Shown piece after piece: positions 1 to 64,000 of a stretch of 64,000 bases of DNA. The translations under genes were made by a program, and so were the position numbers. The notes under the pieces are model-generated. The model had not been told where the DNA came from. It made no database searches and saw only the letters and a list, made by a program, of their open reading frames with translations. This stretch comes from a virus (Duplodnaviria > Caudoviricetes): the IMG/VR virus record IMGVR_UViG_3300032312_002284, positions 1 through 64,000 of that record; one strand, written 5' to 3'. The first letter of the stretch is position 1, and each line of letters opens with the position of its first letter.

Positions 1-228
1 GGTGAAAAGAATATAGTTGAAGGTATTGAAACTGGGTTTATTTGTGTTGGACAGAATTGGAATGGTGAAAATGTAACAGAAACCCAAATGGAAGTTCATA
101 AATTCTATGGATTTAAACCAAATAAAAAACTATATTGGAATTGGCAATATACGACAGATGTTAATGACGAAAGTAAATCTTCTTACAAAAAGTCCCACAA
201 AAAATTCATTGATGATATGGGACTATGA
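1..228 (+). CDS. Partial hypothetical protein (C-terminal end; runs off the window start)
   Basis: Frame 1 is open from base 1 (GEKNIVEGIETGFICVGQNWNGE...KKFIDDMGL) to TGA at 226-228; not in the ORF track. Confidence 0.6.
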   Translation, partial: GEKNIVEGIETGFICVGQNWNGENVTETQMEVHKFYGFKPNKKLYWNWQYTTDVNDESKSSYKKSHKKFIDDMGL

Positions 229-400
229 GGTAGGTTATTATAGGTACACCTCAAAAGAAAAACCAATTGTGGATTGTTTAAATTATTATCCAATTAACGA
301 TTTTATAACAGAATATTTGTTAAAACAAAAATTTGTAGAATTTGAATACGAAAACAACAGTCCAAAAACTATTAATGGTAAAATTATTGTTTTGATTTGA
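212..400 (+). CDS. Small hypothetical protein
   Basis: 3' part of track ORF 107..400; the ATG at 212 (MIWDYEVGYY...) avoids a long overlap with the upstream ORF; followed by a terminator. Confidence 0.45.
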   Translation: MIWDYEVGYYRYTSKEKPIVDCLNYYPINDFITEYLLKQKFVEFEYENNSPKTINGKIIVLI

Positions 401-423
401 CCCAATACACATTGGGATTTTTT
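401..423 (+). terminator. Intrinsic terminator
   Basis: CCCAAT-acac-ATTGGG hairpin followed by a T-tract. Confidence 0.7.
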
Positions 424-449
424 ATTTTATTTAAAATTTTACAACATTA

Positions 450-456
450 TATTTAT
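450..456 (+). promoter_or_regulatory. TATTTAT motif, putative late promoter of the baseplate operon
   Basis: 5 nt before the ATG at 462; the same motif precedes many structural genes (see findings). Confidence 0.55.
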
Positions 457-461
457 GTAAT

Positions 462-923
462 ATGCCAAGCCCAATAACATACGGTATTAATTTTCCATTT
501 AGAGATTCTCCATATGGGTTCTATTTAGATTTGTCAGAAACTTCTGATGAGGAAATTAGAAGTAGTTTAATCCATTTAATTTTAACTAGAAAAGGTTCAA
601 GGTATTTTTTACCTGAATTTGGTACAAGAATTTATGAATACATTTTTAATCCATTAGATGGACTTTCTTTTGGGGACATTGAAGCAGATATCAGAACTGC
701 TTGTGAAACTTACATGCCAAATTTATTAATCACGTCTGTTAAGGTTTATGCTGCGACAGATGAAGAATTTGATAAAGTTGTACTTAGTAATGGGGCAGTT
801 ATTAACAATACGTATAATGTACCTGGACAAGGGGTTAGAGACTATACTGCAAAAGTTAGGATTGATTATAAAATAAAAAATAATACTTTTGCAAGTAGTG
901 ATTTTATTATAATTAATATTTAA
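462..923 (+). CDS. Baseplate wedge subunit, T4 gp25 / GPW-like
   Basis: GINFPF...EEIRSSLIHLILTRKGSRYFLPEFGTRIYEYIFNP matches the GPW/gp25 pattern (LxTxxGER...PxFG...lF.P); typical size. Confidence 0.9.
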   Translation: MPSPITYGINFPFRDSPYGFYLDLSETSDEEIRSSLIHLILTRKGSRYFLPEFGTRIYEYIFNPLDGLSFGDIEADIRTACETYMPNLLITSVKVYAATDEEFDKVVLSNGAVINNTYNVPGQGVRDYTAKVRIDYKIKNNTFASSDFIIINI

Positions 924-930
924 TAGAAAT

Positions 931-2769
931 ATGGCAAACAAAAAAATATCATATACAGTAAAAGATTTTGAAGCAATAAGAACTGAGCTCATCAACTTTA
1001 CAAAAACTTATTATCCGACAGTAGTTCAAAATTTCAATGACGCTTCAATTTTCTCAGTTATGATGGATTTGAATGCCGCTGTAACTGATAACCTTTATTA
1101 TAATATTGATAGAAGTATACAAGAAACTGTATTACAGTACGCTCAACAAAGGTCTTCTATTTATAATATTGCAAGAACTTATGGTTTAAAAATACCTAAT
1201 GTTAGACCATCAGTTGCAATACTTGATATTAGTATTACTGTACCTGCATTAGGTGACCAAGAAGATTTAAGATACTGTGGATTTTTAAGAAGAGGAGCTC
1301 AGTTTATTGGTGGTGGTCAAGTTTTTGAAACTGTGGACGATGTTGATTTTTCATCACCATTTAATTCATTAGGTAATCCTAATAGATTAAAAATACCAAA
1401 TTTTGACAATAATAATAATTTAATAAATTATACCATTACCAAAAGAGAAACTGTTGTTAATGGAACAACTAAAGTTTTTAGACGTTCAATTAACGCTCAA
1501 GACGCTAGACCTTTTTTAGAGGTATTTTTACCTGAACAAAATGTTTTGTCAATTACAAGTGTGATTTTAAAAGATGGTACAAATTATAATGGTATACCTT
1601 CTTACGATGATTTTTTAACTCCTGTAAATAAATGGTATGAGGTAAATTCTTTGGCTGAAGACAGGGTATTCATTGAAGACCCAACTAAAGTTTCTGACAA
1701 ACCTGGTGTTAAAGTTGGAAGATATATAACAACTAATACAAGATTTGTTTCGGAATATACTCCATTAGGTTATTGTAAATTAACATTTGGTGGAGGTAAT
1801 ACTTCGGCGGATGATTTATTGAGAGATTTTGCGAGAAATGGAACTCCATTGGACCTATCAAGATACCAAAATAATTTTGGATTAGGGTCAACATTAAAAT
1901 CAAATTCAACACTATTCATACAATATAGAATTGGTGGAGGTTCAGGAAGTAATTTGGGTGTAAATGTTATTAATCAAATAGGTACAGTTACTTTTTTTGT
2001 GAATGGTCCTAGTCAAACAATCAATACAAATGTAGTTAATTCTTTGTCATGTAATAATGTGACCGCGGCAATTGGAGGGTCTGACGCACCAAGTATTGAA
2101 GAGGTTAGAAATTATGTTTCTTTTAATTTTGCGGCACAACAAAGAGCGGTTACAATTAATGACTATCAGTCTTTGATTAATACAATGCCATCTAAATTTG
2201 GAGCACCAGGTAAAGTTGCAATTGTTGAAGAGGAAAATAAAATTAAAATTAAAGTATTATCATATGATAGTACAGGAGCTTTAACTAGTTTGGTATCAAA
2301 TACGATACAACAAAATATTGCAAATTATTTATCAAATTATAGAATGTTAAATGATTATATTTCTGTAGAATCTGCTCAAGTAGTTGATTTATCATTTCAA
2401 ATCAGTGCGGTTTTAGATTCAAGTCAGAATCAAGGTAACGTTATCTCTTCTATAGTTGAGATTGTATCAACGTACATGAGTCCTGCTAATATTGAAATGG
2501 GTGAGAATGTATATGTTTCTGAAATAAAAAGACAAATACAAAGTCTAAATGGGGTTATAAGTGTTACTGAAGTTTTAGTGTTTAATAAAGTTGGTGGAGA
2601 ATACTCTTCAAATCAAACATCTATGAGTTACAGTAACTCAGCAACAAAACAAATCTCGTTAGTCGATGATACATTATTTGCGGAACCAAGCCAAATTTAT
2701 CAAGTAAGATTCCCAAATAGGGATATAACAGTACAAGTTAAAAACTTTAAAACTGTCAATTTCTCGTAA
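931..2769 (+). CDS. Baseplate wedge protein, T4 gp6 / baseplate J-like
   Basis: N-terminal DFEAIRTELINF, AQQRSSIYNIARTYG, GG(S)DAPSIEEVR, QQRAVTINDY; 612 aa; follows gp25. Confidence 0.88.
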   Translation: MANKKISYTVKDFEAIRTELINFTKTYYPTVVQNFNDASIFSVMMDLNAAVTDNLYYNIDRSIQETVLQYAQQRSSIYNIARTYGLKIPNVRPSVAILDISITVPALGDQEDLRYCGFLRRGAQFIGGGQVFETVDDVDFSSPFNSLGNPNRLKIPNFDNNNNLINYTITKRETVVNGTTKVFRRSINAQDARPFLEVFLPEQNVLSITSVILKDGTNYNGIPSYDDFLTPVNKWYEVNSLAEDRVFIEDPTKVSDKPGVKVGRYITTNTRFVSEYTPLGYCKLTFGGGNTSADDLLRDFARNGTPLDLSRYQNNFGLGSTLKSNSTLFIQYRIGGGSGSNLGVNVINQIGTVTFFVNGPSQTINTNVVNSLSCNNVTAAIGGSDAPSIEEVRNYVSFNFAAQQRAVTINDYQSLINTMPSKFGAPGKVAIVEEENKIKIKVLSYDSTGALTSLVSNTIQQNIANYLSNYRMLNDYISVESAQVVDLSFQISAVLDSSQNQGNVISSIVEIVSTYMSPANIEMGENVYVSEIKRQIQSLNGVISVTEVLVFNKVGGEYSSNQTSMSYSNSATKQISLVDDTLFAEPSQIYQVRFPNRDITVQVKNFKTVNFS

Positions 2770-2800
2770 TTTATTTATTTTTTTAAAATAGTTCATAAAC

Positions 2801-2807
2801 TATTTAT
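2801..2807 (+). promoter_or_regulatory. TATTTAT motif, putative late promoter
   Basis: 12 nt before the ATG at 2820. Confidence 0.45.
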
Positions 2808-2819
2808 TAAAAAAATAAC

Positions 2820-5800
2820 ATGAATTCGTCATATAGAGTAAGAACGCAGGTCGGTGTAGATAAATCAGTTCAAGTTGATTTACAACAAGATTTTGAAACT
2901 TTAGAAATTTTGTCTCTTAAACTGTACCAAAGAGATATCTACACTAGAGTCTGTTCGGACTATGGAGTTATTTGCGGTAGGGTTTTTGCTAATAATGGGT
3001 TTGGGGTACCAAATGTAAAAATTTCATTATTTATTCCTTTAAGTGATGAAGATTCAAGAAATCCTGAAATTGCAAATATATACCCATTTAGTAATATTTC
3101 TAATTTAGATGTTAATGGTTACAGGTATAATTTATTACCTAAAGAAGAATCACATTCAGGTCATGTCCCAACGGGAAGTTTCCCAACAAGAGAAGAAATT
3201 TTAAAAGAAAAAAATTATTCTGAGGTATATGATAAGTATTATAAATTTACTGTAAAAACTAATGATTCTGGTGATTACATGATTTTTGGAGTCCCTGTTG
3301 GGTCGTTCACAATATTTTTAGATTTAGATTTAAGTGACATTGGGCAATTCTCACTAAACCCACAAGATTTAATAAGAATTGGATTGGCGACTGAAGGACA
3401 AGTTTCCGGAGTTAAATTTAATGCGTCAACTAACTTAAATAGTTTACCTCAAATTATAAGTTTAACAAAACAAGTTGAAGTGTTACCTTTATGGGGTAAT
3501 CAGGAAATTTGTCAACCATCTATTACAAGAACAGACTTTGATTTAACTGCTGAGGCAAATATTGACCTGACGCCTACTGCGGTATTCATGGGTTCAATTA
3601 TGAGTACTATTGAAGAAGCGAAAATTGATAATAATTGTAAGATAGATAAAAAAGTTGGAGATTTTTGTAGTTTAGTAACAGGACCTGGACAAATCTTAGC
3701 AATAAGACAAACAATCAATTATGACACTGATATAAATTCTCAAACATTTGGTTTTCCTCAGTTAGAAAAATATAATTTACAAAATGATGGGTATGTCATA
3801 GATGAAAACGGAGCTTGGTTACTTGAAGTACCAATGAACTTAGATTATATCTATACAAATGAATTTGGGGAACAAGTAATATCTACTGACCCAACAATTG
3901 GGGTACCAACTAAAGGGAAATATCGTTTTAAAGTAAAATGGAATCAATCACCTTCATTATCTGAACAAACAAGAAGAGCGTATTTTTTAGTACCTAATGT
4001 TAAAGAATGGGGGTGGGGGGAACCTGGAAATACGTATAACGATGATGAGAACCCAGCATTTTATCCTGAGTATTCTACCAACGACAATTATTTAAGATAC
4101 CAACAGTCATATGCATTCAGTTTAGATTGGTACGATTACGGAGACCCTACGACATCTGAGGGGTTAGGAATGATACAAGATGCAATTAATTGTGAAGATA
4201 GATTTTATTTGTTTGAATTTAAAAAAGTTTATACTGTTTCACAATTAATGGATAAATACAAAAATGGTAATAAACTAAGATTTATAGGTATAAAAAATAT
4301 TCTTAATGATGACTGTAGTGCTGAAAATAACAAATATCCTGTAAATGATGCGTACAGAGGTAGTAATATAATGTTTTTATTATTTAGGTATATTTTATCT
4401 GTAATGAAACTTTTATTATTTCCACTAGTTGTTGTAATGCATGCAATTTCATTAGTTTTGTATATTGTAAACTTTATATTACAAATAATTGTTTGGTTAA
4501 TTTACGCACCAATTTATTACTTTATTGCCGCGGTTGTTGCGGTAGTTAATTTCTTAGCACCTGGAGCTCCGTTAAATAATCCATTAAAAAAGACTCCTGC
4601 TGAACTATCAAGAATTATTTGGGATAAATTAAGAATAAAAAAAATACCATTACCATTATTATTACAATCTGAAAATGAATGTACTTTTTGTGAATGTAAA
4701 GAAGGTGAAGACTCACAAGAATATACAAACTCAGCGGCCGGAACACTTCTTTCTGAATTAGGAAACAGTTGTCATTTCCCATTAAATGATGGAGGGGCAG
4801 TAACCCCGACACTTGACATACCTGGAGAACAACAACAAAATTTCCCACAGGTAATTGCGGGTTTACCAAATTCAGGTGGAAATTGTAGTGCTAGAATCCC
4901 AACTTCGGCATATAACTCACCGTGGGCAACAGGAGGTTTAACTTATGACGATGAAAGAGAATTTTTATTTTCAAACAATTTAACGTTTGCCGAGAGAATA
5001 AATTTATCTAATACAAAACAAAAATATTTTAGGGAATCTACAGCAATTAGAACATATGTTGAACCTGATTTAAACGGTAATCAATTCCACACTGATAATG
5101 TATTGGTTACACTAATACAGGGGTGTGATGACATTTATCAGCCAGGCGCTTTAATTACATTCCAAGACCCAAGTTTATCTACCGACCCTAATTTTGAATT
5201 AGGTATTAATGAAACTGCTGATGGATTATATCAGATATCAGGAACCTCAACATCTGCAACGTCGATAACTGTAAGTTATTGTACTTTAGATAATAATACT
5301 TTAACAGGTACTAAAGTTTATAATTTACCACTTAAAGACTCTGACGAATACTTAACATTTGCTAGGTATCGATTTGATATGGAATATTTCCAAGTTGTAA
5401 CCGCAATTACGTATTCTCAGTTTATTTCTTTAGGTAATGGTTCTGCCAGTGATTTAAGTTCTCATGGAACTTTTTATCATAGAATATTTAAAACTCCAAT
5501 GTCGGTAATGTTTGCTAAAGACACTTCGGGTAATCAATCTCAATTTGAAGCCGAATTTAAAGGGACAGTTTTTTGTAATGAAAGTTCATTTTCTGAATTA
5601 GCAAATTCAAAAATAGTGATAATGGTTAGAGGTGTAGACCCCTACTCTCCAAAATATAAAATTAAATACGATATAAGTCGTATATTAAATAGAGGTTATG
5701 GACAAGTTGTAGTGGGAGGAGGTGAAGATGTAATGTTTAAATTAAACATACCTGTACAACCAGGAGGAACCTCTACAGGTAATAAAAAAAGGTCAGTACG

Positions 5801-8204
5801 ACACAATCAAATTGTTAATAATAATTCAGCTGACCAATTCGGAGGAAGAATGTTTTTCCCGTCATGGTTTTTCCAACCTGGAACTGAGTTCCAACCATTT
5901 CAGACTGAATTAACTAAATATTATGGTAGTATGGATGCGAGTTTAATTAACGCATTTAATGTGATACCATGGGAAACATCGTCTACAAATTTAAATTCAC
6001 AACAGGTAATTCAAAATTCAGAAGGTTATCTTCTTGTGAAAATGCAAGGTCAAACATTACAATGTGAAGAAGATATGCAGGCAAGTACTGGATATGGATG
6101 TAATGCTTTTACTGCTCACTATGAATGGGAAGGTGATGATAAATGGGGATTTCCACCACAACCTAACGATAATGCACTTGTTAATGGTGTAGGTGAAAAT
6201 GGAGGGGCTACTTGGGGTGGGTCCGCATATATGTTACACTATTCTAGTGGTGATTTAATGGGCGATTCGGTTGATGGATGTTCTTTTATGTATATGCATT
6301 TTGGTGGAGATAATAATGAATGGAAGAAAAGTAGGTCAGTTTATTACTCACCATCTTATTTAAATGGTACACCTCCTGGAACCTATGGTAATTTTGGTAA
6401 AACTTTAATAGATAATCCTACAAATATTGTTTTTCGTTCAGACAGACTACCAACGTCTACTACCACCACTACCGCTCAACGTAACCATTTTTTATTTTTC
6501 CAAAATAGAAATTTCTCAGCATTTAGGATTTCTGATACAGGTGAAGTGTACGCTTCCTCAAGTAGTGTTGATGGTATTGAATTAGAAAACGTTTTATTTT
6601 CTGACGGTTCTACTTTAGGGTCGTTGAATGACCAAGTAGTTGCAAGTTTTAGCGAATGTGCAAGTGCGGTACCTTTGAAATGTTATAACATTACTAATGA
6701 TGGAGTTGTTGTAATTGATGATTTTCCTGACTGTACCACAGGACCATTAGGAATACCTTATTTTCAAAATGGTAAAGGATGTTATTCATTAGTTACTATA
6801 CCTATTATTGGTATTCCTTGGGATTTTTTCAGGATTAATGAATGGTATAAGAGAACAATAACAAGTTTGTTTTTATGTATGGAAGGTATTCAGTATCATT
6901 TCTTTAATAATTGGGTTAGTGGTAACCTATTTATGCCAACATTTTATAGTATTACTGAATTAAATGACGACGGGTTTCCTATCAGAAAATATTGTGAAGA
7001 TATTATTGTCTTTCATGAAGACTCAAAAAATTATTATTATAGAAGTAGTCCATATAGATACGGATATGGTTTTATAGGTGGCAGGACTCGACAAAGAAAT
7101 GAAATTGCGGGATTAAATAATTATGTAAGGGGGAACTATAGGAATTTAAAAACACCAACAACAATAATAAATTTAGGACCAATAACTAATTACACTCAAG
7201 AATTAGTTCAAGGTGTTGGATATTCAGGGTATATTGCAAATACATTAACACCATCAAGTTTTAGAGATATTACAGATATTGTTAATTTTTTTGTTGCATC
7301 AAGACAAATTGAAACTGCGTATGAACAGGCCGTAAACACATTTGTTGCGATAAGTTTGGCTTTAGTAAATCCTTCAGTACTTTTATTAGTTGGTGGAGGA
7401 GACCCCACCAAAAACTTTTTTGGAGATAGAAACTCAAGAGAGCCGGATAAAATAAATGCTGATTTAGCACAAATGATTTCAATTAATTCGGAATATGGTG
7501 TTAAACCTTTTAATCCTGCAGGATACCCTTCGGCAAACTCGATAAGAATAATACCAATATATAATCTCTTTGATATTAATGTATTGTTAACTGCATTGGC
7601 GTCAGGAGGTGTTGCGGCACTCTTAACACCGGCAAAATTCACGATAGGTATTTTCTTCCAAAGTGATAATGGTAAGAGAGATGCAATTAGTCCAAAAAGA
7701 ATTATATGGAATCAAAACGCTCAATTACCATTCCAACCAAATGATGTTACATTATATACTCAAGTAAGTCAATCTGTACCATTTTATCAATGGCAGACTG
7801 ATTATATGACAAGAGCCGAATTTATAGAATTACCGTTAGGGATTAATATTCCATATCCTTTGTTAGGACAAGAAGTTATTTTTGGCTCACATAAGAATGA
7901 TTGGTACACAGAACCAATAAATAGTAATACCACTACATTCTTCCAAAGAAATATACAGTACTTAGACAGGACCGAAAATACCTCAAGATATTTTATGGCG
8001 GAATCTAATCAAGCAAAATACATGAAAGGGTTTATTTATAATGTAGATAGTGATGGTAATTTAAGAGAAGATTTAGGTAATATAACTGAAGACAAATATA
8101 CAGTTGGTTCACCTTATCATTTTTATTTTGGATTAAAAAAAGGTAGAACTGCCGTAGATTTATTCTACATAAAATATGTTGATAGTGAAATTGTAATTGA
8201 ATAA
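2820..8204 (+). CDS. Large virion/baseplate-associated protein (1794 aa) with long hydrophobic segments
   Basis: Long ORF inside the baseplate operon; N-terminal beta-sandwich-like motif (ICGRVFANNGFGVPNVKISLF); a ~65-aa hydrophobic stretch at about 4371-4566 and further hydrophobic patches near the C-terminus. Confidence 0.6.
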   Translation: MNSSYRVRTQVGVDKSVQVDLQQDFETLEILSLKLYQRDIYTRVCSDYGVICGRVFANNGFGVPNVKISLFIPLSDEDSRNPEIANIYPFSNISNLDVNGYRYNLLPKEESHSGHVPTGSFPTREEILKEKNYSEVYDKYYKFTVKTNDSGDYMIFGVPVGSFTIFLDLDLSDIGQFSLNPQDLIRIGLATEGQVSGVKFNASTNLNSLPQIISLTKQVEVLPLWGNQEICQPSITRTDFDLTAEANIDLTPTAVFMGSIMSTIEEAKIDNNCKIDKKVGDFCSLVTGPGQILAIRQTINYDTDINSQTFGFPQLEKYNLQNDGYVIDENGAWLLEVPMNLDYIYTNEFGEQVISTDPTIGVPTKGKYRFKVKWNQSPSLSEQTRRAYFLVPNVKEWGWGEPGNTYNDDENPAFYPEYSTNDNYLRYQQSYAFSLDWYDYGDPTTSEGLGMIQDAINCEDRFYLFEFKKVYTVSQLMDKYKNGNKLRFIGIKNILNDDCSAENNKYPVNDAYRGSNIMFLLFRYILSVMKLLLFPLVVVMHAISLVLYIVNFILQIIVWLIYAPIYYFIAAVVAVVNFLAPGAPLNNPLKKTPAELSRIIWDKLRIKKIPLPLLLQSENECTFCECKEGEDSQEYTNSAAGTLLSELGNSCHFPLNDGGAVTPTLDIPGEQQQNFPQVIAGLPNSGGNCSARIPTSAYNSPWATGGLTYDDEREFLFSNNLTFAERINLSNTKQKYFRESTAIRTYVEPDLNGNQFHTDNVLVTLIQGCDDIYQPGALITFQDPSLSTDPNFELGINETADGLYQISGTSTSATSITVSYCTLDNNTLTGTKVYNLPLKDSDEYLTFARYRFDMEYFQVVTAITYSQFISLGNGSASDLSSHGTFYHRIFKTPMSVMFAKDTSGNQSQFEAEFKGTVFCNESSFSELANSKIVIMVRGVDPYSPKYKIKYDISRILNRGYGQVVVGGGEDVMFKLNIPVQPGGTSTGNKKRSVRHNQIVNNNSADQFGGRMFFPSWFFQPGTEFQPFQTELTKYYGSMDASLINAFNVIPWETSSTNLNSQQVIQNSEGYLLVKMQGQTLQCEEDMQASTGYGCNAFTAHYEWEGDDKWGFPPQPNDNALVNGVGENGGATWGGSAYMLHYSSGDLMGDSVDGCSFMYMHFGGDNNEWKKSRSVYYSPSYLNGTPPGTYGNFGKTLIDNPTNIVFRSDRLPTSTTTTTAQRNHFLFFQNRNFSAFRISDTGEVYASSSSVDGIELENVLFSDGSTLGSLNDQVVASFSECASAVPLKCYNITNDGVVVIDDFPDCTTGPLGIPYFQNGKGCYSLVTIPIIGIPWDFFRINEWYKRTITSLFLCMEGIQYHFFNNWVSGNLFMPTFYSITELNDDGFPIRKYCEDIIVFHEDSKNYYYRSSPYRYGYGFIGGRTRQRNEIAGLNNYVRGNYRNLKTPTTIINLGPITNYTQELVQGVGYSGYIANTLTPSSFRDITDIVNFFVASRQIETAYEQAVNTFVAISLALVNPSVLLLVGGGDPTKNFFGDRNSREPDKINADLAQMISINSEYGVKPFNPAGYPSANSIRIIPIYNLFDINVLLTALASGGVAALLTPAKFTIGIFFQSDNGKRDAISPKRIIWNQNAQLPFQPNDVTLYTQVSQSVPFYQWQTDYMTRAEFIELPLGINIPYPLLGQEVIFGSHKNDWYTEPINSNTTTFFQRNIQYLDRTENTSRYFMAESNQAKYMKGFIYNVDSDGNLREDLGNITEDKYTVGSPYHFYFGLKKGRTAVDLFYIKYVDSEIVIE

Positions 8205-9984
8205 CGATAATAAAATATCTATTGTCCTACCTACTGAAAGGTTTCAGGGGGCTCCTGAATTGGATAGTTATGTTGACATAAGTCTGCAATCTAAACAAAA
8301 AGAAATTATTGAGTATGACAGGAATTATAATCTTTTCTTAAATGATGTTTTTGATAAAGAGAGACAAGAGTCTACTAATTTTAATCTATCTTCAAAACTA
8401 TCCGTAATTTTTCAAAATACGTATACTGGTAAGACTAACTATACTCAATTTAGAAATAATCTTTATTATGTTAATGAAAAATATTACCAGCAATTGAGTT
8501 TCCAACCTAACTATGATGGATATTGGGGAGGGTACCCTGAGTTTAAAGAATTTGATTTAACGAGAAATGATTATAATGTAAGTGGTTATACTACATTTGG
8601 TACCCCTCACTTATCATTTCCCCAAAATAAAGCTGACATTTTAAATTGGTCTTTTTATATTTCTTATCCATATCAAAATAATTACACTAAGATTCTATCA
8701 AATTATAATAGTTATTATACTAATTGGGTTGTTGGAGATGGAATCCCATTTAAAACTTACTACTCACAAATTAATGGTGAAAATTTAATAACCTTTGAGT
8801 GTTTTGTCAAACATGGACTATCAGTTGGAGAAAATGTTCAACTATCGGTATCGTATACTAACCCATCAAATAATACTGTTACTAATATATTTGAAGTTTA
8901 TTTTTTAGGTAATGAAACAGTTGGGTCTGAGGAATATTATTTCTCAATTCAAAATATAGGATATCTAAATGGATTCTTAAATGCTGATACTATTGGTACG
9001 TTTAAAAGAGTTATTGACCCTGATAATTTAACTGAAACTACCTCAAAATATTATATTAGAGAACATATCATTTTAAATGATTATGAAAATTTAGTAATAA
9101 CTCCGGCAGGATTTGAAAGACAAATATTTTCTGATAATGGTAAATTTTTCCCAGCTGCTTTAACTACAAATAATTTAAATAAAGTGGCATTTAAAGAAGG
9201 TACCACAGTTTATAATTTGACAAATAAATTTAAAATTGATATTAATGGGATAAAAGATAATCAAAATAGACCATTAACTGAGTTATATTATACAATAATA
9301 AATAAAGGTTCGTTTGGGTGGTTTAATGAACCAGTTAATCAGGGTAATACTTCTCTTAAACAAGGATGGGAATTTAATATTGACTATGAAAATTTATCAC
9401 CCTATTGGAGAAGAAACCCAAATAATAGTAATTCCGACACTTCAATAACTGTTTCAAGTTATCAAAAAATTGATAACGGGAACACTTTTACATTTTATTA
9501 TAATGATAATCTAAATGTTGGTGATTTTTTAGATGGAGCGTTTTGTGAATGGAATGATTTCGAACAAAAAGAAAGAGAAATTTCTGAAATTTATCACAAA
9601 TTTGTTTTAAATCGAAACATTTTAATAGATGATAACGCAACAATTGCATCACAAATTAATCCAAAAGGTTATTATTATAAACCACATTATAAATTCACTC
9701 TTAGAGTTTTTTCTGATTATATTGAAACTGCTCCAATAACTGAAAATGTTGTTGATATTCCTAATTACGCGTTTTATTCGCAATCAGAACAAGAATATCG
9801 TTGGAGGGATTTGTATCCTTATGGGTATATTGATTCCAATAATGTTGGGGTTGATAATCCGTTTACAAATAATAGTCATTATGTACACAATAATTTTATA
9901 TTTAAAATTTTACCTGAGGGGTCAAATGTTGCGAACAATAACATAAACTTTATTAATCAACCAATATCTGATGACTGTGAATAA
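8197..9984 (+). CDS. Hypothetical structural protein (595 aa)
   Basis: Overlaps both neighbours in the operon; aromatic/Asn-rich. Confidence 0.6.
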   Translation: MNNDNKISIVLPTERFQGAPELDSYVDISLQSKQKEIIEYDRNYNLFLNDVFDKERQESTNFNLSSKLSVIFQNTYTGKTNYTQFRNNLYYVNEKYYQQLSFQPNYDGYWGGYPEFKEFDLTRNDYNVSGYTTFGTPHLSFPQNKADILNWSFYISYPYQNNYTKILSNYNSYYTNWVVGDGIPFKTYYSQINGENLITFECFVKHGLSVGENVQLSVSYTNPSNNTVTNIFEVYFLGNETVGSEEYYFSIQNIGYLNGFLNADTIGTFKRVIDPDNLTETTSKYYIREHIILNDYENLVITPAGFERQIFSDNGKFFPAALTTNNLNKVAFKEGTTVYNLTNKFKIDINGIKDNQNRPLTELYYTIINKGSFGWFNEPVNQGNTSLKQGWEFNIDYENLSPYWRRNPNNSNSDTSITVSSYQKIDNGNTFTFYYNDNLNVGDFLDGAFCEWNDFEQKEREISEIYHKFVLNRNILIDDNATIASQINPKGYYYKPHYKFTLRVFSDYIETAPITENVVDIPNYAFYSQSEQEYRWRDLYPYGYIDSNNVGVDNPFTNNSHYVHNNFIFKILPEGSNVANNNINFINQPISDDCE

Positions 9985-10768
9985 TTTTAAAATAAAACAA
10001 AATACAAACAATGAATATAAAATAGTATTTCCTGTTGAGACGGATAATACTTATTTAGGTTTAGATATGGGTGTTGAGGTCATTCAAAATGAGGTGGTTA
10101 ACGAAATAATTGGAACTCCTAAGAATTATGAAATTACAAGGTTTGAACCTAAACCAATTTCCCCATTTGGTTTTTACTCGGGGTCCAGTCTTAATTTTAA
10201 ATTTAATTTTTATAGCGGACCATTAAATGGATGGGTATTAAGTTACTCTCCAGTATTTGAATACCAACAAATTTATTACAATACAAATTCATTTTCAAAT
10301 TCTTTTTACAAGTTAGATTTTTATGACTCTCGTGAAAAAAAGAACCAAAAAATAGTTTTCACAGTAATAATACCTACACAACAAGGTGAAATAGTTTCAG
10401 AACAGATATTTCCAAGTTGGTATGCTAATAATGGGTTTGTTAATTTAAAGACACCATATCTAAAATTAGATTATTTAAAAGATAAAGAAGGTTATTTTAT
10501 TTATTTTTTATCAGACCCAAAACTATTAAATATTAATGAATTTTATACTAGTTTTAAATTTTTTGATGGTACTAAAGGAAATTTTAAAAGTTTTTTAACA
10601 ATTAACCCGTCAACATTTACTAATAATAATTTTAATCCTGATGAGTATTCTTTTTTAAAAGTTGTGTTAAACTATTCAGATTATACATACCAATACATAG
10701 ATAATAATAATAACCCAATAGGTAGTAACACAATACCAATAAATCTTTATGAATATGTTAACCCATAA
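9971..10768 (+). CDS. Hypothetical structural protein (265 aa)
   Basis: Translationally coupled ORF in the baseplate operon. Confidence 0.6.
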   Translation: MTVNNFKIKQNTNNEYKIVFPVETDNTYLGLDMGVEVIQNEVVNEIIGTPKNYEITRFEPKPISPFGFYSGSSLNFKFNFYSGPLNGWVLSYSPVFEYQQIYYNTNSFSNSFYKLDFYDSREKKNQKIVFTVIIPTQQGEIVSEQIFPSWYANNGFVNLKTPYLKLDYLKDKEGYFIYFLSDPKLLNINEFYTSFKFFDGTKGNFKSFLTINPSTFTNNNFNPDEYSFLKVVLNYSDYTYQYIDNNNNPIGSNTIPINLYEYVNP

Positions 10769-11868
10769 TGGAAACTCAATATTATAGATATAAAATCTCA
10801 CCTGAAGTTATTACTGGAGATGTTAGAACAGTTATTGTTGACAACGTTTCTTATGGTGTGATATCAGGTATGACTAATATTTTAAGTGGAGGGACTAACG
10901 GGGACTCGTTACTAACAGATTTAAGTTTACCAATTCCATTATTTCAAACTGGAATTGATTACGGTTATTACGATGGGTTTGATGGTGATTTATTACAAAA
11001 GGATGTTGTTACTAATTTTTTATTTACTCAAACCGATGGGTCATATAATGTAGAATTATTTAACACGTCTGAAATGGGTCAAAAAAAGTTACTATCAGAA
11101 TCTACATACCAAGTAGACTGGGGTGACGGTTCACCACTACAAACTATTTCTGTAGTTGCTCCAACACCTGTTTCTCATACCTATCTTTCAGTACCTTATA
11201 CATATACTATTAAATTAATTCAGAGAAATCCATGGGGTATAATTGAAGTTGGTAAAAAAATAACTGTTCCATATGAATTAATACCTAATAACAATCCTTA
11301 CGGAGAAGTTACATTTACCCCTCAGGGAGGGTCATGGTCAGATATTCCAGTTAGTTATGATTTTATTTTCAATGGGGATGCTGAAAATACAATTTCACAA
11401 CAAGTAAGTTCAAATTATGTTTCAGTACCATTTTATGTTACGGCAAATACAAAATCACAACTTTCAGAACTATCTCTTTACGGACCCCAAAAATATATAG
11501 TTAATCAACCTATATATTCAGGTGTGGGAGTAAACTCAATTTATAAAGGTGTTATTTTTGGAATTGACCCAAATGGGACATATACCGGATATACAATTAA
11601 TAATATTGACTACTATGATTTTAATGATGGTACCACAATTTCTTATGCTCAAAGTAGTGGATTAACATCTGAAATGTTGATTCAATCGGCAATTACAAAA
11701 AATGAGTACCTTTTAGGTGTAATTGACCAACCGGAAATTTACTCAAATGTATTTATTGAAAGAGGAAAAGATTCAGGTATTGAAACAACTCAAAGATTAG
11801 GGGAAGTACAAAATATGGGAGACTTGATTAAATACGGATATAAATTCTTCAAAATTAAACAATATTAA
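10768..11868 (+). CDS. Structural protein with a PKD-like Ig domain
   Basis: YQVDWGDGS...VSHTY is the PKD signature; TAATG coupling to the upstream gene. Confidence 0.6.
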   Translation: METQYYRYKISPEVITGDVRTVIVDNVSYGVISGMTNILSGGTNGDSLLTDLSLPIPLFQTGIDYGYYDGFDGDLLQKDVVTNFLFTQTDGSYNVELFNTSEMGQKKLLSESTYQVDWGDGSPLQTISVVAPTPVSHTYLSVPYTYTIKLIQRNPWGIIEVGKKITVPYELIPNNNPYGEVTFTPQGGSWSDIPVSYDFIFNGDAENTISQQVSSNYVSVPFYVTANTKSQLSELSLYGPQKYIVNQPIYSGVGVNSIYKGVIFGIDPNGTYTGYTINNIDYYDFNDGTTISYAQSSGLTSEMLIQSAITKNEYLLGVIDQPEIYSNVFIERGKDSGIETTQRLGEVQNMGDLIKYGYKFFKIKQY

Positions 11869-11870
11869 TT

Positions 11871-12779
11871 ATGGCAATAGGTTCATACGGTACAATACGA
11901 CCCTCAGATGTTTCACCAGCAGATGTTGAAATAATACTACATTATACTCCATCAAGAGATTATACTGAAAATTTTGTATTAAAAAAATTAGATTCCTCAA
12001 CATTACTAACCCCTTATTTTAATAATAGTAGTACAGGGGGAAATCCAAATGTTGAAATATTAGGAGGGTTGTACAATTTAAAACTACCATCAAATGAGTT
12101 TAATAAATTAGGAATTTATACTTTATACTTACGACCAGTTCAAATTAGAACTGAAATAAGTGATTGTGGAGTTCTATCCGCACTTCCAAATGTTAAAGGT
12201 ATTATTATTGATATTTCAAATGTTCCAAGCCAATATCGTAATAAATTTGTTACACAAGGATTAGTTGGATTTAGAGTCGAATATTTAAACACTGACGGTA
12301 CTAAAGTACCTAATTTTTTTAGATACATTACCTCAAGTTTTTACTGTGAACCTGTAACTCAAAATCTTACAACAACACAACAAAAAGTTGTTAGGTATAG
12401 ATATGTTGATAATGCGTCTAATTTAATGTTTTGTACATTAACACCGTCATCGGCACCAACAAATAAACCTAATGCGACACCATACATTGGAGTACCTGGA
12501 CAAAGTATTATAATTACTAATACTTTTTTTAATCCTGTTACTTTAGATGTAGAGATAGTCGAACATGATGCTTCGACATTAGCATTGGCTCTTTATGGTA
12601 ATCAAACTAAGTCAATGGATGATGGTATATACACTATCTATGACTCAAGTAATAATATATATAAACAATACAACTTATACGAAATCAGAGACCAATTTAA
12701 TGAACTTCTTTACGAGGTTAGACAAGATAGAGATGGTAATATCGATTTCAGTAAAAGTTATGACAATATAATCGCTTAA
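11871..12779 (+). CDS. Hypothetical structural protein (302 aa)
   Basis: Coupled ORF in the baseplate operon. Confidence 0.6.
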   Translation: MAIGSYGTIRPSDVSPADVEIILHYTPSRDYTENFVLKKLDSSTLLTPYFNNSSTGGNPNVEILGGLYNLKLPSNEFNKLGIYTLYLRPVQIRTEISDCGVLSALPNVKGIIIDISNVPSQYRNKFVTQGLVGFRVEYLNTDGTKVPNFFRYITSSFYCEPVTQNLTTTQQKVVRYRYVDNASNLMFCTLTPSSAPTNKPNATPYIGVPGQSIIITNTFFNPVTLDVEIVEHDASTLALALYGNQTKSMDDGIYTIYDSSNNIYKQYNLYEIRDQFNELLYEVRQDRDGNIDFSKSYDNIIA

Positions 12780-15700
12780 TGGCTGTAACAAAGTATACAT
12801 GTCCACCACAGACCGCCGCAGGTTCAGGGACCTTCTCCAATAATTTAGTTGGTTTCCAACTTGTACAGGGGGGTGGGTTTACGCAAGGTAATTTTCAATT
12901 TACAAATTCTATCACTGAAAAATCTAACAGAACTTTTGAAACTGGAGTTTTTTCAAGTCCGATATCTTTGGAAAGTATGAATACAACTCTTGGTCAAACA
13001 AGAGCCATCACATCTAACAATTTTGAAGTTTATCCAAATCTTGATTTAAGTGAAGTAACAAGTTTTACATTATACGGACCATTAAATAAACGATTTTCGG
13101 CATCAATTGAGCATATAGTTAATTATTTTCCAGCTGCTTTAGAAATCAGTCAAAACAGACCTGATTTCACCACAGGTATTACTGCTAATAATATAATTTT
13201 TGATACAACTGAAAATCTTACAGAGTTTGAAATTGATGTTGAATCAATTAGTAATCCATTTGGAATTGATTTTACCACCAACGCAACGGTTAATTTGTCA
13301 AGTAGGGAAATAAAAGTTTCAGATTTAAGAAATTTAACTGTAGAATTTTCAAATTATATTTTAGTATTTAACGGAGAAAATTACCAAATAAATAACATTA
13401 TACCAACAAGTTCATTAACTGCTGGAACATTAACTGTGTTTGTTGAAGGTAATCCATTTAACAATAATCCATTTACTTATGATTATTTAATTATAAGACC
13501 AAATGATGATGTAGTTAATAAAGTATTTAATTTAGAATTAGATTACGTTGATAATTTTATTTTAGATAGGTCAACAACTCCGATATATACGTCACAGTTT
13601 ACAGTACCATTAGAAAGTGATAGTGGTGATGTTTATAATTCTACTGATAAAATTACATGGCCATTATTTGGACAATGGAATTTAGATATTTTAACTGACT
13701 CGTTTACAGTTTATTTAGAAAAATTAAATGAAATTGCAGAAAATTTTGATAGTTATAAAACTAATTTAATTGCGAGATTTTTAATTACTGATTCTTTAAT
13801 TGAATTTGACACCCCTGACCAAAAATTAGATAAAGTTTTAAAAATTTATGGAAGAAGTTTTGATGAAACAAGAGTGTTTATTGACGCTCTTGCAAATATG
13901 ACTTCAGTAAATTACAACATTGGGAATGACATTCCATCTCAACTATTAAAAAATTTAGCGCAAACTTTAGGGTGGAATACGGATATATCACCAATAACAA
14001 ATGATAATTTTTTAGACTCTTTATTTACAACTAATCCAACACCTCTTTTTGATGGTATAAGTTCAAATCCAACACCTGATGAATTAAATTATCAATATTT
14101 TAGAAATTTGATAATGAATTCCGCTTATCTTTTTAAATCTAAAGGTACTAGAAAATCCATAGAAAGTTTATTAAGATTAATAGGTGCTCCTGATGCAATA
14201 GTTGAATTTAATGAAACAGTATACGTTGCGGACCAAAAAATTAATATTAGCGAGTTCAATCAAAGATATGAATTAATTGCCGGAGGTTCGTACATACAGG
14301 AATCTGTGGTCTTGAATCCAAACTCAACATACTCAATTCAAGGAAATATATATACCGCGTTTACCCTAACTAATACTGTAATAGAAACTGATACTACAAG
14401 AACTGATTATCCTGTGGATGAACAAGGATTTCCTTCTATGGTAAATGCAAGTGAGAGTTATTATTTTCAAATAGGTGCTGGTTGGTTTGAATCTACACCT
14501 GTTCATAGAAGTTCTGAAATAATAAATTACACTACAAGTGTTTTTACCGGACAAAATTTTAATGTACAAACAGAATTGTCTCCATTTACATATGGTTACC
14601 CATATCTACAAAGATATATGGATTTTCCATATTTAAATTTTGGATTTGGATTACAAAAAATTAATGACAATAAAAAAAGTTGGGTATCGACTGACAAATC
14701 TAGACTAAATTCCGACGCGGGATTTAATTCTGATTATTATGTTGGTGATGATAGATTAGTACTTAACGTTAAAAATGTTGACTTATATTTAAATCCGGCA
14801 CAAGGATTATTATACGATGTTTGGTATATTTCTCAAACTTCAAATTTCCCAATACCAAGTACGGGATTACCAAATTTTTCATCTCAAAATTACTTAAATG
14901 GTTTTAATTTAGGTAATTGTAACTACAGCGCTGGAACAAGTGTTAATGGGTTAGTTTATTGTGGATTCCAATTTGACAAAACTGTAATTAATCCTAAACC
15001 TCAGAAAAAAACATTTTTTGAATTTGCTCAAGATTTCATCAAAAACATGATAAATGTTAGAGATAGATTGTTCATAACTGACGGTAAAACGGGAGGATAT
15101 CCAAAATTACAATCAATATTTTGGCAATATCTTTTATCTAATCAAGCTGTTAATATCCCAACAAACCAATTTTCATATCAGAATTTAATTGAATACGTTG
15201 AAGGGTTGGGAGATTATTGGATTAGACTAATTGAACAAATGGTTCCTGCAACAACAATATGGAATACAGGGGTTAAATTAGAAAATTCAGTCTTTCATAG
15301 ACAAAAATATGTTTATAGAAGACAACAAGGTTGTGAAATTATACCAATCCCATGTGAAACTTGTAATGCGACAGGACCTTTATTTTCATATGATTGTAAT
15401 TATGAAACGATTAGTTGTCCAATTTATCCTTGGGATAGTGGGTTAACCTCAGTTCCGTCATTTGGTGATGTGTTATATCAGACCTTAAACAATTACTTAT
15501 CTGAAATTGGATTGACATTTACAGATTGTGATTTAAATAGTTTATATAGTGTATGGTATGTGGATATTAATATTGGAGGAAATCAATTAATACAACAACC
15601 TTTCTTTGATGGGTACGGATTAACGGGTTCGCAGGCGTACCCAACACAAGGTCAATGGGTTGTTGCTCTTAACAATTATTTACCTCAATTAAACAATTTT

Positions 15701-15823
15701 AATTTAAGTTATTATATTAGTAATTCTACACTTTATGTACAAAATTTGGATTGTGGGCAAGATTTTTTAAATCAAACGTTTAAATTAAACGTAGGTATAA
15801 ACTTTTCATTAGCATGTAATTAA
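12779..15823 (+). CDS. Baseplate wedge protein with a P2 gpI / T4 gp7-like segment
   Basis: IPSQLLKNLAQTLGW...LFKSKGTRKSIESLLRLIG resembles the Tail_P2_I motif (lp.LA...gw...kGT..aie..l); Cys-rich C-terminal domain. Confidence 0.6.
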   Translation: MAVTKYTCPPQTAAGSGTFSNNLVGFQLVQGGGFTQGNFQFTNSITEKSNRTFETGVFSSPISLESMNTTLGQTRAITSNNFEVYPNLDLSEVTSFTLYGPLNKRFSASIEHIVNYFPAALEISQNRPDFTTGITANNIIFDTTENLTEFEIDVESISNPFGIDFTTNATVNLSSREIKVSDLRNLTVEFSNYILVFNGENYQINNIIPTSSLTAGTLTVFVEGNPFNNNPFTYDYLIIRPNDDVVNKVFNLELDYVDNFILDRSTTPIYTSQFTVPLESDSGDVYNSTDKITWPLFGQWNLDILTDSFTVYLEKLNEIAENFDSYKTNLIARFLITDSLIEFDTPDQKLDKVLKIYGRSFDETRVFIDALANMTSVNYNIGNDIPSQLLKNLAQTLGWNTDISPITNDNFLDSLFTTNPTPLFDGISSNPTPDELNYQYFRNLIMNSAYLFKSKGTRKSIESLLRLIGAPDAIVEFNETVYVADQKINISEFNQRYELIAGGSYIQESVVLNPNSTYSIQGNIYTAFTLTNTVIETDTTRTDYPVDEQGFPSMVNASESYYFQIGAGWFESTPVHRSSEIINYTTSVFTGQNFNVQTELSPFTYGYPYLQRYMDFPYLNFGFGLQKINDNKKSWVSTDKSRLNSDAGFNSDYYVGDDRLVLNVKNVDLYLNPAQGLLYDVWYISQTSNFPIPSTGLPNFSSQNYLNGFNLGNCNYSAGTSVNGLVYCGFQFDKTVINPKPQKKTFFEFAQDFIKNMINVRDRLFITDGKTGGYPKLQSIFWQYLLSNQAVNIPTNQFSYQNLIEYVEGLGDYWIRLIEQMVPATTIWNTGVKLENSVFHRQKYVYRRQQGCEIIPIPCETCNATGPLFSYDCNYETISCPIYPWDSGLTSVPSFGDVLYQTLNNYLSEIGLTFTDCDLNSLYSVWYVDINIGGNQLIQQPFFDGYGLTGSQAYPTQGQWVVALNNYLPQLNNFNLSYYISNSTLYVQNLDCGQDFLNQTFKLNVGINFSLACN

Positions 15824-18030
15824 TGGCGATAACATTAAATTATGGATTACAAATAACAGGTGATTGTCAGAACAATTCATCAGGTGCATTAGGGTTAACA
15901 ATATATGGTGGAACACCTAATTATACAATAACTTGGTTGTCTCCGTCTTTATCACCTATTATATTAGCGGGTAGTGCAACAACAATAACTTCATTATCTG
16001 GAGGGTCGTATAGTTTTTATGTTAGTGACCAATCAATACCTGTTAACAACACTAATAATATTAGTTTTTATGTGAGTACGGGATGTTGTGTTTCGATAGA
16101 TGTACAGGATACAACATGTAATTTACCAAATGGTTCATTAACCGCAACAACCGCTTACGCCTCTTCTTATGGTACCGCTTATTTATATAAAGAAGGTCAA
16201 TATATTGCAAGTGCTTTAACAAGTTTTGTAACACAAGATGCTCCTCCACCTCTATCACCAGTACCCGGACTTTTAACATCTGCGTATTTTGATGGTCTTT
16301 CGGCAGGTACTTATCAGGTTACTCTTTTTGATTATGGAGGATGTCAATGCTCAAGTCAAACTTGTATAATACGAAATTCATCAGAATTTGATTTTGGATT
16401 ACTTGTTGCAAATGCTTCATCATGTAATAATGGATATGGTCGACTTACAGTAACAGGTAATACTGGAACAGGGCCGTTTGAATACCAATGGTCTCCAAAC
16501 GTACTAAACTCAAGTATTACTGCTAGTACTGTCAGTGGATTATCTGCGGGTAGTTATAGTGTGGTAGTTACAGATTCAACTGGATGTCAAGTAACTAAAT
16601 CTGCGATAATTAATACTGTACCCCCTTTAGGTTTAAATTATTATACCGCAACACCTGCTAGTTGTTTATCTGACGATGGTACAATAACTTTTAATATTTC
16701 TGGTGGTACTCCACCTTATTATTATATTTTATCAAACGGGGATTCCGCAATTAGTTATTCTAATGTTTATACATTTTCAGGACTTGCGGCCAATACGTAT
16801 ACTCTCCAATTAGTTGATTTAGCAATTTGTAATTTTTCACAAGATGTACAAGTACCAATGGAAGGTAACTTTGATGTGATTTCAGTTGTAACAAATAATG
16901 TTACTTGTACTTCATACGGTTCATTATCAATTAATTTAATAGGTAACCCTCCTTTTACTTATATATTGGAAGACAGTAGTGGTGTGGTTAACACAATTGT
17001 TACACAAGTTAATAATTATCAATTTACAAATTTAACCGCTGACACCTATACGTTAACTATCTCAGATTATTTGGGTAGTTGTGAATATACGGATACGTAC
17101 ACTATTGAGCAATCACCCGATTTTTCAATGGAGATATCGTCAACAGGAACCACATGTAATTCTGAAAATGGTACTATTTTAGTAGATATAATACCTTTTA
17201 ATTCTACATTATTTAGTTATGAATTACAGGGGATTGAAAATTCAGGTCTTATCAGTGATACCTCATATTTGTTTAGTGGTCTAAACACTGGTATCTATAC
17301 TATAATTGTTACCGATGAGAATGGATGTACTCAAACTGATAGTATTATTTTAAGTAATCAATCACAAGTTGATTTTAATTTATACTCAACAGATTGTGGG
17401 TTAGGTTCCGAGGGTACAGTTAGTGCAATTATAAATAATGGAACCCCACCATTTAATTTGTATTGGAGTGCTAGTACAATAGACGGGATACTATCAATAG
17501 GTTCTCAAAATGGTATATACTTGACTGGACTAACAAGTAGTGATTATTACTTAACGGTAACTGATTTAAATGGATGTGTATTAACTAAATCAATATCTGT
17601 TACATGTGGCAATTTAGTAGGGTCTTCCTATCAAGTGTTTAATATATGTGAACAAGTATTTACTGAGACCTCAAATCAAAAACGAGGTATAATACAAATG
17701 TATAATGAGGGATATCAGGATTTAACTGCGGGTTCTAATTGTATTTTAAATTACGCTAATTTCATAACTGAAGTGACAATTGGTTCTCAAGTTTATACAA
17801 GTCTATTCTACACTTCTTATTCTTTAAACGACTTACCAACTGACGGATTATATATAGAATCTATACAATCCGCGATTAATGGCGCTTACGGTGTTGGAAA
17901 TGTGTCAATTGATTCATCAATGAATATTGTTTTAATATCGTCAGACTGTAATCTAGAATATGACGTGTTACAAGATTTAGTTATAGATATAAATTTAAAA
18001 ATTGAATATGATTTTGACTGTCAATCATAA
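15823..18030 (+). CDS. SprB-repeat virion protein
   Basis: Repeated units such as TPASCLSDDGTITFNISGGTPPYYY and ANASSCNNGYGRLTVTGNTGTGPFEYQWS match SprB repeats. Confidence 0.75.
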   Translation: MAITLNYGLQITGDCQNNSSGALGLTIYGGTPNYTITWLSPSLSPIILAGSATTITSLSGGSYSFYVSDQSIPVNNTNNISFYVSTGCCVSIDVQDTTCNLPNGSLTATTAYASSYGTAYLYKEGQYIASALTSFVTQDAPPPLSPVPGLLTSAYFDGLSAGTYQVTLFDYGGCQCSSQTCIIRNSSEFDFGLLVANASSCNNGYGRLTVTGNTGTGPFEYQWSPNVLNSSITASTVSGLSAGSYSVVVTDSTGCQVTKSAIINTVPPLGLNYYTATPASCLSDDGTITFNISGGTPPYYYILSNGDSAISYSNVYTFSGLAANTYTLQLVDLAICNFSQDVQVPMEGNFDVISVVTNNVTCTSYGSLSINLIGNPPFTYILEDSSGVVNTIVTQVNNYQFTNLTADTYTLTISDYLGSCEYTDTYTIEQSPDFSMEISSTGTTCNSENGTILVDIIPFNSTLFSYELQGIENSGLISDTSYLFSGLNTGIYTIIVTDENGCTQTDSIILSNQSQVDFNLYSTDCGLGSEGTVSAIINNGTPPFNLYWSASTIDGILSIGSQNGIYLTGLTSSDYYLTVTDLNGCVLTKSISVTCGNLVGSSYQVFNICEQVFTETSNQKRGIIQMYNEGYQDLTAGSNCILNYANFITEVTIGSQVYTSLFYTSYSLNDLPTDGLYIESIQSAINGAYGVGNVSIDSSMNIVLISSDCNLEYDVLQDLVIDINLKIEYDFDCQS

Positions 18031-18033
18031 TAG

Positions 18034-19071
18034 ATGTGTTTAATAAATTTAAATATAGTAACTGGCGAACCTCCATACACTATAGAGGTTTGTGATTATT
18101 TTGGTATTAATTGTCAAGTAATTGGATATTATGACTATTATATACCAGGTACTTTAGTACTATCAGTTCCTGAACCTTATAGTTCGGCTCCAATTGTATT
18201 ACTAAAAGTTTATGATGCTAATGGATGTATTAGCCAAGGTACTCTAACTATGCTCACCCCAACTCCGGCATCAACGGTTACACCATCACCACAAAGTCCT
18301 ACTCCAACACCTACAAATACAACTACACCAACTGTTACTCCGTCAAAACAAAGTCCGACACCAACCCCAACTAATACTCCAACCCCACAAAGTCCGACAC
18401 CAACACCCACAAATACGCCAACTAAAACAGTTACACCTACTAAGACAACAACCGTAACCCCAACAATAACTGTTTCGCCATCATTAACACCAACTTCATC
18501 TCCATTACCACCAAATAAAGCATTTTTATTTATTGAGCCTCAATCTGGTAGTACAAGTATTGGACAATGGATGTTTAATAATGGTCAAACATTTTATGGA
18601 TTTACAAATGGTTCAGCTCCTGCATTAAATCAAAGTATTTTTAATAATCAATTAAATACTTATGTTAATTTCTCAGGGTGGACCTCAGGATTATTTCCAT
18701 CGATTATAAACCAAGATGTACCACAAACAACTGGTGGAAATGATTCATTTGGTAACGCAATTGTTGCATATAATTTTAAAACAACCCAAGTTTCGGCTAA
18801 CACGGTATCAGGTAAAGCTTGGTACACATGGATGATACCAACAGGGATGACTAATGGATTATATCAAAAGAAAATAGATTATAGTACCTCAAGTCCTTCT
18901 ATGCCTCCTACGACAGTAAATACTGAGCCTACAATTTATTCATATTATTTTAATTATACTGGAAACACAATACCTAAGACAACATATAGGGTGTATACGA
19001 CTTACCCATCAACAAATTTTAATTTATTAAATACTTCTGATATATATTTCAAAGGAAACTCAGTAAGTTAA
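18034..19071 (+). CDS. Modular virion protein: Cys-containing N-terminal module, Thr/Pro linker, C-terminal domain
   Basis: N-terminal ITG.PPY.I.VCD..G.NC module shared with 33215 and 44996; PT-rich tract at about 18258-18510. Confidence 0.65.
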   Translation: MCLINLNIVTGEPPYTIEVCDYFGINCQVIGYYDYYIPGTLVLSVPEPYSSAPIVLLKVYDANGCISQGTLTMLTPTPASTVTPSPQSPTPTPTNTTTPTVTPSKQSPTPTPTNTPTPQSPTPTPTNTPTKTVTPTKTTTVTPTITVSPSLTPTSSPLPPNKAFLFIEPQSGSTSIGQWMFNNGQTFYGFTNGSAPALNQSIFNNQLNTYVNFSGWTSGLFPSIINQDVPQTTGGNDSFGNAIVAYNFKTTQVSANTVSGKAWYTWMIPTGMTNGLYQKKIDYSTSSPSMPPTTVNTEPTIYSYYFNYTGNTIPKTTYRVYTTYPSTNFNLLNTSDIYFKGNSVS

Positions 19072-19083
19072 TAATTATAGTAT

Positions 19084-22000
19084 ATGTCTACGTTCCCATA
19101 TAAAAACCCAATAAGTTCAGAACAACTAAACGGAGTACAATCTGTTGAAAGGTCTGAAACATTTGGAACAAATTTTTCTGTACTTGGTGTTGGTGGTTAC
19201 ATGGAGGTATTTAATCGCACTGATTTAATTTACACTATACCGCCATCAACATTTGGGCCAATTGAGTATAGTGGTAATACCATACCAATTCAATTTACAA
19301 AAGGTACTGGAACGGTGTTCTCACCTGATGTTTTAACTCTTAATTCTGATAACATATCTTCGGGAAGGAGAAGGTTAGGTATGTTAGCTTATGTTTATGA
19401 AGACGACCAAGTATACCAATTCAGAATTGATAATTACGAATCATTATGGTCTGCGGTAACTGCAACTACTGCAATTACATTTTATGATTTTGGAACCACA
19501 ATTAATAGTACAACTGTTGCGGGTAGGAATTTTATTAATGCTTGGACTGCATCAACTATTGAAGATGTAAACGGGGCGACACACTCATCTGCTGTATGGA
19601 AAAAATATAGTACAGGTAGTGGTAGTGGTTCCACATCTGCTAATACCTTGTATATTACAGGTACAGGAATTAACTCAACTGTAAGGTGTGGGGTTAATAA
19701 TACAGCTGCGGGTGATTTTGGAGGGGCTCTTGCGGGTTCAGGTAATACCGCTTCAGGTAAATATAGTTTTGCTGGTGGAGGAAAAAATAACACTGCGAGT
19801 AATTGTTATTCTACTGTAGGAGGAGGATATTTAAACACTGCAAGTGGTGATACATCAACAATTGCCGGTGGTTGTAATAATATCGCAGGTGGAGCTATTT
19901 CATTCATAGGTGGGGGACGATTGAACATCGCAAGTAATAATTACTCAACCATAGGTGGAGGTACTGAAAACACCGCAAGTGGTAGTTATTCAACCATAAG
20001 TGGAGGGTATGTAAACACCGCAAGTAGTGAATACTCAACCGTGGGTGGTGGATGTCGTAACACCGCAAGTGGCTCGTGGTCAACCATAGGTGGGGGACGT
20101 CGTAACACCGCAAGTAATACTTACTCAACCGTAAGTGGTGGATATTATAACACCGCAAGTGGTAATACTTCAACAATTAGTGGGGGATATTGTAATATTA
20201 ATGGAGGGGACTTTTCATTTATTGGGGGAGGTAGATGTAATACTATGTTAGGTTTAACTGGTGGAATTATTGGAGGAGGATATAATAACACTGTTAGTAA
20301 TAATTATTCAGTTATTGGAGGTGGATGTGGTAACACCGTAAGTGGTTATATTTCATTTGTTGGTGGTGGGTCAAGTAATACCGCAAGTGGTGGTTATTCA
20401 ACCGTAGGTGGGGGAAGATTTAATACTGCAAGTAGTAATTACTCAACCGTAAGTGGAGGATATTCTAACACCGCAAGTGGTGATAGGTCAACTGTCAGTG
20501 GAGGGCAATCTAACACCGCAAGTGGAAGTAGGTCAACCGTAAGTGGAGGAGATAATAACACCGCAAGTAATTATTACTCAACCGTAAGTGGAGGATATTC
20601 TAACACCGCAAGTGGTGATAGGTCAACTGTCAGTGGAGGGCAATCTAACACCGCAAGTGGATGTACATCAACAATTTCAGGTGGTTATTTTAATAACGCA
20701 TTGAGTAACAACTCACACGTACTTGCAGGTCAAGGTAACGTAGTATATTCACAAGGTGCAACCATTTTAGGTGGTAATTTAAATAGTATAGCTAATACTA
20801 ATAATAGTTCAACATATTCTATTTACTGTACCGATTCTGGTACAGGTATAATTTATATAAACGGAGGAGACCTGACACCGGAATTAGTTAATGGTAATAC
20901 ATTTTATTATTATCATAATATTGATAATAGAGTTTATAAAGGTTATATTACATCATCAACCTATTCAGGTAATTATACTGAACTTCAGGGAATATATGCA
21001 GGTACAGCTAGTTCATATGGTAGTTTTGGTAGAAATTATAGTGATATAGTAACAAACAATTCTTGTAATTCAGTAATAGCTGGAGGAAATAGTAATACTA
21101 TTTGTGGAAATTCACCTTATTCATTCATTGGTGGTGGACAAAGTAACACCGCAAGTAGTTATTACTCAACCGTAGGTGGTGGAAAAGGGAATACCGCAAG
21201 TAGTGGTGGGTCAACCGTAGGTGGTGGACAAGGGAATACCGCAAGTACTTCTCAATCAACCGTAGGTGGTGGACAAAATAACACCACAAGTGGTGATAGG
21301 TCAACCATAGGTGGTGGATTTCTTAACACCGCAAGTGGTTCTTTTTCATTTGTTGGTGGAGGACAAAGAAACACCTCAAGTGGTGGTACATCAACAATTG
21401 CCGGAGGATGTAAAAATATCGCTGGTGGTAACTTATCATTTATTGGGGGAGGTAGTGGTAACACCGCAAATGGGATATATTCAACCGTAGGTGGTGGACT
21501 AAATAACACCTCAAGTGGTAATTTTTCATTTGTAGGTGGAGGAGGGAATAACACATCAGGTGGTATTGGTTCATTTGTCGGTGGTGGTCAGTTTAACACC
21601 TCAAGTAATTGTTACTCAACCGTAGGTGGTGGACAAAATAACACCGCAAGTGGTAATACATCAACAATTGCCGGAGGATGTGGAAATATTACAGGTGGAG
21701 CGTGTTCATTCGTTGGTGGAGGACAACTAAACACCGCAAGTGGTGATAGGTCAACCATAGGTGGTGGACTACTAAACACCGCAATTGGTGATAGGTCAAC
21801 CATAGGTGGTGGATTTCTTAACGCCACAACTGGTGATAGGTCAACTGTTAGCGGAGGATATAAAAACAGCGCAAGTAGTACGGGTTCAACTGTAGGTGGA
21901 GGACAGTTTAACAGCGCAAGTGGTGATAGGTCAACCATAGGTGGTGGATTTCTTAACACCGCAAGTAATTTTTATACTACCGTAGGTGGAGGTCAATGTA

Positions 22001-23790
22001 ACATCTCAAGTTGTGTTGATTCAACCGTGAGTGGAGGACGTAATAACACCGCAAATGGTCCTAGGTCAACTGTAGGTGGAGGTCAATGTAACACCTCAAG
22101 TAGTAATTATTCAACTGTTAGCGGAGGAGCGAATAACACATCAGGCGGTATTGGTTCATTTGTCGGTGGTGGACTATATAATATTGCTAATTGTAACCAA
22201 TCAACCGTGAGTGGTGGTGCTTGTAATGTCTCAAATGGTAGTAGGTCAACCATAAGTGGAGGTTATAAAAATAATGCCTCAGGCAATTGTTCGTTTGTTG
22301 GTGGAGGATTTTTTAACACTGCAAGTAATACTTATTCAACCGTAAGTGGTGGACGTGGTAACACCGCAAGTGGTAATACATCAACAATTGCCGGTGGTTG
22401 TAATAATATCGCTGGTGGTAAGTTATCATTCATTGGGGGAGGTAGTGGAAACACCTCAAGTAATTGTTACTCAACCGTAAGTGGTGGTAGACAAAACACC
22501 TCAAGTGGCCAATATTCATTCATAGGTGGTGGATGTAGTAACACCGCAAGTGGAATTAGGTCATTCGTAGGTGGGGGTAGTCTTAATATTGCTTCAGGTG
22601 ATACATCATCAGTTTTAAACGGAAATACTAACATTGCTGGTGGCGGATGTTCAACAGTTTTAAATGGGTTAAGTAATAACACTGTTGGTTGTTCCTCATT
22701 TATAGGTGGAGGTTTACTAAATAGGACAACAACTAACGCATCATTCTCATCGGTTGTTAACGGACAATCAAATTGTAGTGACGCTTGTTTTACGTCAATT
22801 GTAGGGGGTGTTAGTAACTGTATAACTGCGTCAAACTGTTACTCTTCAATTGTTGGTGGTAAATCTAACGTAATATGTAGTACCTCAAACTGTTCATTTA
22901 TAGGTGGTGGAACATTAAATATTGCTGCGGGACAATCATCATCTGTTGTTGGGGGTAGTTCAAATACTGCACTTTGTTCTTGTTCTTTTGTCGGAGCAGG
23001 ACAGTTTAACTCATCTTGTTCTGTATTTTCATTCATAGGTGGTGGACAATGTAACATAGTAACAGGTACAACTTCAGCAATTGTGGGAGGTTTTTGTAAC
23101 AGAGCTCAAGGTATATATTCTTTTGTCGGAGCGGGAACAGGTAATACTGTTACAGGAGCTTACTCATCGGCAATTGGTTGTGGATTAAATGCTACCGCTA
23201 GTTGTACGTTATATGCTAATAATATTTTTGCTTGTGGTTCATTAAATGTTAGAGGGTTAAGTGTGTTATCTGCAACAACAGGAACAAGCTTAACTGTTAT
23301 TAGTTCGGGTAATAGCACATCGGTACCTGTATTCTCAGTCCAAGGTTCACAAGGTGAATTGTTTAGTGTTACAGATAGTTTAACAGGTTCGTTATTCTCA
23401 GTAAGTGACATATCAGGTTTACCAATATTGGAAGTATTCTCAGATAGTACAATAATACTTGGTGATTACCAAGCTCCGTCACTTTATACAACAAAACGTG
23501 TTTCATCAATTACTGCGACAACAGGTACCACAATTTATTCATTTCCAACAAGTGCTTACACTTCGTCATTTGTTGATTATTTTGTTAGTGGTTCAACAGG
23601 ATTAAGAGCTGGAAATATGATGGTAATATGGAGTGGTAGTACAGTTAACTTTACTGAAACTTCAACTAATGATATTGGAGTTACAACTCCATTGACGTTT
23701 GGTTATACAATATCAGGGTCAAGTGCCGTTTTACGAGCGTCAGCATCAACAGGTACTTGGATTGTGGAATCAATATTAAGAGGATTATAA
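19084..23790 (+). CDS. Long tail-fibre/adhesin-like protein 1 with 15-aa Gly/Ser repeats
   Basis: Dozens of NTASGxxSTVGGGxx repeats (beta-solenoid, similar to trimeric adhesin heads); distinct non-repetitive N- and C-terminal domains. Confidence 0.75.
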   Translation: MSTFPYKNPISSEQLNGVQSVERSETFGTNFSVLGVGGYMEVFNRTDLIYTIPPSTFGPIEYSGNTIPIQFTKGTGTVFSPDVLTLNSDNISSGRRRLGMLAYVYEDDQVYQFRIDNYESLWSAVTATTAITFYDFGTTINSTTVAGRNFINAWTASTIEDVNGATHSSAVWKKYSTGSGSGSTSANTLYITGTGINSTVRCGVNNTAAGDFGGALAGSGNTASGKYSFAGGGKNNTASNCYSTVGGGYLNTASGDTSTIAGGCNNIAGGAISFIGGGRLNIASNNYSTIGGGTENTASGSYSTISGGYVNTASSEYSTVGGGCRNTASGSWSTIGGGRRNTASNTYSTVSGGYYNTASGNTSTISGGYCNINGGDFSFIGGGRCNTMLGLTGGIIGGGYNNTVSNNYSVIGGGCGNTVSGYISFVGGGSSNTASGGYSTVGGGRFNTASSNYSTVSGGYSNTASGDRSTVSGGQSNTASGSRSTVSGGDNNTASNYYSTVSGGYSNTASGDRSTVSGGQSNTASGCTSTISGGYFNNALSNNSHVLAGQGNVVYSQGATILGGNLNSIANTNNSSTYSIYCTDSGTGIIYINGGDLTPELVNGNTFYYYHNIDNRVYKGYITSSTYSGNYTELQGIYAGTASSYGSFGRNYSDIVTNNSCNSVIAGGNSNTICGNSPYSFIGGGQSNTASSYYSTVGGGKGNTASSGGSTVGGGQGNTASTSQSTVGGGQNNTTSGDRSTIGGGFLNTASGSFSFVGGGQRNTSSGGTSTIAGGCKNIAGGNLSFIGGGSGNTANGIYSTVGGGLNNTSSGNFSFVGGGGNNTSGGIGSFVGGGQFNTSSNCYSTVGGGQNNTASGNTSTIAGGCGNITGGACSFVGGGQLNTASGDRSTIGGGLLNTAIGDRSTIGGGFLNATTGDRSTVSGGYKNSASSTGSTVGGGQFNSASGDRSTIGGGFLNTASNFYTTVGGGQCNISSCVDSTVSGGRNNTANGPRSTVGGGQCNTSSSNYSTVSGGANNTSGGIGSFVGGGLYNIANCNQSTVSGGACNVSNGSRSTISGGYKNNASGNCSFVGGGFFNTASNTYSTVSGGRGNTASGNTSTIAGGCNNIAGGKLSFIGGGSGNTSSNCYSTVSGGRQNTSSGQYSFIGGGCSNTASGIRSFVGGGSLNIASGDTSSVLNGNTNIAGGGCSTVLNGLSNNTVGCSSFIGGGLLNRTTTNASFSSVVNGQSNCSDACFTSIVGGVSNCITASNCYSSIVGGKSNVICSTSNCSFIGGGTLNIAAGQSSSVVGGSSNTALCSCSFVGAGQFNSSCSVFSFIGGGQCNIVTGTTSAIVGGFCNRAQGIYSFVGAGTGNTVTGAYSSAIGCGLNATASCTLYANNIFACGSLNVRGLSVLSATTGTSLTVISSGNSTSVPVFSVQGSQGELFSVTDSLTGSLFSVSDISGLPILEVFSDSTIILGDYQAPSLYTTKRVSSITATTGTTIYSFPTSAYTSSFVDYFVSGSTGLRAGNMMVIWSGSTVNFTETSTNDIGVTTPLTFGYTISGSSAVLRASASTGTWIVESILRGL
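19699..23190 (+). repeat. Coding tandem 45-bp (15-aa) repeat array, in two blocks
   Basis: Recurring aacaccgcaagt...tcaaccgtaggtggtgga units; near-exact 88-bp duplication at about 20439-20526 and 20574-20661 (offset 135 = 3 units); interrupted at about 20797-21057. Confidence 0.9.
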
Positions 23791-23791
23791 T

Positions 23792-24472
23792 ATGGCGTTT
23801 CAATATTCACCAAAAATAGTTACGGACGGATTAGTGTTTTATTTAGACGCAGCTAACCCTAAATCATATGTTTCAGGGTCTACTGTTTGGAATGATATCT
23901 CACGTGGTGGGAATACAGGAACATTAGTTAATGGGCCAACTTTTAATAGTGGAAATGGAGGAAGTATAGTATTTGATGGAATAGATGACTATGTAGATTA
24001 CGGAAATAATACAGTGTTAAATGTTGGAAATAATATATCGGTATTTTCTTGGTTTTATGTTAATTCAACAAGTTCATTCCAACCAATTATATCTAAAAAA
24101 ACAATTGATACCGGTTGGGAATTAGATAATAGTAGTGGCACACTTAGATGTACATTAAGACCATCTATTGCCAATAATAATAATATCTTTGCTGGTACAT
24201 TAATATTAAATAATTGGTACTATGGAGGATTTACCTGTGATAATACAACAATTAGATTATATTTAAATAATACACAACAAGGTACATCAGATGTTAGCTC
24301 AATAACTCTAAATACTACAGGCTCTCTTTTTATAGGACGAAGAGCGGATGGTGTTAATCTTAATTATTTTAATGGTAAAATATCAATAGCACAAATATAT
24401 AATAGAGCCCTTACAGCACAAGAAGTACTCCAAAATTACAATGCCACTAAATCGAGATTTGGATTAACATAA
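23792..24472 (+). CDS. LamG / concanavalin A-like lectin domain protein 1
   Basis: DGLVFYLDAAN...GSIVFDGIDDY...WYYGGFT...FNGKISIAQIYNRALT. Confidence 0.85.
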   Translation: MAFQYSPKIVTDGLVFYLDAANPKSYVSGSTVWNDISRGGNTGTLVNGPTFNSGNGGSIVFDGIDDYVDYGNNTVLNVGNNISVFSWFYVNSTSSFQPIISKKTIDTGWELDNSSGTLRCTLRPSIANNNNIFAGTLILNNWYYGGFTCDNTTIRLYLNNTQQGTSDVSSITLNTTGSLFIGRRADGVNLNYFNGKISIAQIYNRALTAQEVLQNYNATKSRFGLT

Positions 24473-24473
24473 T

Positions 24474-25157
24474 ATGGCAGGAAGAATATCATATTACGGA
24501 GGGATAGTTAGAGATGGTTTAATCTTTGATTTAGATGCTGCTAAACGAGATTGTTACCCTGGAAGTGGTACAGTTATTAGAGAGATAACAGGTACTAATG
24601 TTATCGGTACTTTAATAAATGGACCAACCTTTAGTCTAAATAATGGAGGTTCAATTACATTTGATGGCACGGATGATTATGTAAGAATAAATCCGAATAA
24701 TATACAACCTTCAGCAGAGCTCTCAATAGAGTCGTGGTTTAATTCTTTTGGAAGTAATGGTAGAGGGCAAGGTATTTTTTACGCCAATTATGGTCTTGGT
24801 TTACGATTATCAACAACTGGCCAAATGCATTCAAGAGTTAATAGTGGTGCTGTATCATATCAAAACACAACTACCACAACATATTTTAACAATAGATGGA
24901 ATCACGTTGTTTTAACAATCAACTCAACGCAAGCAAAATTATATATTAATTCATCATTTTTAGAACAATATTCAATTTCATATAGTGGGAGTAACATTAA
25001 TTCCGCAAGTATTGGAGGTTTTGGAACTGACGTTAATGACTCAGCTAATAGAGGGCTTTATGGTAATGTGAGTGTATGTAGGGCGTATAATAAAGTATTA
25101 ACTGACCAAGAAGTTCTACAAAACTACAATGCGTTAAAAGGTAGATACGGTTTATAA
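24474..25157 (+). CDS. LamG / concanavalin A-like lectin domain protein 2
   Basis: DGLIFDLDAA...FDGTDDY...WNHVVLT...KLYIN...YNKVLT. Confidence 0.85.
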   Translation: MAGRISYYGGIVRDGLIFDLDAAKRDCYPGSGTVIREITGTNVIGTLINGPTFSLNNGGSITFDGTDDYVRINPNNIQPSAELSIESWFNSFGSNGRGQGIFYANYGLGLRLSTTGQMHSRVNSGAVSYQNTTTTTYFNNRWNHVVLTINSTQAKLYINSSFLEQYSISYSGSNINSASIGGFGTDVNDSANRGLYGNVSVCRAYNKVLTDQEVLQNYNALKGRYGL

Positions 25158-25169
25158 TATTTATAACAT

Positions 25170-25442
25170 ATGGAAACACAATTACAAGATTACGAACAAA
25201 GAGAATTTATGATATTTGGTACAAGTGAATTACCACTTATTGATTTTACACAAGTTTTAGAAACATCAATAGATACCGTTAGAAAGTCGGTTGATGAAAC
25301 AAAGACATTTGTTAAATGGGATGGTGACATCATTCCATCAAGTGTGGGTTCTTTAACAACAAAGGAAGGCCCATACTCTTATGAAGAAATATTAAACATT
25401 TTATCAACTCCTGAATGGACATCTCCTGAACCAATTATATGA
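25170..25442 (+). CDS. Small fibre-associated hypothetical protein
   Basis: 90 aa between LamG genes; TATTTAT at 25158-25164. Confidence 0.65.
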   Translation: METQLQDYEQREFMIFGTSELPLIDFTQVLETSIDTVRKSVDETKTFVKWDGDIIPSSVGSLTTKEGPYSYEEILNILSTPEWTSPEPII

Positions 25443-26149
25443 GTACAGTACAAAATAATGGTGTAGTTACTGATGGATTAGTTTTATACTTGGATGCTGC
25501 AAATACTAAATCATATGTTAGTGGGAGTACCACTTGGAATGATATTTCAAGAAGTAATGTTAGTGGTACGTTAGTTAATGGACCTACTTTTAATACTGGG
25601 AATGGAGGAAGTATTGTGTTTGATGGGGTAGATGATTATTTTATTACACCATCATTTGCATTAAATTCACCAACAGATTGTTTAAGTTTTAATTTTTGGG
25701 TAAAATCCATTTCACAGACACCTAGCGCACAATCTATTTTAGGTAAAGATACAAATACTGGAGGAGTACCACACCTTTTAATAAGAAGAAATGCGAATAG
25801 TGATTCTTTGGTTTGGAATTTTTTTAATGGGTCAACATCAAATACACTAGGGTTTAGTAATTTTTTTACAAATTATGATAATACTTGGATTAATATCCAA
25901 GTAGTTGCTGATTACACCAGTGATACTGTTACAGTTTATAGGAACGGAATATTCTTTAATAAACTATCTCAACCATCTGCGATTTTTCCTAATACTAATA
26001 CTGTTATGTATTTAAGTAGTTTCGCAATAAATGCTTTTTTAGTTTTTTATGGTAATATAACATCATCACAAATTTACAACCGAGCTCTATCATCTTCAGA
26101 GGTCCTCCAAAACTACAACGCCCAAAAATCAAGATTTGGATTGAGTTAA
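25439..26149 (+). CDS. LamG / concanavalin A-like lectin domain protein 3
   Basis: N- and C-termini nearly identical to LamG protein 1; variable core. Confidence 0.85.
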   Translation: MSTVQNNGVVTDGLVLYLDAANTKSYVSGSTTWNDISRSNVSGTLVNGPTFNTGNGGSIVFDGVDDYFITPSFALNSPTDCLSFNFWVKSISQTPSAQSILGKDTNTGGVPHLLIRRNANSDSLVWNFFNGSTSNTLGFSNFFTNYDNTWINIQVVADYTSDTVTVYRNGIFFNKLSQPSAIFPNTNTVMYLSSFAINAFLVFYGNITSSQIYNRALSSSEVLQNYNAQKSRFGLS

Positions 26150-26165
26150 AATAAATTTTCCTTAG

Positions 26166-26199
26166 TATTTATATAATAATCTTGGATAGGGAAAAGATT
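26166..26199 (+). promoter_or_regulatory. TATTTAT motif followed by a leader hairpin with a purine-rich loop
   Basis: TATTTAT at 26166-26172; AATCTT-ggatagggaa-AAGATT at 26178-26199; ATG at 26205. Confidence 0.45.
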
Positions 26200-26204
26200 T
26201 AATT

Positions 26205-29200
26205 ATGGCAAACGAATTTAATATAAAAAATGGTTTTATAACCAGCGGAAACTCTGTTGTTTATGCGGGGTTAAATGTAACGAGTGGATTAACCGCAACA
26301 ACAATATCTGCAACAACTTATTTTAACTTACCATCTTCAAGTGGTGGAACATTTACAGGAGGAACTGTATCAGGGGGAACTAACTTCACAGGTGGGGTTA
26401 CTGCAAATACAGTATCACAGGTTAATTATATTGACTTTACAACAGGGTCAACAAATCCATCTCAAACAGGGGGAAGAATGTTCTTTGATAATGTATCAAA
26501 TGCTCTTTCTTATTATGATGTGGACAATAGTTTAGTACCAATTGCGATGGGACAACAACTCTACACAAGAGTTTATAATGGTACAGGAGTTCAGATTGAT
26601 AAGGGTAAAGTAATTACAATTACTGGAACAACTATTGGTTTACCGAGTATAAGATTGGCGACCAATAATCACACATTACAAAGTCCAAGACCTGTTGGAC
26701 TTGCGGCTGAGAACATACCGAATGGAGGTACAGGGTTAGTTTTAAATAATGGCATTTTAAGTGGAATAACACTTAACACATTTGCAAATGGTGATACGTT
26801 ATACCTTTCTGATACAATTCCTGGTGAGTATGTTAATTCAACATCGTCATTATCTTTTACGGCAAGAACAAATGAAATTGGATATGTTCTTCAAACAGGT
26901 ACAACGACAGGTAAGATTTATGTTAATATCAATAATGAAGATAGTAATCTAACTCTAACGGATATTGAAAGAAATATCTTGGAGGGTAATGTCATTTCAG
27001 GTGGTGTTTATGAATACACTGGAATGACTCAGGGTACGGGTCAAACAATTAACGTTGCATATGCTAGAGGATGGATTGTTAAAAATACATATTCATTTGC
27101 AACATTACCTGATGTAACCAATGTTTATTATTCAGGTGGAACAAACATACCTTTAACATATTTGAATAGTGCAGATGCAACATATATTTTAATTAATAGT
27201 GCATCAACACTCTATCAACAAACGTCATTTCCAACACCACAACAAAGAAGGGAAAATATATTTCTTGGTAAGGTAGTTCATCCAAATAGAAGTACGATTA
27301 CATCAATTAACCAAACGGTTGACTTTGATGTATCTCCTATGGCAGCACTTCGTGACTTGTGGACACCATTAAAATTAATTAATCAGGGTGTTATTGTTTC
27401 ATATTATAGTGCGGGTACGATGAGCATTCAGACATCTGCCGGAACATTATGGGGTAATGGTATTGGGTGGACGACGAATCAATTAAATCCTGATAGTATT
27501 TCCATTTCAGGAACATCACCAACCACATTTCAATATCGTTCAAGATTAGGTCCTATTACAGGTTCAACATCAAACCCTGGTGACCCAGCGGCACCAACTG
27601 GAAATACAACAACAATTGATTCTCACCATTATGACTTAAATGGTAGTATTGTTCCTGTAGGTGGTAATAACAGGGCAACAAATCAAAGGATTTATTTGTT
27701 TCCAACTGGGTTAATTAGAATACAGTATGGTCAGTTTTCATATTCAAGTATGGCAAATGCTATTGCTGGTATAGATACTGAAATATTCGTTGAATACGGG
27801 AATAATAGAGATAACGGTATATTAATAGGTATATTAACGGTTCGTGAAGATGCCTCTGACTTATCGTTAACCACCGATGCTCAATTTAGGTTTGTATCAA
27901 AATTTGGTGAGTTATTAGCCGGCGCTGGAGGTATATCAACAACAACTTTACAACAAGCATATGAAAATTCAGCAACACCTGAAATAGTAACAAATTCAGC
28001 AGAAGGAGCATTATCAATCCAAAATGGAACGGGAGCTGCGGATAATGTAACAAATTTATTTGAGGGTAGAAATACCGCAACATCACTCACATCATTCATT
28101 AGAGCTGATGGAGCGTTTTCAGGAACTTCAATATTTGGAACAGGATTAACTGCGACTACAATATCTGCAACAACTGCAACGATAAGAAAAATTACAGGTG
28201 GTTCAGGTAATACCAATTCAGGAACATATTCATTTATAGGTGGGGGTCAATCAAATTCGGCAACAGGTAATTGTAGTGTAGTTGGTGGAGGACGACAAAA
28301 CACCTTGAGTGGGTCATATTCATTTATTGGTGGTGGACTTTGTAACACAGCAAGTAATAATTGCTCAACCGTAAGTGGAGGATATAAGAACACTGTACTA
28401 AGTACGTCATCATTTATTGGTGGTGGAAGATGTAATATCTCCAACATTGCTGGAGGAGGTAACACTAATAGTGATGTTATTGTTGGAGGTATCTCTAACT
28501 CAACATCATCGGGATATTATGGAGTTGGTCAAAATTTTATCGGAGGTGGAGTTACAAATTCCATATGTGGTGATTATAATGTTGTTGTGGGTGGGGGTGG
28601 AAATTCTGTAAATGATATATCGGAATATTCGGCGATAGTCGGAGGATATAACAATAAGATTTGTTTTGCACCTTCTTACTCACAATATTCTGTGATTGGT
28701 GGTGGAGAGTCAAATGTATTATCCGCAACTCATAGTTTTATTGGTGGAGGAGAATTGAATACTATTTCAGGATTTACTTGTTATTCTGTAATTGGTGGTG
28801 GTTTTTGTAATAGAGTTACGTGTAATTTATCAAGTGTCGCGGGTGGGGTTTTAAATAGAATATCAGGTCAAAATTCATTTATTGGAGGTGGAAGTGGTAA
28901 TACTGTTTCAGGTCAATATTCATTTATTGGTGGAGGATGTAATAACATTACAAGTGGTAATACATCAACCGTAGGTGGAGGACGATGTAATATTGCAAAT
29001 GGAGCGTGTTCATTTATTGGTGGAGGTCAGTTTAACACCGCAAGTAGTACGGGTTCGACCATAGCTGGAGGACTTTGTAATATTGCCGGTGGAGCGTATT
29101 CATTTGTTGGTGGAGGTACGGGTAATACGATGAGCTCATCTACAACTTGTTTTAGTTCAATAAGTTCAGGTGTTAGAAACAATGTTGCTTGTCGTCATTC

Positions 29201-30803
29201 ATTCATCGGTAGTGGTTCAGGTAATACAATTGGTGGTGATTTTGGAGTTATTGTAGGGGGTTGTGGTAATTGTGTGTCAGTTTTTTGTAATCAATTCATT
29301 GGTGCTGGATTTGCAAATCGTGTAGGAGGAGCATACAACTCAATATTAAATGGAATATGTAACATTAACAATGGAAATACTTCAGTAATTGTCAATGGAA
29401 GTTTTAATTGTGTTGAGTGTGGAAGTAATAATTTTATAGGTAGTGGATATCTTAATAAAACACAAAGTACTTATTCGGTTATTGTAGGAGGTCTCCAAAA
29501 TTGTCATACATCCAGTACATATTATCCAAACGATAAAAGTGTAATTGTTGGAGGGCAATTAAACACAACGGCTTCAGGATATTACGGTGTCGGACATAAC
29601 TTCATAGGTGGTGGTTGTTCAAATAATGCCGGTGGAAATTACAGTTTTTTAGGTGGTGGTGCAAAAAATACGGCATCTGGTTATTATACTGTTGTTGCCG
29701 GTGGGTTTAGCAATGCATCTACCGGAAGTTATACATTTGTTGGAGGTGGAACTAACAATAGTGCAAGTGGTAATTATACATTTGTTGGTGGAGGAGAAAA
29801 AAATATAATTAATGGCGGGTATTATGCGGGAATTATTTCAGGACGGATAAACTGTATAACACCTACAGTTGGAGCATATGTCTATCTAAGTACTATTGTA
29901 GGTGGTGGTTGTAATTTTATGACAGGAAATGGAAGTAGTAATACTATAAGTAACTCAACAATTAGTGGAGGATATTGTAATCGTATATATGATAGTTACT
30001 CATCAATTGTGGGAGGTGAAAGTAATACCATATCTGGAATATCCTCGTCATTGGCATCTTTTTCAACAATAGCTGGAGGTTCTTGTAATAGTGTTAGATG
30101 TTCATATTCATTCATAGGTGGTGGTAGCGGTAACATAGCGAGAGGTCAGTATTCGGGTATATTAGGTGGTAGTGGTAACACTGTTACAGGTAACTATTCA
30201 TTCGCGATTGGTTGTGGATTAAATGCGACATCAGCGTGTACACTTTACACAAACAATATTATAACAGGAACTATATCTGCGACAACAATGTCTGCAACAA
30301 CAATATCCGCAACAACAATATCATCAAGAGGTGGAAATGTAGTTACAAAAATTTCAAATGGAATTGATAGTTCCGGAAATACAATCACAGGTGCTTATCA
30401 ATTAGTTCAATCTGTATTGATTCCTGCAAATACAATTACTGCCGGAGATGTTGTTCTATTTAAAGTCAGGTACCGTAAAATAGGTACAAACGCCGCGGCA
30501 AACTACAGAATAGTTGTTAATACAACTTTAAACTTAACTGGGGCTCAAATAGTTGCTCAATATAATAGTGGGGCAACAATTCTTTATAGTGAATTGTCAA
30601 GAACTGCCGCGGTTAAGGGAGCAGAAACGGAAGTGCTTAGTCCAGCAGTAACCAATACTCCAGATGATGTTAACATAAGTACTATTACAGCTACCAAATT
30701 AACTATTGACTGGACTGTTAATCAATTTATTATGTATAGTATACTTAATTCAAGTGCTTCAGATACAACAGTTGTATCATATTACTCAATAAGTGAAATT
30801 TAA
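26205..30803 (+). CDS. Long tail-fibre/adhesin-like protein 2 with 15-aa repeats
   Basis: Non-repetitive N-terminal ~660 aa, TISAT penta-repeats, then Cys-rich N...SxIGGG repeats ending in the same cap as fibre 1. Confidence 0.75.
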   Translation: MANEFNIKNGFITSGNSVVYAGLNVTSGLTATTISATTYFNLPSSSGGTFTGGTVSGGTNFTGGVTANTVSQVNYIDFTTGSTNPSQTGGRMFFDNVSNALSYYDVDNSLVPIAMGQQLYTRVYNGTGVQIDKGKVITITGTTIGLPSIRLATNNHTLQSPRPVGLAAENIPNGGTGLVLNNGILSGITLNTFANGDTLYLSDTIPGEYVNSTSSLSFTARTNEIGYVLQTGTTTGKIYVNINNEDSNLTLTDIERNILEGNVISGGVYEYTGMTQGTGQTINVAYARGWIVKNTYSFATLPDVTNVYYSGGTNIPLTYLNSADATYILINSASTLYQQTSFPTPQQRRENIFLGKVVHPNRSTITSINQTVDFDVSPMAALRDLWTPLKLINQGVIVSYYSAGTMSIQTSAGTLWGNGIGWTTNQLNPDSISISGTSPTTFQYRSRLGPITGSTSNPGDPAAPTGNTTTIDSHHYDLNGSIVPVGGNNRATNQRIYLFPTGLIRIQYGQFSYSSMANAIAGIDTEIFVEYGNNRDNGILIGILTVREDASDLSLTTDAQFRFVSKFGELLAGAGGISTTTLQQAYENSATPEIVTNSAEGALSIQNGTGAADNVTNLFEGRNTATSLTSFIRADGAFSGTSIFGTGLTATTISATTATIRKITGGSGNTNSGTYSFIGGGQSNSATGNCSVVGGGRQNTLSGSYSFIGGGLCNTASNNCSTVSGGYKNTVLSTSSFIGGGRCNISNIAGGGNTNSDVIVGGISNSTSSGYYGVGQNFIGGGVTNSICGDYNVVVGGGGNSVNDISEYSAIVGGYNNKICFAPSYSQYSVIGGGESNVLSATHSFIGGGELNTISGFTCYSVIGGGFCNRVTCNLSSVAGGVLNRISGQNSFIGGGSGNTVSGQYSFIGGGCNNITSGNTSTVGGGRCNIANGACSFIGGGQFNTASSTGSTIAGGLCNIAGGAYSFVGGGTGNTMSSSTTCFSSISSGVRNNVACRHSFIGSGSGNTIGGDFGVIVGGCGNCVSVFCNQFIGAGFANRVGGAYNSILNGICNINNGNTSVIVNGSFNCVECGSNNFIGSGYLNKTQSTYSVIVGGLQNCHTSSTYYPNDKSVIVGGQLNTTASGYYGVGHNFIGGGCSNNAGGNYSFLGGGAKNTASGYYTVVAGGFSNASTGSYTFVGGGTNNSASGNYTFVGGGEKNIINGGYYAGIISGRINCITPTVGAYVYLSTIVGGGCNFMTGNGSSNTISNSTISGGYCNRIYDSYSSIVGGESNTISGISSSLASFSTIAGGSCNSVRCSYSFIGGGSGNIARGQYSGILGGSGNTVTGNYSFAIGCGLNATSACTLYTNNIITGTISATTMSATTISATTISSRGGNVVTKISNGIDSSGNTITGAYQLVQSVLIPANTITAGDVVLFKVRYRKIGTNAAANYRIVVNTTLNLTGAQIVAQYNSGATILYSELSRTAAVKGAETEVLSPAVTNTPDDVNISTITATKLTIDWTVNQFIMYSILNSSASDTTVVSYYSISEI
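28192..30260 (+). repeat. Coding degenerate 15-aa repeat array
   Basis: Repeated SFIGGG.CN / STVGGG units, more diverged than in fibre 1. Confidence 0.8.
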
Positions 30804-30807
30804 AAAT

Positions 30808-31026
30808 ATGTTAGAAATTAATAAAATACCAAACGGATTAAATTTTAATAATCAAAACCATTATTTTACATTTGATATGTATCAAAATGGATATAATATA
30901 GATAGTGATAATTCTTGTGTGATTGAATTAGGAAATAGTTTATACTTTTTTCAAAATGGTGAATTTACTCTTGATGGACAAGTAACATCGTCGATTCAAG
31001 ATTTTATTAGTCAAATTTATTCTTAA
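30808..31026 (+). CDS. Small hypothetical protein, possibly a fibre partner or chaperone
   Basis: ATG 4 nt after the fibre 2 stop (track start is a GTG at 30793). Confidence 0.55.
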   Translation: MLEINKIPNGLNFNNQNHYFTFDMYQNGYNIDSDNSCVIELGNSLYFFQNGEFTLDGQVTSSIQDFISQIYS

Positions 31027-31086
31027 TTATTGGTTTTCTATTTACCAAAAATATTCTTAAATTATTTTTTTAAAAAAAAATTAATT

Positions 31087-31977
31087 ATGAATATAATTTT
31101 ACAAATTAATGGTGGGTTAGGTAAATGTATTGTAGCCACCGCAATAACAGAAATAATTAAAAAAAAATATCCTAATTCTAAACTTATTGTTGTCTCAGGA
31201 TATCCTGATGTTTTCTTAAATAATCCTTATGTTGACCGAGCGTTTAATTTTGGTGAACATTCTTATTTTTATTCTGATTATATTGAAGATAAAGAATTTA
31301 AACTTTTGGCTCATGACCCATATCTTGAGACTAACCATATTAATAAAACAGAACATTTAATTGAAACTTGGTGTAAATTATTTGATTTGGAATATAATGG
31401 GGAACTACCAAACATATATCTAACTGAAAGAGAGATTAATTTCTTTTCAAGAAAATATACAACTGATAAACCAATCATGGTTATTCAAACTAATGGAGGG
31501 GTTGAACAAAATTTAAAATATTCATGGGCTCGAGATATTCCGTCACATATCGTTGAAAATGTGATTGAAAAATTTAAATATGGTTATACTATTTTTCATT
31601 TAAAAAGAGAAGACCAAATGTCATTTTCTAATACAATCCCTGTAACTGATACTTTTAGGTCAATTGCCACTTTGATTGCTATAAGTGATAAAAGATTTTT
31701 CATGGATAGTTTTGGACAACATGTTGCAGGGGCTTTAAAGTTAGAATCAACAGTTTTGTGGGTTGTAAATTCACCAAAAGTTTTTGGATATGAGACAAAT
31801 AAGAACATAACTTCTAAACCTTTCACAAAGAAAGCAGAATTAAAAATGTCGTATATTAATAAATTTAATATACAAGGGGAACCTTTGGAATTCCCATACA
31901 ATAGTGAATTTGAAATGTTCGATATTGATGACGTAATAAATTCTTTGAGTAATAATGAATATACCAATACCAAATAA
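31087..31977 (+). CDS. Glycosyltransferase, GT9 / heptosyltransferase-like (GT-B fold)
   Basis: NGGLGKCIVATAITEIIKKKYPNSKLIVV...VFLNNPYVD and LIAISDKRFFMDSFGQHVAGAL match the GT9 GLGD..., P.A.I and DSG..H.A.A motifs; start moved to the ATG at 31087. Confidence 0.75.
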   Translation: MNIILQINGGLGKCIVATAITEIIKKKYPNSKLIVVSGYPDVFLNNPYVDRAFNFGEHSYFYSDYIEDKEFKLLAHDPYLETNHINKTEHLIETWCKLFDLEYNGELPNIYLTEREINFFSRKYTTDKPIMVIQTNGGVEQNLKYSWARDIPSHIVENVIEKFKYGYTIFHLKREDQMSFSNTIPVTDTFRSIATLIAISDKRFFMDSFGQHVAGALKLESTVLWVVNSPKVFGYETNKNITSKPFTKKAELKMSYINKFNIQGEPLEFPYNSEFEMFDIDDVINSLSNNEYTNTK

Positions 31978-32341
31978 AATAGAAGTTAAATCATCCCCAA
32001 TCCATGGGTTTGGTGTCTTTGCAACCGAAAAGATTTTAAAAAACGAGATAATTGAAACTTGTTATTCAATTTTCTTCAAAACCAATTTGGGTTATAATGA
32101 TGATATATTATTAAAATATCGTTTCTCATATCCTTGTGGTTCGGCTCCAATAAAGTATGCAATACCCTTAGGATACGGATGTATCTATAATCATAGTGAT
32201 GATAATAATGCGACATGGACGTGTGATTCAGACAATGGTATGTATTATTTCATTGCTGTAAGAGACATTGAACCAGGTGAAGAAATTTGTACATCATATG
32301 GAAAAAAAGAATATTGGGAATCAGTAAAAAAAATATATTAA
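31955..32341 (+). CDS. SET-domain methyltransferase
   Basis: SPIHGFGVFATEKI...IYNHSDDNNA...AVRDIEPGEEICTSYG (GxG, NHS and GEExxxxY motifs). Confidence 0.9.
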   Translation: MNIPIPNKIEVKSSPIHGFGVFATEKILKNEIIETCYSIFFKTNLGYNDDILLKYRFSYPCGSAPIKYAIPLGYGCIYNHSDDNNATWTCDSDNGMYYFIAVRDIEPGEEICTSYGKKEYWESVKKIY

Positions 32342-32343
32342 AA

Positions 32344-33168
32344 ATGGAAAAATTATTTTTTCAGAGTTCACTACCACGAGCAGGTAGTACTCTACTACAA
32401 AACATTTTAGCTCAAAATCCTAACATATACGCAACACCGACAAGTGGTGTTTTAGAATTAGTGTACGCAGCTAGAGCAAACTATAGTAATTCACCTGAAT
32501 TTAAAGCTCAGGACCCTGAACTTATGAAAAATGGATTTTTATCTTTTTGTAGAGAAGGATTGAAAGGTTTTTATGAAGGTGTAACTGATAAAAAGTATGT
32601 GATTGATAAAAGTAGAGGATGGGGAGTCCATTATGGATTTTTACAACAAATTGTTGATAAACCAAAAGTTGTTTGTATGGTGAGAGACCTTAGAGATATC
32701 TATACCTCTATGGAAAAAAACTTTAGAAAAAATCAACACAAAGATTTTGGGATTGTAAATCATTCTGATTTAACAGGTACATCAACACCTAAAAGAATAG
32801 ATATTTGGGCAAATTCCCAACCAGTTGGAATGGCAATTGAAAGACTTCAAGAAATTTTTAGACAGGGTATTAATGAAAATATTATGTTTGTTAAGTATGA
32901 AGATTTATGTTTGTATCCCGATTTAATCATGAGAAAAATTTATGAATATTTTGAAATACCTTATTTTGAACATGATTTTGAAAACATTGAACAAATAACA
33001 AAAGAAGATGATGAAGTGTATGGTATTTTTGGAGACCATAAGATAAAAAAGACTTTGGAGTTGTTACCGTCAGATTCACAAAAAATTTTAGGGCCGGATG
33101 TGTGTGATTGGATTTATAATAATTATGGGTGGTATAATGAAATTTTTAAGTACCCTAAAAATATATGA
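32344..33168 (+). CDS. PAPS-dependent sulfotransferase
   Basis: 5'-PSB loop LPRAGSTLL, DKSR, 3'-PB MVRDLRDIYTS, VKYEDL; start moved to the ATG at 32344. Confidence 0.88.
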   Translation: MEKLFFQSSLPRAGSTLLQNILAQNPNIYATPTSGVLELVYAARANYSNSPEFKAQDPELMKNGFLSFCREGLKGFYEGVTDKKYVIDKSRGWGVHYGFLQQIVDKPKVVCMVRDLRDIYTSMEKNFRKNQHKDFGIVNHSDLTGTSTPKRIDIWANSQPVGMAIERLQEIFRQGINENIMFVKYEDLCLYPDLIMRKIYEYFEIPYFEHDFENIEQITKEDDEVYGIFGDHKIKKTLELLPSDSQKILGPDVCDWIYNNYGWYNEIFKYPKNI

Positions 33169-33214
33169 TTAATTTATATATTAACAAAGTAATAGGAACG
33201 GTATTTATATTTGA

Positions 33215-35584
33215 ATGAGTTGCTATATAACAATATCAAATATAACTGGAGGACCTCCATATGAAATTACAGTTTGTGACAATTATGGGAATAATTGTTT
33301 TTTAGCAGCGTACGAAACATCATATGTTCCCCCAACAATTTATGTTAATATCCCATCAGATTGGTCATTACTACCATTTGTTCAAGTGAGTGTCCAAAGT
33401 TCAGAAGGATGTGAACAATTACAATTTGTTCAAACAACCCCAACACCTACACCATCCCCTACATCAACACCTGTTGTACCAACACCAACACCAAGTATTA
33501 CTGCAACTATAACTCCAAGTATTACACCTTCAAAATCTATTCCGATACCACCTTATTTTCAGGTTCAAAATATTAATGGTGCAAACCCTCAGTCAATAAC
33601 TTTAAATGCTAAATTAAATAGTAAATTTATCGTAGATTTTGGAGATGGTTCGTCTCCAATAAATTATTCAATTACTAATCCTTCTTACACTGGCTCTACA
33701 AATTTAGTTGTTTTAAGTAAAAGTTATTTACCTTCAGATTATATTACAACAATATATGATTTAAGATATGGTTCACCTACTTTTCCAAATTCCGCTGACG
33801 GTTTAAGGGATATATATGTGGATAAAATATCTGAAATTTTTGTGAATGATTATACCTTTACCGCGTTTACTAGTTTAGACGGAATATATATTACTAATTC
33901 TACTGTCGATACTTTTAAATTTGCATTGACAAATGCCTTTGATGTTTTTACTTATCAATACAACTCGGCAACTACTTTTAATTTTGAAATATTAAATCCG
34001 ACATCTATTACTCAGTTACAGAATGTTTTTTATCGTTATAATAATTTTACTTCGGCGACTATTAATTATTCGGGATATACTACAGCTTCACGACCTGCCA
34101 GAATAGATATTGTCGGGAATTTAAGTTTAACAAATCTTAACTTTGCTCCTCCCCAAACGGGTGGTGTTTTTTTTATATCTGAAAATGCTCAATTAAATGA
34201 TATAAATTTTATAACACCATTAAGTTCGAGCACTACAGTTTCAAGAATTGACTTACACGCGAATCGTTTTACAGGGTGGACAACAAATTTCCCAACACAA
34301 GTTTCCAGAATTGATATGGAACAACAACAGGGTGGACTTAGTTTAGGGGTTAATTCATTTAAATATTTCTCACCTAATTTGTCAAATAATACTGGTTTAA
34401 CACAATTGAATTTATATACCAATAGTTTAACTAGTATTACTGAAACTATATCAGGTTGCACATCATTAACCGATTTAAGAGTTGATAGAAACCAATTAAA
34501 GACCCTACCACCTATACTTCCAAATTCTATCACTGACCTAACCGCTAATAGTAATTATTTTACAGGGTATACTTCTAATTTCCCAACGTCCATGAATTAC
34601 TTTAATATTAATAAAGGGACTGGGAACCCTTCATTACCTACTTGGAATGTTGAAATTACGGGAGCAACAAATTTACAAACATTTTTGGCTAACTCTGTTG
34701 GACTAACTGCGTGGACTAAAAATTTCCCAACCTCAATTGTGACTATAGATTTTAGTGAAAATAGTCTCACCTCATTCCTTAATTCAATTTCAGGAAACAC
34801 AAGTTTAGTTACACTATCTCTTAATAATAATAATTTAATTTCAATCCCCCCAATTTTTCCTAACTCCATTCAAACATTAAGATTACAAAATAATGATTTA
34901 ACGGGTTATACTAGTAATGTTCCAACATCTTTAGTGACCTTCTCAATTGAAAATCAATTTGTGATTGGTAACTATATACCTGAATGGACTCAAGAATTGA
35001 CAGGTTCCACAAATTTGAATTCTTTTGATATAAGTAGAGTTGGACTAACTGGATGGACTAAGACTTTCCCATCTTCAATACGAACAATCGATTTTAATGG
35101 TAATAATCTTACTAATATTAATTTTGGATTAATGACAGGGGCGACTAATATTGATTTAGGTGGTAATTTGACTTTAAGTGCTGCGACTAATTTAAGTGCG
35201 GTTACAAATTTAGTAACTCTGTCCTTGGACTCAACTGACTTTAAAAATTCGTCAGATATTATACAAGGAAATTTTCCTAAAACTCTGAAAAATTTTGATA
35301 TCAGTATTTCTACTAATTTATCAGGATGGACTAATTCTTTTTCGGCTCTTACAGGTTTTACTTATGGGTATTTTTTTAGGACAAATTTAAAAACTGCTGC
35401 GGTAGATTTCTTGTTAGAAGATTTTTATAAATTAGCAACCGCTAATACATTAACAAATAAAACTTTATTATTTACTGGAACGTCAATCCCACAACCTGAA
35501 TCCCCGACAGGAGGTTTATCTAACCCATATTATTTGGCTCTAAAAAGTTCCCCATACAATTGGACAGTAACTGTTAAACCATAA
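33215..35584 (+). CDS. Modular virion protein: N-terminal module, PT linker, PKD-like domain, leucine-rich repeats
   Basis: ITGGPPYEITVCD module; VDFGDGS; LRRs such as LTDLRVDRNQLKTLPPILPNSITDL and LVTLSLNNNNLISIPPIFPNSIQTLRLQNNDL; TATTTAT at 33202-33208. Confidence 0.75.
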   Translation: MSCYITISNITGGPPYEITVCDNYGNNCFLAAYETSYVPPTIYVNIPSDWSLLPFVQVSVQSSEGCEQLQFVQTTPTPTPSPTSTPVVPTPTPSITATITPSITPSKSIPIPPYFQVQNINGANPQSITLNAKLNSKFIVDFGDGSSPINYSITNPSYTGSTNLVVLSKSYLPSDYITTIYDLRYGSPTFPNSADGLRDIYVDKISEIFVNDYTFTAFTSLDGIYITNSTVDTFKFALTNAFDVFTYQYNSATTFNFEILNPTSITQLQNVFYRYNNFTSATINYSGYTTASRPARIDIVGNLSLTNLNFAPPQTGGVFFISENAQLNDINFITPLSSSTTVSRIDLHANRFTGWTTNFPTQVSRIDMEQQQGGLSLGVNSFKYFSPNLSNNTGLTQLNLYTNSLTSITETISGCTSLTDLRVDRNQLKTLPPILPNSITDLTANSNYFTGYTSNFPTSMNYFNINKGTGNPSLPTWNVEITGATNLQTFLANSVGLTAWTKNFPTSIVTIDFSENSLTSFLNSISGNTSLVTLSLNNNNLISIPPIFPNSIQTLRLQNNDLTGYTSNVPTSLVTFSIENQFVIGNYIPEWTQELTGSTNLNSFDISRVGLTGWTKTFPSSIRTIDFNGNNLTNINFGLMTGATNIDLGGNLTLSAATNLSAVTNLVTLSLDSTDFKNSSDIIQGNFPKTLKNFDISISTNLSGWTNSFSALTGFTYGYFFRTNLKTAAVDFLLEDFYKLATANTLTNKTLLFTGTSIPQPESPTGGLSNPYYLALKSSPYNWTVTVKP

Positions 35585-35631
35585 TGAATTTATTTTTCAT
35601 AAAACTTAATTACAATTATTTATAATATAAA

Positions 35632-37731
35632 ATGATGTTTGTACCACCATATAATTATTTAGTATCCAACTGTTGTGATGGTAATCAATATATCATCAAT
35701 ATGCCAAGTGGTGGACAACCCGGTGAAATGTGGTATATTGAATCGGTTGAGGGTGTTAATTTTTGTTTTATAATTGAAAATTTAATTGGACCATCCTCTT
35801 CAGGATATGATTATGGAGCAAATACTGCGAGTATAGTTTTAAATGCACCGGCAGTATGTGGTTCCGCACCGGGTTTTTGTTGTGCGGCTTCAACACCTAC
35901 ACCTACACCAACCAAGACTAAAACACCAACCCCTACACCTACTAAGACTAAAACACCAACTCCAACTAAAACTAAAACACCAACCCCGACTAAAACACCA
36001 ACTCCAACAAAAAGCCCAGCGTTATCCCCAATGGCGACGTTGACTCCTACTCCTACCCGAACTCCTACTTTAACTACTACTCCTACAGTTACTCCTTCAT
36101 TGTCGGTATCAAGGACTCCGTATCCTGAAGTGACATATAGCTCAAGACCATCAGGTAGAAATGAGTGTGATGTAATTACAATTTACCCAATGGAGGTACA
36201 ATGTCAGGTAGTTCAAGAACCTTCAGGTATCGGGTATAGTGATGGAATTGTTTCGTTATTGATTACTGGAGGAACTGCCCCATATACCATACAATGGTCT
36301 AATGGGCAAACATCTCAAACATTAAATGGTATATCTTTTGGTTCATATATTGCAACTGTTACTGATTATTATAACGATTTTACAACAACAATTACTTGTG
36401 GATTTAATATACCAACACAAACCCCAACTTCATCTATTACTCCAACACCAAGTATTACAAGTACGGTTACTGTAACCCCTACGAAAACGCCAACACCTGG
36501 TCTATCTCCAACAATGACTCCAACCAATACCCCGACACCTTCAGTTAGTCCAAGTTTTGGAGCTCCATTGACCCCAACACCTTCAATAACTCCATCGATA
36601 AGTTCGGGATTTGTTTCTGATTTGTGTATGTCATTTACGTATTGTAAACAATCTTATACTATAACTTTTGTTCCAAATGGAACTTATAATTCGTATAATA
36701 CTTGGATATCTCAAAATGGACAATATACAATAATATATAATGGAACTAATTGGTCGTTAACAGGATTACCTGTTTGTGGTAACTTAACACCATTAATCAT
36801 TTCTAACGCTTCTCCATCATCTATCCCAACAACAGGATGGTCATTCTTGGGTGGAGGAAATAGTACTGGCGGAACTATAAGAGTTACTTTAGGTGATTGT
36901 GTTACTTCTCCATTATCTTTAAGTGTTAGTAAAACTGATTCTTGTACAAATAATGGTACAATATTAGCGACGGCTACAGGTGGATTGTCTCCGTATACGT
37001 ATTCAATTAATAATATAACTTATCAAAATTCGCCATTATTTAATAATTTAGTTTCAGGAAATTACACATTATATGTTCAGGATAGTCTTGGTAACGTTGT
37101 GAATGTTGGAGTTACAATTTCACAATTATCTTCTCAGAATTATGTTGTGAATTTATATGCGGATGGATTACCATTCGGTAATTATTTGTCAACTAATTGG
37201 TCAGCTCAACCTGGGTCTTTATTTACTACACCAATTACAAATGGTAGAAATGGTATAATAACAATAAACCCGGCATTACCTAATGGTGTGTATATTGAGC
37301 TTGATATCGAGTATTCCGAAGCAATAACTCAAAGTCCGATATACCCAATTGAAACACACGTTACATGGGATACGACTGAAACAGTAGTTAATGGATTATT
37401 AACATTAGTACCAACTAATGGACCTACAACAAATAACATTGTAAATAACGGTTCGTGTGGGGGAGCATTTAGTGCGGTATCTACAGTGACAAATGTAAAG
37501 AATTACTCTTCAGTACAAATTTATAATACTACAAATATTGATTTATCATTATCTATCACTAGTCAATTTATAAGTCAAAATGTTGGTTCGTTGATTTGTA
37601 AAGAAAAATTCTCATACCTATTAAAATACACCATTAGAAATGTTAAAATCTACGGAGCTAGTTGTGCTACAGTAACAATTGGTAATAATAACTTTGGTGC
37701 AACTGCCAATTACGGAGTTCAGTTTTTCTAA
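35632..37731 (+). CDS. Modular virion protein: CC module, PT linkers, SprB repeats
   Basis: YLVSNCCDG; PTKTKT/PTPT tracts; SDGIVSLLITGGTAPYTIQWSNG; NNGTILATATGGLSPYTYSIN; TATTTAT at 35617-35623. Confidence 0.7.
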   Translation: MMFVPPYNYLVSNCCDGNQYIINMPSGGQPGEMWYIESVEGVNFCFIIENLIGPSSSGYDYGANTASIVLNAPAVCGSAPGFCCAASTPTPTPTKTKTPTPTPTKTKTPTPTKTKTPTPTKTPTPTKSPALSPMATLTPTPTRTPTLTTTPTVTPSLSVSRTPYPEVTYSSRPSGRNECDVITIYPMEVQCQVVQEPSGIGYSDGIVSLLITGGTAPYTIQWSNGQTSQTLNGISFGSYIATVTDYYNDFTTTITCGFNIPTQTPTSSITPTPSITSTVTVTPTKTPTPGLSPTMTPTNTPTPSVSPSFGAPLTPTPSITPSISSGFVSDLCMSFTYCKQSYTITFVPNGTYNSYNTWISQNGQYTIIYNGTNWSLTGLPVCGNLTPLIISNASPSSIPTTGWSFLGGGNSTGGTIRVTLGDCVTSPLSLSVSKTDSCTNNGTILATATGGLSPYTYSINNITYQNSPLFNNLVSGNYTLYVQDSLGNVVNVGVTISQLSSQNYVVNLYADGLPFGNYLSTNWSAQPGSLFTTPITNGRNGIITINPALPNGVYIELDIEYSEAITQSPIYPIETHVTWDTTETVVNGLLTLVPTNGPTTNNIVNNGSCGGAFSAVSTVTNVKNYSSVQIYNTTNIDLSLSITSQFISQNVGSLICKEKFSYLLKYTIRNVKIYGASCATVTIGNNNFGATANYGVQFF

Positions 37732-37762
37732 CATAAAATTTAGATTTGAATAATTATTATAT

Positions 37763-39946
37763 ATGGGTTATATATTACAAAACACATCAGGACTAATCTC
37801 AACTAGAATTACAGATGTTGGTAGAAGAAAGATTTCACAAGGAAATTTAAACATCCAATATTTCCAAATAGGTGATAGTGAAGTTTCTTACACTGGAGTT
37901 ACTAACTCAGTATCAACAACTTCTAAAGTTTTGATGCCACCATATAACGCTCAAAATAATACTGGATACCCACAATCTACAAAAAATTATATTAAGTATC
38001 CGTACTATATGCAAGGTACTTCGGGTAATACCTACGGTATACCTTACATGGAATCTGAATATGTTTCAATCTATAACTCCGCAGAACCAAGAGGATTTTT
38101 TTCTGGAGATTCAAGTTGTTGGTATGTACAACCTTGTTCGGCGTATACTATTAACAGTACATTTGAAACTAATACTACATTACTTGACGGGGGAATATTA
38201 ATATCTGGAGTTACAAATCCTTTAGCGTGTGATTCCACTGCAAACGGAACTATTGAAGTTGGTGATTTTGTTACAATTTTCTATAACCAATCAGACCTTT
38301 GTTCATGTTATCAATCTTGTTACCCAACTCTTACTTATAGAGTGACTTACTACGATTCAGGTACTAATTTAATAGGTTTGGACAGACCATGTATTAATTT
38401 TACGACTTTATCAACCACTGCGAATTCAAGAATAATGGTGTATCCTTCAGGGATGACTGAACTTTATGATACAATTACACCTGCAGGACATTGGAACGAC
38501 GATGTTGTGAATTATGAATCTTTATGTTATACAGACCAAATTTCTTCACTTGTTTGGAACATGAATATAATATGGAGTCAGAGTATTGCAGGTCTTAATA
38601 ACGCGGTTTATCAAGATTACAATTATTATACTTCAAAAGACTACATAGGTACAAAAGAATATTTAGGTTACATGAGTTCTTTAGGACAATCGGCAAGTAC
38701 TGAAGTGTTCTATTTTAATTCATATGATGAACCGATTACGGTAACTCCTGAAGAACAAAAATCAATTGCTGTAATACATTTTACAAATCAAGCGATAAAT
38801 AATTTTTATGGTGAAAAATTTGCAGTTGAAGAGTATGACCCAAATAACCCTGGAGAATCAGGACAAGCTAGAAATTTTAAATTCCATGTCCCAACTTTAA
38901 TGTGGCATAAAAGTGATAATTGTTGTTTAGGTGAAACTTTTTATATTGACCCACCTGTAAATGGGGGAGGATTTATGGAACAGGGATTACTTTACTCAAG
39001 TAAAAATTCAGATATGAATAATCCTGGTATTAGATACTACACTCTTTGGGACAATTATTTAAATACTGGAGGTACACCAAGTAGAATTGGTAAAGTATTT
39101 CCTGATGACCAATTAGTTGTTATTGATGACGCTGAAATAATTTCGGCATTATCCTATAAATCAAATAGGAATTGGACTTTACCCGCTCCAAAAGTAACAT
39201 TAGTTGCTCCTAACATATGTAATGGAGATATTACAAGTACAGGTGTTCTAAGTGGGGACGGGGAAACCTTATGGGTTTCATATGGTTTTTATAATAACGG
39301 GACGTTTACAAATTCTTTACATTGTCAATACTATCAAAAAATACAAGGACCAGCTAGTGGATGTACTAACTACGCTATGGATGTTTCATTAATATTTAAC
39401 AATGAATTTGGATGTATGAATGTTGATGGGGTTACAGGATTCGTTGCGGAAGAGTTTTACGTTATTGCTCAGAAAGTTACAACAGGACAACACCCAAATC
39501 CAAATCTTTGGAGAGAAATTGATTTTACTAACCAACTAAGTGGATATACAATCGGTGGATATATTAATCCACAAGGGTTATATCAAAGTACGTTTACAAT
39601 AACGTCTGATTTATATGATAATGCATCAATTCATAATATGGGTACTGTTTTATATATACCAACATTAGGTAGTAGTGGAGGTTTAAATTTTGGTGATGAA
39701 TATTATTTTTACGGTAATATTGAAACTGATATACAAGCGACCATCTATGAAATGAAGTATAGGATTAATTTACCTTCAGGAATGTTTGTAAATAGTAGTA
39801 ATCCATCTTGGAATAATTCATTAACTCCACATTTTAATGAAATCGGTCTTTACGATTCTGATAATGACCTTATTTTTATATCAAAAATGCAAAGACCTAC
39901 TCAAAGAAGTGGTATACAGCAGATAATGATTAAATACGATTTTTAA
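37763..39946 (+). CDS. Baseplate/tail-collar fibre-attachment-like structural protein
   Basis: N-terminal RITDVGRRKISQG...FQIGDSE and C-terminal NEIGLYDSDNDLIFISK resemble the two ends of the P2 gpH/DUF3751-type collar domain, here separated by about 600 aa. Confidence 0.5.
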   Translation: MGYILQNTSGLISTRITDVGRRKISQGNLNIQYFQIGDSEVSYTGVTNSVSTTSKVLMPPYNAQNNTGYPQSTKNYIKYPYYMQGTSGNTYGIPYMESEYVSIYNSAEPRGFFSGDSSCWYVQPCSAYTINSTFETNTTLLDGGILISGVTNPLACDSTANGTIEVGDFVTIFYNQSDLCSCYQSCYPTLTYRVTYYDSGTNLIGLDRPCINFTTLSTTANSRIMVYPSGMTELYDTITPAGHWNDDVVNYESLCYTDQISSLVWNMNIIWSQSIAGLNNAVYQDYNYYTSKDYIGTKEYLGYMSSLGQSASTEVFYFNSYDEPITVTPEEQKSIAVIHFTNQAINNFYGEKFAVEEYDPNNPGESGQARNFKFHVPTLMWHKSDNCCLGETFYIDPPVNGGGFMEQGLLYSSKNSDMNNPGIRYYTLWDNYLNTGGTPSRIGKVFPDDQLVVIDDAEIISALSYKSNRNWTLPAPKVTLVAPNICNGDITSTGVLSGDGETLWVSYGFYNNGTFTNSLHCQYYQKIQGPASGCTNYAMDVSLIFNNEFGCMNVDGVTGFVAEEFYVIAQKVTTGQHPNPNLWREIDFTNQLSGYTIGGYINPQGLYQSTFTITSDLYDNASIHNMGTVLYIPTLGSSGGLNFGDEYYFYGNIETDIQATIYEMKYRINLPSGMFVNSSNPSWNNSLTPHFNEIGLYDSDNDLIFISKMQRPTQRSGIQQIMIKYDF

Positions 39947-40539
39947 TGTCAAAAAAAGAACTTAAAAACAATCCTAAAATATTAGGGTTAGATGTGTCTA
40001 CTAAAACAATAGGTTGGGCACTCTTTGATTTACAAACTAAAGAGTTATTAGAATTGACTCATATCTCTCCACAACCTAAACCTAAATCAGAAGACAAAAT
40101 AGAAGAACTTCTTAAAAAATCTGACTTGTTTAAATTGAAATTAGACCAATATAAAAATTTAGGAATTGTTAAAGTTGTAATTGAAGAACCATTACTTAAT
40201 TCAAATAATGTGTACACAATAGGAACTCTATTAAGATATAACACTTTAATAACTAAAGAAGTTTACGATGTGTTAGGAATTGTACCTGAATACATATCCA
40301 CATATAACTCTAGAAAAAACGCATTTCCTGAATTGGTTAAAGAAAATGATAAAGGTAAATTTGTTTTGTTCGGAGGTTACCCTAAAGACATAGATAAAAA
40401 ACAAGTCATATGGGAATTGGTTGCAAAACGTGAACCCCAAATAACTTGGTTATATACAAGAAACAATACATTAAAGAAAGAAAACTTTGATATGACAGAT
40501 GCTTATACTGTGGTATTAAGTTATTTTAATTCTAAATAA
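39946..40539 (+). CDS. ruvC: RuvC-like Holliday junction resolvase
   Basis: ILGLDVSTKTIGWA, VVIEEP and DMTDAY carry the RNase H-fold catalytic residues. Confidence 0.85.
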   Translation: MSKKELKNNPKILGLDVSTKTIGWALFDLQTKELLELTHISPQPKPKSEDKIEELLKKSDLFKLKLDQYKNLGIVKVVIEEPLLNSNNVYTIGTLLRYNTLITKEVYDVLGIVPEYISTYNSRKNAFPELVKENDKGKFVLFGGYPKDIDKKQVIWELVAKREPQITWLYTRNNTLKKENFDMTDAYTVVLSYFNSK

Positions 40540-40558
40540 AAAAAAACTAATAAAATTT

Positions 40559-40584
40559 AAGGGTCCTAATTGGACCCTTTTTTT
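40559..40584 (+). terminator. Intrinsic terminator between convergent genes
   Basis: AAGGGTCC-taatt-GGACCCTT then a T-tract; A-rich upstream flank could make it bidirectional. Confidence 0.8.
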
Positions 40585-40619
40585 ATTTAATGTGTTGTGT
40601 AAACTACGATTTATTATGT

Positions 40620-43600
40620 CTATGAAGGACAGTTTGGTGTGTCAGTTATATTCGATGCTACCCCAAAATAGTTACCTGTGAATACAATATCTGCAGGATA
40701 GTTAGGGTTCCAACCTGGAATTACATTTATAAATGTTACTTTTTTACCTTGTGAAGGTGAAGTTGGTTGAGATGTAAATCCTTGACCTAAGTTAACATTC
40801 AATACTGGTTGAGATTGTATAACAATAATAGGACTTAATGGGTAACTTCTACAAACTCTGTATATGTAAGTATATAATTGTGAGGATGGTGTTGGGGTTG
40901 TTGTTTTAGTTGGAGTAGGTGTAACCGTATTAGATGGGGTCACTTGAGGACTAACACCTGGAGTACAGAAAACACAATTTAACAAATCTCCTGACTCTAT
41001 TGAAGTTAACGTATGAGTAGGTGCTTGTGATACACTATCTAAATAAGTAACACAATAACTTATATTATTTATGAATACTGAAATTATACCACCTATTGGT
41101 ATGTCTCCTAAACTTCCTGTTACATAAAATATTTGGTCAGAATTACAGTCAGACAATTTTTTAGAAATTGGACATAATAAATTTTGTTCAAACGAATTAT
41201 AGGTAACAGAACCTGATAATGGTACGTTATATGGAATAGGACTAGTTGTCGGAGAAGGTGTTGGTGTTTGTGATACTGAAATAGTGAAAGTAGTAGCTGA
41301 AACATCTACTGATTTGCCATAACAATATTGAGTTGGTGTAACAGTTGGAGTTGGAGTTAATGTAGGTGTGGATGTGACGGTATTACTTGGAGTTAATCCT
41401 GGGTAAGTTGACCCACCAATTGAACAATCAAATAATGCTTCGAAATAAAAATCAGAACATGTGTTATCAGATGGTGAAGGTGTTGGTGTAATATAACCAG
41501 TATAAAGTATGTCATCACATAAATCAGGACAAATACTATAACAAGGACTTTTACCTTCAAGGATACAGGATTCTCCTAAATTTGTTGACAAACACCATCT
41601 GGTATTTGCTGAACTATAATATATAAAATATTCGTTAGAAGGATTCCAAAAATAAGCTTCACTGTTATATTCACCATATTGTAAATATACACCATCATAT
41701 TGAGTATATAATGGGTCATTGGTGTATAATGTATACACTTGTTGAGGACAAATTGTGTATGTCGTTGGAGTAACCGTTGGAGTAACTGTTGGTGTTGATG
41801 TATTAGTTGCGGTTGGTGTTGGTGATTTAAAACTAATTCCTGTTTTAGTTGGTGTTGGAGTTGGTGTAAATGACGCTGTAACAGTTGGACTTTGAGATGT
41901 TGGTGTAACAGTTGCGGTTGGAGTTTTAGTTGAGGTTGGAGTTTTAGTTGGGGTCGCGGACCTTGGAGGTGTATTTGAAGGAGTGACTGATGGTGTAACT
42001 GATGGTGTAACAACGATTGGAGTCGTTGAAAATATTTTAGATGGAGATGATACTCCACCACTACTACAAATTGCCTCGGTATATACATAAACTGGACCTG
42101 TTACGTACCCTCCCATAACAATACTAGCGGGTGAACTACAGCCAACAGTACTTGGAGTATAACTAATTCCGTCAAATGAATAATAAACTGTTACTGATGT
42201 ACAATTAACTCCTGCTCCTGACCAAAATACAAAAAACGCATTTGGTGGGGTATGTAGTACTACATTAGTTATTACAGGTGATATACAAACAGGTGAAGGT
42301 GTGACTGTTGATGTCTTAGTTGGAGTTACAGAAGCTTTAACAGGAAATGGAGTACTTGTTGCAGTTTTTGTTGGAGTGATAGTTGGTGTCGTAGTTGGAG
42401 ACGCTCCAAATTTTGGGGTTGTTGATGGAGTTATTGAAGTAGTTGGACTTGGAGCGACTAATCCTGGAGTTCTTGTTGGGGTTGGGGTTTTAGTTTGAGT
42501 TGCGGTTTTAGTTGGTGTTGGACTACCGGGTATTGGAGCTGGTGCTGGTTCTGGATTATTTTCTAAGTCAGTTAGGGATATTGTATTACACGCAACTAAT
42601 GATGCTGCGCCTGCATTAGCTACAGTTGACCCTTGAGGGGTTGTTGACCAACTACCTAAATTATATGTTAATTGTAAAATTGGCCCTGAACCGCGGTATA
42701 GATAAACATTACCCCCCTTCATAGCAATTCCGTATATGTCAGAATATCCAAAACTGCCTCCAGAGTTTGTATAACCACCAACTAATACCTCAACTTCAAT
42801 ATTACCTGTTGAACTATATTGTCTTATATAAAAAAATTCATCATCATTTGAGGGATTATATTGATATTCTGAAGTAATATATTTACCATTTGATAATATT
42901 AAAACGTCACCATTTAAAGTTGAATATAATCCGTTACCTAATGTGAATAATGTGGTAACAATTGGAACAGTTGGTATCAGGTTTGCCCGATATAAAACCC
43001 CATCAGATTCAAATACTACATTATTGTCGTCTATGGCGTCAAACCCTGCCCCTATAAAAAAACCGCTAGGTAAAGTTCTGGAGTCTACAAATTGTAAAGT
43101 TTGTTTATTATATCTTGAAATTACAAACGAAGCATAACCAAAAAAGTAATTTTGAGAAACCGCTAAATCAGCAGTTGGAGGAGTACCCCCAACACACGCA
43201 CCAACTAAAGAGGTTGTCTCAGTTATTGGATTATTCAGGTAAATACTGCCTGCAAAATTAACATATATTGGACAAGTGTCAGTTCCTGAAGATGGTGTTA
43301 CTGTTGGTGTTTTTGTTGGTGTTTTTGTTGGTGTCTTTGTTAAAGTTTTTGTTGGTGTCGGTGTTGGTGTTTTTGTTTTTGTTGGTGTTGGTGTTGGCGA
43401 TGTACATATAATACTTTCAGATGATAAACAATTTGCGCAATCATTTGTTCCATATTTTGTTATTGTAGTTGAAGCAACTGTTGGAGGTCCATATAAAGGT
43501 AATGTCCCATTGAATACTGTTGAAAATGAAATAAGAACAAAACAACTTGTAATCTCAGTACCTAATGACAAGTTTTTGATTGACATATGTACCGTCATGC

Positions 43601-44996
43601 CGACTGTAGGGACCACACCTTGACCAACCCAGTTAACCCCTGTTACTTGATAATTAACACTTGAACAACATTCTTGTAGAATGTAGTATGCGTTTTTATT
43701 AACAGGTGTTGGTGTTAGTGTTGGTGTTACGGAAGGTGAAACTGGTGATGGTGGGGAAACAGGGTTATTAATTAAATATTGTAATGTTACAGTATTACAA
43801 GATGGACTGGATGAACCAGCGCCTGAAATATTTTGACCATTAGCTAAGTTAAATTGAAACGTGACTTGCCAAACAGTCCCACTATAAGTTAATCTATAAA
43901 CAGAATAACCATTTATTAGATATAAGTTATTACCTTGAGTTGCAATACCTTCAACCTGAGTTAATCCCAAGTTTGTTAGGTTTATTGTATTTTGTAGTAC
44001 TCCTGAACCATTATACTCATTTAAATACTTTACACCTGAGCCACTTGTCACAGACATTATGTATGTGTTTGAAGATGTCTTGATTAAATCACCAGTAATT
44101 GAATATCCTGCAGGTAATGAAAATAATAATGTATTACTTGCGGTCGAAGTACTTACGTTTAATGAGTAAATTGAATTACTTGAATTACAAATTAATACGT
44201 TTTCACTCACACTTGCTAAACCTCTACCAAGAGTAATCGTTGTCGATATTGTATTAATTAATTGTAAATTTGACTTGTTATATCGATATATTACATTTCC
44301 TAAATTGGATGTGTAAATATAACTTGTTGTTACCGCAATATCATTTGAAGTTAATGCCGGATTTAAAGTACCTAAAAGAGAATATGTATTTGCACTAGGA
44401 TTGATTGTTGTAATCCTATCTGCATTTGCATCAATTAAATATATTGTACAATCAACATAACCTGGTGGTGGACTTGTTGATGGTGTTGGTGTTTGTGTGG
44501 GTGTTTTGGTTGGGGTCTTAGTTTGTGTTTTAGTAACTGTTGGAGTCTTAGTTTTTGTTGGGGTAACTGTTTTAGTTGGTGTTGGAGTTTTAGTTTTAGT
44601 TGGTGTTGGAGTTTTTGTTGGAGTTCTAGTTGGACTCGCAGCTGGACCTCCTGAATCTAAACAAATTGTAATTTCATCTTTACAAACAGCACAGCTAGCA
44701 CAAGCATAATTAAAACTTGGACATGGTCCATAACCACCACTACCTACAAATCCAGTCCAAGTGTATGTTGAAAGAGATGGATTAGGTCCTGGAAGTGAGG
44801 ATACAATTATTCCACAATCACCTGCTGGGAAACCTGTACTTACAATCGTATATACTTCACCTATTCCAACAGTTATAGTATCGCCTAAGTAATTAGTATA
44901 ATCAGGAATACCGCTAGGGGCGTAAAGAACATACTGAGTTTGAGATACTCCTACGCAACATCTAACAATTTTATAATAACCTGGTAATAAAGCCAT
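40620..44996 (-). CDS. Large modular adhesin-like virion protein (1458 aa): CC modules, two beta-propeller-like domains, PT linkers
   Basis: YKIVRCCVG and YILQECCSS modules; internally duplicated ~230-aa domain; at least seven PT-rich tracts. Confidence 0.7.
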   Translation of the reverse strand: MALLPGYYKIVRCCVGVSQTQYVLYAPSGIPDYTNYLGDTITVGIGEVYTIVSTGFPAGDCGIIVSSLPGPNPSLSTYTWTGFVGSGGYGPCPSFNYACASCAVCKDEITICLDSGGPAASPTRTPTKTPTPTKTKTPTPTKTVTPTKTKTPTVTKTQTKTPTKTPTQTPTPSTSPPPGYVDCTIYLIDANADRITTINPSANTYSLLGTLNPALTSNDIAVTTSYIYTSNLGNVIYRYNKSNLQLINTISTTITLGRGLASVSENVLICNSSNSIYSLNVSTSTASNTLLFSLPAGYSITGDLIKTSSNTYIMSVTSGSGVKYLNEYNGSGVLQNTINLTNLGLTQVEGIATQGNNLYLINGYSVYRLTYSGTVWQVTFQFNLANGQNISGAGSSSPSCNTVTLQYLINNPVSPPSPVSPSVTPTLTPTPVNKNAYYILQECCSSVNYQVTGVNWVGQGVVPTVGMTVHMSIKNLSLGTEITSCFVLISFSTVFNGTLPLYGPPTVASTTITKYGTNDCANCLSSESIICTSPTPTPTKTKTPTPTPTKTLTKTPTKTPTKTPTVTPSSGTDTCPIYVNFAGSIYLNNPITETTSLVGACVGGTPPTADLAVSQNYFFGYASFVISRYNKQTLQFVDSRTLPSGFFIGAGFDAIDDNNVVFESDGVLYRANLIPTVPIVTTLFTLGNGLYSTLNGDVLILSNGKYITSEYQYNPSNDDEFFYIRQYSSTGNIEVEVLVGGYTNSGGSFGYSDIYGIAMKGGNVYLYRGSGPILQLTYNLGSWSTTPQGSTVANAGAASLVACNTISLTDLENNPEPAPAPIPGSPTPTKTATQTKTPTPTRTPGLVAPSPTTSITPSTTPKFGASPTTTPTITPTKTATSTPFPVKASVTPTKTSTVTPSPVCISPVITNVVLHTPPNAFFVFWSGAGVNCTSVTVYYSFDGISYTPSTVGCSSPASIVMGGYVTGPVYVYTEAICSSGGVSSPSKIFSTTPIVVTPSVTPSVTPSNTPPRSATPTKTPTSTKTPTATVTPTSQSPTVTASFTPTPTPTKTGISFKSPTPTATNTSTPTVTPTVTPTTYTICPQQVYTLYTNDPLYTQYDGVYLQYGEYNSEAYFWNPSNEYFIYYSSANTRWCLSTNLGESCILEGKSPCYSICPDLCDDILYTGYITPTPSPSDNTCSDFYFEALFDCSIGGSTYPGLTPSNTVTSTPTLTPTPTVTPTQYCYGKSVDVSATTFTISVSQTPTPSPTTSPIPYNVPLSGSVTYNSFEQNLLCPISKKLSDCNSDQIFYVTGSLGDIPIGGIISVFINNISYCVTYLDSVSQAPTHTLTSIESGDLLNCVFCTPGVSPQVTPSNTVTPTPTKTTTPTPSSQLYTYIYRVCRSYPLSPIIVIQSQPVLNVNLGQGFTSQPTSPSQGKKVTFINVIPGWNPNYPADIVFTGNYFGVASNITDTPNCPS

Positions 44997-45220
44997 TAAC
45001 TTACATTAAAATTATTAATTATCACACAACCATAGACATCAATTAATTTGATAATATAATTACTTTGAGTATCAAATGGTTGTGGTATTATAAAATTATA
45101 TGGTAATTGAGAATCGGTAATTTGATTAATATAAATACAAGTTGTTTGTGAAGTATCACAAAGATATACATCATACGGAGTTGACCCCGTTATATTATTA
45201 ACCGTAACTTGAACTGCCAT
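44996..45220 (-). CDS. Stand-alone copy of the N-terminal module (74 aa)
   Basis: VNNITGSTPYDVYLCDTSQTTC...IKLIDVYGC is homologous to the N-termini of 18034 and 33215; TAATG coupling to the 1458-aa gene. Confidence 0.75.
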   Translation of the reverse strand: MAVQVTVNNITGSTPYDVYLCDTSQTTCIYINQITDSQLPYNFIIPQPFDTQSNYIIKLIDVYGCVIINNFNVS

Positions 45221-45229
45221 AACTTTTAA

Positions 45230-45236
45230 ATAAATA
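45230..45236 (-). promoter_or_regulatory. TATTTAT motif for the inverted gene pair
   Basis: ATAAATA on the + strand, 9 nt before the ATG at 45220. Confidence 0.5.
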
Positions 45237-45261
45237 TAGAAATAACAAAAAGTTTGTGTAG

Positions 45262-45292
45262 TTTGATTTAAATAACTTTTTTATTATATTTT
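45262..45292 (+). promoter_or_regulatory. Bacteroidota-type -33/-7 promoter (one mismatch)
   Basis: TTTG-N19-TATATTTT upstream of primase. Confidence 0.55.
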
Positions 45293-45297
45293 ATGGT

Positions 45298-46194
45298 ATG
45301 GACGAAAATGAAGTATTGGTGGATATGATGAGAGACCTTTTTGGAAAAGAAAAACATTTCTATTCTTCAAAAGGTCAAATTTCATTTAATTGTCCTTATT
45401 GTGATGATGGAAAAAATAAAGGTAACTTAGAAATTAATATTAATGAACACGTATACAAATGTTGGGCGTGTTCTGAAACAAATGGAACTCATGGAGTGTT
45501 AGGTAAATTAATTGACATCTTTGGCACCAAAAGACAAAGAAAAATTTACGACATATTCAAACCTGAAGACCAAAAGGTAAAAGAAAAATTTATTCCAAAA
45601 TTACAGTTACCTAAAGAATTTACATCATTCAAAGATATTAATCCATTACACATTCCACATAAAGAAGCGTTAAAGTATATAAAATCACGAGGTATAACCG
45701 ACCAAATGATTGAAAAATATAATATTGGATTTGCAAGTGAGGGTGAATACATGGGAAGGGTTATTATCCCATCATACGATAAAGAAGGTGAATTAAATTA
45801 CTTTGTTTCAAGAGCGTGGTTTAAAACCAAAAACAAATATAAAAACCCTGAGGCCCCAAAGGAAGTTATCATATTTAACGAAAAGTTAATTGATTGGGAA
45901 AAACCAATTTATCTATGTGAAGGTGTTTTTGATGGGTTCTTTGTTCCAAACCCTGTAATACTTTTAGGTAAGGTTTTAAGTGAAAAGTTATTTGAGACAA
46001 TTTATGATAACGCAAAGTCGGATATTATTATTTGTTTGGACGCCGATGCTTGGAAAGATGCTCAAAAGTTATACAATCAATTAAATGGTGGAAAGTTAAG
46101 AGGTAGAGTTAAAGTTTTAAAACTACCAAAAGATTCAGATGTTGCCGAGTTACGAGGTAAGATTGATGATTATTATTATGAAATGAAATACTAA
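45298..46194 (+). CDS. DNA primase (Zn ribbon + TOPRIM), DnaG / T4 gp61-like
   Basis: CPYCD...CWAC; GRVIIPSYD...YFVSR; LCEGVFDG; ICLDADA. Confidence 0.9.
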   Translation: MDENEVLVDMMRDLFGKEKHFYSSKGQISFNCPYCDDGKNKGNLEININEHVYKCWACSETNGTHGVLGKLIDIFGTKRQRKIYDIFKPEDQKVKEKFIPKLQLPKEFTSFKDINPLHIPHKEALKYIKSRGITDQMIEKYNIGFASEGEYMGRVIIPSYDKEGELNYFVSRAWFKTKNKYKNPEAPKEVIIFNEKLIDWEKPIYLCEGVFDGFFVPNPVILLGKVLSEKLFETIYDNAKSDIIICLDADAWKDAQKLYNQLNGGKLRGRVKVLKLPKDSDVAELRGKIDDYYYEMKY

Positions 46195-46195
46195 T

Positions 46196-47050
46196 ATGGA
46201 TTTATATAAAATAAGAGATGAAATTTTAGAAATAATTTCACAAAAACAAAAAGAGATAGGGATTACGTTTGAGGAAGAATCACATAAATACACTATGTTA
46301 GATAATGAGGGTAATTTACGAAGTGATTGGCCATCAGTATCTAAGGTATTAAAAAAGTTTTATCCCGAGTTCCCAACTGACGAGGCTGCGGAAAAGAAAT
46401 CAAAAGGTGACCCTATTGTTAAACAACAATTGATTGAAGAGTGGGCGGCTGCCGGTGACTACTCAACCAATATGGGAAGTAGAGTTCACTATATTTTAGA
46501 ACAAGAATCTCATAAAGTTTTTAAAATAAATAAGGTCGTTAGAAAACCTGAGTTTAATTGTGATTTTACTCAAATACTGAAAGGGGATAGTATGGTTAGT
46601 GCTGGTAAAAAATTTTTAAAATTAATGGAGAATCGTAATGTGGTTCTCTTGGATACTGAAATTGTTCTAGGGTCAAATGAATTAGGCTACACAGGTCAAC
46701 CTGACAAAGTGTGGTTAGTTATAAATAAGAAAGGTGATGAGTTTGGATTATTAATTACGGATTATAAAACAAACAAACCAAAAAACTTTGTTGCCAACAA
46801 CTTTACAAAACCTATGTTTAGACCCTTTGAAAAATATTTAAACACTGCGTTAGGTCACTATTATGTTCAATTACCTTTATATGGTAAATTATTGTTAAAA
46901 ATGTTAGAGGGGACAAAATATGAAAACATTAGGTTATATGGATGTATTGTTGTATTATTGCGTGAGGATTCAGAATATGAAGAATATCGTGTTCCGCAAG
47001 ATGTAATTGATACCGTTCTTAATATGAACGTAAAAGATTATTTAAATTGA
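46196..47050 (+). CDS. PD-(D/E)XK (RecB/Cas4-like) exonuclease
   Basis: PSVSKVL, GSRVHYILE, DTEIV, GQPDKV, ITDYKT, YYVQLPLY. Confidence 0.85.
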   Translation: MDLYKIRDEILEIISQKQKEIGITFEEESHKYTMLDNEGNLRSDWPSVSKVLKKFYPEFPTDEAAEKKSKGDPIVKQQLIEEWAAAGDYSTNMGSRVHYILEQESHKVFKINKVVRKPEFNCDFTQILKGDSMVSAGKKFLKLMENRNVVLLDTEIVLGSNELGYTGQPDKVWLVINKKGDEFGLLITDYKTNKPKNFVANNFTKPMFRPFEKYLNTALGHYYVQLPLYGKLLLKMLEGTKYENIRLYGCIVVLLREDSEYEEYRVPQDVIDTVLNMNVKDYLN

Positions 47051-47077
47051 CAATCAACTTAAAAAGTTATATATTTA
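47047..47077 (+). promoter_or_regulatory. Putative early/middle promoter
   Basis: TTGACA-N17-TATATTTA upstream of 47084. Confidence 0.5.
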
Positions 47078-47083
47078 AACACT

Positions 47084-47302
47084 ATGATTAAACTAACATT
47101 TTACACAAAAAACAAACAAGTTACCGTTGATTTTGGTGAACTACATCACGAAAGTTACGAGAACGTACCAACAGTTCAGGTAAGAGAAGGATACTATGAA
47201 GTTATGAAACGAATTGATAATATTACGGTTCCTTCAGGTTACTCATCAATTCCTGTACTAAGAGTACCAATTAATAATACAATAATGTTTATAGAAGAAT
47301 AA
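47084..47302 (+). CDS. Hypothetical protein
   Basis: 72-aa ORF after a promoter. Confidence 0.65.
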   Translation: MIKLTFYTKNKQVTVDFGELHHESYENVPTVQVREGYYEVMKRIDNITVPSGYSSIPVLRVPINNTIMFIEE

Positions 47303-47303
47303 T

Positions 47304-47537
47304 ATGGAATTAGAAAAACCAAGAATTAATTTAAGAGAAATGAACTTTGTTAAATGTGACGAATGTGACTTTGACCAGTTCAAAGAAGTAACTTATTTAA
47401 AATTAGTGCCAAAACTAATGACAGGGTCACCTAATGACACAATCGTACCTTTCCCAACTTACGCTTGTTTAAAGTGTGGACATATTAATGAGGAATTAAA
47501 TCCTTTCACACAAGATTCACCTAAACTTGACTTATGA
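47304..47537 (+). CDS. Small zinc-ribbon protein
   Basis: CDECD and CLKCG pairs. Confidence 0.7.
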   Translation: MELEKPRINLREMNFVKCDECDFDQFKEVTYLKLVPKLMTGSPNDTIVPFPTYACLKCGHINEELNPFTQDSPKLDL

Positions 47538-48313
47538 TAAAAAAAATAATTCATTTCAGTGATTTACACATTCGTTTATTTAAAGACCACGACTTGTATA
47601 AGAGAATTTTACAAGATGCCTTCAAACAGTGGAGAGATATTGCTCCTGACCGTATTGTCTTTACTGGAGATTTAGTCCATTCTAAAAATCAAATGACACC
47701 TGAGCTTGTTGAATTTATTGCTTGGGTATTGACAGAATGTTCAAAAATTACTAAGACAATTTTAATACCTGGTAACCATGACTTCCTTGAAAATAATATG
47801 GAAAGATTGGACGCCTTAACTCCAGTGGTAGATTCATTACAAAATGAAATGGTGGTCTATTATAAGAATAGAGGTGTGTACCCTGACCAAAATATTGATT
47901 GGTGTGTGTACTCACTTATGGACCATAATATTCCACCTGAGATTGAAAAATCAGACCGAGTTAAGATTGGATTGTTCCATGGTCCTGTACAAGGATTAAC
48001 AACCAATTTAGGATTTAAATTTGAAGATGGATTTGAATCTTCAAAATTTGATGGATGTGATTTGGTATTTTGTGGTGACATCCATAAGAGACAAATCTTT
48101 GATATACCCGGTGGGAAGAAAGCTTATATGATTGGTTCAACCATTGTACAAAACTATGGTGAAACTATTACAAAACATGGGTATGGTATTTACGATGTTG
48201 AAAAGGATAAATATGTTACTGTTGACTTACATAACCCAAAACCATTTATTGCTTTTAGAATAAACTCATACGAAGATATTGAAAATGGAAAAGAAAAACT
48301 TGTTAACTATTGA
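47534..48313 (+). CDS. Mre11/SbcD/T4 gp47-like nuclease (phosphoesterase domain only)
   Basis: SDLHI, GDLVH, GNHD, HG and GDIH motifs; only 259 aa. Confidence 0.9.
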   Translation: MIKKIIHFSDLHIRLFKDHDLYKRILQDAFKQWRDIAPDRIVFTGDLVHSKNQMTPELVEFIAWVLTECSKITKTILIPGNHDFLENNMERLDALTPVVDSLQNEMVVYYKNRGVYPDQNIDWCVYSLMDHNIPPEIEKSDRVKIGLFHGPVQGLTTNLGFKFEDGFESSKFDGCDLVFCGDIHKRQIFDIPGGKKAYMIGSTIVQNYGETITKHGYGIYDVEKDKYVTVDLHNPKPFIAFRINSYEDIENGKEKLVNY

Positions 48314-48737
48314 GTTAAGTAAATTAGACTCTGAGGATATCAATTTATTTTGTAAATCAAATGAAATAGATGATATTAATGGATTTGTTACATTATGTTT
48401 GAGAAAGGGTTACTATATTGAAAAATATGGATTATTAAATCAAGGTAACCTACCTGATGTAATTGAGAGAGAATTTGAGAGAGAAATAAAAGTTGAAGAC
48501 ACCTCAAAGATTGAAGAACTTGAAAACCAAATTTATATACTCAAAGGTAAACTTGAAAACCAAAAAGAAATCGAGTGTTTAAAACTCCAAGAGACACTTA
48601 TGGAACTTAATAGACAACTTGGAGATAAAAATGAAACAATAAAAGAATTAAGAAGTAAGGTTAGTGACCTTGAAAATTTGACAAAAACTTCTTATGCTTT
48701 TTATATGAAAAATTCAAACTTAACAAATAAATTATAA
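48279..48737 (+). CDS. Coiled-coil hypothetical protein
   Basis: Heptad-rich C-terminal half. Confidence 0.6.
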   Translation: MKMEKKNLLTIELSKLDSEDINLFCKSNEIDDINGFVTLCLRKGYYIEKYGLLNQGNLPDVIEREFEREIKVEDTSKIEELENQIYILKGKLENQKEIECLKLQETLMELNRQLGDKNETIKELRSKVSDLENLTKTSYAFYMKNSNLTNKL

Positions 48738-48741
48738 TATT

Positions 48742-49092
48742 ATGACAGCATTTATTGTATGGGCAATATTAGCCTACGGATTCAGCACAATAATGGTATA
48801 TGGTACCATTTTTAAAGGAATGAGAAATTTCATAAAAGAATATGGAGAATCTGATTTGATTATGTCAGACACATTAAAATTCATATCTAGTATTTTATCA
48901 TGTATGATGTGTTGTTCTACATGGATTGGGTTTTTCTTAGGTTTATTTATTTATTCTCCTACCCACGAATTATTCCAATTAAACTCATATTTCTCTTGGT
49001 TTTTTGACGGATTATTGGCTTCAGGGTCAGTATGGGGAATAAATGGATTTATTGAATGGTTCGAAGAAAATAGACCAAGTAAAATTAAATAA
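48742..49092 (+). CDS. Small membrane protein with a CxxC motif (DUF1360-like)
   Basis: Hydrophobic helices; ILSCMMCCSTWIG resembles the DUF1360 CxxCxSxW motif. Confidence 0.55.
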   Translation: MTAFIVWAILAYGFSTIMVYGTIFKGMRNFIKEYGESDLIMSDTLKFISSILSCMMCCSTWIGFFLGLFIYSPTHELFQLNSYFSWFFDGLLASGSVWGINGFIEWFEENRPSKIK

Positions 49093-49108
49093 CTAAAAAC
49101 AAATATAT

Positions 49109-49294
49109 ATGCCAAAATCAAGATTAAGACCAAACCACAAACAGAAAGTTACGGCTTGGAAAATGAGAACCGAAAATGATAAACGACGCTATCAAAAATT
49201 GATGAATGAAGCGATGATGGAACAAATTGAAAAAATGAGGGCCGCTCAATCGGGTACCACTGAAAACAATGCACCTGTTCAGCAAACCGTTTAA
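49109..49294 (+). CDS. Small basic hypothetical protein
   Basis: MPKSRLRPNHKQK...; A-rich upstream context. Confidence 0.6.
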   Translation: MPKSRLRPNHKQKVTAWKMRTENDKRRYQKLMNEAMMEQIEKMRAAQSGTTENNAPVQQTV

Positions 49295-49310
49295 TTTAGA
49301 AAGAGTAAAG

Positions 49311-51638
49311 ATGATTAAAGATTTGGATTTTGATAAGTTGGAGAACCCATATGTACAAGTCGTATGGGAGGACGCTCCTGAAAACTTCACACAAGAAAAG
49401 TTAAAGAATGTAAAACATTACTTTCAAAAGAAGTATAACACAACCAGTGTAAATGTTATTACAAAACTTAAAAAAAGTGAAGAAGTTCAGGATAATGTTG
49501 ATGTATCATTCAATATTATGGATGAGAACTTCCAACATGAACTTATGAAATCCATTCTTGAATCTAAAGGACAAGTAAATCTTTATGAAGATATTCTAAA
49601 GATTGACTCAGCGGTTAACAACAAAATGATTGCTGAGCAAGAAGAGGTTGGGACATTTAAGAAGTGGTTTATTAAGAAAATTGAGTTTTCAAATTTTTTA
49701 TCTTACGGTGAAAATCAAACCCTTAACTTTGAAAAGTTAGGGGGTATCACTGTAATTGAATCGGACCCACCTAACTTTGGAGGTAAAACTGTTCTATCAG
49801 TTGATTTATTGTTATTCTTATTCTTTAATACAACAACCAAGACAAACAAGGCTGAGGAAGTATTCAATAGGTACTCAGATAAAGATAAAGTATCTGTTCG
49901 TGGTGAGATTGTAATTGATGGTGAGGATTACATTATTGTTCGAGAACTTGAACGTAAAAAATCAAAGGCAGGTGAATGGAATGTTAAAACTGAATTAGAT
50001 TTTTTTAAAAAATATCCTGATGGTTCATTAGTTAAGTTTACTGGAGAACAAAGACGAGAAACTGAAAACTTTATCAAAACATCTATTGGAAGTTATGATG
50101 ATTTCTTAATGACTATCTTAACCACAGGTACTAACCTTGAAGATTTACTTGAGGCTAAACCAACGGCAAGAGGACAAGTTTTGTCAAGATTTTTAGGATT
50201 GGATTTCTTAAAAAGAAAAGAAGAAACAGGTAAAGAAATTTATTCGGTTTTTTCTAAGTCTATGATTTCAAATATCTACAACACTGAATCATTAAAAACT
50301 CAGAATGAGGAGTTAGTCATTACCAATGAGACTATTAAAAATACAATTAAGGAAAACCAAACTAAGATTGTTGATGTTAATGTACGTATTGATAAAGGTC
50401 AGGAGTATCGTGATAATTTATTAAAATCAAAAGTTGTTGTTGAAAAAGAACTTACTCTAATGAACCCTGACCAAACTCAAAAAGAGATTAATGGGTTTGA
50501 AAATCAGATTAAACAAAACATTTCATTGAGAGATTCAATTAAGATTGTTGAACCTTCAGAGTTTTATACTGAAAATGAACACGACAAGATTAAAGAAGAA
50601 TACCAAAAGGCTTACAAGCAAAAAGTTGAGGTTGATACAAACATTTCAGGAATTGAAAAGTTAAAAAGTTCTGTGAGTGGTGGAATCAAATGTGAACACT
50701 GTGGTATTGAATTAATGAACGCGGCAATCACACAATCCAGAATTGCTGAACTTGATGGTTATATCAAGCATAAAACCGAAATACAGGGGTTAATACAGGA
50801 ATTATCCGACAAAGAACAGGGGTTTGTTAAACTTAAAAAAGACTTTGATGAATACGAAAAAAACAAATTGGTCTATGAAAAATACCAAGCAACGATTGAA
50901 ACTATCCAAATTAAAAGAGATACTTTGGAATCAAAACTTAATCGATACGGAGAGATGCAAGATGTTATTAAGTCAAATGAGCAAATCGAGAGCCAAATCA
51001 TAAAGGCAAATTTAAGGTTGGAAGAATTGAAAAGAGAATTGGAACAGGTACAAAAAAGTATCTCCAATTCAGAGTTCCAAATTAAACAAAACGAGGAGAA
51101 AATTGATGGTAATTTAAAAACAATTGTTAAAATTGCCGAGGAACAAGAAAAAGAAATGAAATATAAGTTATACTTGGAATTGTTTGGTAAGAATGGTATC
51201 GCTAAGAGAATTATGAAGAGTATGATGCCACTTATCAATTCAGAGTTACAAAGATTACTTCAGGACTCTTGTTACTTCAGATTAGAAATCCGTATCAGTG
51301 AAAAGAATGAAGTTGAGTTTTGGATGATTGACAACAATACTCAAGTTGAAAAACTTATGACGACAGGTTCAGGATATGAAAAAACAATTGCTTCACTTGC
51401 TTTAAGAGCGGTTCTTGCCAAAGTATGTTCATTACCAAAACCGAACATTACAGTATTTGACGAGGTGTTTGGTAAGATTTCTAATGACAACCTTGAGATG
51501 GTTTATGAGTTCTTTATTAAGATTAAAGAATACTTTGAAAACATCTTGGTGATTACACACAACCCAATGATTTCAAATTGGGCGGATAATATAATCAAAA
51601 TTTCAAAAACAGATAATATCTCCAAAGTTTCACAATAA
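49311..51638 (+). CDS. Rad50/SbcC/T4 gp46-like ATPase with an N-terminal extension
   Basis: IKKIEFSNFLSYG; variant Walker A PPNFGGKT; CEHC zinc hook; variant signature GSGYE; Walker B VFDEVFG; H-loop ITH; start moved to the ATG at 49311. Confidence 0.9.
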   Translation: MIKDLDFDKLENPYVQVVWEDAPENFTQEKLKNVKHYFQKKYNTTSVNVITKLKKSEEVQDNVDVSFNIMDENFQHELMKSILESKGQVNLYEDILKIDSAVNNKMIAEQEEVGTFKKWFIKKIEFSNFLSYGENQTLNFEKLGGITVIESDPPNFGGKTVLSVDLLLFLFFNTTTKTNKAEEVFNRYSDKDKVSVRGEIVIDGEDYIIVRELERKKSKAGEWNVKTELDFFKKYPDGSLVKFTGEQRRETENFIKTSIGSYDDFLMTILTTGTNLEDLLEAKPTARGQVLSRFLGLDFLKRKEETGKEIYSVFSKSMISNIYNTESLKTQNEELVITNETIKNTIKENQTKIVDVNVRIDKGQEYRDNLLKSKVVVEKELTLMNPDQTQKEINGFENQIKQNISLRDSIKIVEPSEFYTENEHDKIKEEYQKAYKQKVEVDTNISGIEKLKSSVSGGIKCEHCGIELMNAAITQSRIAELDGYIKHKTEIQGLIQELSDKEQGFVKLKKDFDEYEKNKLVYEKYQATIETIQIKRDTLESKLNRYGEMQDVIKSNEQIESQIIKANLRLEELKRELEQVQKSISNSEFQIKQNEEKIDGNLKTIVKIAEEQEKEMKYKLYLELFGKNGIAKRIMKSMMPLINSELQRLLQDSCYFRLEIRISEKNEVEFWMIDNNTQVEKLMTTGSGYEKTIASLALRAVLAKVCSLPKPNITVFDEVFGKISNDNLEMVYEFFIKIKEYFENILVITHNPMISNWADNIIKISKTDNISKVSQ

Positions 51639-51641
51639 TTC

Positions 51642-51674
51642 TTTGGGGATATTGTTTTTTTCATCGTATATTTG
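51642..51674 (+). promoter_or_regulatory. Bacteroidota primary-sigma promoter (exact consensus)
   Basis: TTTG (51642-45), N21, TATATTTG (51667-74). Confidence 0.75.
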
Positions 51675-51687
51675 TAGAAATAAAATT

Positions 51688-52209
51688 ATGGAATATATAC
51701 TTTTTGCTTTTGGGGATTACAAGGAAACTGAACCTCACATTAAATTAATAATTGATTGTGTTTCACAAATATCTAAAAAAGACGTAAGGTATCAATACGG
51801 AGATGCGGGAATAATAGTTAACTTTGAAACATCATTGGATACTGATGGAATCAGTAAATTTTTTGAAGAATCAATAACTAAATTGACCGCAATGTTTTTT
51901 GTTTTTCCTGTAAACGATAATATGATTCTTTCTATGGATGAAGATATTCATAGTCATTTATTTGGTGAAACTGACAAAAAGTCAGAAAGTCATGTTAAAA
52001 ATTTTACAATCGATATGACTGACATACCTAAGTTTGGTGATAGTGATATGACTGATTCTATGGAAAAACTTTTTAGTATATTATTTAAACCACAAACAAT
52101 ACCTAACGAAGTACTTACTTTGGACCAATTATTGGACAAGATAAATGAGTCAGGTATTGACTCACTAACTGAAAACGAAATCAAATTATTAAATGAATAC
52201 TCAAAATAA
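51688..52209 (+). CDS. Hypothetical protein with a C-terminal DUF6576-like motif
   Basis: LDQLLDKINESGIDSLTENEIKLL resembles the D.ILDKI..sG..SLT..E motif; start moved to the ATG at 51688. Confidence 0.6.
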   Translation: MEYILFAFGDYKETEPHIKLIIDCVSQISKKDVRYQYGDAGIIVNFETSLDTDGISKFFEESITKLTAMFFVFPVNDNMILSMDEDIHSHLFGETDKKSESHVKNFTIDMTDIPKFGDSDMTDSMEKLFSILFKPQTIPNEVLTLDQLLDKINESGIDSLTENEIKLLNEYSK

Positions 52210-52216
52210 ATTAAAT

Positions 52217-53017
52217 ATGATAAATAAACAATCTGTAATTCCAATTAATCAGGATGAAGTTAGTTACTACTTAAAAGACATCAGAAAAATTAAAGTAATG
52301 ACTCCTGAAAGAGAGAGAGAGTTATCTAAATTAATGCAATCTGAAAATGTTTCTGAAAAACAAAAAGAGTCAATTAAGAAAGAAATTTTAGAAGGAAATT
52401 TACGTTTTGTCATTACAGTTGCAAAACAATATCAAAACCAAGGGGTTGATTTTCCTGACTTGGTTGCTGAGGGTAATATTGGATTGATGAAAGCTTTAAA
52501 TAACTTTGATTGGTCTAAAAATTTAAGATTTATTTCTTACGCGGTTTGGTGGGTTAGACAATCAATTTTACAGTCTTTAAATGAGCATTCGAGAACTATT
52601 CGTATACCTGTAAACGTTGTTCAAGACTTGCACAAAGAAAAGAAAAGAGTTGAAAAAACAGATGGTAGAATGGAAGATAGGTTTGCGAACTTACCATATA
52701 CGATTAACTTAGAAACTCAAATTAATGAAGAAGGTGACACCTTAATTGATTTAATTGAAAATAAAAATTCTATGAGACCTGATGAAGTATTTAATACTTC
52801 ACAACAATTAAAAGATGGTTTGATAAACATATTAAACATCTTAGATGAGAGAGAAAAACAGATTGTTGAGGATTATTACGGGATTTCAGGTACCCCTAGA
52901 ACATTAGAGGATATTGGTTCAGATTTTAATTTAACTAAAGAAAGAGTTAGACAGATTAAAGAAAAAGCTCTACGTAAGTTACGTAATGAAAGTTCATCGT
53001 TGTTCGATTATATCTGA
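52217..53017 (+). CDS. RNA polymerase sigma-70 factor, RpoD-like, lacking region 1.1
   Basis: YLKDIRK; GNLRFVITVAKQYQNQG...DLVAEGNIGL...RFISYAVWWVRQSI; region 4 LDERE...RTLEDIG..FNLTKERVRQIKEKALRKLR. Confidence 0.92.
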   Translation: MINKQSVIPINQDEVSYYLKDIRKIKVMTPERERELSKLMQSENVSEKQKESIKKEILEGNLRFVITVAKQYQNQGVDFPDLVAEGNIGLMKALNNFDWSKNLRFISYAVWWVRQSILQSLNEHSRTIRIPVNVVQDLHKEKKRVEKTDGRMEDRFANLPYTINLETQINEEGDTLIDLIENKNSMRPDEVFNTSQQLKDGLINILNILDEREKQIVEDYYGISGTPRTLEDIGSDFNLTKERVRQIKEKALRKLRNESSSLFDYI

Positions 53018-53066
53018 TGAAGTATTTATTGTTTATTATTTATATTTAAATTTAAAAAAAAAAGTT

Positions 53067-53345
53067 ATGGACAAAATTAAAAATTATCTTCCGATTGCGA
53101 CTTTTGTTTTAGTATTCTTTATTTTCATTAAAGGATGTGGAACAGGAAGTCAAGTTAAAACAACACAAAAAGATGTTCAAGTTTTAAAAACTAAAGTAGA
53201 CTCGTTATCAAATATTTTGATAACACAAGATGAGATGGTTAAGTTAATTAAAGAGACTCCAAATTGGAAAACTTTAGAAATTGAAGAACTATCTGACAAA
53301 AACCATATGCCAATAAATCATTATAAGAATGAGTTAGAAAAATGA
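53067..53345 (+). CDS. Lipoprotein (possible spanin or lysis accessory)
   Basis: MDKIKNYLPIATFVLVFFIFIKG-C signal peptide with lipobox, then a short coiled coil; TATTTAT at 53023-53029. Confidence 0.55.
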   Translation: MDKIKNYLPIATFVLVFFIFIKGCGTGSQVKTTQKDVQVLKTKVDSLSNILITQDEMVKLIKETPNWKTLEIEELSDKNHMPINHYKNELEK

Positions 53346-54208
53346 AAAATTGGTTAACTAAAAATCTAAAAAACATTATCGTAACTGCTTTTGTTGTACC
53401 GATTTTACTTGTTGCCTTTGTTTCTATTTCCCACGTAACTTCTTTTTATGGGTTATCGAATCCATTTACTTGGGCAATTTATTTGTCTGTTGGTATCGAA
53501 ATTGCTGCGTTATCTGCACTTGCTGCAGTGTCTGTTAATATGGGTAGGTTTGTTTACCTACCTTTTTTCATTGTAACTCTAATCCAAATGTTGGGTAATA
53601 TATTTTTCTCATTCACTTACATTGATGAGACGGGTCAATCATTTAAAGATTGGATTGATATGACTGGAGGTTTGTTTGAGACTATGGGGGTTGAAAGGAA
53701 TGATTTAAATTCACATAAAACAATTTTATCTTTTTTAACTGGAGGATTATTACCAATCATATCTTTAACTTTTGCTCATATGTTGGTTAAATTTAGTGAG
53801 AAAAATCAGTCAGTAGTTGAAGAAACTAATGATAAAGTAGAGATAACAACTGAGGATGCTCGTAAGATAATGGAGGAAAAAATTAAACAGGAAGAAGAAA
53901 TAAGATATAAACCAACAGAAGAGGACTTACAAAAATTAGAAAAGGTTATTAATGTTATTCAACACGAACCTGAAGAAGTACCCACAGAACCTATTAGACC
54001 ATCTGAAGAGGATTTAGATAAGTTACAAGATTTATTGAACCAAAAATATATGGGACATATTGAAAATTCTACAGATACTGAAGATACCGAAACAATTTTG
54101 AATCAAGATGTAAATCAAGATATTACTTTGGATGAAAATACAATAAACGATTCATTGAATCAACCAAGGTCATTGAGATATGTCAATCAAAGAATTTACG
54201 GTAGATAA
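53342..54208 (+). CDS. Multi-pass membrane protein with an acidic tail (possible holin-like)
   Basis: About 4 hydrophobic helices; ATGA overlap; lies next to an amidase-like gene. Confidence 0.55.
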   Translation: MKNWLTKNLKNIIVTAFVVPILLVAFVSISHVTSFYGLSNPFTWAIYLSVGIEIAALSALAAVSVNMGRFVYLPFFIVTLIQMLGNIFFSFTYIDETGQSFKDWIDMTGGLFETMGVERNDLNSHKTILSFLTGGLLPIISLTFAHMLVKFSEKNQSVVEETNDKVEITTEDARKIMEEKIKQEEEIRYKPTEEDLQKLEKVINVIQHEPEEVPTEPIRPSEEDLDKLQDLLNQKYMGHIENSTDTEDTETILNQDVNQDITLDENTINDSLNQPRSLRYVNQRIYGR

Positions 54209-54797
54209 GTATGGTACTTTCAAATCTGTAGGTACCCACGATAAAAAGAACATAATACTCTGTTCAACTAACCGAGATGTTACAAATTATTTAATTAGTT
54301 TAAAATATCGGTATTTAAAAGAGTATTCTAAAATTCCTCACTATATAATTACTAAAACCGGCACAGTGTTACAACTATTGAATAACACTGATGTCGGTTA
54401 TTTTTTTCAAAATACTGATATTGATAACGAGAGTATTGTTATCTGTTTAGAAAATTTAGGATGGTTTGAAAAAGAAGTTCAAAATAATGGGTTCAAAGAC
54501 TGCTTTGGTAATATTTATAAAGAAGTAGAAGTTTTTGAAAAAAAATGGAGAGATAAGATTTATTGGGATGTTTTTACTGAACAACAAAAGAATGTAATTT
54601 ACCCATTATTGGAAAAAATTTGTACTGAAAATAACATAAAAAAAAGATTTATTGGACATAATACAAAGGTAAAGGGGTTCAATAAGTTTGAAGGTGTTCT
54701 GATACGAAGTAATATTAGTCAGAGATACTTGGACTTAAACCCGTCTTTTGATTGTGAATACTTGACAAAAAAATTTGATAATGATGAATTCATATAA
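54180..54797 (+). CDS. N-acetylmuramoyl-L-alanine amidase (Amidase_2)-like protein, degenerate motifs
   Basis: IILCST...PHYIITKTG...SIVICLEN...GHN...DLNP; first Zn-binding His appears replaced by Cys. Confidence 0.6.
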   Translation: MSIKEFTVDKYGTFKSVGTHDKKNIILCSTNRDVTNYLISLKYRYLKEYSKIPHYIITKTGTVLQLLNNTDVGYFFQNTDIDNESIVICLENLGWFEKEVQNNGFKDCFGNIYKEVEVFEKKWRDKIYWDVFTEQQKNVIYPLLEKICTENNIKKRFIGHNTKVKGFNKFEGVLIRSNISQRYLDLNPSFDCEYLTKKFDNDEFI

Positions 54798-55386
54798 TGA
54801 CATTAAAGACCATTTAGCTAAAGTAAGATTGGCTCTTAGCTCTAATCAAAAAAACATTAAAGAAAATGAGGACATTAAAAATCTTTATCTCATTAATGAA
54901 GATTTTGAAGCGACTGGAAATATCACTAAAAAATATGATTTGGCAAAAACTATTGAGGATGAAATTGACGTAGATGTTGATAGAGAAATTCCAAAAGATG
55001 AGTATGACCAAGCTTATAGAATATCTGGAGGGGTACTAATCATTCACGGAAATAAAAAGTCTGATACCGAACTTACTAGTGAAGAAAAAACAGTTTTTCA
55101 AGAAACAATGGATGAATTTGTAAGTGAAGTTTCCGATTTAACAAATTTTGGTCCATTACAAATATATTCAAATAATGTTGAGTGGACAGGTAAAATTGTT
55201 GATTTTGATATGACATTTAAATTTAGAATAGGTGAAAGTAACGGATTGTATATTACAGGTGACACATTACAGGTTGATGATAACTTTTTAAATACAATCA
55301 CAAAATTACAAAATTATTACGAGAAATTTAAATCTAAGTGGGCTAAAGTGATGGCATCAAGAAAAAAGACAAGTGTAAAAAAGTAA
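54775..55386 (+). CDS. Hypothetical protein
   Basis: 203-aa acidic ORF in the operon. Confidence 0.6.
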   Translation: MIMMNSYNDIKDHLAKVRLALSSNQKNIKENEDIKNLYLINEDFEATGNITKKYDLAKTIEDEIDVDVDREIPKDEYDQAYRISGGVLIIHGNKKSDTELTSEEKTVFQETMDEFVSEVSDLTNFGPLQIYSNNVEWTGKIVDFDMTFKFRIGESNGLYITGDTLQVDDNFLNTITKLQNYYEKFKSKWAKVMASRKKTSVKK

Positions 55387-55392
55387 CTAATT

Positions 55393-55638
55393 ATGGCTCT
55401 ATCTCAAAGTGAAAAAAAAGAAATTGAAACTCTTGTAAAAAAAGAGATTAAAGACTTTTTAAATTCAAACACTCTTAGGCAGTTTGAAGATAAAATGTTA
55501 GATATGGTCGCTAAAGATTTAAAAAGAGGAAAACTAGAATCTGAGACCAAAGAAATTGTAATAAAAATGTTCAAAGAGTTTTACCAATTGATGTGGACAC
55601 AAAGGTCAATGTGGGAACCAAGATTAAGAAGTGCTTAA
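55393..55638 (+). CDS. Hypothetical protein
   Basis: 81-aa helical ORF. Confidence 0.6.
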   Translation: MALSQSEKKEIETLVKKEIKDFLNSNTLRQFEDKMLDMVAKDLKRGKLESETKEIVIKMFKEFYQLMWTQRSMWEPRLRSA

Positions 55639-55642
55639 AAAA

Positions 55643-56506
55643 ATGGAAAACAAAATCTCAAGTAATTTTAAAAGTGAGTTAATCAAACAATTTGCTGCGG
55701 CTTCTGCCCAAAATCCAGATATGAACTCAATTGACGGTGTTAAAACTAAATCTGAATTCATCAGTTCAATAAAAGAGAAGAAAGGTGAAACTAATGAAAA
55801 ATGGTCTGAAAAGTACAAAAAAAGCATAGACTGTAATAACCCAAAAGGTTTTAGTCAAAGAGCTCATTGTCAGGGTAAAAAAAAGAAAATTGAAAATAAA
55901 GAAGCCACTTCGGCAGGTGGAGCAGGTGGATTTGAAACTCCATTATTTGGTAAAATAAAAGAAAATATTACTGAAGCGGAAAGGACCATCATGGCTAAAT
56001 TAAGAGACTTGGCTAAAAAGTACGCTAAAGAAAAAAATGAGTCACCATCAAAAGAACAAATAGAAAAAATTTATCAAGATTTAAAAAAACAATTTAACAA
56101 AGGTGTTAGTGTTGAAAAAGAACATAAATCTGCGGACCCTAAACTTATTACTTTAGACCACTTATCTGAGGACCCAAAGTATTATGATAAGTTAGAAAAG
56201 GTTGAAGCTAAGGAAGCGACGGGGTCAGGTTCAGCAGGTTCATACGAATCCCCATCATTTTTGGCGAAATCTATGAGTCCAAAAAAATGGAGAGGTAAAA
56301 GTAAGACACAGATTCCTGGAGGTAAATTTGTTGAGGTTAAAAAAAAATGTAAGAAGTTTCCTTACTGTAACCAAGGAGATATTAATGCGCTTACTTTAAC
56401 TGAAAATAGTACAATAAAAAATATTATTAAAAAATTGGCAAAAGAATTTGGAGTTAATGAGTCAATTATAAAAAAAATTATAATTAGAGAATACTCTAAA
56501 AACTAA
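55643..56506 (+). CDS. Probable internal head protein with a DUF5661-like segment
   Basis: GVSVEKEH...ITLDHLSEDPKYYDKL (DUF5661-like); KSIDCNNPKGFSQRAHC motif; two KEAT..G.AG..E.P.F motifs. Confidence 0.55.
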   Translation: MENKISSNFKSELIKQFAAASAQNPDMNSIDGVKTKSEFISSIKEKKGETNEKWSEKYKKSIDCNNPKGFSQRAHCQGKKKKIENKEATSAGGAGGFETPLFGKIKENITEAERTIMAKLRDLAKKYAKEKNESPSKEQIEKIYQDLKKQFNKGVSVEKEHKSADPKLITLDHLSEDPKYYDKLEKVEAKEATGSGSAGSYESPSFLAKSMSPKKWRGKSKTQIPGGKFVEVKKKCKKFPYCNQGDINALTLTENSTIKNIIKKLAKEFGVNESIIKKIIIREYSKN

Positions 56507-56535
56507 AAAGACAATTATTGTTGTATTTATATAGT

Positions 56536-58155
56536 ATGAACAAAAAAACTATCACAGATAAAATTTTGAATGAGTCAATTAATGACAAAATTAATGAATT
56601 GACATCAAGACTTGAGGAAAAAATTAATATTTTGGAAGTTGATGCATATGATTTAGAATATGAACAAACATATGATTTTGATAGTGTTAACGGAAAACCA
56701 AAAAGAGTAATTTTCAAAGGTAGGGGTAGAAAAGGTAGGAGTGATTCTGAAACTCAAACTTATCATTTTGAGGATGAAAAAGGTAATGATATAATGTTAT
56801 CAAAAAAAGGAGTGTTGAATAAAATTAAAAATGTAGATAAAGAAATGAAAAAAGAAAATGAAGAGTTTACCGAGGGTAACGCTTTCACAAAAAAATTGAA
56901 AGATACCAAAAAAGGTGGTGAATTTAAAATTGGAAATAAAACTTATATTGACAAATCAGAATTAGAAGAAAAACTATATGGTGGTCAAAAAAAGTTAGAT
57001 AAAAATAATAACAATAAGATTGATTCTGAAGATTTTAAAATGTTAAGAAAACATAATAAATCTGAAATTGAAGAGTTGGGTGGTATGGATGACGTACACC
57101 CAAGATTTGGAAAGAGAAATTTTGGAAAAATGAGTTATGATGAGATAATGGGTCTTTTAACTCAAAAATTGGAAGATGATGAAGATGAAAGTGGGACCAA
57201 AAACTATGATACAAATCGTTTGGAAGAGGCTAAAAAATTTATTCAGAAAGCAGTAAATAAAATGGAGAAGAAAGGTACCTCAGGTAAGTTTGCTTCTTGG
57301 TGTAAGAAGAATGACTTAGCATCTGAGGATGGTGAAGTTACTCAAAAATGTATAAATAAGGCAATGAAATCGGATGATTCCAAAGTTGTTAAAATGGCAA
57401 ACTTTGCTAAAAATATTGGAGGGTTTAAAGGCGCAAAACATGAGTCAATTATGTATAAATTAGCATTGACTGAAAACACAACAATGGATTTAACTGAAGA
57501 TGAGTTGATTGATATGATTGAGGAATTAGTTATCGAAGCTAAGGAAAATGAAAAGTATTCAGGAAAGGCCAAAGGTATGGTTGAATATGAAAGAGTCTTT
57601 AAGTTGAATAAAAAAGAAAACTCAGACGCTATGAAGGCGGTTGAGAAAAAAATGAAAGATTATCTAAAAGACGGTTCAAAGGGGGATTATTCAATGAATC
57701 CTAAACATTTCCCAAAAGGTAATGGTGAGTTGAGTAAAATGGATAAAAAGGCTTATACCCCAAGTAAAGATGTTGAAGATTACGTTGATGATTATGCGTA
57801 CCCTGGAATGACAAATTTAAACTATGATGAAATCAAACCTAATGATGAATGGGTTGAGGCCAACATTAAAGGAAGTGCTAAAACAGGTAACTCTGATGAA
57901 TATGCAAATGCTGTTAAGACAGAAGTTGGTGAAAAGATGGTTAAAAATTATAAGAAAAATGCGTGGGGTAAACAACAAAAAAATGCGTCTTATAAGAGAC
58001 AATCACAACCTGTGGATTATGCCGGTGAGAACACACCTAAAAAAACTTCATTAGATAAGTTGAGTGAAAACTTTGAAGTTGAAAGTAATAAATTAATTAT
58101 TGAAGAATTTGAAAAAATTCAACATTTGATGAGTTACAACAAAAAGACTCAATAA
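56536..58155 (+). CDS. Highly charged probable head core/scaffold protein
   Basis: E/K-rich; many (I/L)xE sites; EF-hand-like LDKNNNNKIDSEDF; TATTTAT at 56524-56530, 5 nt before the ATG at 56536. Confidence 0.55.
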   Translation: MNKKTITDKILNESINDKINELTSRLEEKINILEVDAYDLEYEQTYDFDSVNGKPKRVIFKGRGRKGRSDSETQTYHFEDEKGNDIMLSKKGVLNKIKNVDKEMKKENEEFTEGNAFTKKLKDTKKGGEFKIGNKTYIDKSELEEKLYGGQKKLDKNNNNKIDSEDFKMLRKHNKSEIEELGGMDDVHPRFGKRNFGKMSYDEIMGLLTQKLEDDEDESGTKNYDTNRLEEAKKFIQKAVNKMEKKGTSGKFASWCKKNDLASEDGEVTQKCINKAMKSDDSKVVKMANFAKNIGGFKGAKHESIMYKLALTENTTMDLTEDELIDMIEELVIEAKENEKYSGKAKGMVEYERVFKLNKKENSDAMKAVEKKMKDYLKDGSKGDYSMNPKHFPKGNGELSKMDKKAYTPSKDVEDYVDDYAYPGMTNLNYDEIKPNDEWVEANIKGSAKTGNSDEYANAVKTEVGEKMVKNYKKNAWGKQQKNASYKRQSQPVDYAGENTPKKTSLDKLSENFEVESNKLIIEEFEKIQHLMSYNKKTQ

Positions 58156-58200
58156 TATACACGATTTATTAAATCTTATTATATTCTCCATAGTATCCCT

Positions 58201-58680
58201 ATGGAGAATTTTTTTAACTACATATCAAAACCAGTTACTGAAGACGAGTTTAGTCTTTGGTATGAATCTAATAATATAATTTTTGAAAGGCTCGAAGTCT
58301 ATCAGGATTTTGTTGTTTCATTAGTCCTTATGATTATGGATACGTACTTAGGGGACGATGGGGACGAAAACACGGAAACTAAAATTAGATTAACTAAAGA
58401 TGAAAAAGACGACCATTTTGAATGGTGTTGGAATAAAGTGGTTAATAACTTCTCAAAGGAGAATATTCTAATAGAACAAGATGGGGAACATAAGACATTT
58501 CTTAAAGACTTCATATTTGAAATTTATTATGAGCAAAAAAATAAGTACATCAAAGATTCAATGATTAAATTTTTTCAAGATGTATTTAAACTTGGAACGG
58601 TAATAACTAAATCTGACTTGGATTTAATAACAACAATTTATAAAACATTTAATCGAAGTACTAAATTTAGATTTACATAA
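58201..58680 (+). CDS. Hypothetical protein
   Basis: 159-aa ORF. Confidence 0.65.
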   Translation: MENFFNYISKPVTEDEFSLWYESNNIIFERLEVYQDFVVSLVLMIMDTYLGDDGDENTETKIRLTKDEKDDHFEWCWNKVVNNFSKENILIEQDGEHKTFLKDFIFEIYYEQKNKYIKDSMIKFFQDVFKLGTVITKSDLDLITTIYKTFNRSTKFRFT

Positions 58681-58716
58681 ATAAAAAAAATAGTATTTTT
58701 TTAAAAAAATAAACTT

Positions 58717-58896
58717 ATGGAAACAACTATTGAAAAAATCAAAGCTTTAACAGAGTCTCTTTCAGGTGATGTCACTAAATTCAATAACGGGAATAACAGT
58801 GCTGGGACTAGAGCTAGAAAAACATCACAAGAATTAAAATCATTATTACAAACTTTAAGAGGTGAAATTCTTGAAAAAAGAAAAGAAGAAAAATAA
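58717..58896 (+). CDS. Histone H1-like (Hc1 family) small protein
   Basis: Not in the track; translated by hand as METTIEKIKALTESLSGDVTKFNNGNNSAGTRARKTSQELKSLLQTLRGEILEKRKEEK; contains the GNxxAGxRARK signature. Confidence 0.85.
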   Translation: METTIEKIKALTESLSGDVTKFNNGNNSAGTRARKTSQELKSLLQTLRGEILEKRKEEK

Positions 58897-58898
58897 TA

Positions 58899-59081
58899 AT
58901 GGATTTTAGTATTTTGTATAAGTTCTTTTGGGTATTTTCACTCTTGTATAGTGGAACGTTTTTGATTAGATTTATATTCTCAATTTTTAAAACTGTTCCT
59001 GAAAAAATACAAGTGAGTTATTGGGAAAGAATTTTTCTGTACATTAATATTTCTTACTTTATAACTTATTTAATAAAATGA
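58899..59081 (+). CDS. Small membrane protein
   Basis: Two hydrophobic segments; coupled to both neighbours. Confidence 0.55.
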   Translation: MDFSILYKFFWVFSLLYSGTFLIRFIFSIFKTVPEKIQVSYWERIFLYINISYFITYLIK

Positions 59082-59521
59082 AAATGTTTGATTACCTAAA
59101 AAAAATTGGCCCTTATTTCTTTCAGTTAAGAAAACTTGAAGACTATTTGGTCTTTGATGTTTTATTTCCTAGTACTTGGAAATTACCCAAAAGATTTGTA
59201 CAAGAAGATAAATTTTTAAATAATGGTGAAACCGAAGATGGTAATTTATCATTATCCTTCATTAGTGATTTTACTGAAGAAGGGGTTGATTTGATATACC
59301 AAAATATAATCGGTATCATTAACTTCAATCTTGAAAGAGAGGAAAAAGAAAGATTACTTGATGAAAAAATTGGTGAGTTAAAAAAATTATTTGATTCACA
59401 AAAATTAGAAAACTTAAAAGAATTAAAGTTTGATATTAATCAATTAAAAGATGCGGTAAATGAAAAGACAAAATCTGGAAACAGAGTTAAACCTACTTCA
59501 GAAATCACAACAGAAGAATGA
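59078..59521 (+). CDS. Hypothetical protein
   Basis: 147-aa ORF, ATGA overlap. Confidence 0.65.
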   Translation: MKMFDYLKKIGPYFFQLRKLEDYLVFDVLFPSTWKLPKRFVQEDKFLNNGETEDGNLSLSFISDFTEEGVDLIYQNIIGIINFNLEREEKERLLDEKIGELKKLFDSQKLENLKELKFDINQLKDAVNEKTKSGNRVKPTSEITTEE

Positions 59522-59645
59522 GTTGGAAATTGAGGACTATAAAAATAGTCTAATCAATGAAATAAAATCTTTTAAAAAAGAAGATTTAGTTAAATCAAAA
59601 AAACTTACACTATGGCAGAGAATCAAGATAATATTGGGTTTGTAG
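59460..59645 (+). CDS. Small hypothetical protein
   Basis: Ends in the amphipathic LTLWQRIKIILGL. Confidence 0.5.
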   Translation: MKRQNLETELNLLQKSQQKNELEIEDYKNSLINEIKSFKKEDLVKSKKLTLWQRIKIILGL

Positions 59646-59833
59646 AAAAATTGGCTCTTATTGCTGATGCTTGTGAAAGTTTAATACCCGTACAAACCAA
59701 TATATTATTTGAGTTAAATGATGAGAATTATAAGAAGGTATGTGAACAAGTTGGGTTTAGTAAAGAAAACTCTGAATTAAAAGTTGATATTGGAATGACA
59801 TCATTTATTTTTATTCGCGAGGGTGAGTTGTAG
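59612..59833 (+). CDS. Small hypothetical protein
   Basis: 73-aa ORF. Confidence 0.55.
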   Translation: MAENQDNIGFVEKLALIADACESLIPVQTNILFELNDENYKKVCEQVGFSKENSELKVDIGMTSFIFIREGEL

Positions 59834-60440
59834 TTTTACGGTATAACATCTTTTTGTTAAAACCATAGTCCTCTAATAACTTATAAAGGTACTTTCTTTG
59901 TTCAATTGAAAAATCAACAGAAATCAAATACGGTTTCTGTTTTTCGTTTGACAGTATATCAATTATCCTTTCACTATCTTCTTCGTTTTTTAATGAAAAC
60001 AATTCAATTAAATCATTATTTTGAGTAATAATTTTATTATTCAACTTTGAAATTAAAGTTAGTTCTTTTTTATTAATGATTGAATTATAAAATTCGTCAT
60101 AAGATATTTTTTTATTTTTTTTAATATCAAATAAAAAATCTTCACTTAGATAGTCATTTAATTTTATAATTTCAAAACCTGAAGATGTTATAGATACATT
60201 TCTACCAAATTTATCGGTAAAGAAAAATTTACTATTTGAATTTAATTCTTCAAAAATTAAACCAATCATATAAGAACACCGTTTACCATTCTCAAACTCT
60301 TTATTAAATTTAACAAGTGAGTTTTTATTTAATAAATCATTATAGTAAGATAGTGCTCGTTGTTTTGTTACAAAACTTTTGACAACTTTCTTTTTTTTAT
60401 TATTTTTAAAAACGACTACTTTGAATTTTTGTTGATTCAT
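59811..60440 (-). CDS. Basic hypothetical protein
   Basis: 209-aa ORF; TATTTAT on the minus strand at 60450-60456. Confidence 0.6.
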   Translation of the reverse strand: MNQQKFKVVVFKNNKKKKVVKSFVTKQRALSYYNDLLNKNSLVKFNKEFENGKRCSYMIGLIFEELNSNSKFFFTDKFGRNVSITSSGFEIIKLNDYLSEDFLFDIKKNKKISYDEFYNSIINKKELTLISKLNNKIITQNNDLIELFSLKNEEDSERIIDILSNEKQKPYLISVDFSIEQRKYLYKLLEDYGFNKKMLYRKTTTHPRE

Positions 60441-60480
60441 ATGTAAAAAATAAATATTAATTTAAAATTTTGAATATAAT

Positions 60481-61407
60481 ATGGAGAATTATTATAGTGC
60501 TTTAGGGGTGTCAGAAAATGCGACACAGGAAGAAATAAAAAAAGCGTACAAAAAACTTGCTGTACAACATCATCCTGATAAAGGAGGTAATGAGGAAACG
60601 TTTAAAAAAATTTCAGAAGCGTACGACACTTTAGGAAACCCGGAAAAAAAACAACAATATGATTTACAGAAAAATAATCAATTTGGTGGTGGAGATGGGT
60701 TTGACCCATTTAGTATGTTCTCAAACATGTTTAATAACATGGGAGGTGGACAAAGAAAGAATCCAGATAAAGTTGTTAATTTAAAAGTTGGTGTTTTTGA
60801 GGCTTATAGAGGGGGAAGAAAATCTGTATCATACATGAGAAATGACAAGTGTGATGTTTGTTATGGTACAGGTGGAGATAAAGAGACTTGTAAACCATGT
60901 CAAGGACATGGGTACTTCACTCAGAGAGTAGGGAATGGATTTTTTCAAACAATTCAAAGAAGTACATGCCAGGCTTGTAATGGGAAAGGGTTTAGATATA
61001 CTAAAGCGTGTTATTCATGTAATGGTAGTACAAACATGGTAAAAATGCAAAACATCGATATTGAATTACCTAGAGGTGTTGATGATGGTACATTCTTCAA
61101 ATCACATGGAGGTGGAGATTATTTAAATGGTTCTTATGGTGATTTATTATTTAAAGTTGAAGTTGTTTCTGAAAATAATTTTGATAAAGTAGGTGCTGAT
61201 TTAGTATATAATTATGACTTTACTGTTGATAGTCTTAATGATGAAAAAATAAATATACCTCATCCTGACGGGAGTTTACAAATTGATTTCCCAAATGACT
61301 TGGAAACAAAAAAACCTTTACGTGTTAAAGGTAAAGGTTTTTACAGAGACGGAAGTGATTTGTACGTAAAATTTAATTTCAAACACAAGAAGTTAAAAGA
61401 ATGTTAA
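60481..61407 (+). CDS. dnaJ: DnaJ (Hsp40) co-chaperone, type I
   Basis: J-domain with HPD; G/F region; four CxxCxGxG repeats; C-terminal substrate-binding domain. Confidence 0.95.
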
Positions 61408-61536
61408 AATCCACTTTGTACATTCAATACAACCCCATATAAACATGGTTAAACTGAATAGTTGAAACATTAATAACCATGGTTTAAAATCATTGATTTT
61501 TGCACATGCCTTACATTTTGGTGTATTTTCTATCAT
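61393..61536 (-). CDS. Small membrane protein with an N-terminal CxxC (47 aa)
   Basis: Not in the track; [47 protein letters not shown]. Confidence 0.45.
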
Positions 61537-61595
61537 AATTTAATATTTTATTTGTTATTTTAAATAATAATGATATTTATTTATAAATAAATACA

Positions 61596-61763
61596 ATGGC
61601 ATCAATAAGCGCAAATACTGAATATTTAATTTGTATCGAGTGTTCTGGTACGACTGTCTCAACAAGAACAACACCACATCCAACCTATTCTGATTTAACA
61701 GGGGGAACTGTGACACAATTAAATGCGGTGTTGATTGGTGGAAGAAACGGACTTAATTCTTAG
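61596..61763 (+). CDS. Small putative virion protein (55 aa)
   Basis: Not in the track; MASISANTEYLICIEC...QLNAVLIGGRNGLNS; overlapping TATTTAT motifs at 61574-61584. Confidence 0.6.
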   Translation: MASISANTEYLICIECSGTTVSTRTTPHPTYSDLTGGTVTQLNAVLIGGRNGLNS

Positions 61764-62148
61764 ATTCTGGAACTACAAGATACATCCAAGCGTAATCGTT
61801 ATATTCTATTATTATAAATAACACTCCTGTAATTTCAGAAGGTCCCATATAGAAGTTACAACTATTCCCATTAGAATCTTGCATTCGGTATTGAGCAACA
61901 TTATTTTGTTCTGCAAGTTTACCAACAACATAATAATCTTGTTGAGATTTACTGAAAATAGTAACTTTGGAATCCGTAAGTTTAATTAGAATGTCACAAT
62001 CATTTATTGTTCCGTTCCATACAATTTCATTTGTACTAAAGTCACGGTAACCAATATTAAATGTTCGGGCTCTCGCGTACTCAATGTCTTGAGAAAAAGA
62101 AATGATTGATGTGAATAAGAAAAGAATTGATAAGATAAAGTTTTTCAT
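61753..62148 (-). CDS. Secreted/exported hypothetical protein
   Basis: Signal peptide MKNFILSILFLFTSIISFS-Q; own host-type promoter. Confidence 0.7.
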   Translation of the reverse strand: MKNFILSILFLFTSIISFSQDIEYARARTFNIGYRDFSTNEIVWNGTINDCDILIKLTDSKVTIFSKSQQDYYVVGKLAEQNNVAQYRMQDSNGNSCNFYMGPSEITGVLFIIIEYNDYAWMYLVVPESKN

Positions 62149-62164
62149 TTGTTTTTATTTTCTA

Positions 62165-62195
62165 CAAATGTAAGAATAATATTTTGATTACCAAA
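62165..62195 (-). promoter_or_regulatory. Bacteroidota primary-sigma promoter (exact consensus)
   Basis: Minus strand: TTTG, N19, TACATTTG, upstream of 62148. Confidence 0.75.
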
Positions 62196-62216
62196 GATAA
62201 ATAAATCTAATGTTGG

Positions 62217-62660
62217 TTATTTACGTTTAATTTTAACGTATCTGTACCACAATCTTTCATGAAGAAAATAAATTACAGGTTTAAGAAGTAACTCACCAAT
62301 ACCTAATAAAGAAGACATTTCTAATGATACTCCACAGGAAAGTGCAACCAATACTGTAGTTAAGGTACCAAGTAATCTATAAGAAATAGTTTTTAAAATA
62401 TGACGAAGAATAACAGTTTCTTCCTTTACTGTTTTAACATAAGCAATGTTATCGACCACATTACAATGACCTTCACAACTGATGTGCCATTTATAATCAT
62501 TTAATTCAGGCATCCAATCCTTTGTTGTGAAAGTATGACCATCAATGATAATGTCAGAAACTAATATTTCATTACCATCTTCAATTAATCTCCATCTATC
62601 ATTTTCAGATGTTGATACGGTATTAAATCTGATTTGAAATTTTTTGATTTTGTTTTTCAT
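62217..62660 (-). CDS. DUF2061 membrane-domain protein with an extra N-terminal domain
   Basis: RHILKTISYRLLGTLTT...YFLHERLW matches DUF2061. Confidence 0.75.
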   Translation of the reverse strand: MKNKIKKFQIRFNTVSTSENDRWRLIEDGNEILVSDIIIDGHTFTTKDWMPELNDYKWHISCEGHCNVVDNIAYVKTVKEETVILRHILKTISYRLLGTLTTVLVALSCGVSLEMSSLLGIGELLLKPVIYFLHERLWYRYVKIKRK

Positions 62661-63055
62661 AGTTTTCCTTGAGCTCTTAATTCTTCTCTTATCTTTGTTG
62701 CTGAAATATCGTGTATTTCTTGTGGTGGAATTCTTTCAATGATATTATAACCAACACCTCGTCCAAATTCAATAGAACAAATATCAGGAATAACCATAAC
62801 TTTTATCTTGTTACCCATATCAGAATAATGTTCTTCAATATTTTTTTTAACTTCTTCGGCACTATATGGATTTTTTTCATCAGGTTGAATATCTCTGATA
62901 CAAATTAAAACGTTTTTACCTTCATCTAAAGCCTGTTGAAATAAAGATTGATGACCTTTATGTAAAGGTTGCCATCTACCAACAAACATTGCATATTGAC
63001 CATCTTTTGCAGGTAGTGATGATTCTACGTGAATTTTTTTATCCCAAGTACTCAT
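62657..63055 (-). CDS. HIGH-superfamily nucleotidyltransferase (cytidylyltransferase-like)
   Basis: MFVGRWQPLHKGH (HxGH) and ISATKIR (KMSKS-equivalent); start moved to the ATG at 63055, overlapping the cysC stop (ATGA). Confidence 0.85.
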   Translation of the reverse strand: MSTWDKKIHVESSLPAKDGQYAMFVGRWQPLHKGHQSLFQQALDEGKNVLICIRDIQPDEKNPYSAEEVKKNIEEHYSDMGNKIKVMVIPDICSIEFGRGVGYNIIERIPPQEIHDISATKIREELRAQGKL

Positions 63056-63480
63056 TTTTTGTTGAAAGGTATTAAATGAAGACATTCATCTATTGTTTTA
63101 TTTGTGGTATCAATATCTATAAAGTTTTCAGTAGGTTGTTCATACTCTTTAACAAAGTTTTGTTCTCTACCTCTAATTTCACTTGTATGAACATAGATTT
63201 CAACAACCTTATTTGTTTTCTTTAATGAGTCCCTCATTTCTTTGTAAGGAGCCACAACAGAAATTACAACTGTAAATCCCTTGTGGTCTAAAAAACGAGC
63301 CAAATCAACAACAGATTGGATATTCTTAATTCTACCTTCAGGTGAATAATCAAAGTTTTGAAATAACTCCCTCAAACCATCTCCATCAACATTAATACAA
63401 TTATCTGAACACTTTTCAATTAATGCATTTGCCAATGTTGTTTTTCCAGCACCTGGCTGACCTGTAAACCAATAAATCAT
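63052..63480 (-). CDS. cysC: Adenylylsulfate (APS) kinase
   Basis: IYWFTGQPGAGKTT P-loop; VDGDGLR; DYSPEGRIKN; VVAPY..MR; YEQP. Confidence 0.9.
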   Translation of the reverse strand: MIYWFTGQPGAGKTTLANALIEKCSDNCINVDGDGLRELFQNFDYSPEGRIKNIQSVVDLARFLDHKGFTVVISVVAPYKEMRDSLKKTNKVVEIYVHTSEIRGREQNFVKEYEQPTENFIDIDTTNKTIDECLHLIPFNKK

Positions 63481-63559
63481 ATATTATTTTTTAAAAAAAT
63501 AATATATTAATTGTCTTGGTAAATAGAAAAATATATTAATCAGTTTTTGATATTTGAAA

Positions 63560-64000
63560 TTACCAACAAGTAATTATAACTAATCCGTCACCTCCTCTTC
63601 CACCGGAGCCACCTGTAATTCCGGCACCACCACCTCCTCCACCACAACCTCGACCTGCATTCCCTCCTCTTCCACCTGATTGACCTGCAGTATTATTACT
63701 ACCACCACCTGTTCCTCCTAATGAAATAAATGGTTTTAAAAGGAGTTGTCCGTCAATTCCGTTACCACCACCTGCAGTACCCCCTGAAACGCTAGGGACA
63801 AATCCTGCACCAATGATACCACCTCCTACTCCGGTGGTATTACCTGTGGTTATTCCTGCCCCACCTCTACCTTCGCCAAGTATAGATGAACCTGTTCCAT
63901 ATATACCGTTTAAAGCGGTCCCTGATGCATTACCATTACCACCTGAAACTCCATCTCTTGTTGTTAGTATACCTAAAGACCCAATAGTGTAATTGCGTGT
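63560..64000 (-). CDS. Partial glycine-rich fibre-type protein (C-terminus; runs off the window end)
   Basis: Not in the track; open frame ending ...GGRGGNAGRGCGGGGGGAGITGGSGGRGGDGLVIITCW*, a GG.G.V.I.W ending typical of Gly-rich virion domains. Confidence 0.75.
   Translation of the reverse strand, partial: TRNYTIGSLGILTTRDGVSGGNGNASGTALNGIYGTGSSILGEGRGGAGITTGNTTGVGGGIIGAGFVPSVSGGTAGGGNGIDGQLLLKPFISLGGTGGGSNNTAGQSGGRGGNAGRGCGGGGGGAGITGGSGGRGGDGLVIITCW

Follow-up and report, generated by a model that had tools for sequence, protein, structure and literature searches.

The window, a 64,000-nucleotide stretch (positions 1 to 64,000) of IMG/VR record IMGVR_UViG_3300032312_002284, belongs to an 86-kb contig of an uncultured giant freshwater phage. 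A module of about 72 amino acids is encoded exactly three times in this contig. Copies A and B lie in an operon that begins with gp25/gp6-like baseplate wedge genes and then runs through giant fibre genes, and copy C is a free protein encoded on the opposite strand. The relevant features are the following.

15823-18030, plus strand: 735-aa protein with about seven SprB-type Ig-like repeats (Pfam SprB, 1.4e-7; Hoc-like PHROG match), just upstream of protein A
18034-18249, plus strand: module copy A, residues 1-72 of a 345-aa protein (protein A), from alignment and HMM (5e-36), with orthologues P0019 and P0020
18250-18519, plus strand: Pro/Thr/Ser linker of protein A, residues 73-162, from translation
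18520-19071, plus strand: C-terminal payload of protein A, about 183 aa, without a known family in Pfam and PHROG searches
33215-33433, plus strand: module copy B, residues 1-73 of a 789-aa protein (protein B), from alignment and HMM (1.3e-37)
33434-33547, plus strand: Pro/Thr linker of protein B, residues 74-111, from translation
33548-35584, plus strand: payload of protein B, a PKD-like motif and then leucine-rich repeats (LRR_8, LRR_4, LRR_1; phrog_21719)
35632-37731, plus strand: 699-aa protein with a Cys-rich N-domain, PT linkers and SprB repeats (Pfam SprB, 1.9e-11; synteny)
40559-40579, strand not assigned: terminator-like hairpin, bidirectional, at the end of the two-gene unit of copy C
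40620-44996, minus strand: mosaic protein of 1458 aa that contains several PT linkers, encoded directly after copy C, from translation
44996-45220, minus strand: module copy C (module 44999-45220), a free 74-aa protein, from translation, orthologues and a conserved position in relatives
45233-45260, minus strand: site resembling a promoter, ahead of the 74-aa gene, a consensus match alone

The preliminary description of a shared module of about 70 residues with three conserved cysteines holds for all three ORFs. Across an alignment of about 72 residues, T11, G12, P15, Y16, C21, D22, C28, P40, P46, G64 and C65 are invariant. The alignment is significant against shuffled sequences, with pairwise Smith-Waterman scores of 148, 87 and 78 compared to a mean of 27 (sd 5.5) for shuffles, which corresponds to z values of 21.9, 10.6 and 9.4; the observed score was reached by 0 of 1000 shuffles. 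When the contig is searched in six frames with the 74-aa sequence as query, the two other copies are recovered (E 6.5e-6 and 3.9e-5), and an HMM built from all three finds no fourth copy in the 86 kb, where the next best match has an E of 0.13. Because the three paralogues are only 24-45% identical, a single docking site common to them is not obvious.

Copies A and B lead through Pro/Thr-rich linkers into unrelated payloads, as had been noticed at the outset. The payload of protein A has no Pfam match at E<=1, and its one weak PHROG match lies over the linker. The payload of protein B had been read as PKD plus leucine-rich repeats. The repeats stand (LRR_8 at 1.4e-6, plus LRR_4 and LRR_1; phrog_21719 at 2.5e-15), whereas Pfam calls no PKD domain in the 789-aa protein, and this part of the reading reduces to a VDFGDGS motif at residue 140. 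A PKD_4 match does occur in one related payload. The 699-aa protein encoded downstream of protein B is a conserved neighbour in relatives, as judged by synteny. It is the gene context that suggests calling the module-bearing proteins virion proteins, and the same is true of the label of adhesin for the 1458-aa protein.

The free copy does sit directly ahead of the gene for the 1458-aa protein, and the stop codon of its ORF overlaps the ATG of the larger ORF by one base (TAATG). Such 1-nt overlaps are routine in the operon (4 of 23 junctions), and thus the overlap alone is not special. We therefore discount translational coupling as a sign that the two proteins form a complex. A programmed frameshift joining the two ORFs was also rejected, since a slippery site is absent. 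The spacing at junctions between free modules and their partners in relatives, which ranges from about -37 to +80 nt, counts against a frameshift as well, as does locus L006, where an 81-aa ORF on the opposite strand lies between the 74-aa gene and the partner gene.

Orthologues of copy C form 10 clusters with 68-97% identity, and the free module has remained about as well conserved as the 727-aa protein next to it. Its position is maintained in relatives, where the partner gene is hypervariable. More generally, a large gene on the same strand lies within a few nucleotides downstream of free copies; it codes for 193-1458 aa and varies in family. Free modules and their downstream partners make up about 50 distinct pairs. 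The N-termini of these partners fall into several unrelated Cys-rich types, which disfavours a single conserved interface between module and partner. Within the 1458-aa protein, residues 904-989 match a payload that another family member carries in fused form (E 7e-7).

The module belongs to a large, previously undescribed family of 512 clusters at 50% identity, found in uncultured phages only. It has no match in Pfam (at E<=1), NCBIfam or PHROG and no real match in the PDB, where the sequence matches to C2H2 zinc-finger proteins such as CTCF are spurious and arise through a linker-like motif (TGxxPYxC). The same artefact accounts for zinc-finger proteins among the representative matches. We also rejected as members five giant multi-repeat proteins (P0017, P0023, P0055, P0061 and P0074), which are Bacteroidota adhesins that match a strand motif of about 20 aa many times, with each match individually non-significant. 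A tblastn search of 50,697 phage records with three different modules found nothing real in cultured phages, and a pattern scan of limited sensitivity found no module in 185,579 prokaryotic species genomes.

The module is N-terminal in all 142 true representative members and in 117 of 117 copies from 80 viral loci. All but one of the representatives (141/142) carry a single copy, and the remaining member carries two. Complete phage genomes of 256-309 kb encode two to four copies each. A 308-kb DTR contig underlying locus L043 is likewise complete. Free copies of 70-77 aa are abundant and conserved across the family, and the fused payloads are diverse, including LRR, lectin-like, PA14, PKD and beta-propeller-like domains as well as regions without a known family. 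These payload families are binding domains rather than enzymes. Both in the window and throughout the family, the module is the sole element common to proteins with unrelated C-termini. In relatives, module forms of about 100 aa are located directly upstream of a tail fibre gene (Peptidase_S74, 4e-18; PHROG tail fibre, 5e-33). A census of the neighbourhoods reveals only synteny with primase-like, RuvC-like and 727-aa genes, and no conserved docking partner, cohesin-like or otherwise, was found in it.

Free and fused states interconvert. The module tree requires at least 21 switches between them, at least four of which are forced by well-supported branches. Domains attached to the module in one phage recur, in another phage, in the gene that directly follows a free copy, and 23 of the 70 partners encoded after free modules have domains in common with payloads that are fused elsewhere (E down to 5e-65). 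On this tree copy A falls in a starred clade with its orthologues P0019 and P0020, and copy B falls in another that also contains P0016, P0018 and P0021. The last of these, a stand-alone form, is a payload-less B-type copy of 74 aa that keeps all signature residues and is present on 18 contigs at the site syntenic to the 789-aa gene of the window. Its persistence indicates that the module has a role of its own. The view that interchangeable payloads are borne by an unchanging module, either fused to them or free, is thus strongly supported by the invariably N-terminal position, the diversity of payloads, the recurrent fusion and fission, and the location of free copies beside variable large genes and tail fibres.

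Structure prediction for the module alone gives six beta-strands and no helices (pLDDT 81-83), consistent with a small Ig-like beta-sandwich. Comparisons of this model with EFF-1 domain 3, DUF3244, T9SS CTDs and FN3 yield VIA Z scores of 6-7.1, in the generic range, and the Foldseek matches are of generic Ig/FN3 type. A fold match this generic (VIA Z <= 7.1, Foldseek E >= 0.04) was counted against assigning the module a connecting role. C21 and C28 are lost together in three members, and C65 is conserved and unpaired in the three copies of the window.

Profile comparisons indicate that the module is distantly related to the SprB repeats (PF13573) of Bacteroidota adhesins, and we read it as a single-copy offshoot of them. 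All 15 of the non-family matches in the module profile search carry PF13573. The motifs GGxxPY and YxVxVxDxNGC are common to both, and hhalign of the module profile against the nine SprB-type repeats of the phage, among them those of the 735-aa protein (Prob 82%, P 1e-5, 59 columns), places GGxxPY and DxNGC in register over the whole domain. By comparison, only the last strand aligns with Ig_7/PKD-like repeats of other proteins. However, the Pfam SprB model does not match the module even at E 1, and the first strand of the repeat, which contains a Cys, is missing from the module, which has a C21-C28 pair of its own. It is also single, N-terminal and confined to phages, in contrast to the tandem arrays in T9SS-sorted Bacteroidota proteins. 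The SprB repeats suggest Bacteroidota as hosts.

The module most likely attaches interchangeable binding parts to the virion, a location deduced from gene context. We assign a probability of about one half to the specific reading in which it serves as an unchanging anchor or adaptor at the N-terminus, behind which the fibre or adhesin payloads vary. Under this model the module would fix each protein to the particle, most likely at the baseplate or fibre apparatus, and a flexible Pro/Thr tether, possibly glycosylated, would hold out a freely exchangeable binding domain. Sulfotransferase and SET genes are adjacent, as are GlcNAc-transferase genes in relatives, which would fit modified PT linkers. 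The free 74-aa module might then act as a separate adaptor, or as a plug that fills a site, in contact with the variable large protein encoded beside it. Anchoring through the C-terminal part instead is disfavoured because no conserved C-terminal part exists.

Receptor-binding proteins of phages offer precedents for such an arrangement, including the N-terminal domain of T7 gp17, the K1-5 gp37 adapter, which is a separate protein, and the anchor-only 'truncated first RBPs' of KP32/KP34-like Klebsiella phages (PMC6872550). Both systems have a constant N-terminal part and a variable C-terminal binding part, with an anchor that is either fused to its payload or encoded as a small protein beside a variable gene. 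Both also retain payload-less, anchor-only genes, of which P0021 would be an example here, and carry several differently loaded copies per genome. The module differs in being an Ig-like sandwich of about 70 aa with conserved cysteines, without sequence or profile similarity (Pfam, PHROG) to T7 tail-fibre N-domains or T4 gp10-like proteins, and its proteins have long Pro/Thr tethers in place of a rigid trimeric shaft. Moreover, its carriers are uncultured freshwater jumbo myophages in which attachment is deduced from the genes. We nonetheless regard the anchor and adaptor logic of the Klebsiella and K1-5 phages as a closer analogue than dockerins, to which the module had been likened. Dockerins are helical, consist of duplicated Ca-binding segments and are mostly C-terminal. 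The module is all-beta and N-terminal, without Ca-binding repeats and without a Pfam dockerin match, and so the likeness to dockerin-cohesin pairs is confined to the general concept, in which interchangeable payloads hang on a small unchanging module through a flexible Pro/Thr linker. Unlikely, in our judgement, is a proposal that a large clade of freshwater jumbo phages shares a system for display on the virion, with the module as its universal plug. Here an N-terminally truncated Ig fold, missing the first SprB strand, would lock onto a virion site or partner by strand complementation, through C65, or both, with payloads, fused or supplied by the adjacent gene, borne on mucin-like tethers that are possibly glycosylated or sulfated. 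Such a system would be the phage counterpart of cohesin-dockerin assembly.

Where phages carry Ig-like domains, these usually serve adhesion as accessories and do not act as anchors, which counts against an anchoring role. The module might be such an accessory domain, exposed at the free end of a protein that attaches by other means and binding glycans weakly in the manner of Hoc or BAM domains. Its generic Ig/FN3-like fold and its kinship with SprB-type adhesin repeats would agree with this, as would the neighbouring virion-type proteins with SprB repeats and a Hoc-like PHROG match. We consider this account unlikely because the C-terminal parts are mutually unrelated and are themselves of binding type, which leaves no other common anchor, and because the free copies, although abundant and conserved, would be left without a means of reaching the particle. 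Adhesion Ig domains in phage proteins are also not normally restricted to residue 1, whereas the module is confined there in 142 of 142 members.

The anchoring site could alternatively be the capsid rather than the tail. T5 pb10 combines an N-terminal anchor with a displayed domain, and like T4 Hoc it shares with the module proteins the use of small Ig-like domains and flexible linkers on the virion surface. Free copies would then simply decorate or cement the capsid, and adhesins would be displayed by the fused copies, held on mucin-like tethers. This would explain why conserved, payload-less copies are so common and would allow several paralogues to share many equivalent sites, and the upstream 735-aa protein has its Hoc-like match. 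Hoc and pb10 have no sequence relation to the module, however, and the payloads here are large and variable. The placement of genes A and B between baseplate and fibre genes instead of head genes, the forms of about 100 aa directly upstream of tail fibres and the consistent pairing of free copies with a variable large gene make a capsid site quite improbable. We attach still less weight to a helper for folding, oligomerisation or assembly of the downstream domains, whether intramolecular or a separate chaperone, that has no docking role. Free copies do adjoin large fibre-like genes, and fusion and fission with those genes would also be expected of a dedicated helper. Known fibre chaperones, however, are encoded downstream or at the C-terminus, as is the Peptidase_S74 domain at the C-terminus of the fibre at locus L073. 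Module and payload are kept apart by a long flexible PT linker, and a single domain would be unlikely to act as chaperone for payloads whose folds are unrelated.

The module defines a new, searchable domain family that is held by no current library. If it is indeed a connector, it would mark the exchangeable proteins for host recognition and adhesion in uncultured jumbo phages, in hundreds of genomes whose fibre genes cannot otherwise be annotated. Behind an unchanging head of 70 aa, these phages would then swap binding domains through fusion, fission and the exchange of cassettes, and the module could provide a small portable tag for the display of proteins on such particles.

The module is real. 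About 72 residues of the three window copies align, with 11 invariant positions that include three cysteines, in agreement with the preliminary description of a shared module of about 70 residues in three ORFs, all of which are present as described. In a check set beforehand, Smith-Waterman scores lie 9-22 standard deviations above those of shuffled sequences (0 of 1000 shuffles as high). A six-frame search of the contig with the 74-aa protein recovers the other two copies (E 6.5e-6 and 3.9e-5), and an HMM built from all three finds no fourth in the 86 kb. The copies and related features, including those at relative IMG/VR loci (L numbers), are as follows.

18034-18249, plus strand: copy A, beginning a 345-aa protein
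19084-23790 and 26205-30803, plus strand: two fibre proteins of about 1550 aa, largely 14-15-aa Gly-rich repeats (STVGGGxxNTASGxx)
Between these two fibre genes, plus strand: three paralogous 226-236-aa proteins (phrog_24074/phrog_8510, virion structural)
Plus-strand operon: 735-aa protein carrying roughly seven SprB-type repeats and matching a Hoc-like PHROG
Plus-strand operon: 699-aa protein with SprB repeats and Pro/Thr linkers
31955-33168: SET-domain protein (1.2e-14) and sulfotransferase (1e-17), within the fibre operon, directly upstream of the copy B gene
33215-33433, plus strand: copy B, beginning a 789-aa protein
40559-40579: 8-bp, G+C-rich hairpin with T-runs on both strands, between the convergent RuvC-like and 1458-aa genes
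40620-44996, minus strand: 1458-aa protein
44996-45220, minus strand: copy C, a free 74-aa protein
L062:10341-11585, L064:10273-11520 and L078:10236-11480: GlcNAc-transferase-family gene in relatives
L049:12281-12580, L073:3741-4028 and L066:11590-11895: module subclass of about 100 aa, in relatives and not in the window

The window covers the first 64 kb of an IMG/VR virus contig (86 kb, G+C about 30%) with an estimated completeness of 29%. At its start lie baseplate wedge genes of the gp25-like and gp6-like types (PHROG, 3e-15 and 4e-20), and a plus-strand operon of very large proteins follows, nearly without gaps. Copy A leads through a 90-aa Pro/Thr/Ser linker into a domain of 183 aa that belongs to no known family, and copy B through a 38-aa linker into a PKD-like motif and leucine-rich repeats (LRR_8, 1.4e-6). 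The LRR part of the payload previously assigned to copy B therefore stands, whereas PKD is a motif that receives no Pfam call. A 315-aa ORF (31030-31977) preceding the SET-domain and sulfotransferase genes has no Pfam match at E <= 0.01, and a glycosyltransferase identity is not confirmed by Pfam.

Searching 1.84 billion representative proteins with the three-copy profile yields 512 clusters at E <= 1e-3. We analysed 142 members, the best 150 matches minus eight set aside. Some of the latter are Bacteroidota repeat adhesins sharing only one strand motif with the module, and others are C2H2 zinc fingers mimicking TGxxPYxC. The module motif TGxxPYxxxxC resembles the zinc-finger linker TGEKPYxC, so multi-finger eukaryotic proteins come up falsely, at summed E-values as low as 1e-11.

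The module is N-terminal in all 142 members, starting at residues 1-4 in 137; the remaining five have an in-frame Met exactly where it starts. Likewise, all 117 copies at 80 IMG/VR loci begin no more than 17 residues from the earliest start that their ORF allows. Two or more copies lie within 20 kb at 36 of these loci, and near-complete genomes (223-309 kb) carry 2-4. Pfam, PHROG and NCBIfam hold no model of the family, and the PDB holds no relative by sequence; members in BFVD and the ESM Atlas are uncharacterised viral proteins throughout. Searches of 50,697 deposited phage genomes and, by a pattern scan of limited sensitivity, of 185,579 prokaryote genomes detected no copy of the module.

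AlphaFold2 predicts a six-strand beta-sandwich (pLDDT 81 with 3 sequences, 83 with 31), and the fold class of the model is clear. Structure searches return generic Ig/FN3-like matches (VIA Z <= 7.1, Foldseek E >= 0.04) and no specific relative. The motifs ITGxxPY and (K/V)xxDxNGC are like those of SprB repeats, although the Pfam SprB model does not match the module. Profile-profile comparison with the nine SprB-type repeats of the phage itself gives an in-register alignment that spans the entire domain (Prob 82%, P 1e-5), and in a second profile search all 15 non-family proteins matched carry PF13573. On the strength of these three observations, we read the module as a probable divergent, single-copy derivative of an SprB-type Ig repeat that begins one strand later. 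Where C21 is missing (P0070, P0106 and P0110), C28 is missing too, which suggests a C21-C28 disulfide. A fourth cysteine follows C65 within 14 residues in 96 of 130 members; the window copies lack it, so C65 would be unpaired there.

The 142 members include 31 stand-alone proteins of at most 80 aa and 72 fusions longer than 135 aa, the longest reaching 1547 aa; a PT-rich linker follows the module in 49 of the fusions. Fusion and separate encoding of the module are equivalent states. Downstream of a free copy, usually only a few nucleotides away and on the same strand, lies the gene of a large protein (193-1458 aa) whose family varies between phages. Across relatives, the module is 40-56% identical and the neighbouring 727-aa protein 44-53%, whereas the downstream protein is unalignable. 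Domains of 23 of 70 such downstream proteins also occur as payloads fused elsewhere (for example, 57% identity over 187 aa, E 5e-65; the 1458-aa protein, E 7e-7). The module tree requires at least 21 free/fused switches (shuffled mean 29.7), at least four of them forced by well-supported branches. One clade, starred on the tree, unites copy B with P0021, a free 74-aa protein at the locus syntenic to the 789-aa gene, where the order is fibre, module, SprB/PT protein, 727-aa and RuvC-like genes. Because P0021 has no payload and yet retains all signature residues on 18 contigs, the module alone is kept by selection.

Copy C ends with a TAA that overlaps the ATG of the 1458-aa protein, a mosaic with several PT linkers. 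The pair is a two-gene unit on the minus strand, bounded by a promoter-like site and by the hairpin, which is likely a bidirectional terminator. Their 1-nt overlap is itself uninformative, since the operon next to them has the same overlap at 4 of its 23 junctions. In one close relative (L006:8830-9376), an opposite-strand 81-aa ORF separates the 74-aa gene from its large partner, so the two need not abut. A recurrent Cys-containing domain of about 75 aa (…YNG..YW.G…IYY…WCLS..LGG.C.L.GK.PC) is internal to the 1458-aa protein (aa ~1080-1160) and serves as the N-terminal domain in many of the partner proteins encoded after free modules (L026-L068); it counts as one more bead shuffled among these mosaics.

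Payloads of 64 fused members mostly belong to no family. The rest are LRR, DUF285, Laminin_G_3, PA14, PKD and cEGF, all binding modules, with no enzymes. The subclass of about 100 aa adds an acidic/aromatic tail of about 25 aa with the motif FxFMDGxxYxFQ. At no fewer than six loci it lies directly 5' of proteins with the common N-terminus MAFLTDRT...DTSQNPAGSSYKA. Among these proteins, L073:4060-6246 can clearly be assigned as a tail fibre (Peptidase_S74 4e-18; PHROG tail fibre 5e-33). The subclass of about 100 aa looks like a two-ended adaptor. In several relatives, a gene directly 3' of the module gene encodes a glycosyltransferase of 414 aa, assigned to the cytoplasmic polypeptide GlcNAc-transferase family (PF11397, 8e-69); this hints that the Pro/Thr tethers are O-glycosylated.

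The module is the one part that stays constant among proteins whose binding-type C-termini are unrelated. It is confined to residue 1, lies in fibre gene clusters, can be separated into a gene beside the variable one and persists without a payload. N-terminal anchor or adaptor parts of phage receptor-binding proteins, such as the T7 gp17 N-domain, the K1-5 gp37 adapter and anchor-only truncated first receptor-binding proteins (PMC6872550), likewise show a constant N-terminus, a split-off form and payload-less survival. Because its pattern is theirs, we favour anchor or adaptor as the predicted role, at a probability of about 0.5. However, the window paralogues are only 24-45% identical and the N-termini of downstream partners are heterogeneous. 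Ig-like domains on phages are also usually accessory adhesins, which counts against an anchor; a distal adhesion domain is nevertheless an unlikely role for a module found at the N-terminus throughout. An anchor for capsid decoration is more doubtful still for a family seated in fibre gene clusters, and a helper in folding or assembly seems the least probable.

The earlier comparison with dockerins holds as a concept only, since the module is all-beta and N-terminal, lacks Ca-binding repeats and has no known cohesin-like partner. As an anchor or adaptor, it would join an established kind of system, in which a constant N-terminal connector carries exchangeable payloads. The domain family, its putatively SprB-derived Ig-like fold, the long mucin-like tethers, the frequent fusion and fission and the restriction to uncultured jumbo phages are previously undescribed.

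Follow-up and report, generated by a model that had tools for sequence, protein, structure and literature searches.

A virus-specific GT9-like protein and sulfotransferase, supplied by a phage PAPS module, as a putative glyco-sulfation unit at phage fibre genes

Background

What would a phage do with a sulfotransferase? Phage sulfotransferases are listed as auxiliary genes, and a 2023 paper calls their function in phages unclear (PMC10580990). The question is raised here by a large uncultured lake phage, in which a cassette encoding a glycosyltransferase-like (GT-like) protein, a SET-domain protein and a sulfotransferase (ST) lies directly 3' of a giant fibre gene. A preliminary description of the locus read the three enzymes as a candidate system for decorating the virion, with modification of the host surface as the alternative. 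Here that reading is re-examined using the window (the whole 64,000-nucleotide stretch of DNA that was analysed) and about 120 related IMG/VR loci, with 39 loci found through the GT-like gene and 79 through the ST gene. From this comparison the sulfotransferase emerges as one half of an operon, very common and viral almost throughout, that has a fixed partner, its own donor supply and a position at fibre genes. A vague annotation thereby becomes a testable proposal, namely that sulfated glycans are placed on phage particles or on infected cells. No published description of such a GT-ST cassette was found.

Results

Layout of the locus

ORF calling fills positions 31087-33168 with three frames on the same strand, which form a tightly coupled operon (Table 1): the SET frame overlaps the stop codon of the GT-like gene by 23 nt, and the ATG of the ST gene lies 2 nt past the SET stop, a start (at 32344) that is taken as real because relatives share the same MEKLFF beginning. 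A 125-aa antisense ORF at 31596-31973 was set aside as an overlap artefact of the GT frame. The tandem arrangement given in the preliminary description, overlapping or nearly abutting, is thus present, as is its placement between a fibre (the 1532-aa repeat protein) and a Thr/Pro-linker protein (the 789-aa protein with leucine-rich repeats). A blastn search of the region against cultured phages gave zero matches, and tblastn gave distant marine matches only (22-37%).

Table 1. Features of the cassette, its surroundings and the PAPS module, with positions in the window
Feature	Position	Strand	Basis
Gly/Ser/Asn repeat fibre, 1532 aa; conserved upstream neighbour, candidate acceptor	26205..30803	+	fibre-like matches in relatives
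Acidic ORF, 72 aa, between fibre and cassette (position of fibre-assembly helper)	30808..31026	+	no family match
Two-box element (TTTTCTATTTACCAA, 12 nt, ATTATTTTTTTAAAAAA) upstream of GT-SET-ST operon; candidate promoter	31034..31077	+	exact duplicate before cysC
GT9-like GT-B fold protein, 296 aa, ATG start; virus-specific family	31087..31977	+	fold model, Foldseek, motifs
Minimal SET-domain lysine methyltransferase, 128 aa; clade-specific insert	31955..32341	+	PF00856, vSET match
PAPS-dependent sulfotransferase (ST), 274 aa; TPST-like fold	32344..33168	+	PF13469, PF00685, fold model
Protein with Pro/Thr linker and LRRs, 789 aa; downstream neighbour (context only)	33215..35584	+	LRR_8
DUF2061 membrane protein, 147 aa; final gene of PAPS module	62217..62660	-	PF09834 at 3.2e-12
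HIGH-type nucleotidyltransferase, NMNAT-like, 142 aa; travels with cysC	62657..63085	-	TIGR00125 8.6e-10; NMNAT models
Short APS kinase (cysC), 142 aa; PAPS supply for ST	63052..63480	-	TIGR00455 at 7.6e-22
Second copy of two-box element, upstream of cysC	63487..63530	-	both boxes exact

The sulfotransferase

The preliminary description had named the GT9, SET and Sulfotransfer_3 families; HMM searches matched the latter two above the Pfam cut-offs and gave zero Pfam match for the first. The ST reaches 65.9 bits against Sulfotransfer_3 (PF13469; cut-off 27, E 8.4e-18) and 46.4 bits against PF00685 (cut-off 22). Both PAPS-binding motifs, that is, the PxxGS/TT 5'-phosphosulfate loop (5'-PSB, here PRxGST) and the R...S 3'-phosphate motif (3'-PB, here R114...S122), are present, with P11, R12, S15, T16, R114 and S122 invariant across 21 sequences, so that its identification as a PAPS-using sulfotransferase stands. 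The family comprises >3300 clusters. The structural model (pLDDT 89.5) finds its nearest folds in TPST1/2 (TPST1 5wrj, 5.2e-9, TMq 0.65; Foldseek), with the CurM ST and the 3-OSTs ranking behind TPST1, and TPST1/2 are also its best PDB sequence match (E 3e-4). The PSB Arg and an NKDP-type Lys (K89) are conserved. The TPST catalytic Glu, which in TPST1 lies in GEET after the second strand, was not found: phmmer aligns GEET with an invariant TPTS stretch, in which T33 is invariant.

The GT9-like protein

The GT-like protein is modeled with high confidence (AlphaFold pLDDT 92, pTM 0.90) as a GT-B fold of two Rossmann domains, the best PDB matches of which are GT9 structures (Foldseek: 3tov 5.2e-13, WaaF 1psw 9.9e-12, followed among GT9-type matches by WaaC 2h1h 5.2e-9 and TibC 4rb4 2.7e-8; TMq 0.56-0.63). 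At the sequence level it matches nothing in Pfam even at E 10 and nothing in NCBIfam; PF01075 matches nowhere in the whole record, and a profile search of PDB sequences likewise returned nothing. PF01075 does match 7 of 24 relatives weakly (best 3.3e-5), and profile alignment (hhalign) relates the family to WaaC/WaaF/WaaQ with a probability of 80%. The donor-site motif D(S/T)GxxH (WaaC D261...H266) is kept, DSFGQH aligning with DTGLSH and DSGLMH, and D207, S208 and H212 are invariant among the 24 sequences, as are the further donor-site residues W147 and G137-G138. The catalytic Asp of the N-terminal Gly-Asp loop, however, is missing: an invariant K13 aligns with Asp13 of WaaC (GLGK versus SMGD in hhalign, a pairing by profile alignment and not by structural superposition), whereas G12-D13 are invariant in WaaC/WaaF/WaaQ/L193. 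Membership in GT9 is thereby weakened: the likeness is carried by the fold model, the weak PF01075 matches in relatives and the profile alignment, and the donor motif is kept, but the Pfam hit and the catalytic residue are missing. Because a Lys replaces the catalytic Asp of GT9 enzymes, this may be no ordinary glycosyltransferase, and such an Asp-to-Lys derivative may represent a new transferase type.

The family is large (>1600 clusters at 90% identity), its Atlas clusters are 96-100% viral, and it is acidic (median pI 5.7, versus 9.0 for the membrane-facing WaaC). Among its cysteines only C96 is conserved, C14 being variable. Five relatives, of which three are 94-100% complete, contain neither PfkB nor SIS_2 genes; this implies that these phages do not make ADP-heptose themselves and says no more about the donor.

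A conserved pair with its own PAPS module

The ST gene adjoins the GT-like gene in 33 of the 39 GT-found loci, and the reverse holds in 76 of the 79 ST-found loci; the identities of the two proteins co-vary (r 0.85, n=112). Within the ST-found loci, cysC is present in 65/79, the nucleotidyltransferase in 59/79 and the DUF2061 gene in 56/79, and the dominant order, GT-ST-cysC-nucleotidyltransferase-DUF2061, occurs in 45/79, usually just 3' of a beta-roll fibre gene. In L001, L005, L006, L011 and L012 the six-gene form runs without interruption, and there, as in most of the 79 loci, cysC lies directly 3' of the ST gene. Altogether, related phage contigs in which the GT-ST pair and the PAPS module co-occur number well over a hundred. 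The association of a GT-like protein and ST with phage-encoded PAPS supply is thus borne out, and, because both the pairing and the module are conserved, a PAPS-fed glyco-sulfation unit of which SET is not a member is well supported.

In the present genome the module lies 30 kb from the GT-SET-ST operon, behind the second copy of the two-box element. The nucleotidyltransferase tracks cysC rather than the GT-like gene across the 79 ST loci. An HldC-like role for it, as a sugar-1-phosphate adenylyltransferase making the GT donor, was dropped, though not excluded outright: its best models are NMNAT-type and not RfaE domain II, and no heptose kinase or isomerase occurs in the complete relatives. 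The DUF2061 protein, with a single hydrophobic stretch near residue 103, hints as a membrane protein at a membrane-linked step. All five proteins of the unit lack signal peptides, which, given that PAPS is cytoplasmic, places the chemistry in the cytoplasm of the infected cell.

The company that the pair keeps is informative. In other clades (L042, L043, L045) an FkbM methyltransferase occupies the slot between the GT-like and ST genes; fusions join the GT-like domain to an FkbM methyltransferase in L044 and to a GT25 domain in P0244; and GT2, GT4, GT25, GT32, PF11397 and PIG-L genes abut the cassette in relatives. These fusions and neighbours indicate that the cassette belongs to glycan building. 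The longer proteins include no GT-ST fusion, only GT-like domains joined to an unidentified domain or to GT25. The glycan genes of relatives number up to about ten, giant multi-GT fusions among them; searches of five relatives, three of which are 94-100% complete, turned up neither Wzx, Wzy/WaaL nor an initiating phosphoglycosyl transferase.

Upstream elements

The two-box copies before the GT-like gene and cysC have identical boxes and unrelated 12-nt spacers, and a near-identical element stands upstream of the GT-like gene in L007. At 58717, the Hc1 gene is likewise preceded by the pattern TTTAC[CA]-N16-TATTTTTTTAAAAAA. The element of the cassette differs from the TATTTATA motif ahead of the neighbouring fibre genes, which also stands 13 nt upstream of the gene for the 789-aa protein; in L008, L009 and L040 a host-type -7 box (TAnnTTTG) precedes the cassette. 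Together these two observations suggest that the cassette may not be expressed late. Scans for sigma-70 and terminator consensus sequences around the cassette did no better than shuffles.

Fibre genes as constant neighbours

The preliminary description had staked its proposal in part on co-occurrence with fibre genes in relatives, and this holds: fibre-like matches lie beside the cassette in 27/39 GT-found and about 60/79 ST-found loci. Fibre-type genes are the commonest non-cassette neighbour (75/120 loci), usually just upstream, and in 41/113 loci the fibre cluster stands one or two genes upstream of the cassette. The fibre of one relative matches UspA1_rep and a beta-roll family. Small ORF families occupy the gap between fibre and cassette in 37/113 loci; the 72-aa ORF found there in the window is 96% identical in L007. 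Proteins with Pro/Thr tracts are near the cassette in only 14/48 loci, which weakens the earlier suggestion that they are a conserved partner, and they were dropped as a conserved acceptor.

Discussion

Because the GT-like and ST genes travel with the PAPS module, what the phage makes is most likely a sulfated sugar decoration, probably placed on its own fibres. Gene content, folds, motifs, synteny and co-inheritance are direct observations; the sequence of reactions, the sugar donated and its acceptor are inferred, as is the target, which would be virion fibres, the host envelope or protein tyrosine. In the mechanism proposed here, the GT-B protein would bind a nucleotide-sugar, its partner would act as a PAPS-dependent sulfotransferase, and both would be fed by the APS kinase, the small nucleotidyltransferase and the DUF2061 protein. 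That module, which in most relatives forms the 3' half of a single five-gene operon, would in the present genome have been relocated by 30 kb and retained under a copy of the two-box element. The most likely product would be a sulfated sugar residue on a glycan built on the phage's own virion proteins, and the likeliest acceptor would be the beta-roll fibre encoded just upstream, the model for which is a bacterial adhesin whose glycosylation is carried out by the GT9-fold product of the adjacent gene. That such a two-enzyme, virus-specific unit with its own PAPS module builds a sulfated glycan on virion proteins, likeliest the fibre, is favoured tentatively, at a little short of an even chance. 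The broader statement, that large freshwater phages of Bacteroidota cover their beta-roll fibres with a sulfated glycan of their own making by means of a virus-only GT9-derived transferase, a TPST-like ST and a private PAPS pathway, is possible and more doubtful.

A different target would be the host. Accessory genes at the ends of fibre operons often serve other roles, such as receptor modification, and phage receptor-modifying genes typically adjoin tail-fibre genes. The cassette might therefore remodel a glycan of the host envelope (the core of LPS or lipo-oligosaccharide, or a precursor of the capsule) at the cytoplasmic face of the inner membrane, the host exporting a sulfated product that blocks superinfection or keeps progeny off debris. 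This would suit the GT9, GT25 and HtrL_YibB types in and around the cassette, which in bacteria are LPS-core families, the membrane protein of the module and the host-type -7 boxes of the three relatives. It sits poorly with a GT family that is almost wholly viral, acidic unlike WaaC and devoid of the GT9 catalytic Asp, with complete relatives in which no lipid-carrier, flippase or ligase gene was found, and with up to about ten glycan genes in relatives, a large outlay for exclusion; on this balance it is judged unlikely, yet the strongest of the alternatives.

The TPST-first ranking of the ST in both sequence and fold, ahead of carbohydrate sulfotransferases, together with the conserved PSB Arg and K89, raises the alternative that it is a protein-tyrosine sulfotransferase acting directly on virion or host proteins, with the GT-like protein working independently on the same protein or serving as an adaptor. 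RaxST with RaxP/RaxQ is a bacterial precedent for tyrosine sulfation with dedicated PAPS genes. The structural ranking is biased, however, because few bacterial carbohydrate sulfotransferases of the same Pfam family have been solved; moreover, invariant TPTS takes the place of the TPST catalytic Glu, and the GT-ST pairing and glycan-gene neighbourhood fit a sugar acceptor better, making direct tyrosine sulfation improbable.

Slightly more improbable again is that the GT9-like protein is no glycosyltransferase at all, but a nucleotide-binding partner or an enzyme of other chemistry on a charged substrate, in a unit that sulfates a small molecule or lipid. The invariant Asp13-to-Lys swap, the missing Pfam match and the presence among its fold matches of plant NDH subunits (which have the GT9 fold without transferase activity) speak for this; the invariant donor-site residues (D207, S208, H212, W147, G137-G138) and the fusions to GT25 and FkbM domains, which indicate glycan work, speak against it.

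The original reading, in which GT, SET and ST glycosylate, methylate and sulfate one substrate, fares worst. The SET protein itself is unambiguous: it scores 55.1 bits against PF00856 (cut-off 22.4, E 1.2e-14), its best PDB match is chlorovirus vSET (1n3j, 9e-13), and the GxG, NHS and ExxxxY motifs are present (GFGVFA, YNHS and EEICTSYG, invariant in 8 sequences). The overlapping or abutting frames, which the window shares with 8 related loci, favour a functional trio, and the FkbM enzymes that fill the same slot elsewhere, once as a fusion, suggest that a methylation step often belongs to the pathway. Nevertheless, SET is confined to the 9 closest cassettes and absent from 30/39 GT-found and 71/79 ST-found ones; only 9 of 80 phage SET homologues adjoin GT or ST, the other 71 lying in other contexts; the 322-kb, 100% complete relative G001 has the cassette and no SET, and in G002 SET is ~240 kb away. 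Enzymes of the SET type methylate lysines of proteins, and none is known that methylates sugars. A joint pathway is thus very unlikely: SET is a passenger, dispensable to the cassette, and was ruled out as part of the unit. It would be a separately mobile phage lysine methyltransferase inserted between GT and ST in one clade, which would most probably act on a protein (the Hc1 histone-like protein of the phage, for example) and not on the glycan. DNA glycosylation was rejected as a target, the neighbours being structural and polysaccharide-type genes that give it no support.

If virions are sulfated, virion chemistry would be extended by a new type, one that would bear on adsorption, on host range and on how sticky phages are in lakes. 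Were the fibres indeed coated, they would give the first example of a phage particle with a sulfated decoration, and the coat could mimic the sulfated polysaccharides that Bacteroidota hosts capture at their surface.

Comparison with known systems

Virion glycosylation has been described as capsid and tail-tube glycans in mycobacteriophages (as cited in PMC12619734) and through the fibril glycosylation clusters of Megavirinae (PMC10117803). As in the phage unit, virus-encoded glycosyltransferases, often with methyltransferases, are there thought or shown to decorate the particle; the enzymes belong to other families, however, and the sections of the two papers drawn upon here mention neither a sulfation step nor a PAPS supply (PMC12619734, PMC10117803).

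With WaaC/WaaF (CAZy GT9, PF01075) the phage GT-like protein shares the GT-B fold, the D(S/T)GxxH motif and equivalents of W194 and D261, but it has no PF01075 match, carries an invariant Lys for Asp13 and is acidic, not basic. In TibC-TibA and Aah-AIDA-I (PDB 4rap/4rb4), too, where the enzymes are heptosyltransferases of autotransporter adhesins, a cytoplasmic GT9-fold enzyme is encoded beside an adhesin of repeated beta-structure, and TibC is among the top fold matches. TibC and Aah are BAHT enzymes, some 400 aa long, that bind iron through a four-Cys motif; the 296-aa phage protein has no Cys cluster and a Lys at the WaaC Asp13 position, so that the likeness is one of fold only. The phages also differ in that their complete relatives lack an ADP-heptose pathway and in that their unit is paired with a sulfotransferase, which is absent there.

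The SET protein resembles chlorovirus vSET (PBCV-1 A612L, PDB 1n3j), which is likewise a minimal SET domain (about 120 aa) and carries the same motifs. Chlamydial SET methylates Hc1, and the phage likewise encodes an Hc1 protein, under the same class of upstream element as the cassette; unlike either, the phage SET sits inside a glycan cassette, in one clade only.

Sulfotransferases linked to their own sulfate-activation genes are familiar from bacteria, in NodH with NodP/NodQ (Nod-factor sulfation) and in RaxST with RaxP/RaxQ. The phage ST shares this genetic linkage to dedicated activation genes, whereas its supply consists of a short APS kinase, a 142-aa NMNAT-like nucleotidyltransferase and a DUF2061 protein rather than being of the CysD/N type, and the unit, in contrast to both bacterial systems, is viral and has a GT-B partner.

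Organization of the cassette

The source is a linear IMG/VR virus record of 86,155 bp, 29% complete by CheckV, of which the window covers the first 64 kb; G+C content within the window is ~30%. As the preliminary description held, three enzyme genes--a glycosyltransferase-like (GT-like) gene, a SET gene and a sulfotransferase (ST) gene--lie in tandem, overlapping or nearly abutting, with a long repeat fibre upstream and a Pro/Thr-tract protein (789 aa, with leucine-rich repeats) downstream. The composition of the cassette is the same as that of the remainder of the contig, so that nothing hints at recent foreign insertion. In the relative L007 the small acidic ORF preceding the cassette is conserved at 96% identity, against 69% for the GT next to it; many relatives have small ORFs of unrelated families in its place. 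This ORF may serve as a helper in fibre assembly. The three paralogous proteins between the giant fibre genes, one of them a lectin, are likely sugar-binding fibre tips.

Coordinates of the cassette, its surroundings and related features (L numbers denote loci in IMG/VR relatives)
Feature	Coordinates	Remarks
Three paralogous proteins (~230 aa)	23792-26149	between the two giant fibre genes
Concanavalin-A-like lectin	23792-24472	Laminin_G_3, 3.4e-21; only paralogue of the three scanned
Gly/Ser/Asn-repeat protein (1532 aa)	26205-30803	upstream of cassette
Acidic ORF (72 aa, pI 4.05)	30808-31026	between fibre and cassette
GT-like protein (296 aa)	31087-31977	same strand as SET and ST
SET protein (128 aa)	31955-32341	strand of GT and ST; 23-nt overlap with GT
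Sulfotransferase (274 aa)	32344-33168	strand of GT and SET; starts 2 nt past SET stop
Hc1 histone H1-like protein (59 aa)	58717-58896	PF07432, 1.1e-19
Full DnaJ chaperone	60481-61407	J, Cys-rich and C-terminal domains
PAPS module	62217-63480	strand opposite to cassette; behind second fibre-type operon
TATTTATA start-proximal sites, window	25158, 26166, 33202, 35617, 56524, 61578	
TATTTATA start-proximal sites, rest of contig	69085, 71299, 71310, 71657, 79307, 80665	
TTTG ... TAnnTTTG boxes, window	51688, 61753 (minus strand)	upstream
TTTG ... TAnnTTTG boxes, contig	74456, 74790	upstream
cysC remnant, L007 (223-kb relative)	6115-6177	first 21 codons only, 100% identical to the window's, directly after ST; inverted DnaJ region follows
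GT4-GT9-PIG-L protein (1248 aa), L013	10880-14623	adjoins cassette
GT4-GT9 protein (714 aa), L014	10906-13047	adjoins cassette
FkbM-GT32-GT4-GT9 protein (1447 aa), L019	2858-7198	adjoins cassette
Two tandem ST paralogues, L041	916-2549	within cassette
GT-like domain fused to FkbM methyltransferase (544 aa), L044	10001-11632	

A conserved GT-ST unit

A GT search of IMG/VR yielded 39 loci (39-91% identity) in which, counting neighbours within 10 kb and calling relatives' ORFs simply from ATG codons, ST is present in 33, APS kinase (cysC) in 21, a DUF2061 protein in 16, a small nucleotidyltransferase (NT) in 14 and SET in 9. The reciprocal ST scan gave 464 or more matching stretches, of which the best 79 were examined: 76 of these carry a GT-like gene (two of the three exceptions being cut by a contig end), 65 cysC, 59 NT, 56 DUF2061 and 8 SET, though the two locus sets overlap for the closest relatives and their counts are not independent. 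Fibre-like repeats, counted by tblastn without low-complexity masking, accompany 27 of the 39 GT loci and ~60 of the 79 ST loci. Synteny thus bears out the pairing of GT with ST, and the dominant gene order, GT-ST-cysC-NT-DUF2061, is found in 45 of the best 79 ST loci. Across 112 loci, identity to the window rises and falls together for GT and ST (r 0.85), but not for cysC. At 90% identity the GT family comprises more than 1600 clusters and the ST family more than 3300, both 96-100% viral in the Atlas. Ten further copies occur on short contigs that were assigned to MAGs of freshwater Bacteroidota, a clue to the host that fits the Bacteroidota-type promoters in the contig.

The SET gene is no part of this unit. 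It is a genuine family member (55 bits, Pfam cut-off 22.4), with GxG, NHS and ExxxxY motifs that do not vary among eight relatives. Profile scanning yielded 110 or more homologues in phages; of the 80 best, just the nine closest lie between GT and ST, the others occupying unrelated contexts. SET is missing from a 322-kb relative that is 100% complete and carries the cassette, and in a 318-kb relative it lies ~240 kb from the cassette. SET, previously counted within an enzyme trio, is a passenger. In other clades (L042, L043 and L045) GT and ST are separated by a gene for an FkbM-type methyltransferase, which in L044 is fused to the GT-like domain, so that methylation is often part of the cassette pathway, through a sugar-type methyltransferase rather than SET. 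A possible SET substrate is Hc1, which is encoded by four of five large relatives, two of these four having SET; that both SET-bearing relatives tested encode Hc1 (n=2) is a lead. In one group of SET loci (L090 and ~13 others) the neighbours resemble, by N-terminal sequence, QueC, QueD and QueE of the 7-deazaguanine (queuosine) pathway, and thioredoxin.

Control of the cassette and of the PAPS module

The contig has 26 copies of TATTTATA, on both strands, 12 of them at 8-39 nt before a same-strand start codon; the genes so preceded include the structural genes on either side of the cassette (26205, 33215, 35632) and the fibre at 66864. The motif is a likely candidate for a late promoter in the lineage of this phage. 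The cassette is without it and has instead an element, TTTAC[CA]-N16-TATTTTTTTAAAAAA, that recurs only upstream of cysC and of the Hc1 gene. Hence of the earlier placement "inside the fibre operon" the position stands; as judged from these motifs, the cassette appears to be a separately controlled unit that lies among the fibre genes rather than being just a stretch of their operon. Transcription may nevertheless run in from genes upstream, because no terminator signal stands out around the cassette. Upstream regions of relatives' cassettes vary, some having a host-type TAnnTTTG box, and expression of the cassette may or may not be late. Boxes of the form TTTG ... TAnnTTTG, which are typical of Bacteroidota housekeeping promoters, would constitute a third promoter class in the contig.

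The sulfate-donor genes of the PAPS module--cysC (TIGR00455, 7.6e-22), an NMNAT-like nucleotidyltransferase and DUF2061--follow the second fibre-type operon, which ends in a gene with a weak match to a Gly-rich family. Upstream of both GT and cysC lie the boxes TTTTCTATTTACCAA and ATTATTTTTTTAAAAAA, 12 nt apart; the boxes are identical and the 12-nt spacers unrelated, the pattern expected of selection on a two-box regulatory site, which the element is accordingly predicted to be, rather than a fresh duplication. In L001, the closest relative, all six genes are contiguous; L002-L004 are arranged like the window. When 62217-63480 was compared with L005, L006, L011, L012 and L001, the window's PAPS module, cysC included, proved to share 91-94% identity with its counterpart in the L005 group, against 68-76% for GT and ST; the reverse holds in L001 (GT and ST 91-92%, cysC 84%, DUF2061 70%). 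These opposite patterns suggest that the split arrangement is a mosaic product in which common control was kept. In L007 the ST-cysC joint resembles a scar left by deletion or rearrangement.

What the unit acts on

In relatives the cassette adjoins GT2, GT4, GT25, GT32, PF11397 and HtrL-type transferases, as well as PIG-L deacetylase domains, 2OG oxygenases and giant multi-transferase fusions, and in P0244, a protein of 1169 aa, the GT-like domain is fused to a GT25 domain. These neighbours and this fusion indicate that the GT-like protein probably belongs to glycan construction. Outside the cassette the most frequent neighbour, seen in 75 of 120 loci, is a repeat fibre family, in keeping with the co-occurrence with fibre genes expected earlier. 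Of 113 loci, 41 have it as the first or second upstream gene, frequently with an intervening small ORF. One of its members has matches to both a trimeric-autotransporter repeat and a beta-roll family. In ~20 loci, genes for tail sheath and tube are found close to the cassette.

A search of five relatives, of which three are 94-100% complete, turned up no gene for a flippase, a polymerase/ligase or an initiating phosphoglycosyl transferase, and no ADP-heptose pathway. The best reading is decoration of the phage's own fibre, which the cytoplasmic GT-like and ST enzymes would carry out: export genes were not found in these relatives, the transferase is acidic, the fibre neighbour is fixed, and there is a precedent for an adhesin paired with a GT9 enzyme. 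Alternatively, the unit may remodel the host envelope.

Comparison with known systems

The role of sulfotransferases in phage genomes has been called unclear (PMC10580990), and a sulfotransferase is merely named among known auxiliary genes (PMC8290583). Large aquatic Bacteroidota phages have core glycosyltransferases and DnaK/DnaJ, the latter a reported hallmark of the freshwater 'moraphage' lineage, sulfation not being mentioned (PMC12619734); because it encodes DnaJ, the present contig may belong in or near that lineage. Full-text searches of the literature gave no description of a GT-ST-PAPS operon.

ST was correctly recognized as a PAPS-type sulfotransferase: it matches PF13469 at 65.9 bits (cut-off 27), and the 5'-phosphosulfate loop PRAGST and the Arg...Ser 3'-phosphate motif are kept in 21 of 21 aligned relatives. 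The folds nearest to its confidently predicted model (pLDDT 89.5) are those of the tyrosylprotein sulfotransferases of humans (5e-9, TMq 0.65), with CurM sulfotransferase and heparan-sulfate 3-O-sulfotransferases ranking behind them, so ST may sulfate tyrosine directly; the catalytic Glu of the tyrosine enzymes, however, aligns with an invariant Thr-Pro-Thr-Ser stretch, for which reason the acceptor class is not readable from the fold.

The closest solved relative of SET is the 119-aa chlorovirus vSET (9e-13).

The GT-like protein had been assigned to GT9. The best PDB matches of its model (pLDDT 92, pTM 0.90, from a 24-sequence alignment) are all GT9 structures (Veillonella GT9, 5e-13; WaaF, 1e-11; WaaC, 5e-9; the adhesin heptosyltransferase TibC, 3e-8). 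A profile alignment to WaaC/WaaF/WaaQ (probability 80%) pairs its donor-site motif DSFGQH with DTGLSH, and equivalents of WaaC W194 and D261 are invariant. Against this, Pfam and NCBIfam give no match, an invariant Lys13 occupies the position of the catalytic Asp13, and the family is acidic (median pI 5.7; WaaC, 9.0). The protein is therefore best described as GT9-like by predicted fold and donor site, and not as a demonstrable GT9 member; with this Lys it may even have a non-transferase role, though its donor site is conserved. For decoration of the phage's own fibre the nearest parallel is TibC, a GT9 enzyme paired with an adhesin, as the cassette is with the fibre.

Follow-up and report, generated by a model that had tools for sequence, protein, structure and literature searches.

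What is the purpose of three short genes that lie head to tail on the minus strand near the end of a giant-phage DNA stretch of 64,000 nucleotides (the window)? They encode a short-lid APS kinase of 142 aa (63052..63480), a 132-aa nucleotidyltransferase with HxGH and ISxTxxR motifs (NT, 62657..63055) and a 147-aa DUF2061 protein (62217..62660), and a first-pass annotation had suggested that together they could make PAPS for a sulfotransferase encoded 30 kb away.

A coupled gene trio with a short-lid kinase

At 63052-63055 and at 62657-62660 the plus strand has tcat, so that the coding strand reads ATGA; the overlaps described in the first-pass annotation are thus confirmed at both junctions within the trio. 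The trio also lies directly downstream of a Gly-rich gene, as had been claimed; this gene occupies contig positions 63560 to 64459, with a gap of 79 nt separating it from the kinase, and two PF21722 Gly_rich_2 paralogues come after it on the upstream side of the trio. A scan for promoters and terminators gave scores no better than those of shuffled sequences. We evaluated synteny in 80 related viral loci, with denominators of 79 for the kinase, 77 for DUF2061 and 55 for the sulfotransferase. An APS kinase is found on the same strand and at most 900 nt upstream of NT in 77/79 loci, and DUF2061 at most 700 nt downstream in 63/77. Because the layout recurs in this way it is not a chance arrangement, and the sequence data support reading the trio as one module, conserved and coupled in translation.

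The kinase matches PF01583 (APS_kinase; E 5e-19, 69.3 bits with a cut-off of 21.1), and the solved structures closest to it are the APS kinases 7yq0 (E 6e-19) and 8a8h. It keeps the P-loop, DGD, R37, R50 and N53; G7..G12-K13, D32-G33-D34, R37 and R50 are invariant in short and canonical APS kinases, and hence the Walker A motif, the DGD and the two phosphosulfate-binding arginines of an APS kinase are all present. The name cysC needs one reservation: the protein is a short form that lacks ~18 residues of the lid of canonical CysC (KGLYKK...NFTG) and falls below the cut-off of the NCBIfam CysC equivalog TIGR00455 (77.9 bits against 138.7). Its identity to the short kinases found next to DUF2061-CysD-CysN in Bacteroidota genomes (L112, L129, L134) is 51-53%, and since the same short form accompanies CysDN there, the phage protein is probably still an APS kinase.

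The product of the third gene matches PF09834 over residues 88-138 (E 3.2e-12, 47.1 bits, cut-off 23.1). Its model has strands within residues 6-77 and helices at 81-108 and 113-143, giving an N-terminal beta domain of ~77 aa followed by a predicted two-helix membrane hairpin. An Atlas search with the 77-aa N-domain returned no usable match, a fold search with the whole model returned only generic helical hairpins, and we found no function for DUF2061 in the literature.

Ancestry of the small nucleotidyltransferase

NT starts at ATG 63055 and ends at 62657; a longer 142-aa ORF from 63085 is unused by homologues, which are 131-136 aa long and span 93% of it. Matches to PF01467 (CTP_transf_like; E 2.4e-7, 31.5 bits, cut-off 21) and TIGR00125 (38.7 bits, cut-off 27.7), the motifs GRWQPLHKGH and ISATKIR and a Rossmann-like fold in the predicted structure (pLDDT 91) place it in the HIGH/cytidylyltransferase-like superfamily. 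The family signature is GRWQPxHxGH, IRD, KNP, GRGVGY and ISATxIR. In the family alignment R27, H32, H35, S118, T120 and R123 show little or no variation, and G34 is conserved, as are the family-specific R54, N62 and R99. We found no publication on this family.

The proposal that NT is a stripped-down Sat does not hold as a statement of descent. The match to PF01747 (Sat) is below threshold and confined to residues 39-63 (17.4 bits, cut-off 24.3, E 0.0031); the scores in G000 and five relatives are 11.9-17.9 bits. Alignment of the NT family (A1) to Sat (A5) using hhalign gave a probability of 15% over the C-terminal ISxTxxR motif only, where the Sat tail LSGTKLR resembles ISATKIR. NT lacks the Sat motifs QxRNPxHxxH and GRDHAG (FQTRNPMHRSH and VGRDHAG in A5) and has GRWQPLHKGH and GRGVGY, and 132 residues leave no room for the PUA-like N-domain of Sat.

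The fold comparison of NT with Sat, NadM and TagD that the first-pass annotation had called for ranks NMNAT, NadM and PPAT first (Z 9.7-8.8; NMNAT 1f9a 9.7, PPAT 9.5), ahead of ATP sulfurylases (Z 7.6-5.2; 1v47 7.6) and of TagD-like and cytidylyltransferase folds (Z 6.7-7.3), with NMNAT, PPAT, CCT and TagD folds together spanning Z 9.7-6.7; all of these matches are within the range of the shared minimal fold, and Foldseek/VIA-align leaves Sat-like, NMNAT-like and PPAT-like unseparated, the best Sat lying within ~2 Z units. The likeness to archaeal NMNAT/NadM (M. jannaschii 1f9a, M. thermautotrophicus 1ej2, Francisella NadM 2qjt) extends to GRxQPxHxGH, NPF(T/S) and ISxTxxR, with fold Z of 9.7 and 9.4 and a profile E of 6e-14. 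By sequence and fold, NT is derived from archaeal NMNAT/NadM and not from Sat.

These matches, together with the fact that JGI names some NT relatives NMNAT, could be taken to mean that NT serves NAD salvage as an NMN adenylyltransferase, in the way that large phages use NadM or NatV, a reading that we regard as very improbable. NT lies far below the NMNAT equivalog cut-offs (28.7 bits against 181.2 for TIGR01527; 34.8 against 127 for NF002243), and its alignment to 1f9a, 2qjt and 4yp7 covers only residues ~13-84 (~80 columns with Foldseek). Beyond residue ~84 the NMN-binding segment is missing, the ~35 residues that follow strand 4 in NMNAT/NadM being replaced by the short GRGVGY loop, and NT has IRD in place of IGS. 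Neither NadV nor Nudix accompanies it; its invariant partners, APS kinase and DUF2061, stand together with the sulfotransferase where NAD genes would be expected for NMNAT/NadM. Searches with A1 found only NadM-like partial matches in ORFs of 332-416 aa among 401 sampled Pseudomonadota genomes and no match at E <= 1e-18 among 401 sampled Bacteroidota genomes; G010, the positive control, scored 1.6e-53. An analogy with PPAT and dephospho-CoA kinase, the end steps of CoA synthesis, was rejected, as the kinase matches APS kinase and not CoaE and the partners are sulfotransferases.

Genomic partners of the nucleotidyltransferase

Several lines of evidence connect NT with sulfate activation. Among the best 150 50%-cluster representatives of the NT family, 36 are fusions to APS kinase, and these occur in both orders (27 APSK-NT and 9 NT-APSK); in several of them (P0160, P0197, P0206, P0222 and P0241) the kinase part is canonical and complete, KGLYKK...NFTG lid included. 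NT is also paired with a sulfotransferase or APS kinase in independent contexts (L179, L181, L189, L093 and archaeal L180), of which L189 is a Wzm/Wzt polysaccharide cluster, while in L180 NT follows the kinase and glycan genes are not near. The arrangement recalls the two-step logic of PAPS synthases and Sat-CysC fusions such as human PAPSS1 (1x6v) and Aquifex aeolicus Sat/APS kinase (2gks), in which an adenylyltransferase of the HIGH superfamily is coupled or fused to APS kinase, again in either order; both structures are among the fold matches of NT (Z 5.7 and 6.1, respectively). Unlike these, the phage NT part is only 132 aa, lacks the PUA-like domain and comes from NMNAT rather than PF01747, the kinase lid is shortened, and a DUF2061 membrane protein belongs to the module.

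A cellular counterpart is provided by the Bacteroidota operon CysQ-DUF2061-CysC-CysD-CysN (L099, L103, L134 and ~50 other loci), in which DUF2061 is likewise beside or fused with APS kinase. CysC is found at most 800 nt after DUF2061 in 52 of 67 Bacteroidota loci, CysD in 55 and CysN in 57; CysQ is usually adjacent, and DUF2061 is fused to CysC in L099 and L144. In L134, a short kinase 51% identical to that of the window is followed by DUF2061 and then by CysD-CysN, with no NT, amid cellular neighbours (RelA/SpoT, Fur, PurA, SHMT). Whereas the heterodimeric, GTPase-coupled CysDN (~720 aa) provides the sulfurylase step in the bacterial operon, the phage has the 132-aa NT and no CysQ. This comparison supports the notion that NT takes the place of CysDN beside the same short kinase and DUF2061, and suggests DUF2061 as a proposed membrane partner of the PAPS-making enzymes.

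Canonical sulfurylases were sought on the viral side. CysD, CysN and CysQ had no match in the 80 viral loci or the 86-kb contig, and neither CysD nor Sat was found in two 99-100% complete relatives of 294-297 kb. PF01507 is absent from G000 and these two relatives, and in the same three PF01747 has no match over its cut-off, the sub-threshold matches being NT itself only. The fusions, the displacement of CysDN and the lack of CysD or Sat support the idea that NT occupies the slot where an ATP sulfurylase is needed. The best explanation would be that NT is a functional analogue of CysDN and Sat while belonging to neither family.

An alternative starts from the likely hosts. Because these are Bacteroidota, which have CysDN, the host could supply APS and NT could act otherwise: the phage kinase would boost PAPS while NT activates another small phosphorylated compound of the same glycan pathway in the manner of TagD, for example a sugar phosphate or glycerol phosphate, the link to the kinase being shared glycan modification. 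NT is indeed TagD-sized, its fold matches include the TagD-like and cytidylyltransferase folds noted above, cassettes lie among glycosyltransferases, methyltransferases and carbamoyltransferases, and a second PF01467 gene is found near the L069 cassette. Such a role leaves unexplained, however, why NT is fused specifically to APS kinase and in both orders, why it follows the kinase away from glycan genes in archaeal L180, and why CysDN stands in its place beside kinase and DUF2061 in L134. We therefore rate this alternative as unlikely, though more probable than the other rival readings.

The sulfotransferase and a proposed route to PAPS

The proposed PAPS consumer is a plus-strand gene at 32344..33168, whose ORF opens at TTG 32287 and whose homologues align from ATG 32344. 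Its product matches PF13469 (E 1e-17, 65.5 bits) and PF00685 (E 5.6e-12, 46 bits) and has a weak match to tyrosylprotein sulfotransferase. The sulfotransferase motifs are present as a 5'-PSB-like PRAGSTL and a 3'-PB-like RDLRDIYTS, which align with PRSGTTL and RDGRASVHS of TPST1. The 30 kb that separate this gene from the trio in the window are bridged in its closest relatives: in L012-L015 an orthologue of the sulfotransferase (72-73% aa and 75% nt identity) lies directly upstream of the kinase, and the sulfotransferase block of the window is 75% identical at the nucleotide level to the trio-adjoining block in L012. The link drawn in the first-pass annotation is thus upheld by synteny.

Across the wider sample the association is looser. 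Of 55 viral loci, 31 have a sulfotransferase within 3 kb, but the other 24 have no recognisable one within 10 kb. None was found in two half-complete relatives. In the cultured phages Salvo and DLP_6 the fusions are distant (33-38% identity) and lie amid DNA-metabolism genes, and neither whole genome has a match to Sulfotransfer_3. Co-occurrence, which the first-pass annotation had made a test of its proposal, is therefore only partial, and these loci and phages go some way towards the independence from sulfotransferases that would count against it.

Another possibility is that the kinase-NT pair makes a PAPS-like donor that does not contain sulfate, with NT joining an NMP to some other small anion and the kinase adding a 3'-phosphate. 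A comparable case is the phosphoramidate pathway of Campylobacter jejuni, which uses the cytidylyltransferase Cj1416 and the CysC-like kinase Cj1415. The divergent, short-lid kinase, below NCBIfam cut-offs, and the Salvo and DLP_6 fusions would fit such a donor. However, short kinases of this type also accompany CysDN and DUF2061 in a cellular operon for sulfate activation, many fusions have a fully canonical APS kinase, and the partner transferases match sulfotransferase families and carry PAPS-binding motifs; we consider a non-sulfate donor improbable.

The probable acceptor is suggested by the neighbouring genes. The plus-strand gene at 31030..31977 encodes a homologue, 39% identical, of the 292-aa protein of a cassette (L007:8839-9717), and most sulfotransferase-bearing cassettes have the gene for this protein next to the sulfotransferase or the trio. 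The product of 31030..31977 has no Pfam match; in the Atlas the L007 protein adjoins viral clusters, and in one of these (TM 0.82) PF01075 Glyco_transf_9 is carried by 45% of the members. It is probably a GT9-like glycosyltransferase, and would make or extend the glycan to be sulfated. No PAPS-reductase-family gene was found, which favours sulfation over sulfur assimilation, consistent with the earlier claim that this cysC is not a sulfur-assimilation gene; the virion, which the first-pass annotation took to be the target, would be one candidate site of such sulfation.

We think it reasonably probable, judging from gene content and synteny, that the trio is a compact phage module for PAPS synthesis, supplying the sulfotransferase and glycan-decorating set of the phage itself rather than sulfur assimilation. 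In such a module NT would hold ATP through HxGH and ISxTxxR, and sulfate would attack the alpha-phosphate to give APS and PPi, a Sat-type reaction carried out in a minimal NMNAT-derived core in which the NMN-binding segment has become the short GRGVGY loop. The short-lid kinase, an APS kinase by family, would then phosphorylate the 3'-OH of APS, and this reaction (APS + ATP -> PAPS) would pull the unfavourable first step. Conserved adjacency and the bacterial fusions suggest that the DUF2061 protein joins the kinase at the membrane. Finally, the 32344-33168 sulfotransferase, linked by synteny, would use PAPS, probably on a glycan from the neighbouring glycosyltransferases.

To our knowledge ATP sulfurylase exists in two forms, Sat and CysDN. 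It seems to us slightly better than an even call that the family of 130-140 aa with the pattern GRWQPxHxGH...GRGVGY...ISATxIR constitutes a third and minimal class of ATP sulfurylase, derived from NMNAT, spread for the most part by large phages and scattered among cells in archaea and in bacterial polysaccharide clusters; that no smaller self-contained PAPS factory is known than the one it forms with a short-lid kinase, frequently joined by a small HAD phosphatase and DUF2061; and that in Bacteroidota, too, DUF2061 is a hitherto unrecognised membrane component of sulfate activation. If so, a form of 132 residues would clearly be a non-orthologous replacement in one of the central reactions of sulfur metabolism, the scoring of sulfate activation in genomes and viromes would change, and DUF2061 would gain its first functional context. 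Viral cysC, usually counted as an auxiliary gene of sulfur assimilation, would instead be seen as belonging to a sulfation system for the decoration of glycans, and a mini PAPS synthase of ~270 aa would be a handy tool for enzymatic sulfation.

A dedicated sulfate activation of this kind is known from rhizobia, where NodPQ, which are homologues of CysDN/CysC, and NodH serve the sulfation of Nod factors. The phage cassettes would share with the Nod clusters a private PAPS supply beside a sulfotransferase and glycan-decorating enzymes, and the L069 variant, like Nod clusters, also has carbamoyltransferases and methyltransferases; they differ in that the element is a phage and in that the proposed sulfurylase step is not orthologous to NodPQ. 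The NT gene itself is currently annotated as 'cytidyltransferase-like', 'NMNAT' or 'FAD synthase'.

Gene content and conservation of the cassette

The source record spans 86 kb (30% G+C, CheckV completeness 29%), and the window covers its first 64 kb; its relatives are phage contigs of 175–320 kb from freshwater and other metagenomes. Three minus-strand genes occupy 63480-62217: an APS-kinase-family protein of 142 aa (63480-63052; PF01583, E 5e-19), a 132-aa HxGH/ISxTxxR nucleotidyltransferase (NT, 63055-62657) and a 147-aa protein with DUF2061 as its C-terminal 52 residues (62660-62217). The NT start was set at ATG 63055 because its homologues are 131–136 aa long. Each junction is an ATGA overlap, and 79 nt upstream of the trio begin three tandem Gly-rich paralogues of 287–299 aa on the same strand (window 63560-64000 and contig 64472-66232; L010:1561-4233), two of which match PF21722 (Gly_rich_2). 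Open reading frames, profiles and junctions thus agree with the layout described in the first-pass annotation: kinase, NT and DUF2061 genes joined by ATGA overlaps with a Gly-rich gene upstream. In relatives L019 and L016 the Gly-rich position is taken by a sulfotransferase and an 87-aa gene. Downstream of DUF2061, a 131-aa protein (61753-62148, minus) whose N-terminus resembles a signal peptide stands where a 292-aa GT9-like gene would be; L019 and L072 have both. A full-length DnaJ (J domain, CxxCxGxG zinc finger and C-terminal domain; 60481-61407, plus) is conserved and adjoins the cassette in relatives.

We fetched 80 viral loci with NTs 61–98% identical to that of the window and located partner genes by tblastn. 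Within 900 nt upstream of the NT, 77 of the 79 loci with enough flank have an APS kinase on the same strand, separated from it by either 0–70 nt or about 350–430 nt; DUF2061 follows the NT within 700 nt in 63/77. A small HAD gene fills the gap in both long-gap loci examined. Its 112–123-aa product (L069:9620-9991, L023:9661-10001) weakly matches the HAD_PNKP 3'-phosphatase domain and Hydrolase_3, and could be a PAP 3'-phosphatase standing in for CysQ or a pyrophosphatase pulling the sulfurylase step. This gene is missing from the window's cassette; in a cellular genome a HAD-type phosphatase is fused to a short kinase (L134:5164-5964). The phage DUF2061 proteins also carry a highly conserved extra 77-aa all-beta domain (residues 1–80; window 62420-62660, minus) with invariant R11, N13, W23-R24-L25, K57 and H59, which had no match in Pfam or the Atlas and forms an ORF of its own in some relatives (e.g. 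L001:8393-8626).

We searched 1.84 billion proteins; among the best 150 of the 50%-identity cluster representatives, the NT is fused to APS kinase in the order kinase-NT in 27 and NT-kinase in nine. In several fusions the kinase is fully canonical and has the KGLYKK...NFTG lid. That both orders occur argues that the two proteins perform consecutive steps.

Descent of the nucleotidyltransferase

The first-pass annotation had proposed that the NT could be a stripped-down ATP sulfurylase; descent from Sat is not borne out by our data. Searches of NCBIfam and PDB profiles placed it nearest archaeal NMNAT/NadM (1f9a, E 6e-14), with the match limited to residues 13–84 and a score far under every NCBIfam equivalog cut-off. 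Its AlphaFold model is confident (pLDDT 91), and Foldseek matched the model to NMNAT, NadM and PPAT over about 80 aligned columns. In structural comparison of the NT with NadM and Sat, VIA-align Z scores were higher for NMNAT (9.7), PPAT (9.5), NadM (9.4 and 8.8) and NadR (8.3 and 8.0) than for the ATP sulfurylases, of which Thermus 1v47 reached 7.6 and other Sat structures 6.1–5.2. The Sat profile PF01747 scored 17.4 bits, short of its 24.3-bit cut-off, and hhalign of the NT family with our Sat alignment gave 15% probability, confined to the ISxTxxR / LSGTKLR tail. By profile, fold and alignment, therefore, the NT derives from NMNAT, with loss of the NMN-binding segment, and is not a cut-down Sat. 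The fold comparison cannot decide its substrate, as NMNAT-, PPAT- and Sat-type structures all match.

An alignment of 58 family members yields the signature F-[IV]-G-R-W-Q-P-x-H-x-G-H, I-R-D, (E/D)-K-N-P, G-R-G-V-G-Y and I-S-A-T-x-I-R. The ATP-handling residues are intact, and the conserved family-specific polar positions R54, N62 and R99 would suit a small anionic second substrate. The family comprises 1293 cluster representatives at E <= 0.001 (513 at 1e-10), and over 5000 90%-clusters lie near the query. Evenly sampled genomes of Pseudomonadota (401) and Bacteroidota (401) yielded no true member, by a method whose positive control scored 1.6e-53; in these samples the family is essentially viral, with scattered cellular members. 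Our literature search found no publication describing it. Some NT gene calls (P0124, P0127 and P0133; 320–326 aa) are fused at the N-terminus to a domain of ~190 aa resembling HNH-type homing endonucleases, probably because an endonuclease was inserted immediately ahead of the NT.

Sulfotransferases and the proposed use of PAPS

A sulfotransferase gene lies at 32344-33168 on the plus strand, opposite to the trio, following a gene for a 315-aa protein without Pfam match and one for a 128-aa SET-domain protein (31955-32341, plus; PF00856, E 1.2e-14). Its PRAGSTL and RDLRDIYTS motifs line up with the tyrosylprotein sulfotransferase 5'-PSB and 3'-PB motifs, so the enzyme should bind a 3'-phosphorylated adenosine donor. 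In the trio's closest relatives (L012-L015, 85–89% nucleotide identity), a block with the 292-aa homologue and the sulfotransferase sits directly upstream of the kinase and is 74–75% identical to window 31040-33174. The same five-gene set is thus present here in two parts separated by 30 kb, and synteny supports the suggested link between the trio and the distant sulfotransferase. The 292-aa protein, which accompanies the cassette, adjoins viral clusters in the Atlas, in one of which 45% of members carry Glyco_transf_9. The GT9-like gene, SET gene and sulfotransferase are conserved as a whole in L012 and L015, with the SET gene between the other two.

The expected co-occurrence with sulfotransferases held in part: of the 55 loci flanked by 3 kb or more on each side, 31 have one within 3 kb, but in 24 none was seen within 10 kb. 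The association recurs in independent contexts. In L179 an NT adjoins a sulfotransferase and sugar-modifying genes; in L181 a sulfotransferase and kinase are separated from the NT by two small genes; L189, a polysaccharide cluster of Wzm/Wzt type, combines a short kinase and NT with glycosyltransferases and a sulfotransferase; the 328-kb phage L093 encodes DUF2061, a kinase-NT fusion and two sulfotransferases; and on the archaeal contig L180 an APS kinase gene comes after the NT. A cassette variant, L069, combines FkbM methyltransferase, FKBP, kinase, HAD, NT and two carbamoyltransferases; in its 99% complete genome the sole sulfotransferase match is a marginal Sulfotransfer_1 230 kb away (23 bits, cut-off 22), and none was found in two half-complete relatives. 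The L069 decoration genes (8176-8727 and 10483-14773: FkbM methyltransferase, FKBP isomerase, glucosaminidase and two NodU/CmcH-type carbamoyltransferases) recall Nod-factor tailoring. The cultured phages Xylella Salvo (gp32, L097) and Stenotrophomonas DLP_6 (AAY80_227, L200) encode kinase-NT fusions of 243–248 aa (33–38% NT identity) beside DNA-metabolism genes (MazG-like, topoisomerase, ligase) and an annotated cysteine dioxygenase; neither whole genome has a Sulfotransfer_3 match. Such cases may reflect other uses of PAPS, unrecognised sulfotransferases or a different chemistry. Being cultured, both phages are tractable systems for the kinase-NT pair.

The first-pass annotation also suggested that the PAPS would serve virion modification, through the sulfotransferase, rather than sulfur assimilation. 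No PAPS-reductase-family gene (PF01507) was found in the window's contig and five relatives (two of them 99–100% complete, at 294 and 297 kb), which argues for sulfation over assimilation. We read the trio as very probably a module that supplies PAPS for phage sulfation; virion modification would be a hypothetical purpose.

The proposed sulfurylase step and Bacteroidota operons

No CysD, CysN or CysQ was found in the 80 viral loci or the 86-kb contig, and PF01747 never exceeded its cut-off in that contig and the five relatives, where the NT gave the only sub-threshold matches. DUF2061, a family for which no function is described, regularly forms part of the Bacteroidota CysQ-DUF2061-CysC-CysD-CysN operon: in 67 Bacteroidota loci with enough downstream flank it is followed by CysC within 800 nt in 52, CysD in 55 and CysN in 57, and CysQ usually adjoins. 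It is fused to the CysC N-terminus in Chitinophaga (L099, 5983-6819) and Roseivirga (L144, 5986-6840). A kinase of the window's short-lid type, with about 18 lid residues deleted relative to canonical CysC, occurs in L112, L129 and L134 (51–53% identity). DUF2061 and CysD come next in all three, then CysN in L129 and L134; L112 ends past CysD. The neighbours in L134 are plainly cellular (RelA/SpoT, Fur, PurA, LptD-like, SHMT), and this locus lacks the NT. Phage and L134-type bacteria thus share the short kinase and DUF2061, whereas the NT stands in the phage where CysDN stands in the bacteria. We consider the NT the best candidate for the module's ATP-sulfurylase step, as an NMNAT-derived analogue and not a reduced Sat, at somewhat better than even odds. 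Bacteroidota are suggested as hosts because DUF2061 and the short kinase have Bacteroidota affinity and because cassette contigs were binned into MAGs of Flavobacteriaceae, Chitinophagaceae and Bacteroides (L100, L101, L114). These likely hosts have CysDN, so the phage has no strict need for its own sulfurylase, which counts against this reading of the NT. Across L099, L144, L103 (5773-6213) and about 50 further Bacteroidota loci with this operon, DUF2061 occurs as a tandem double domain or fused to CysC.
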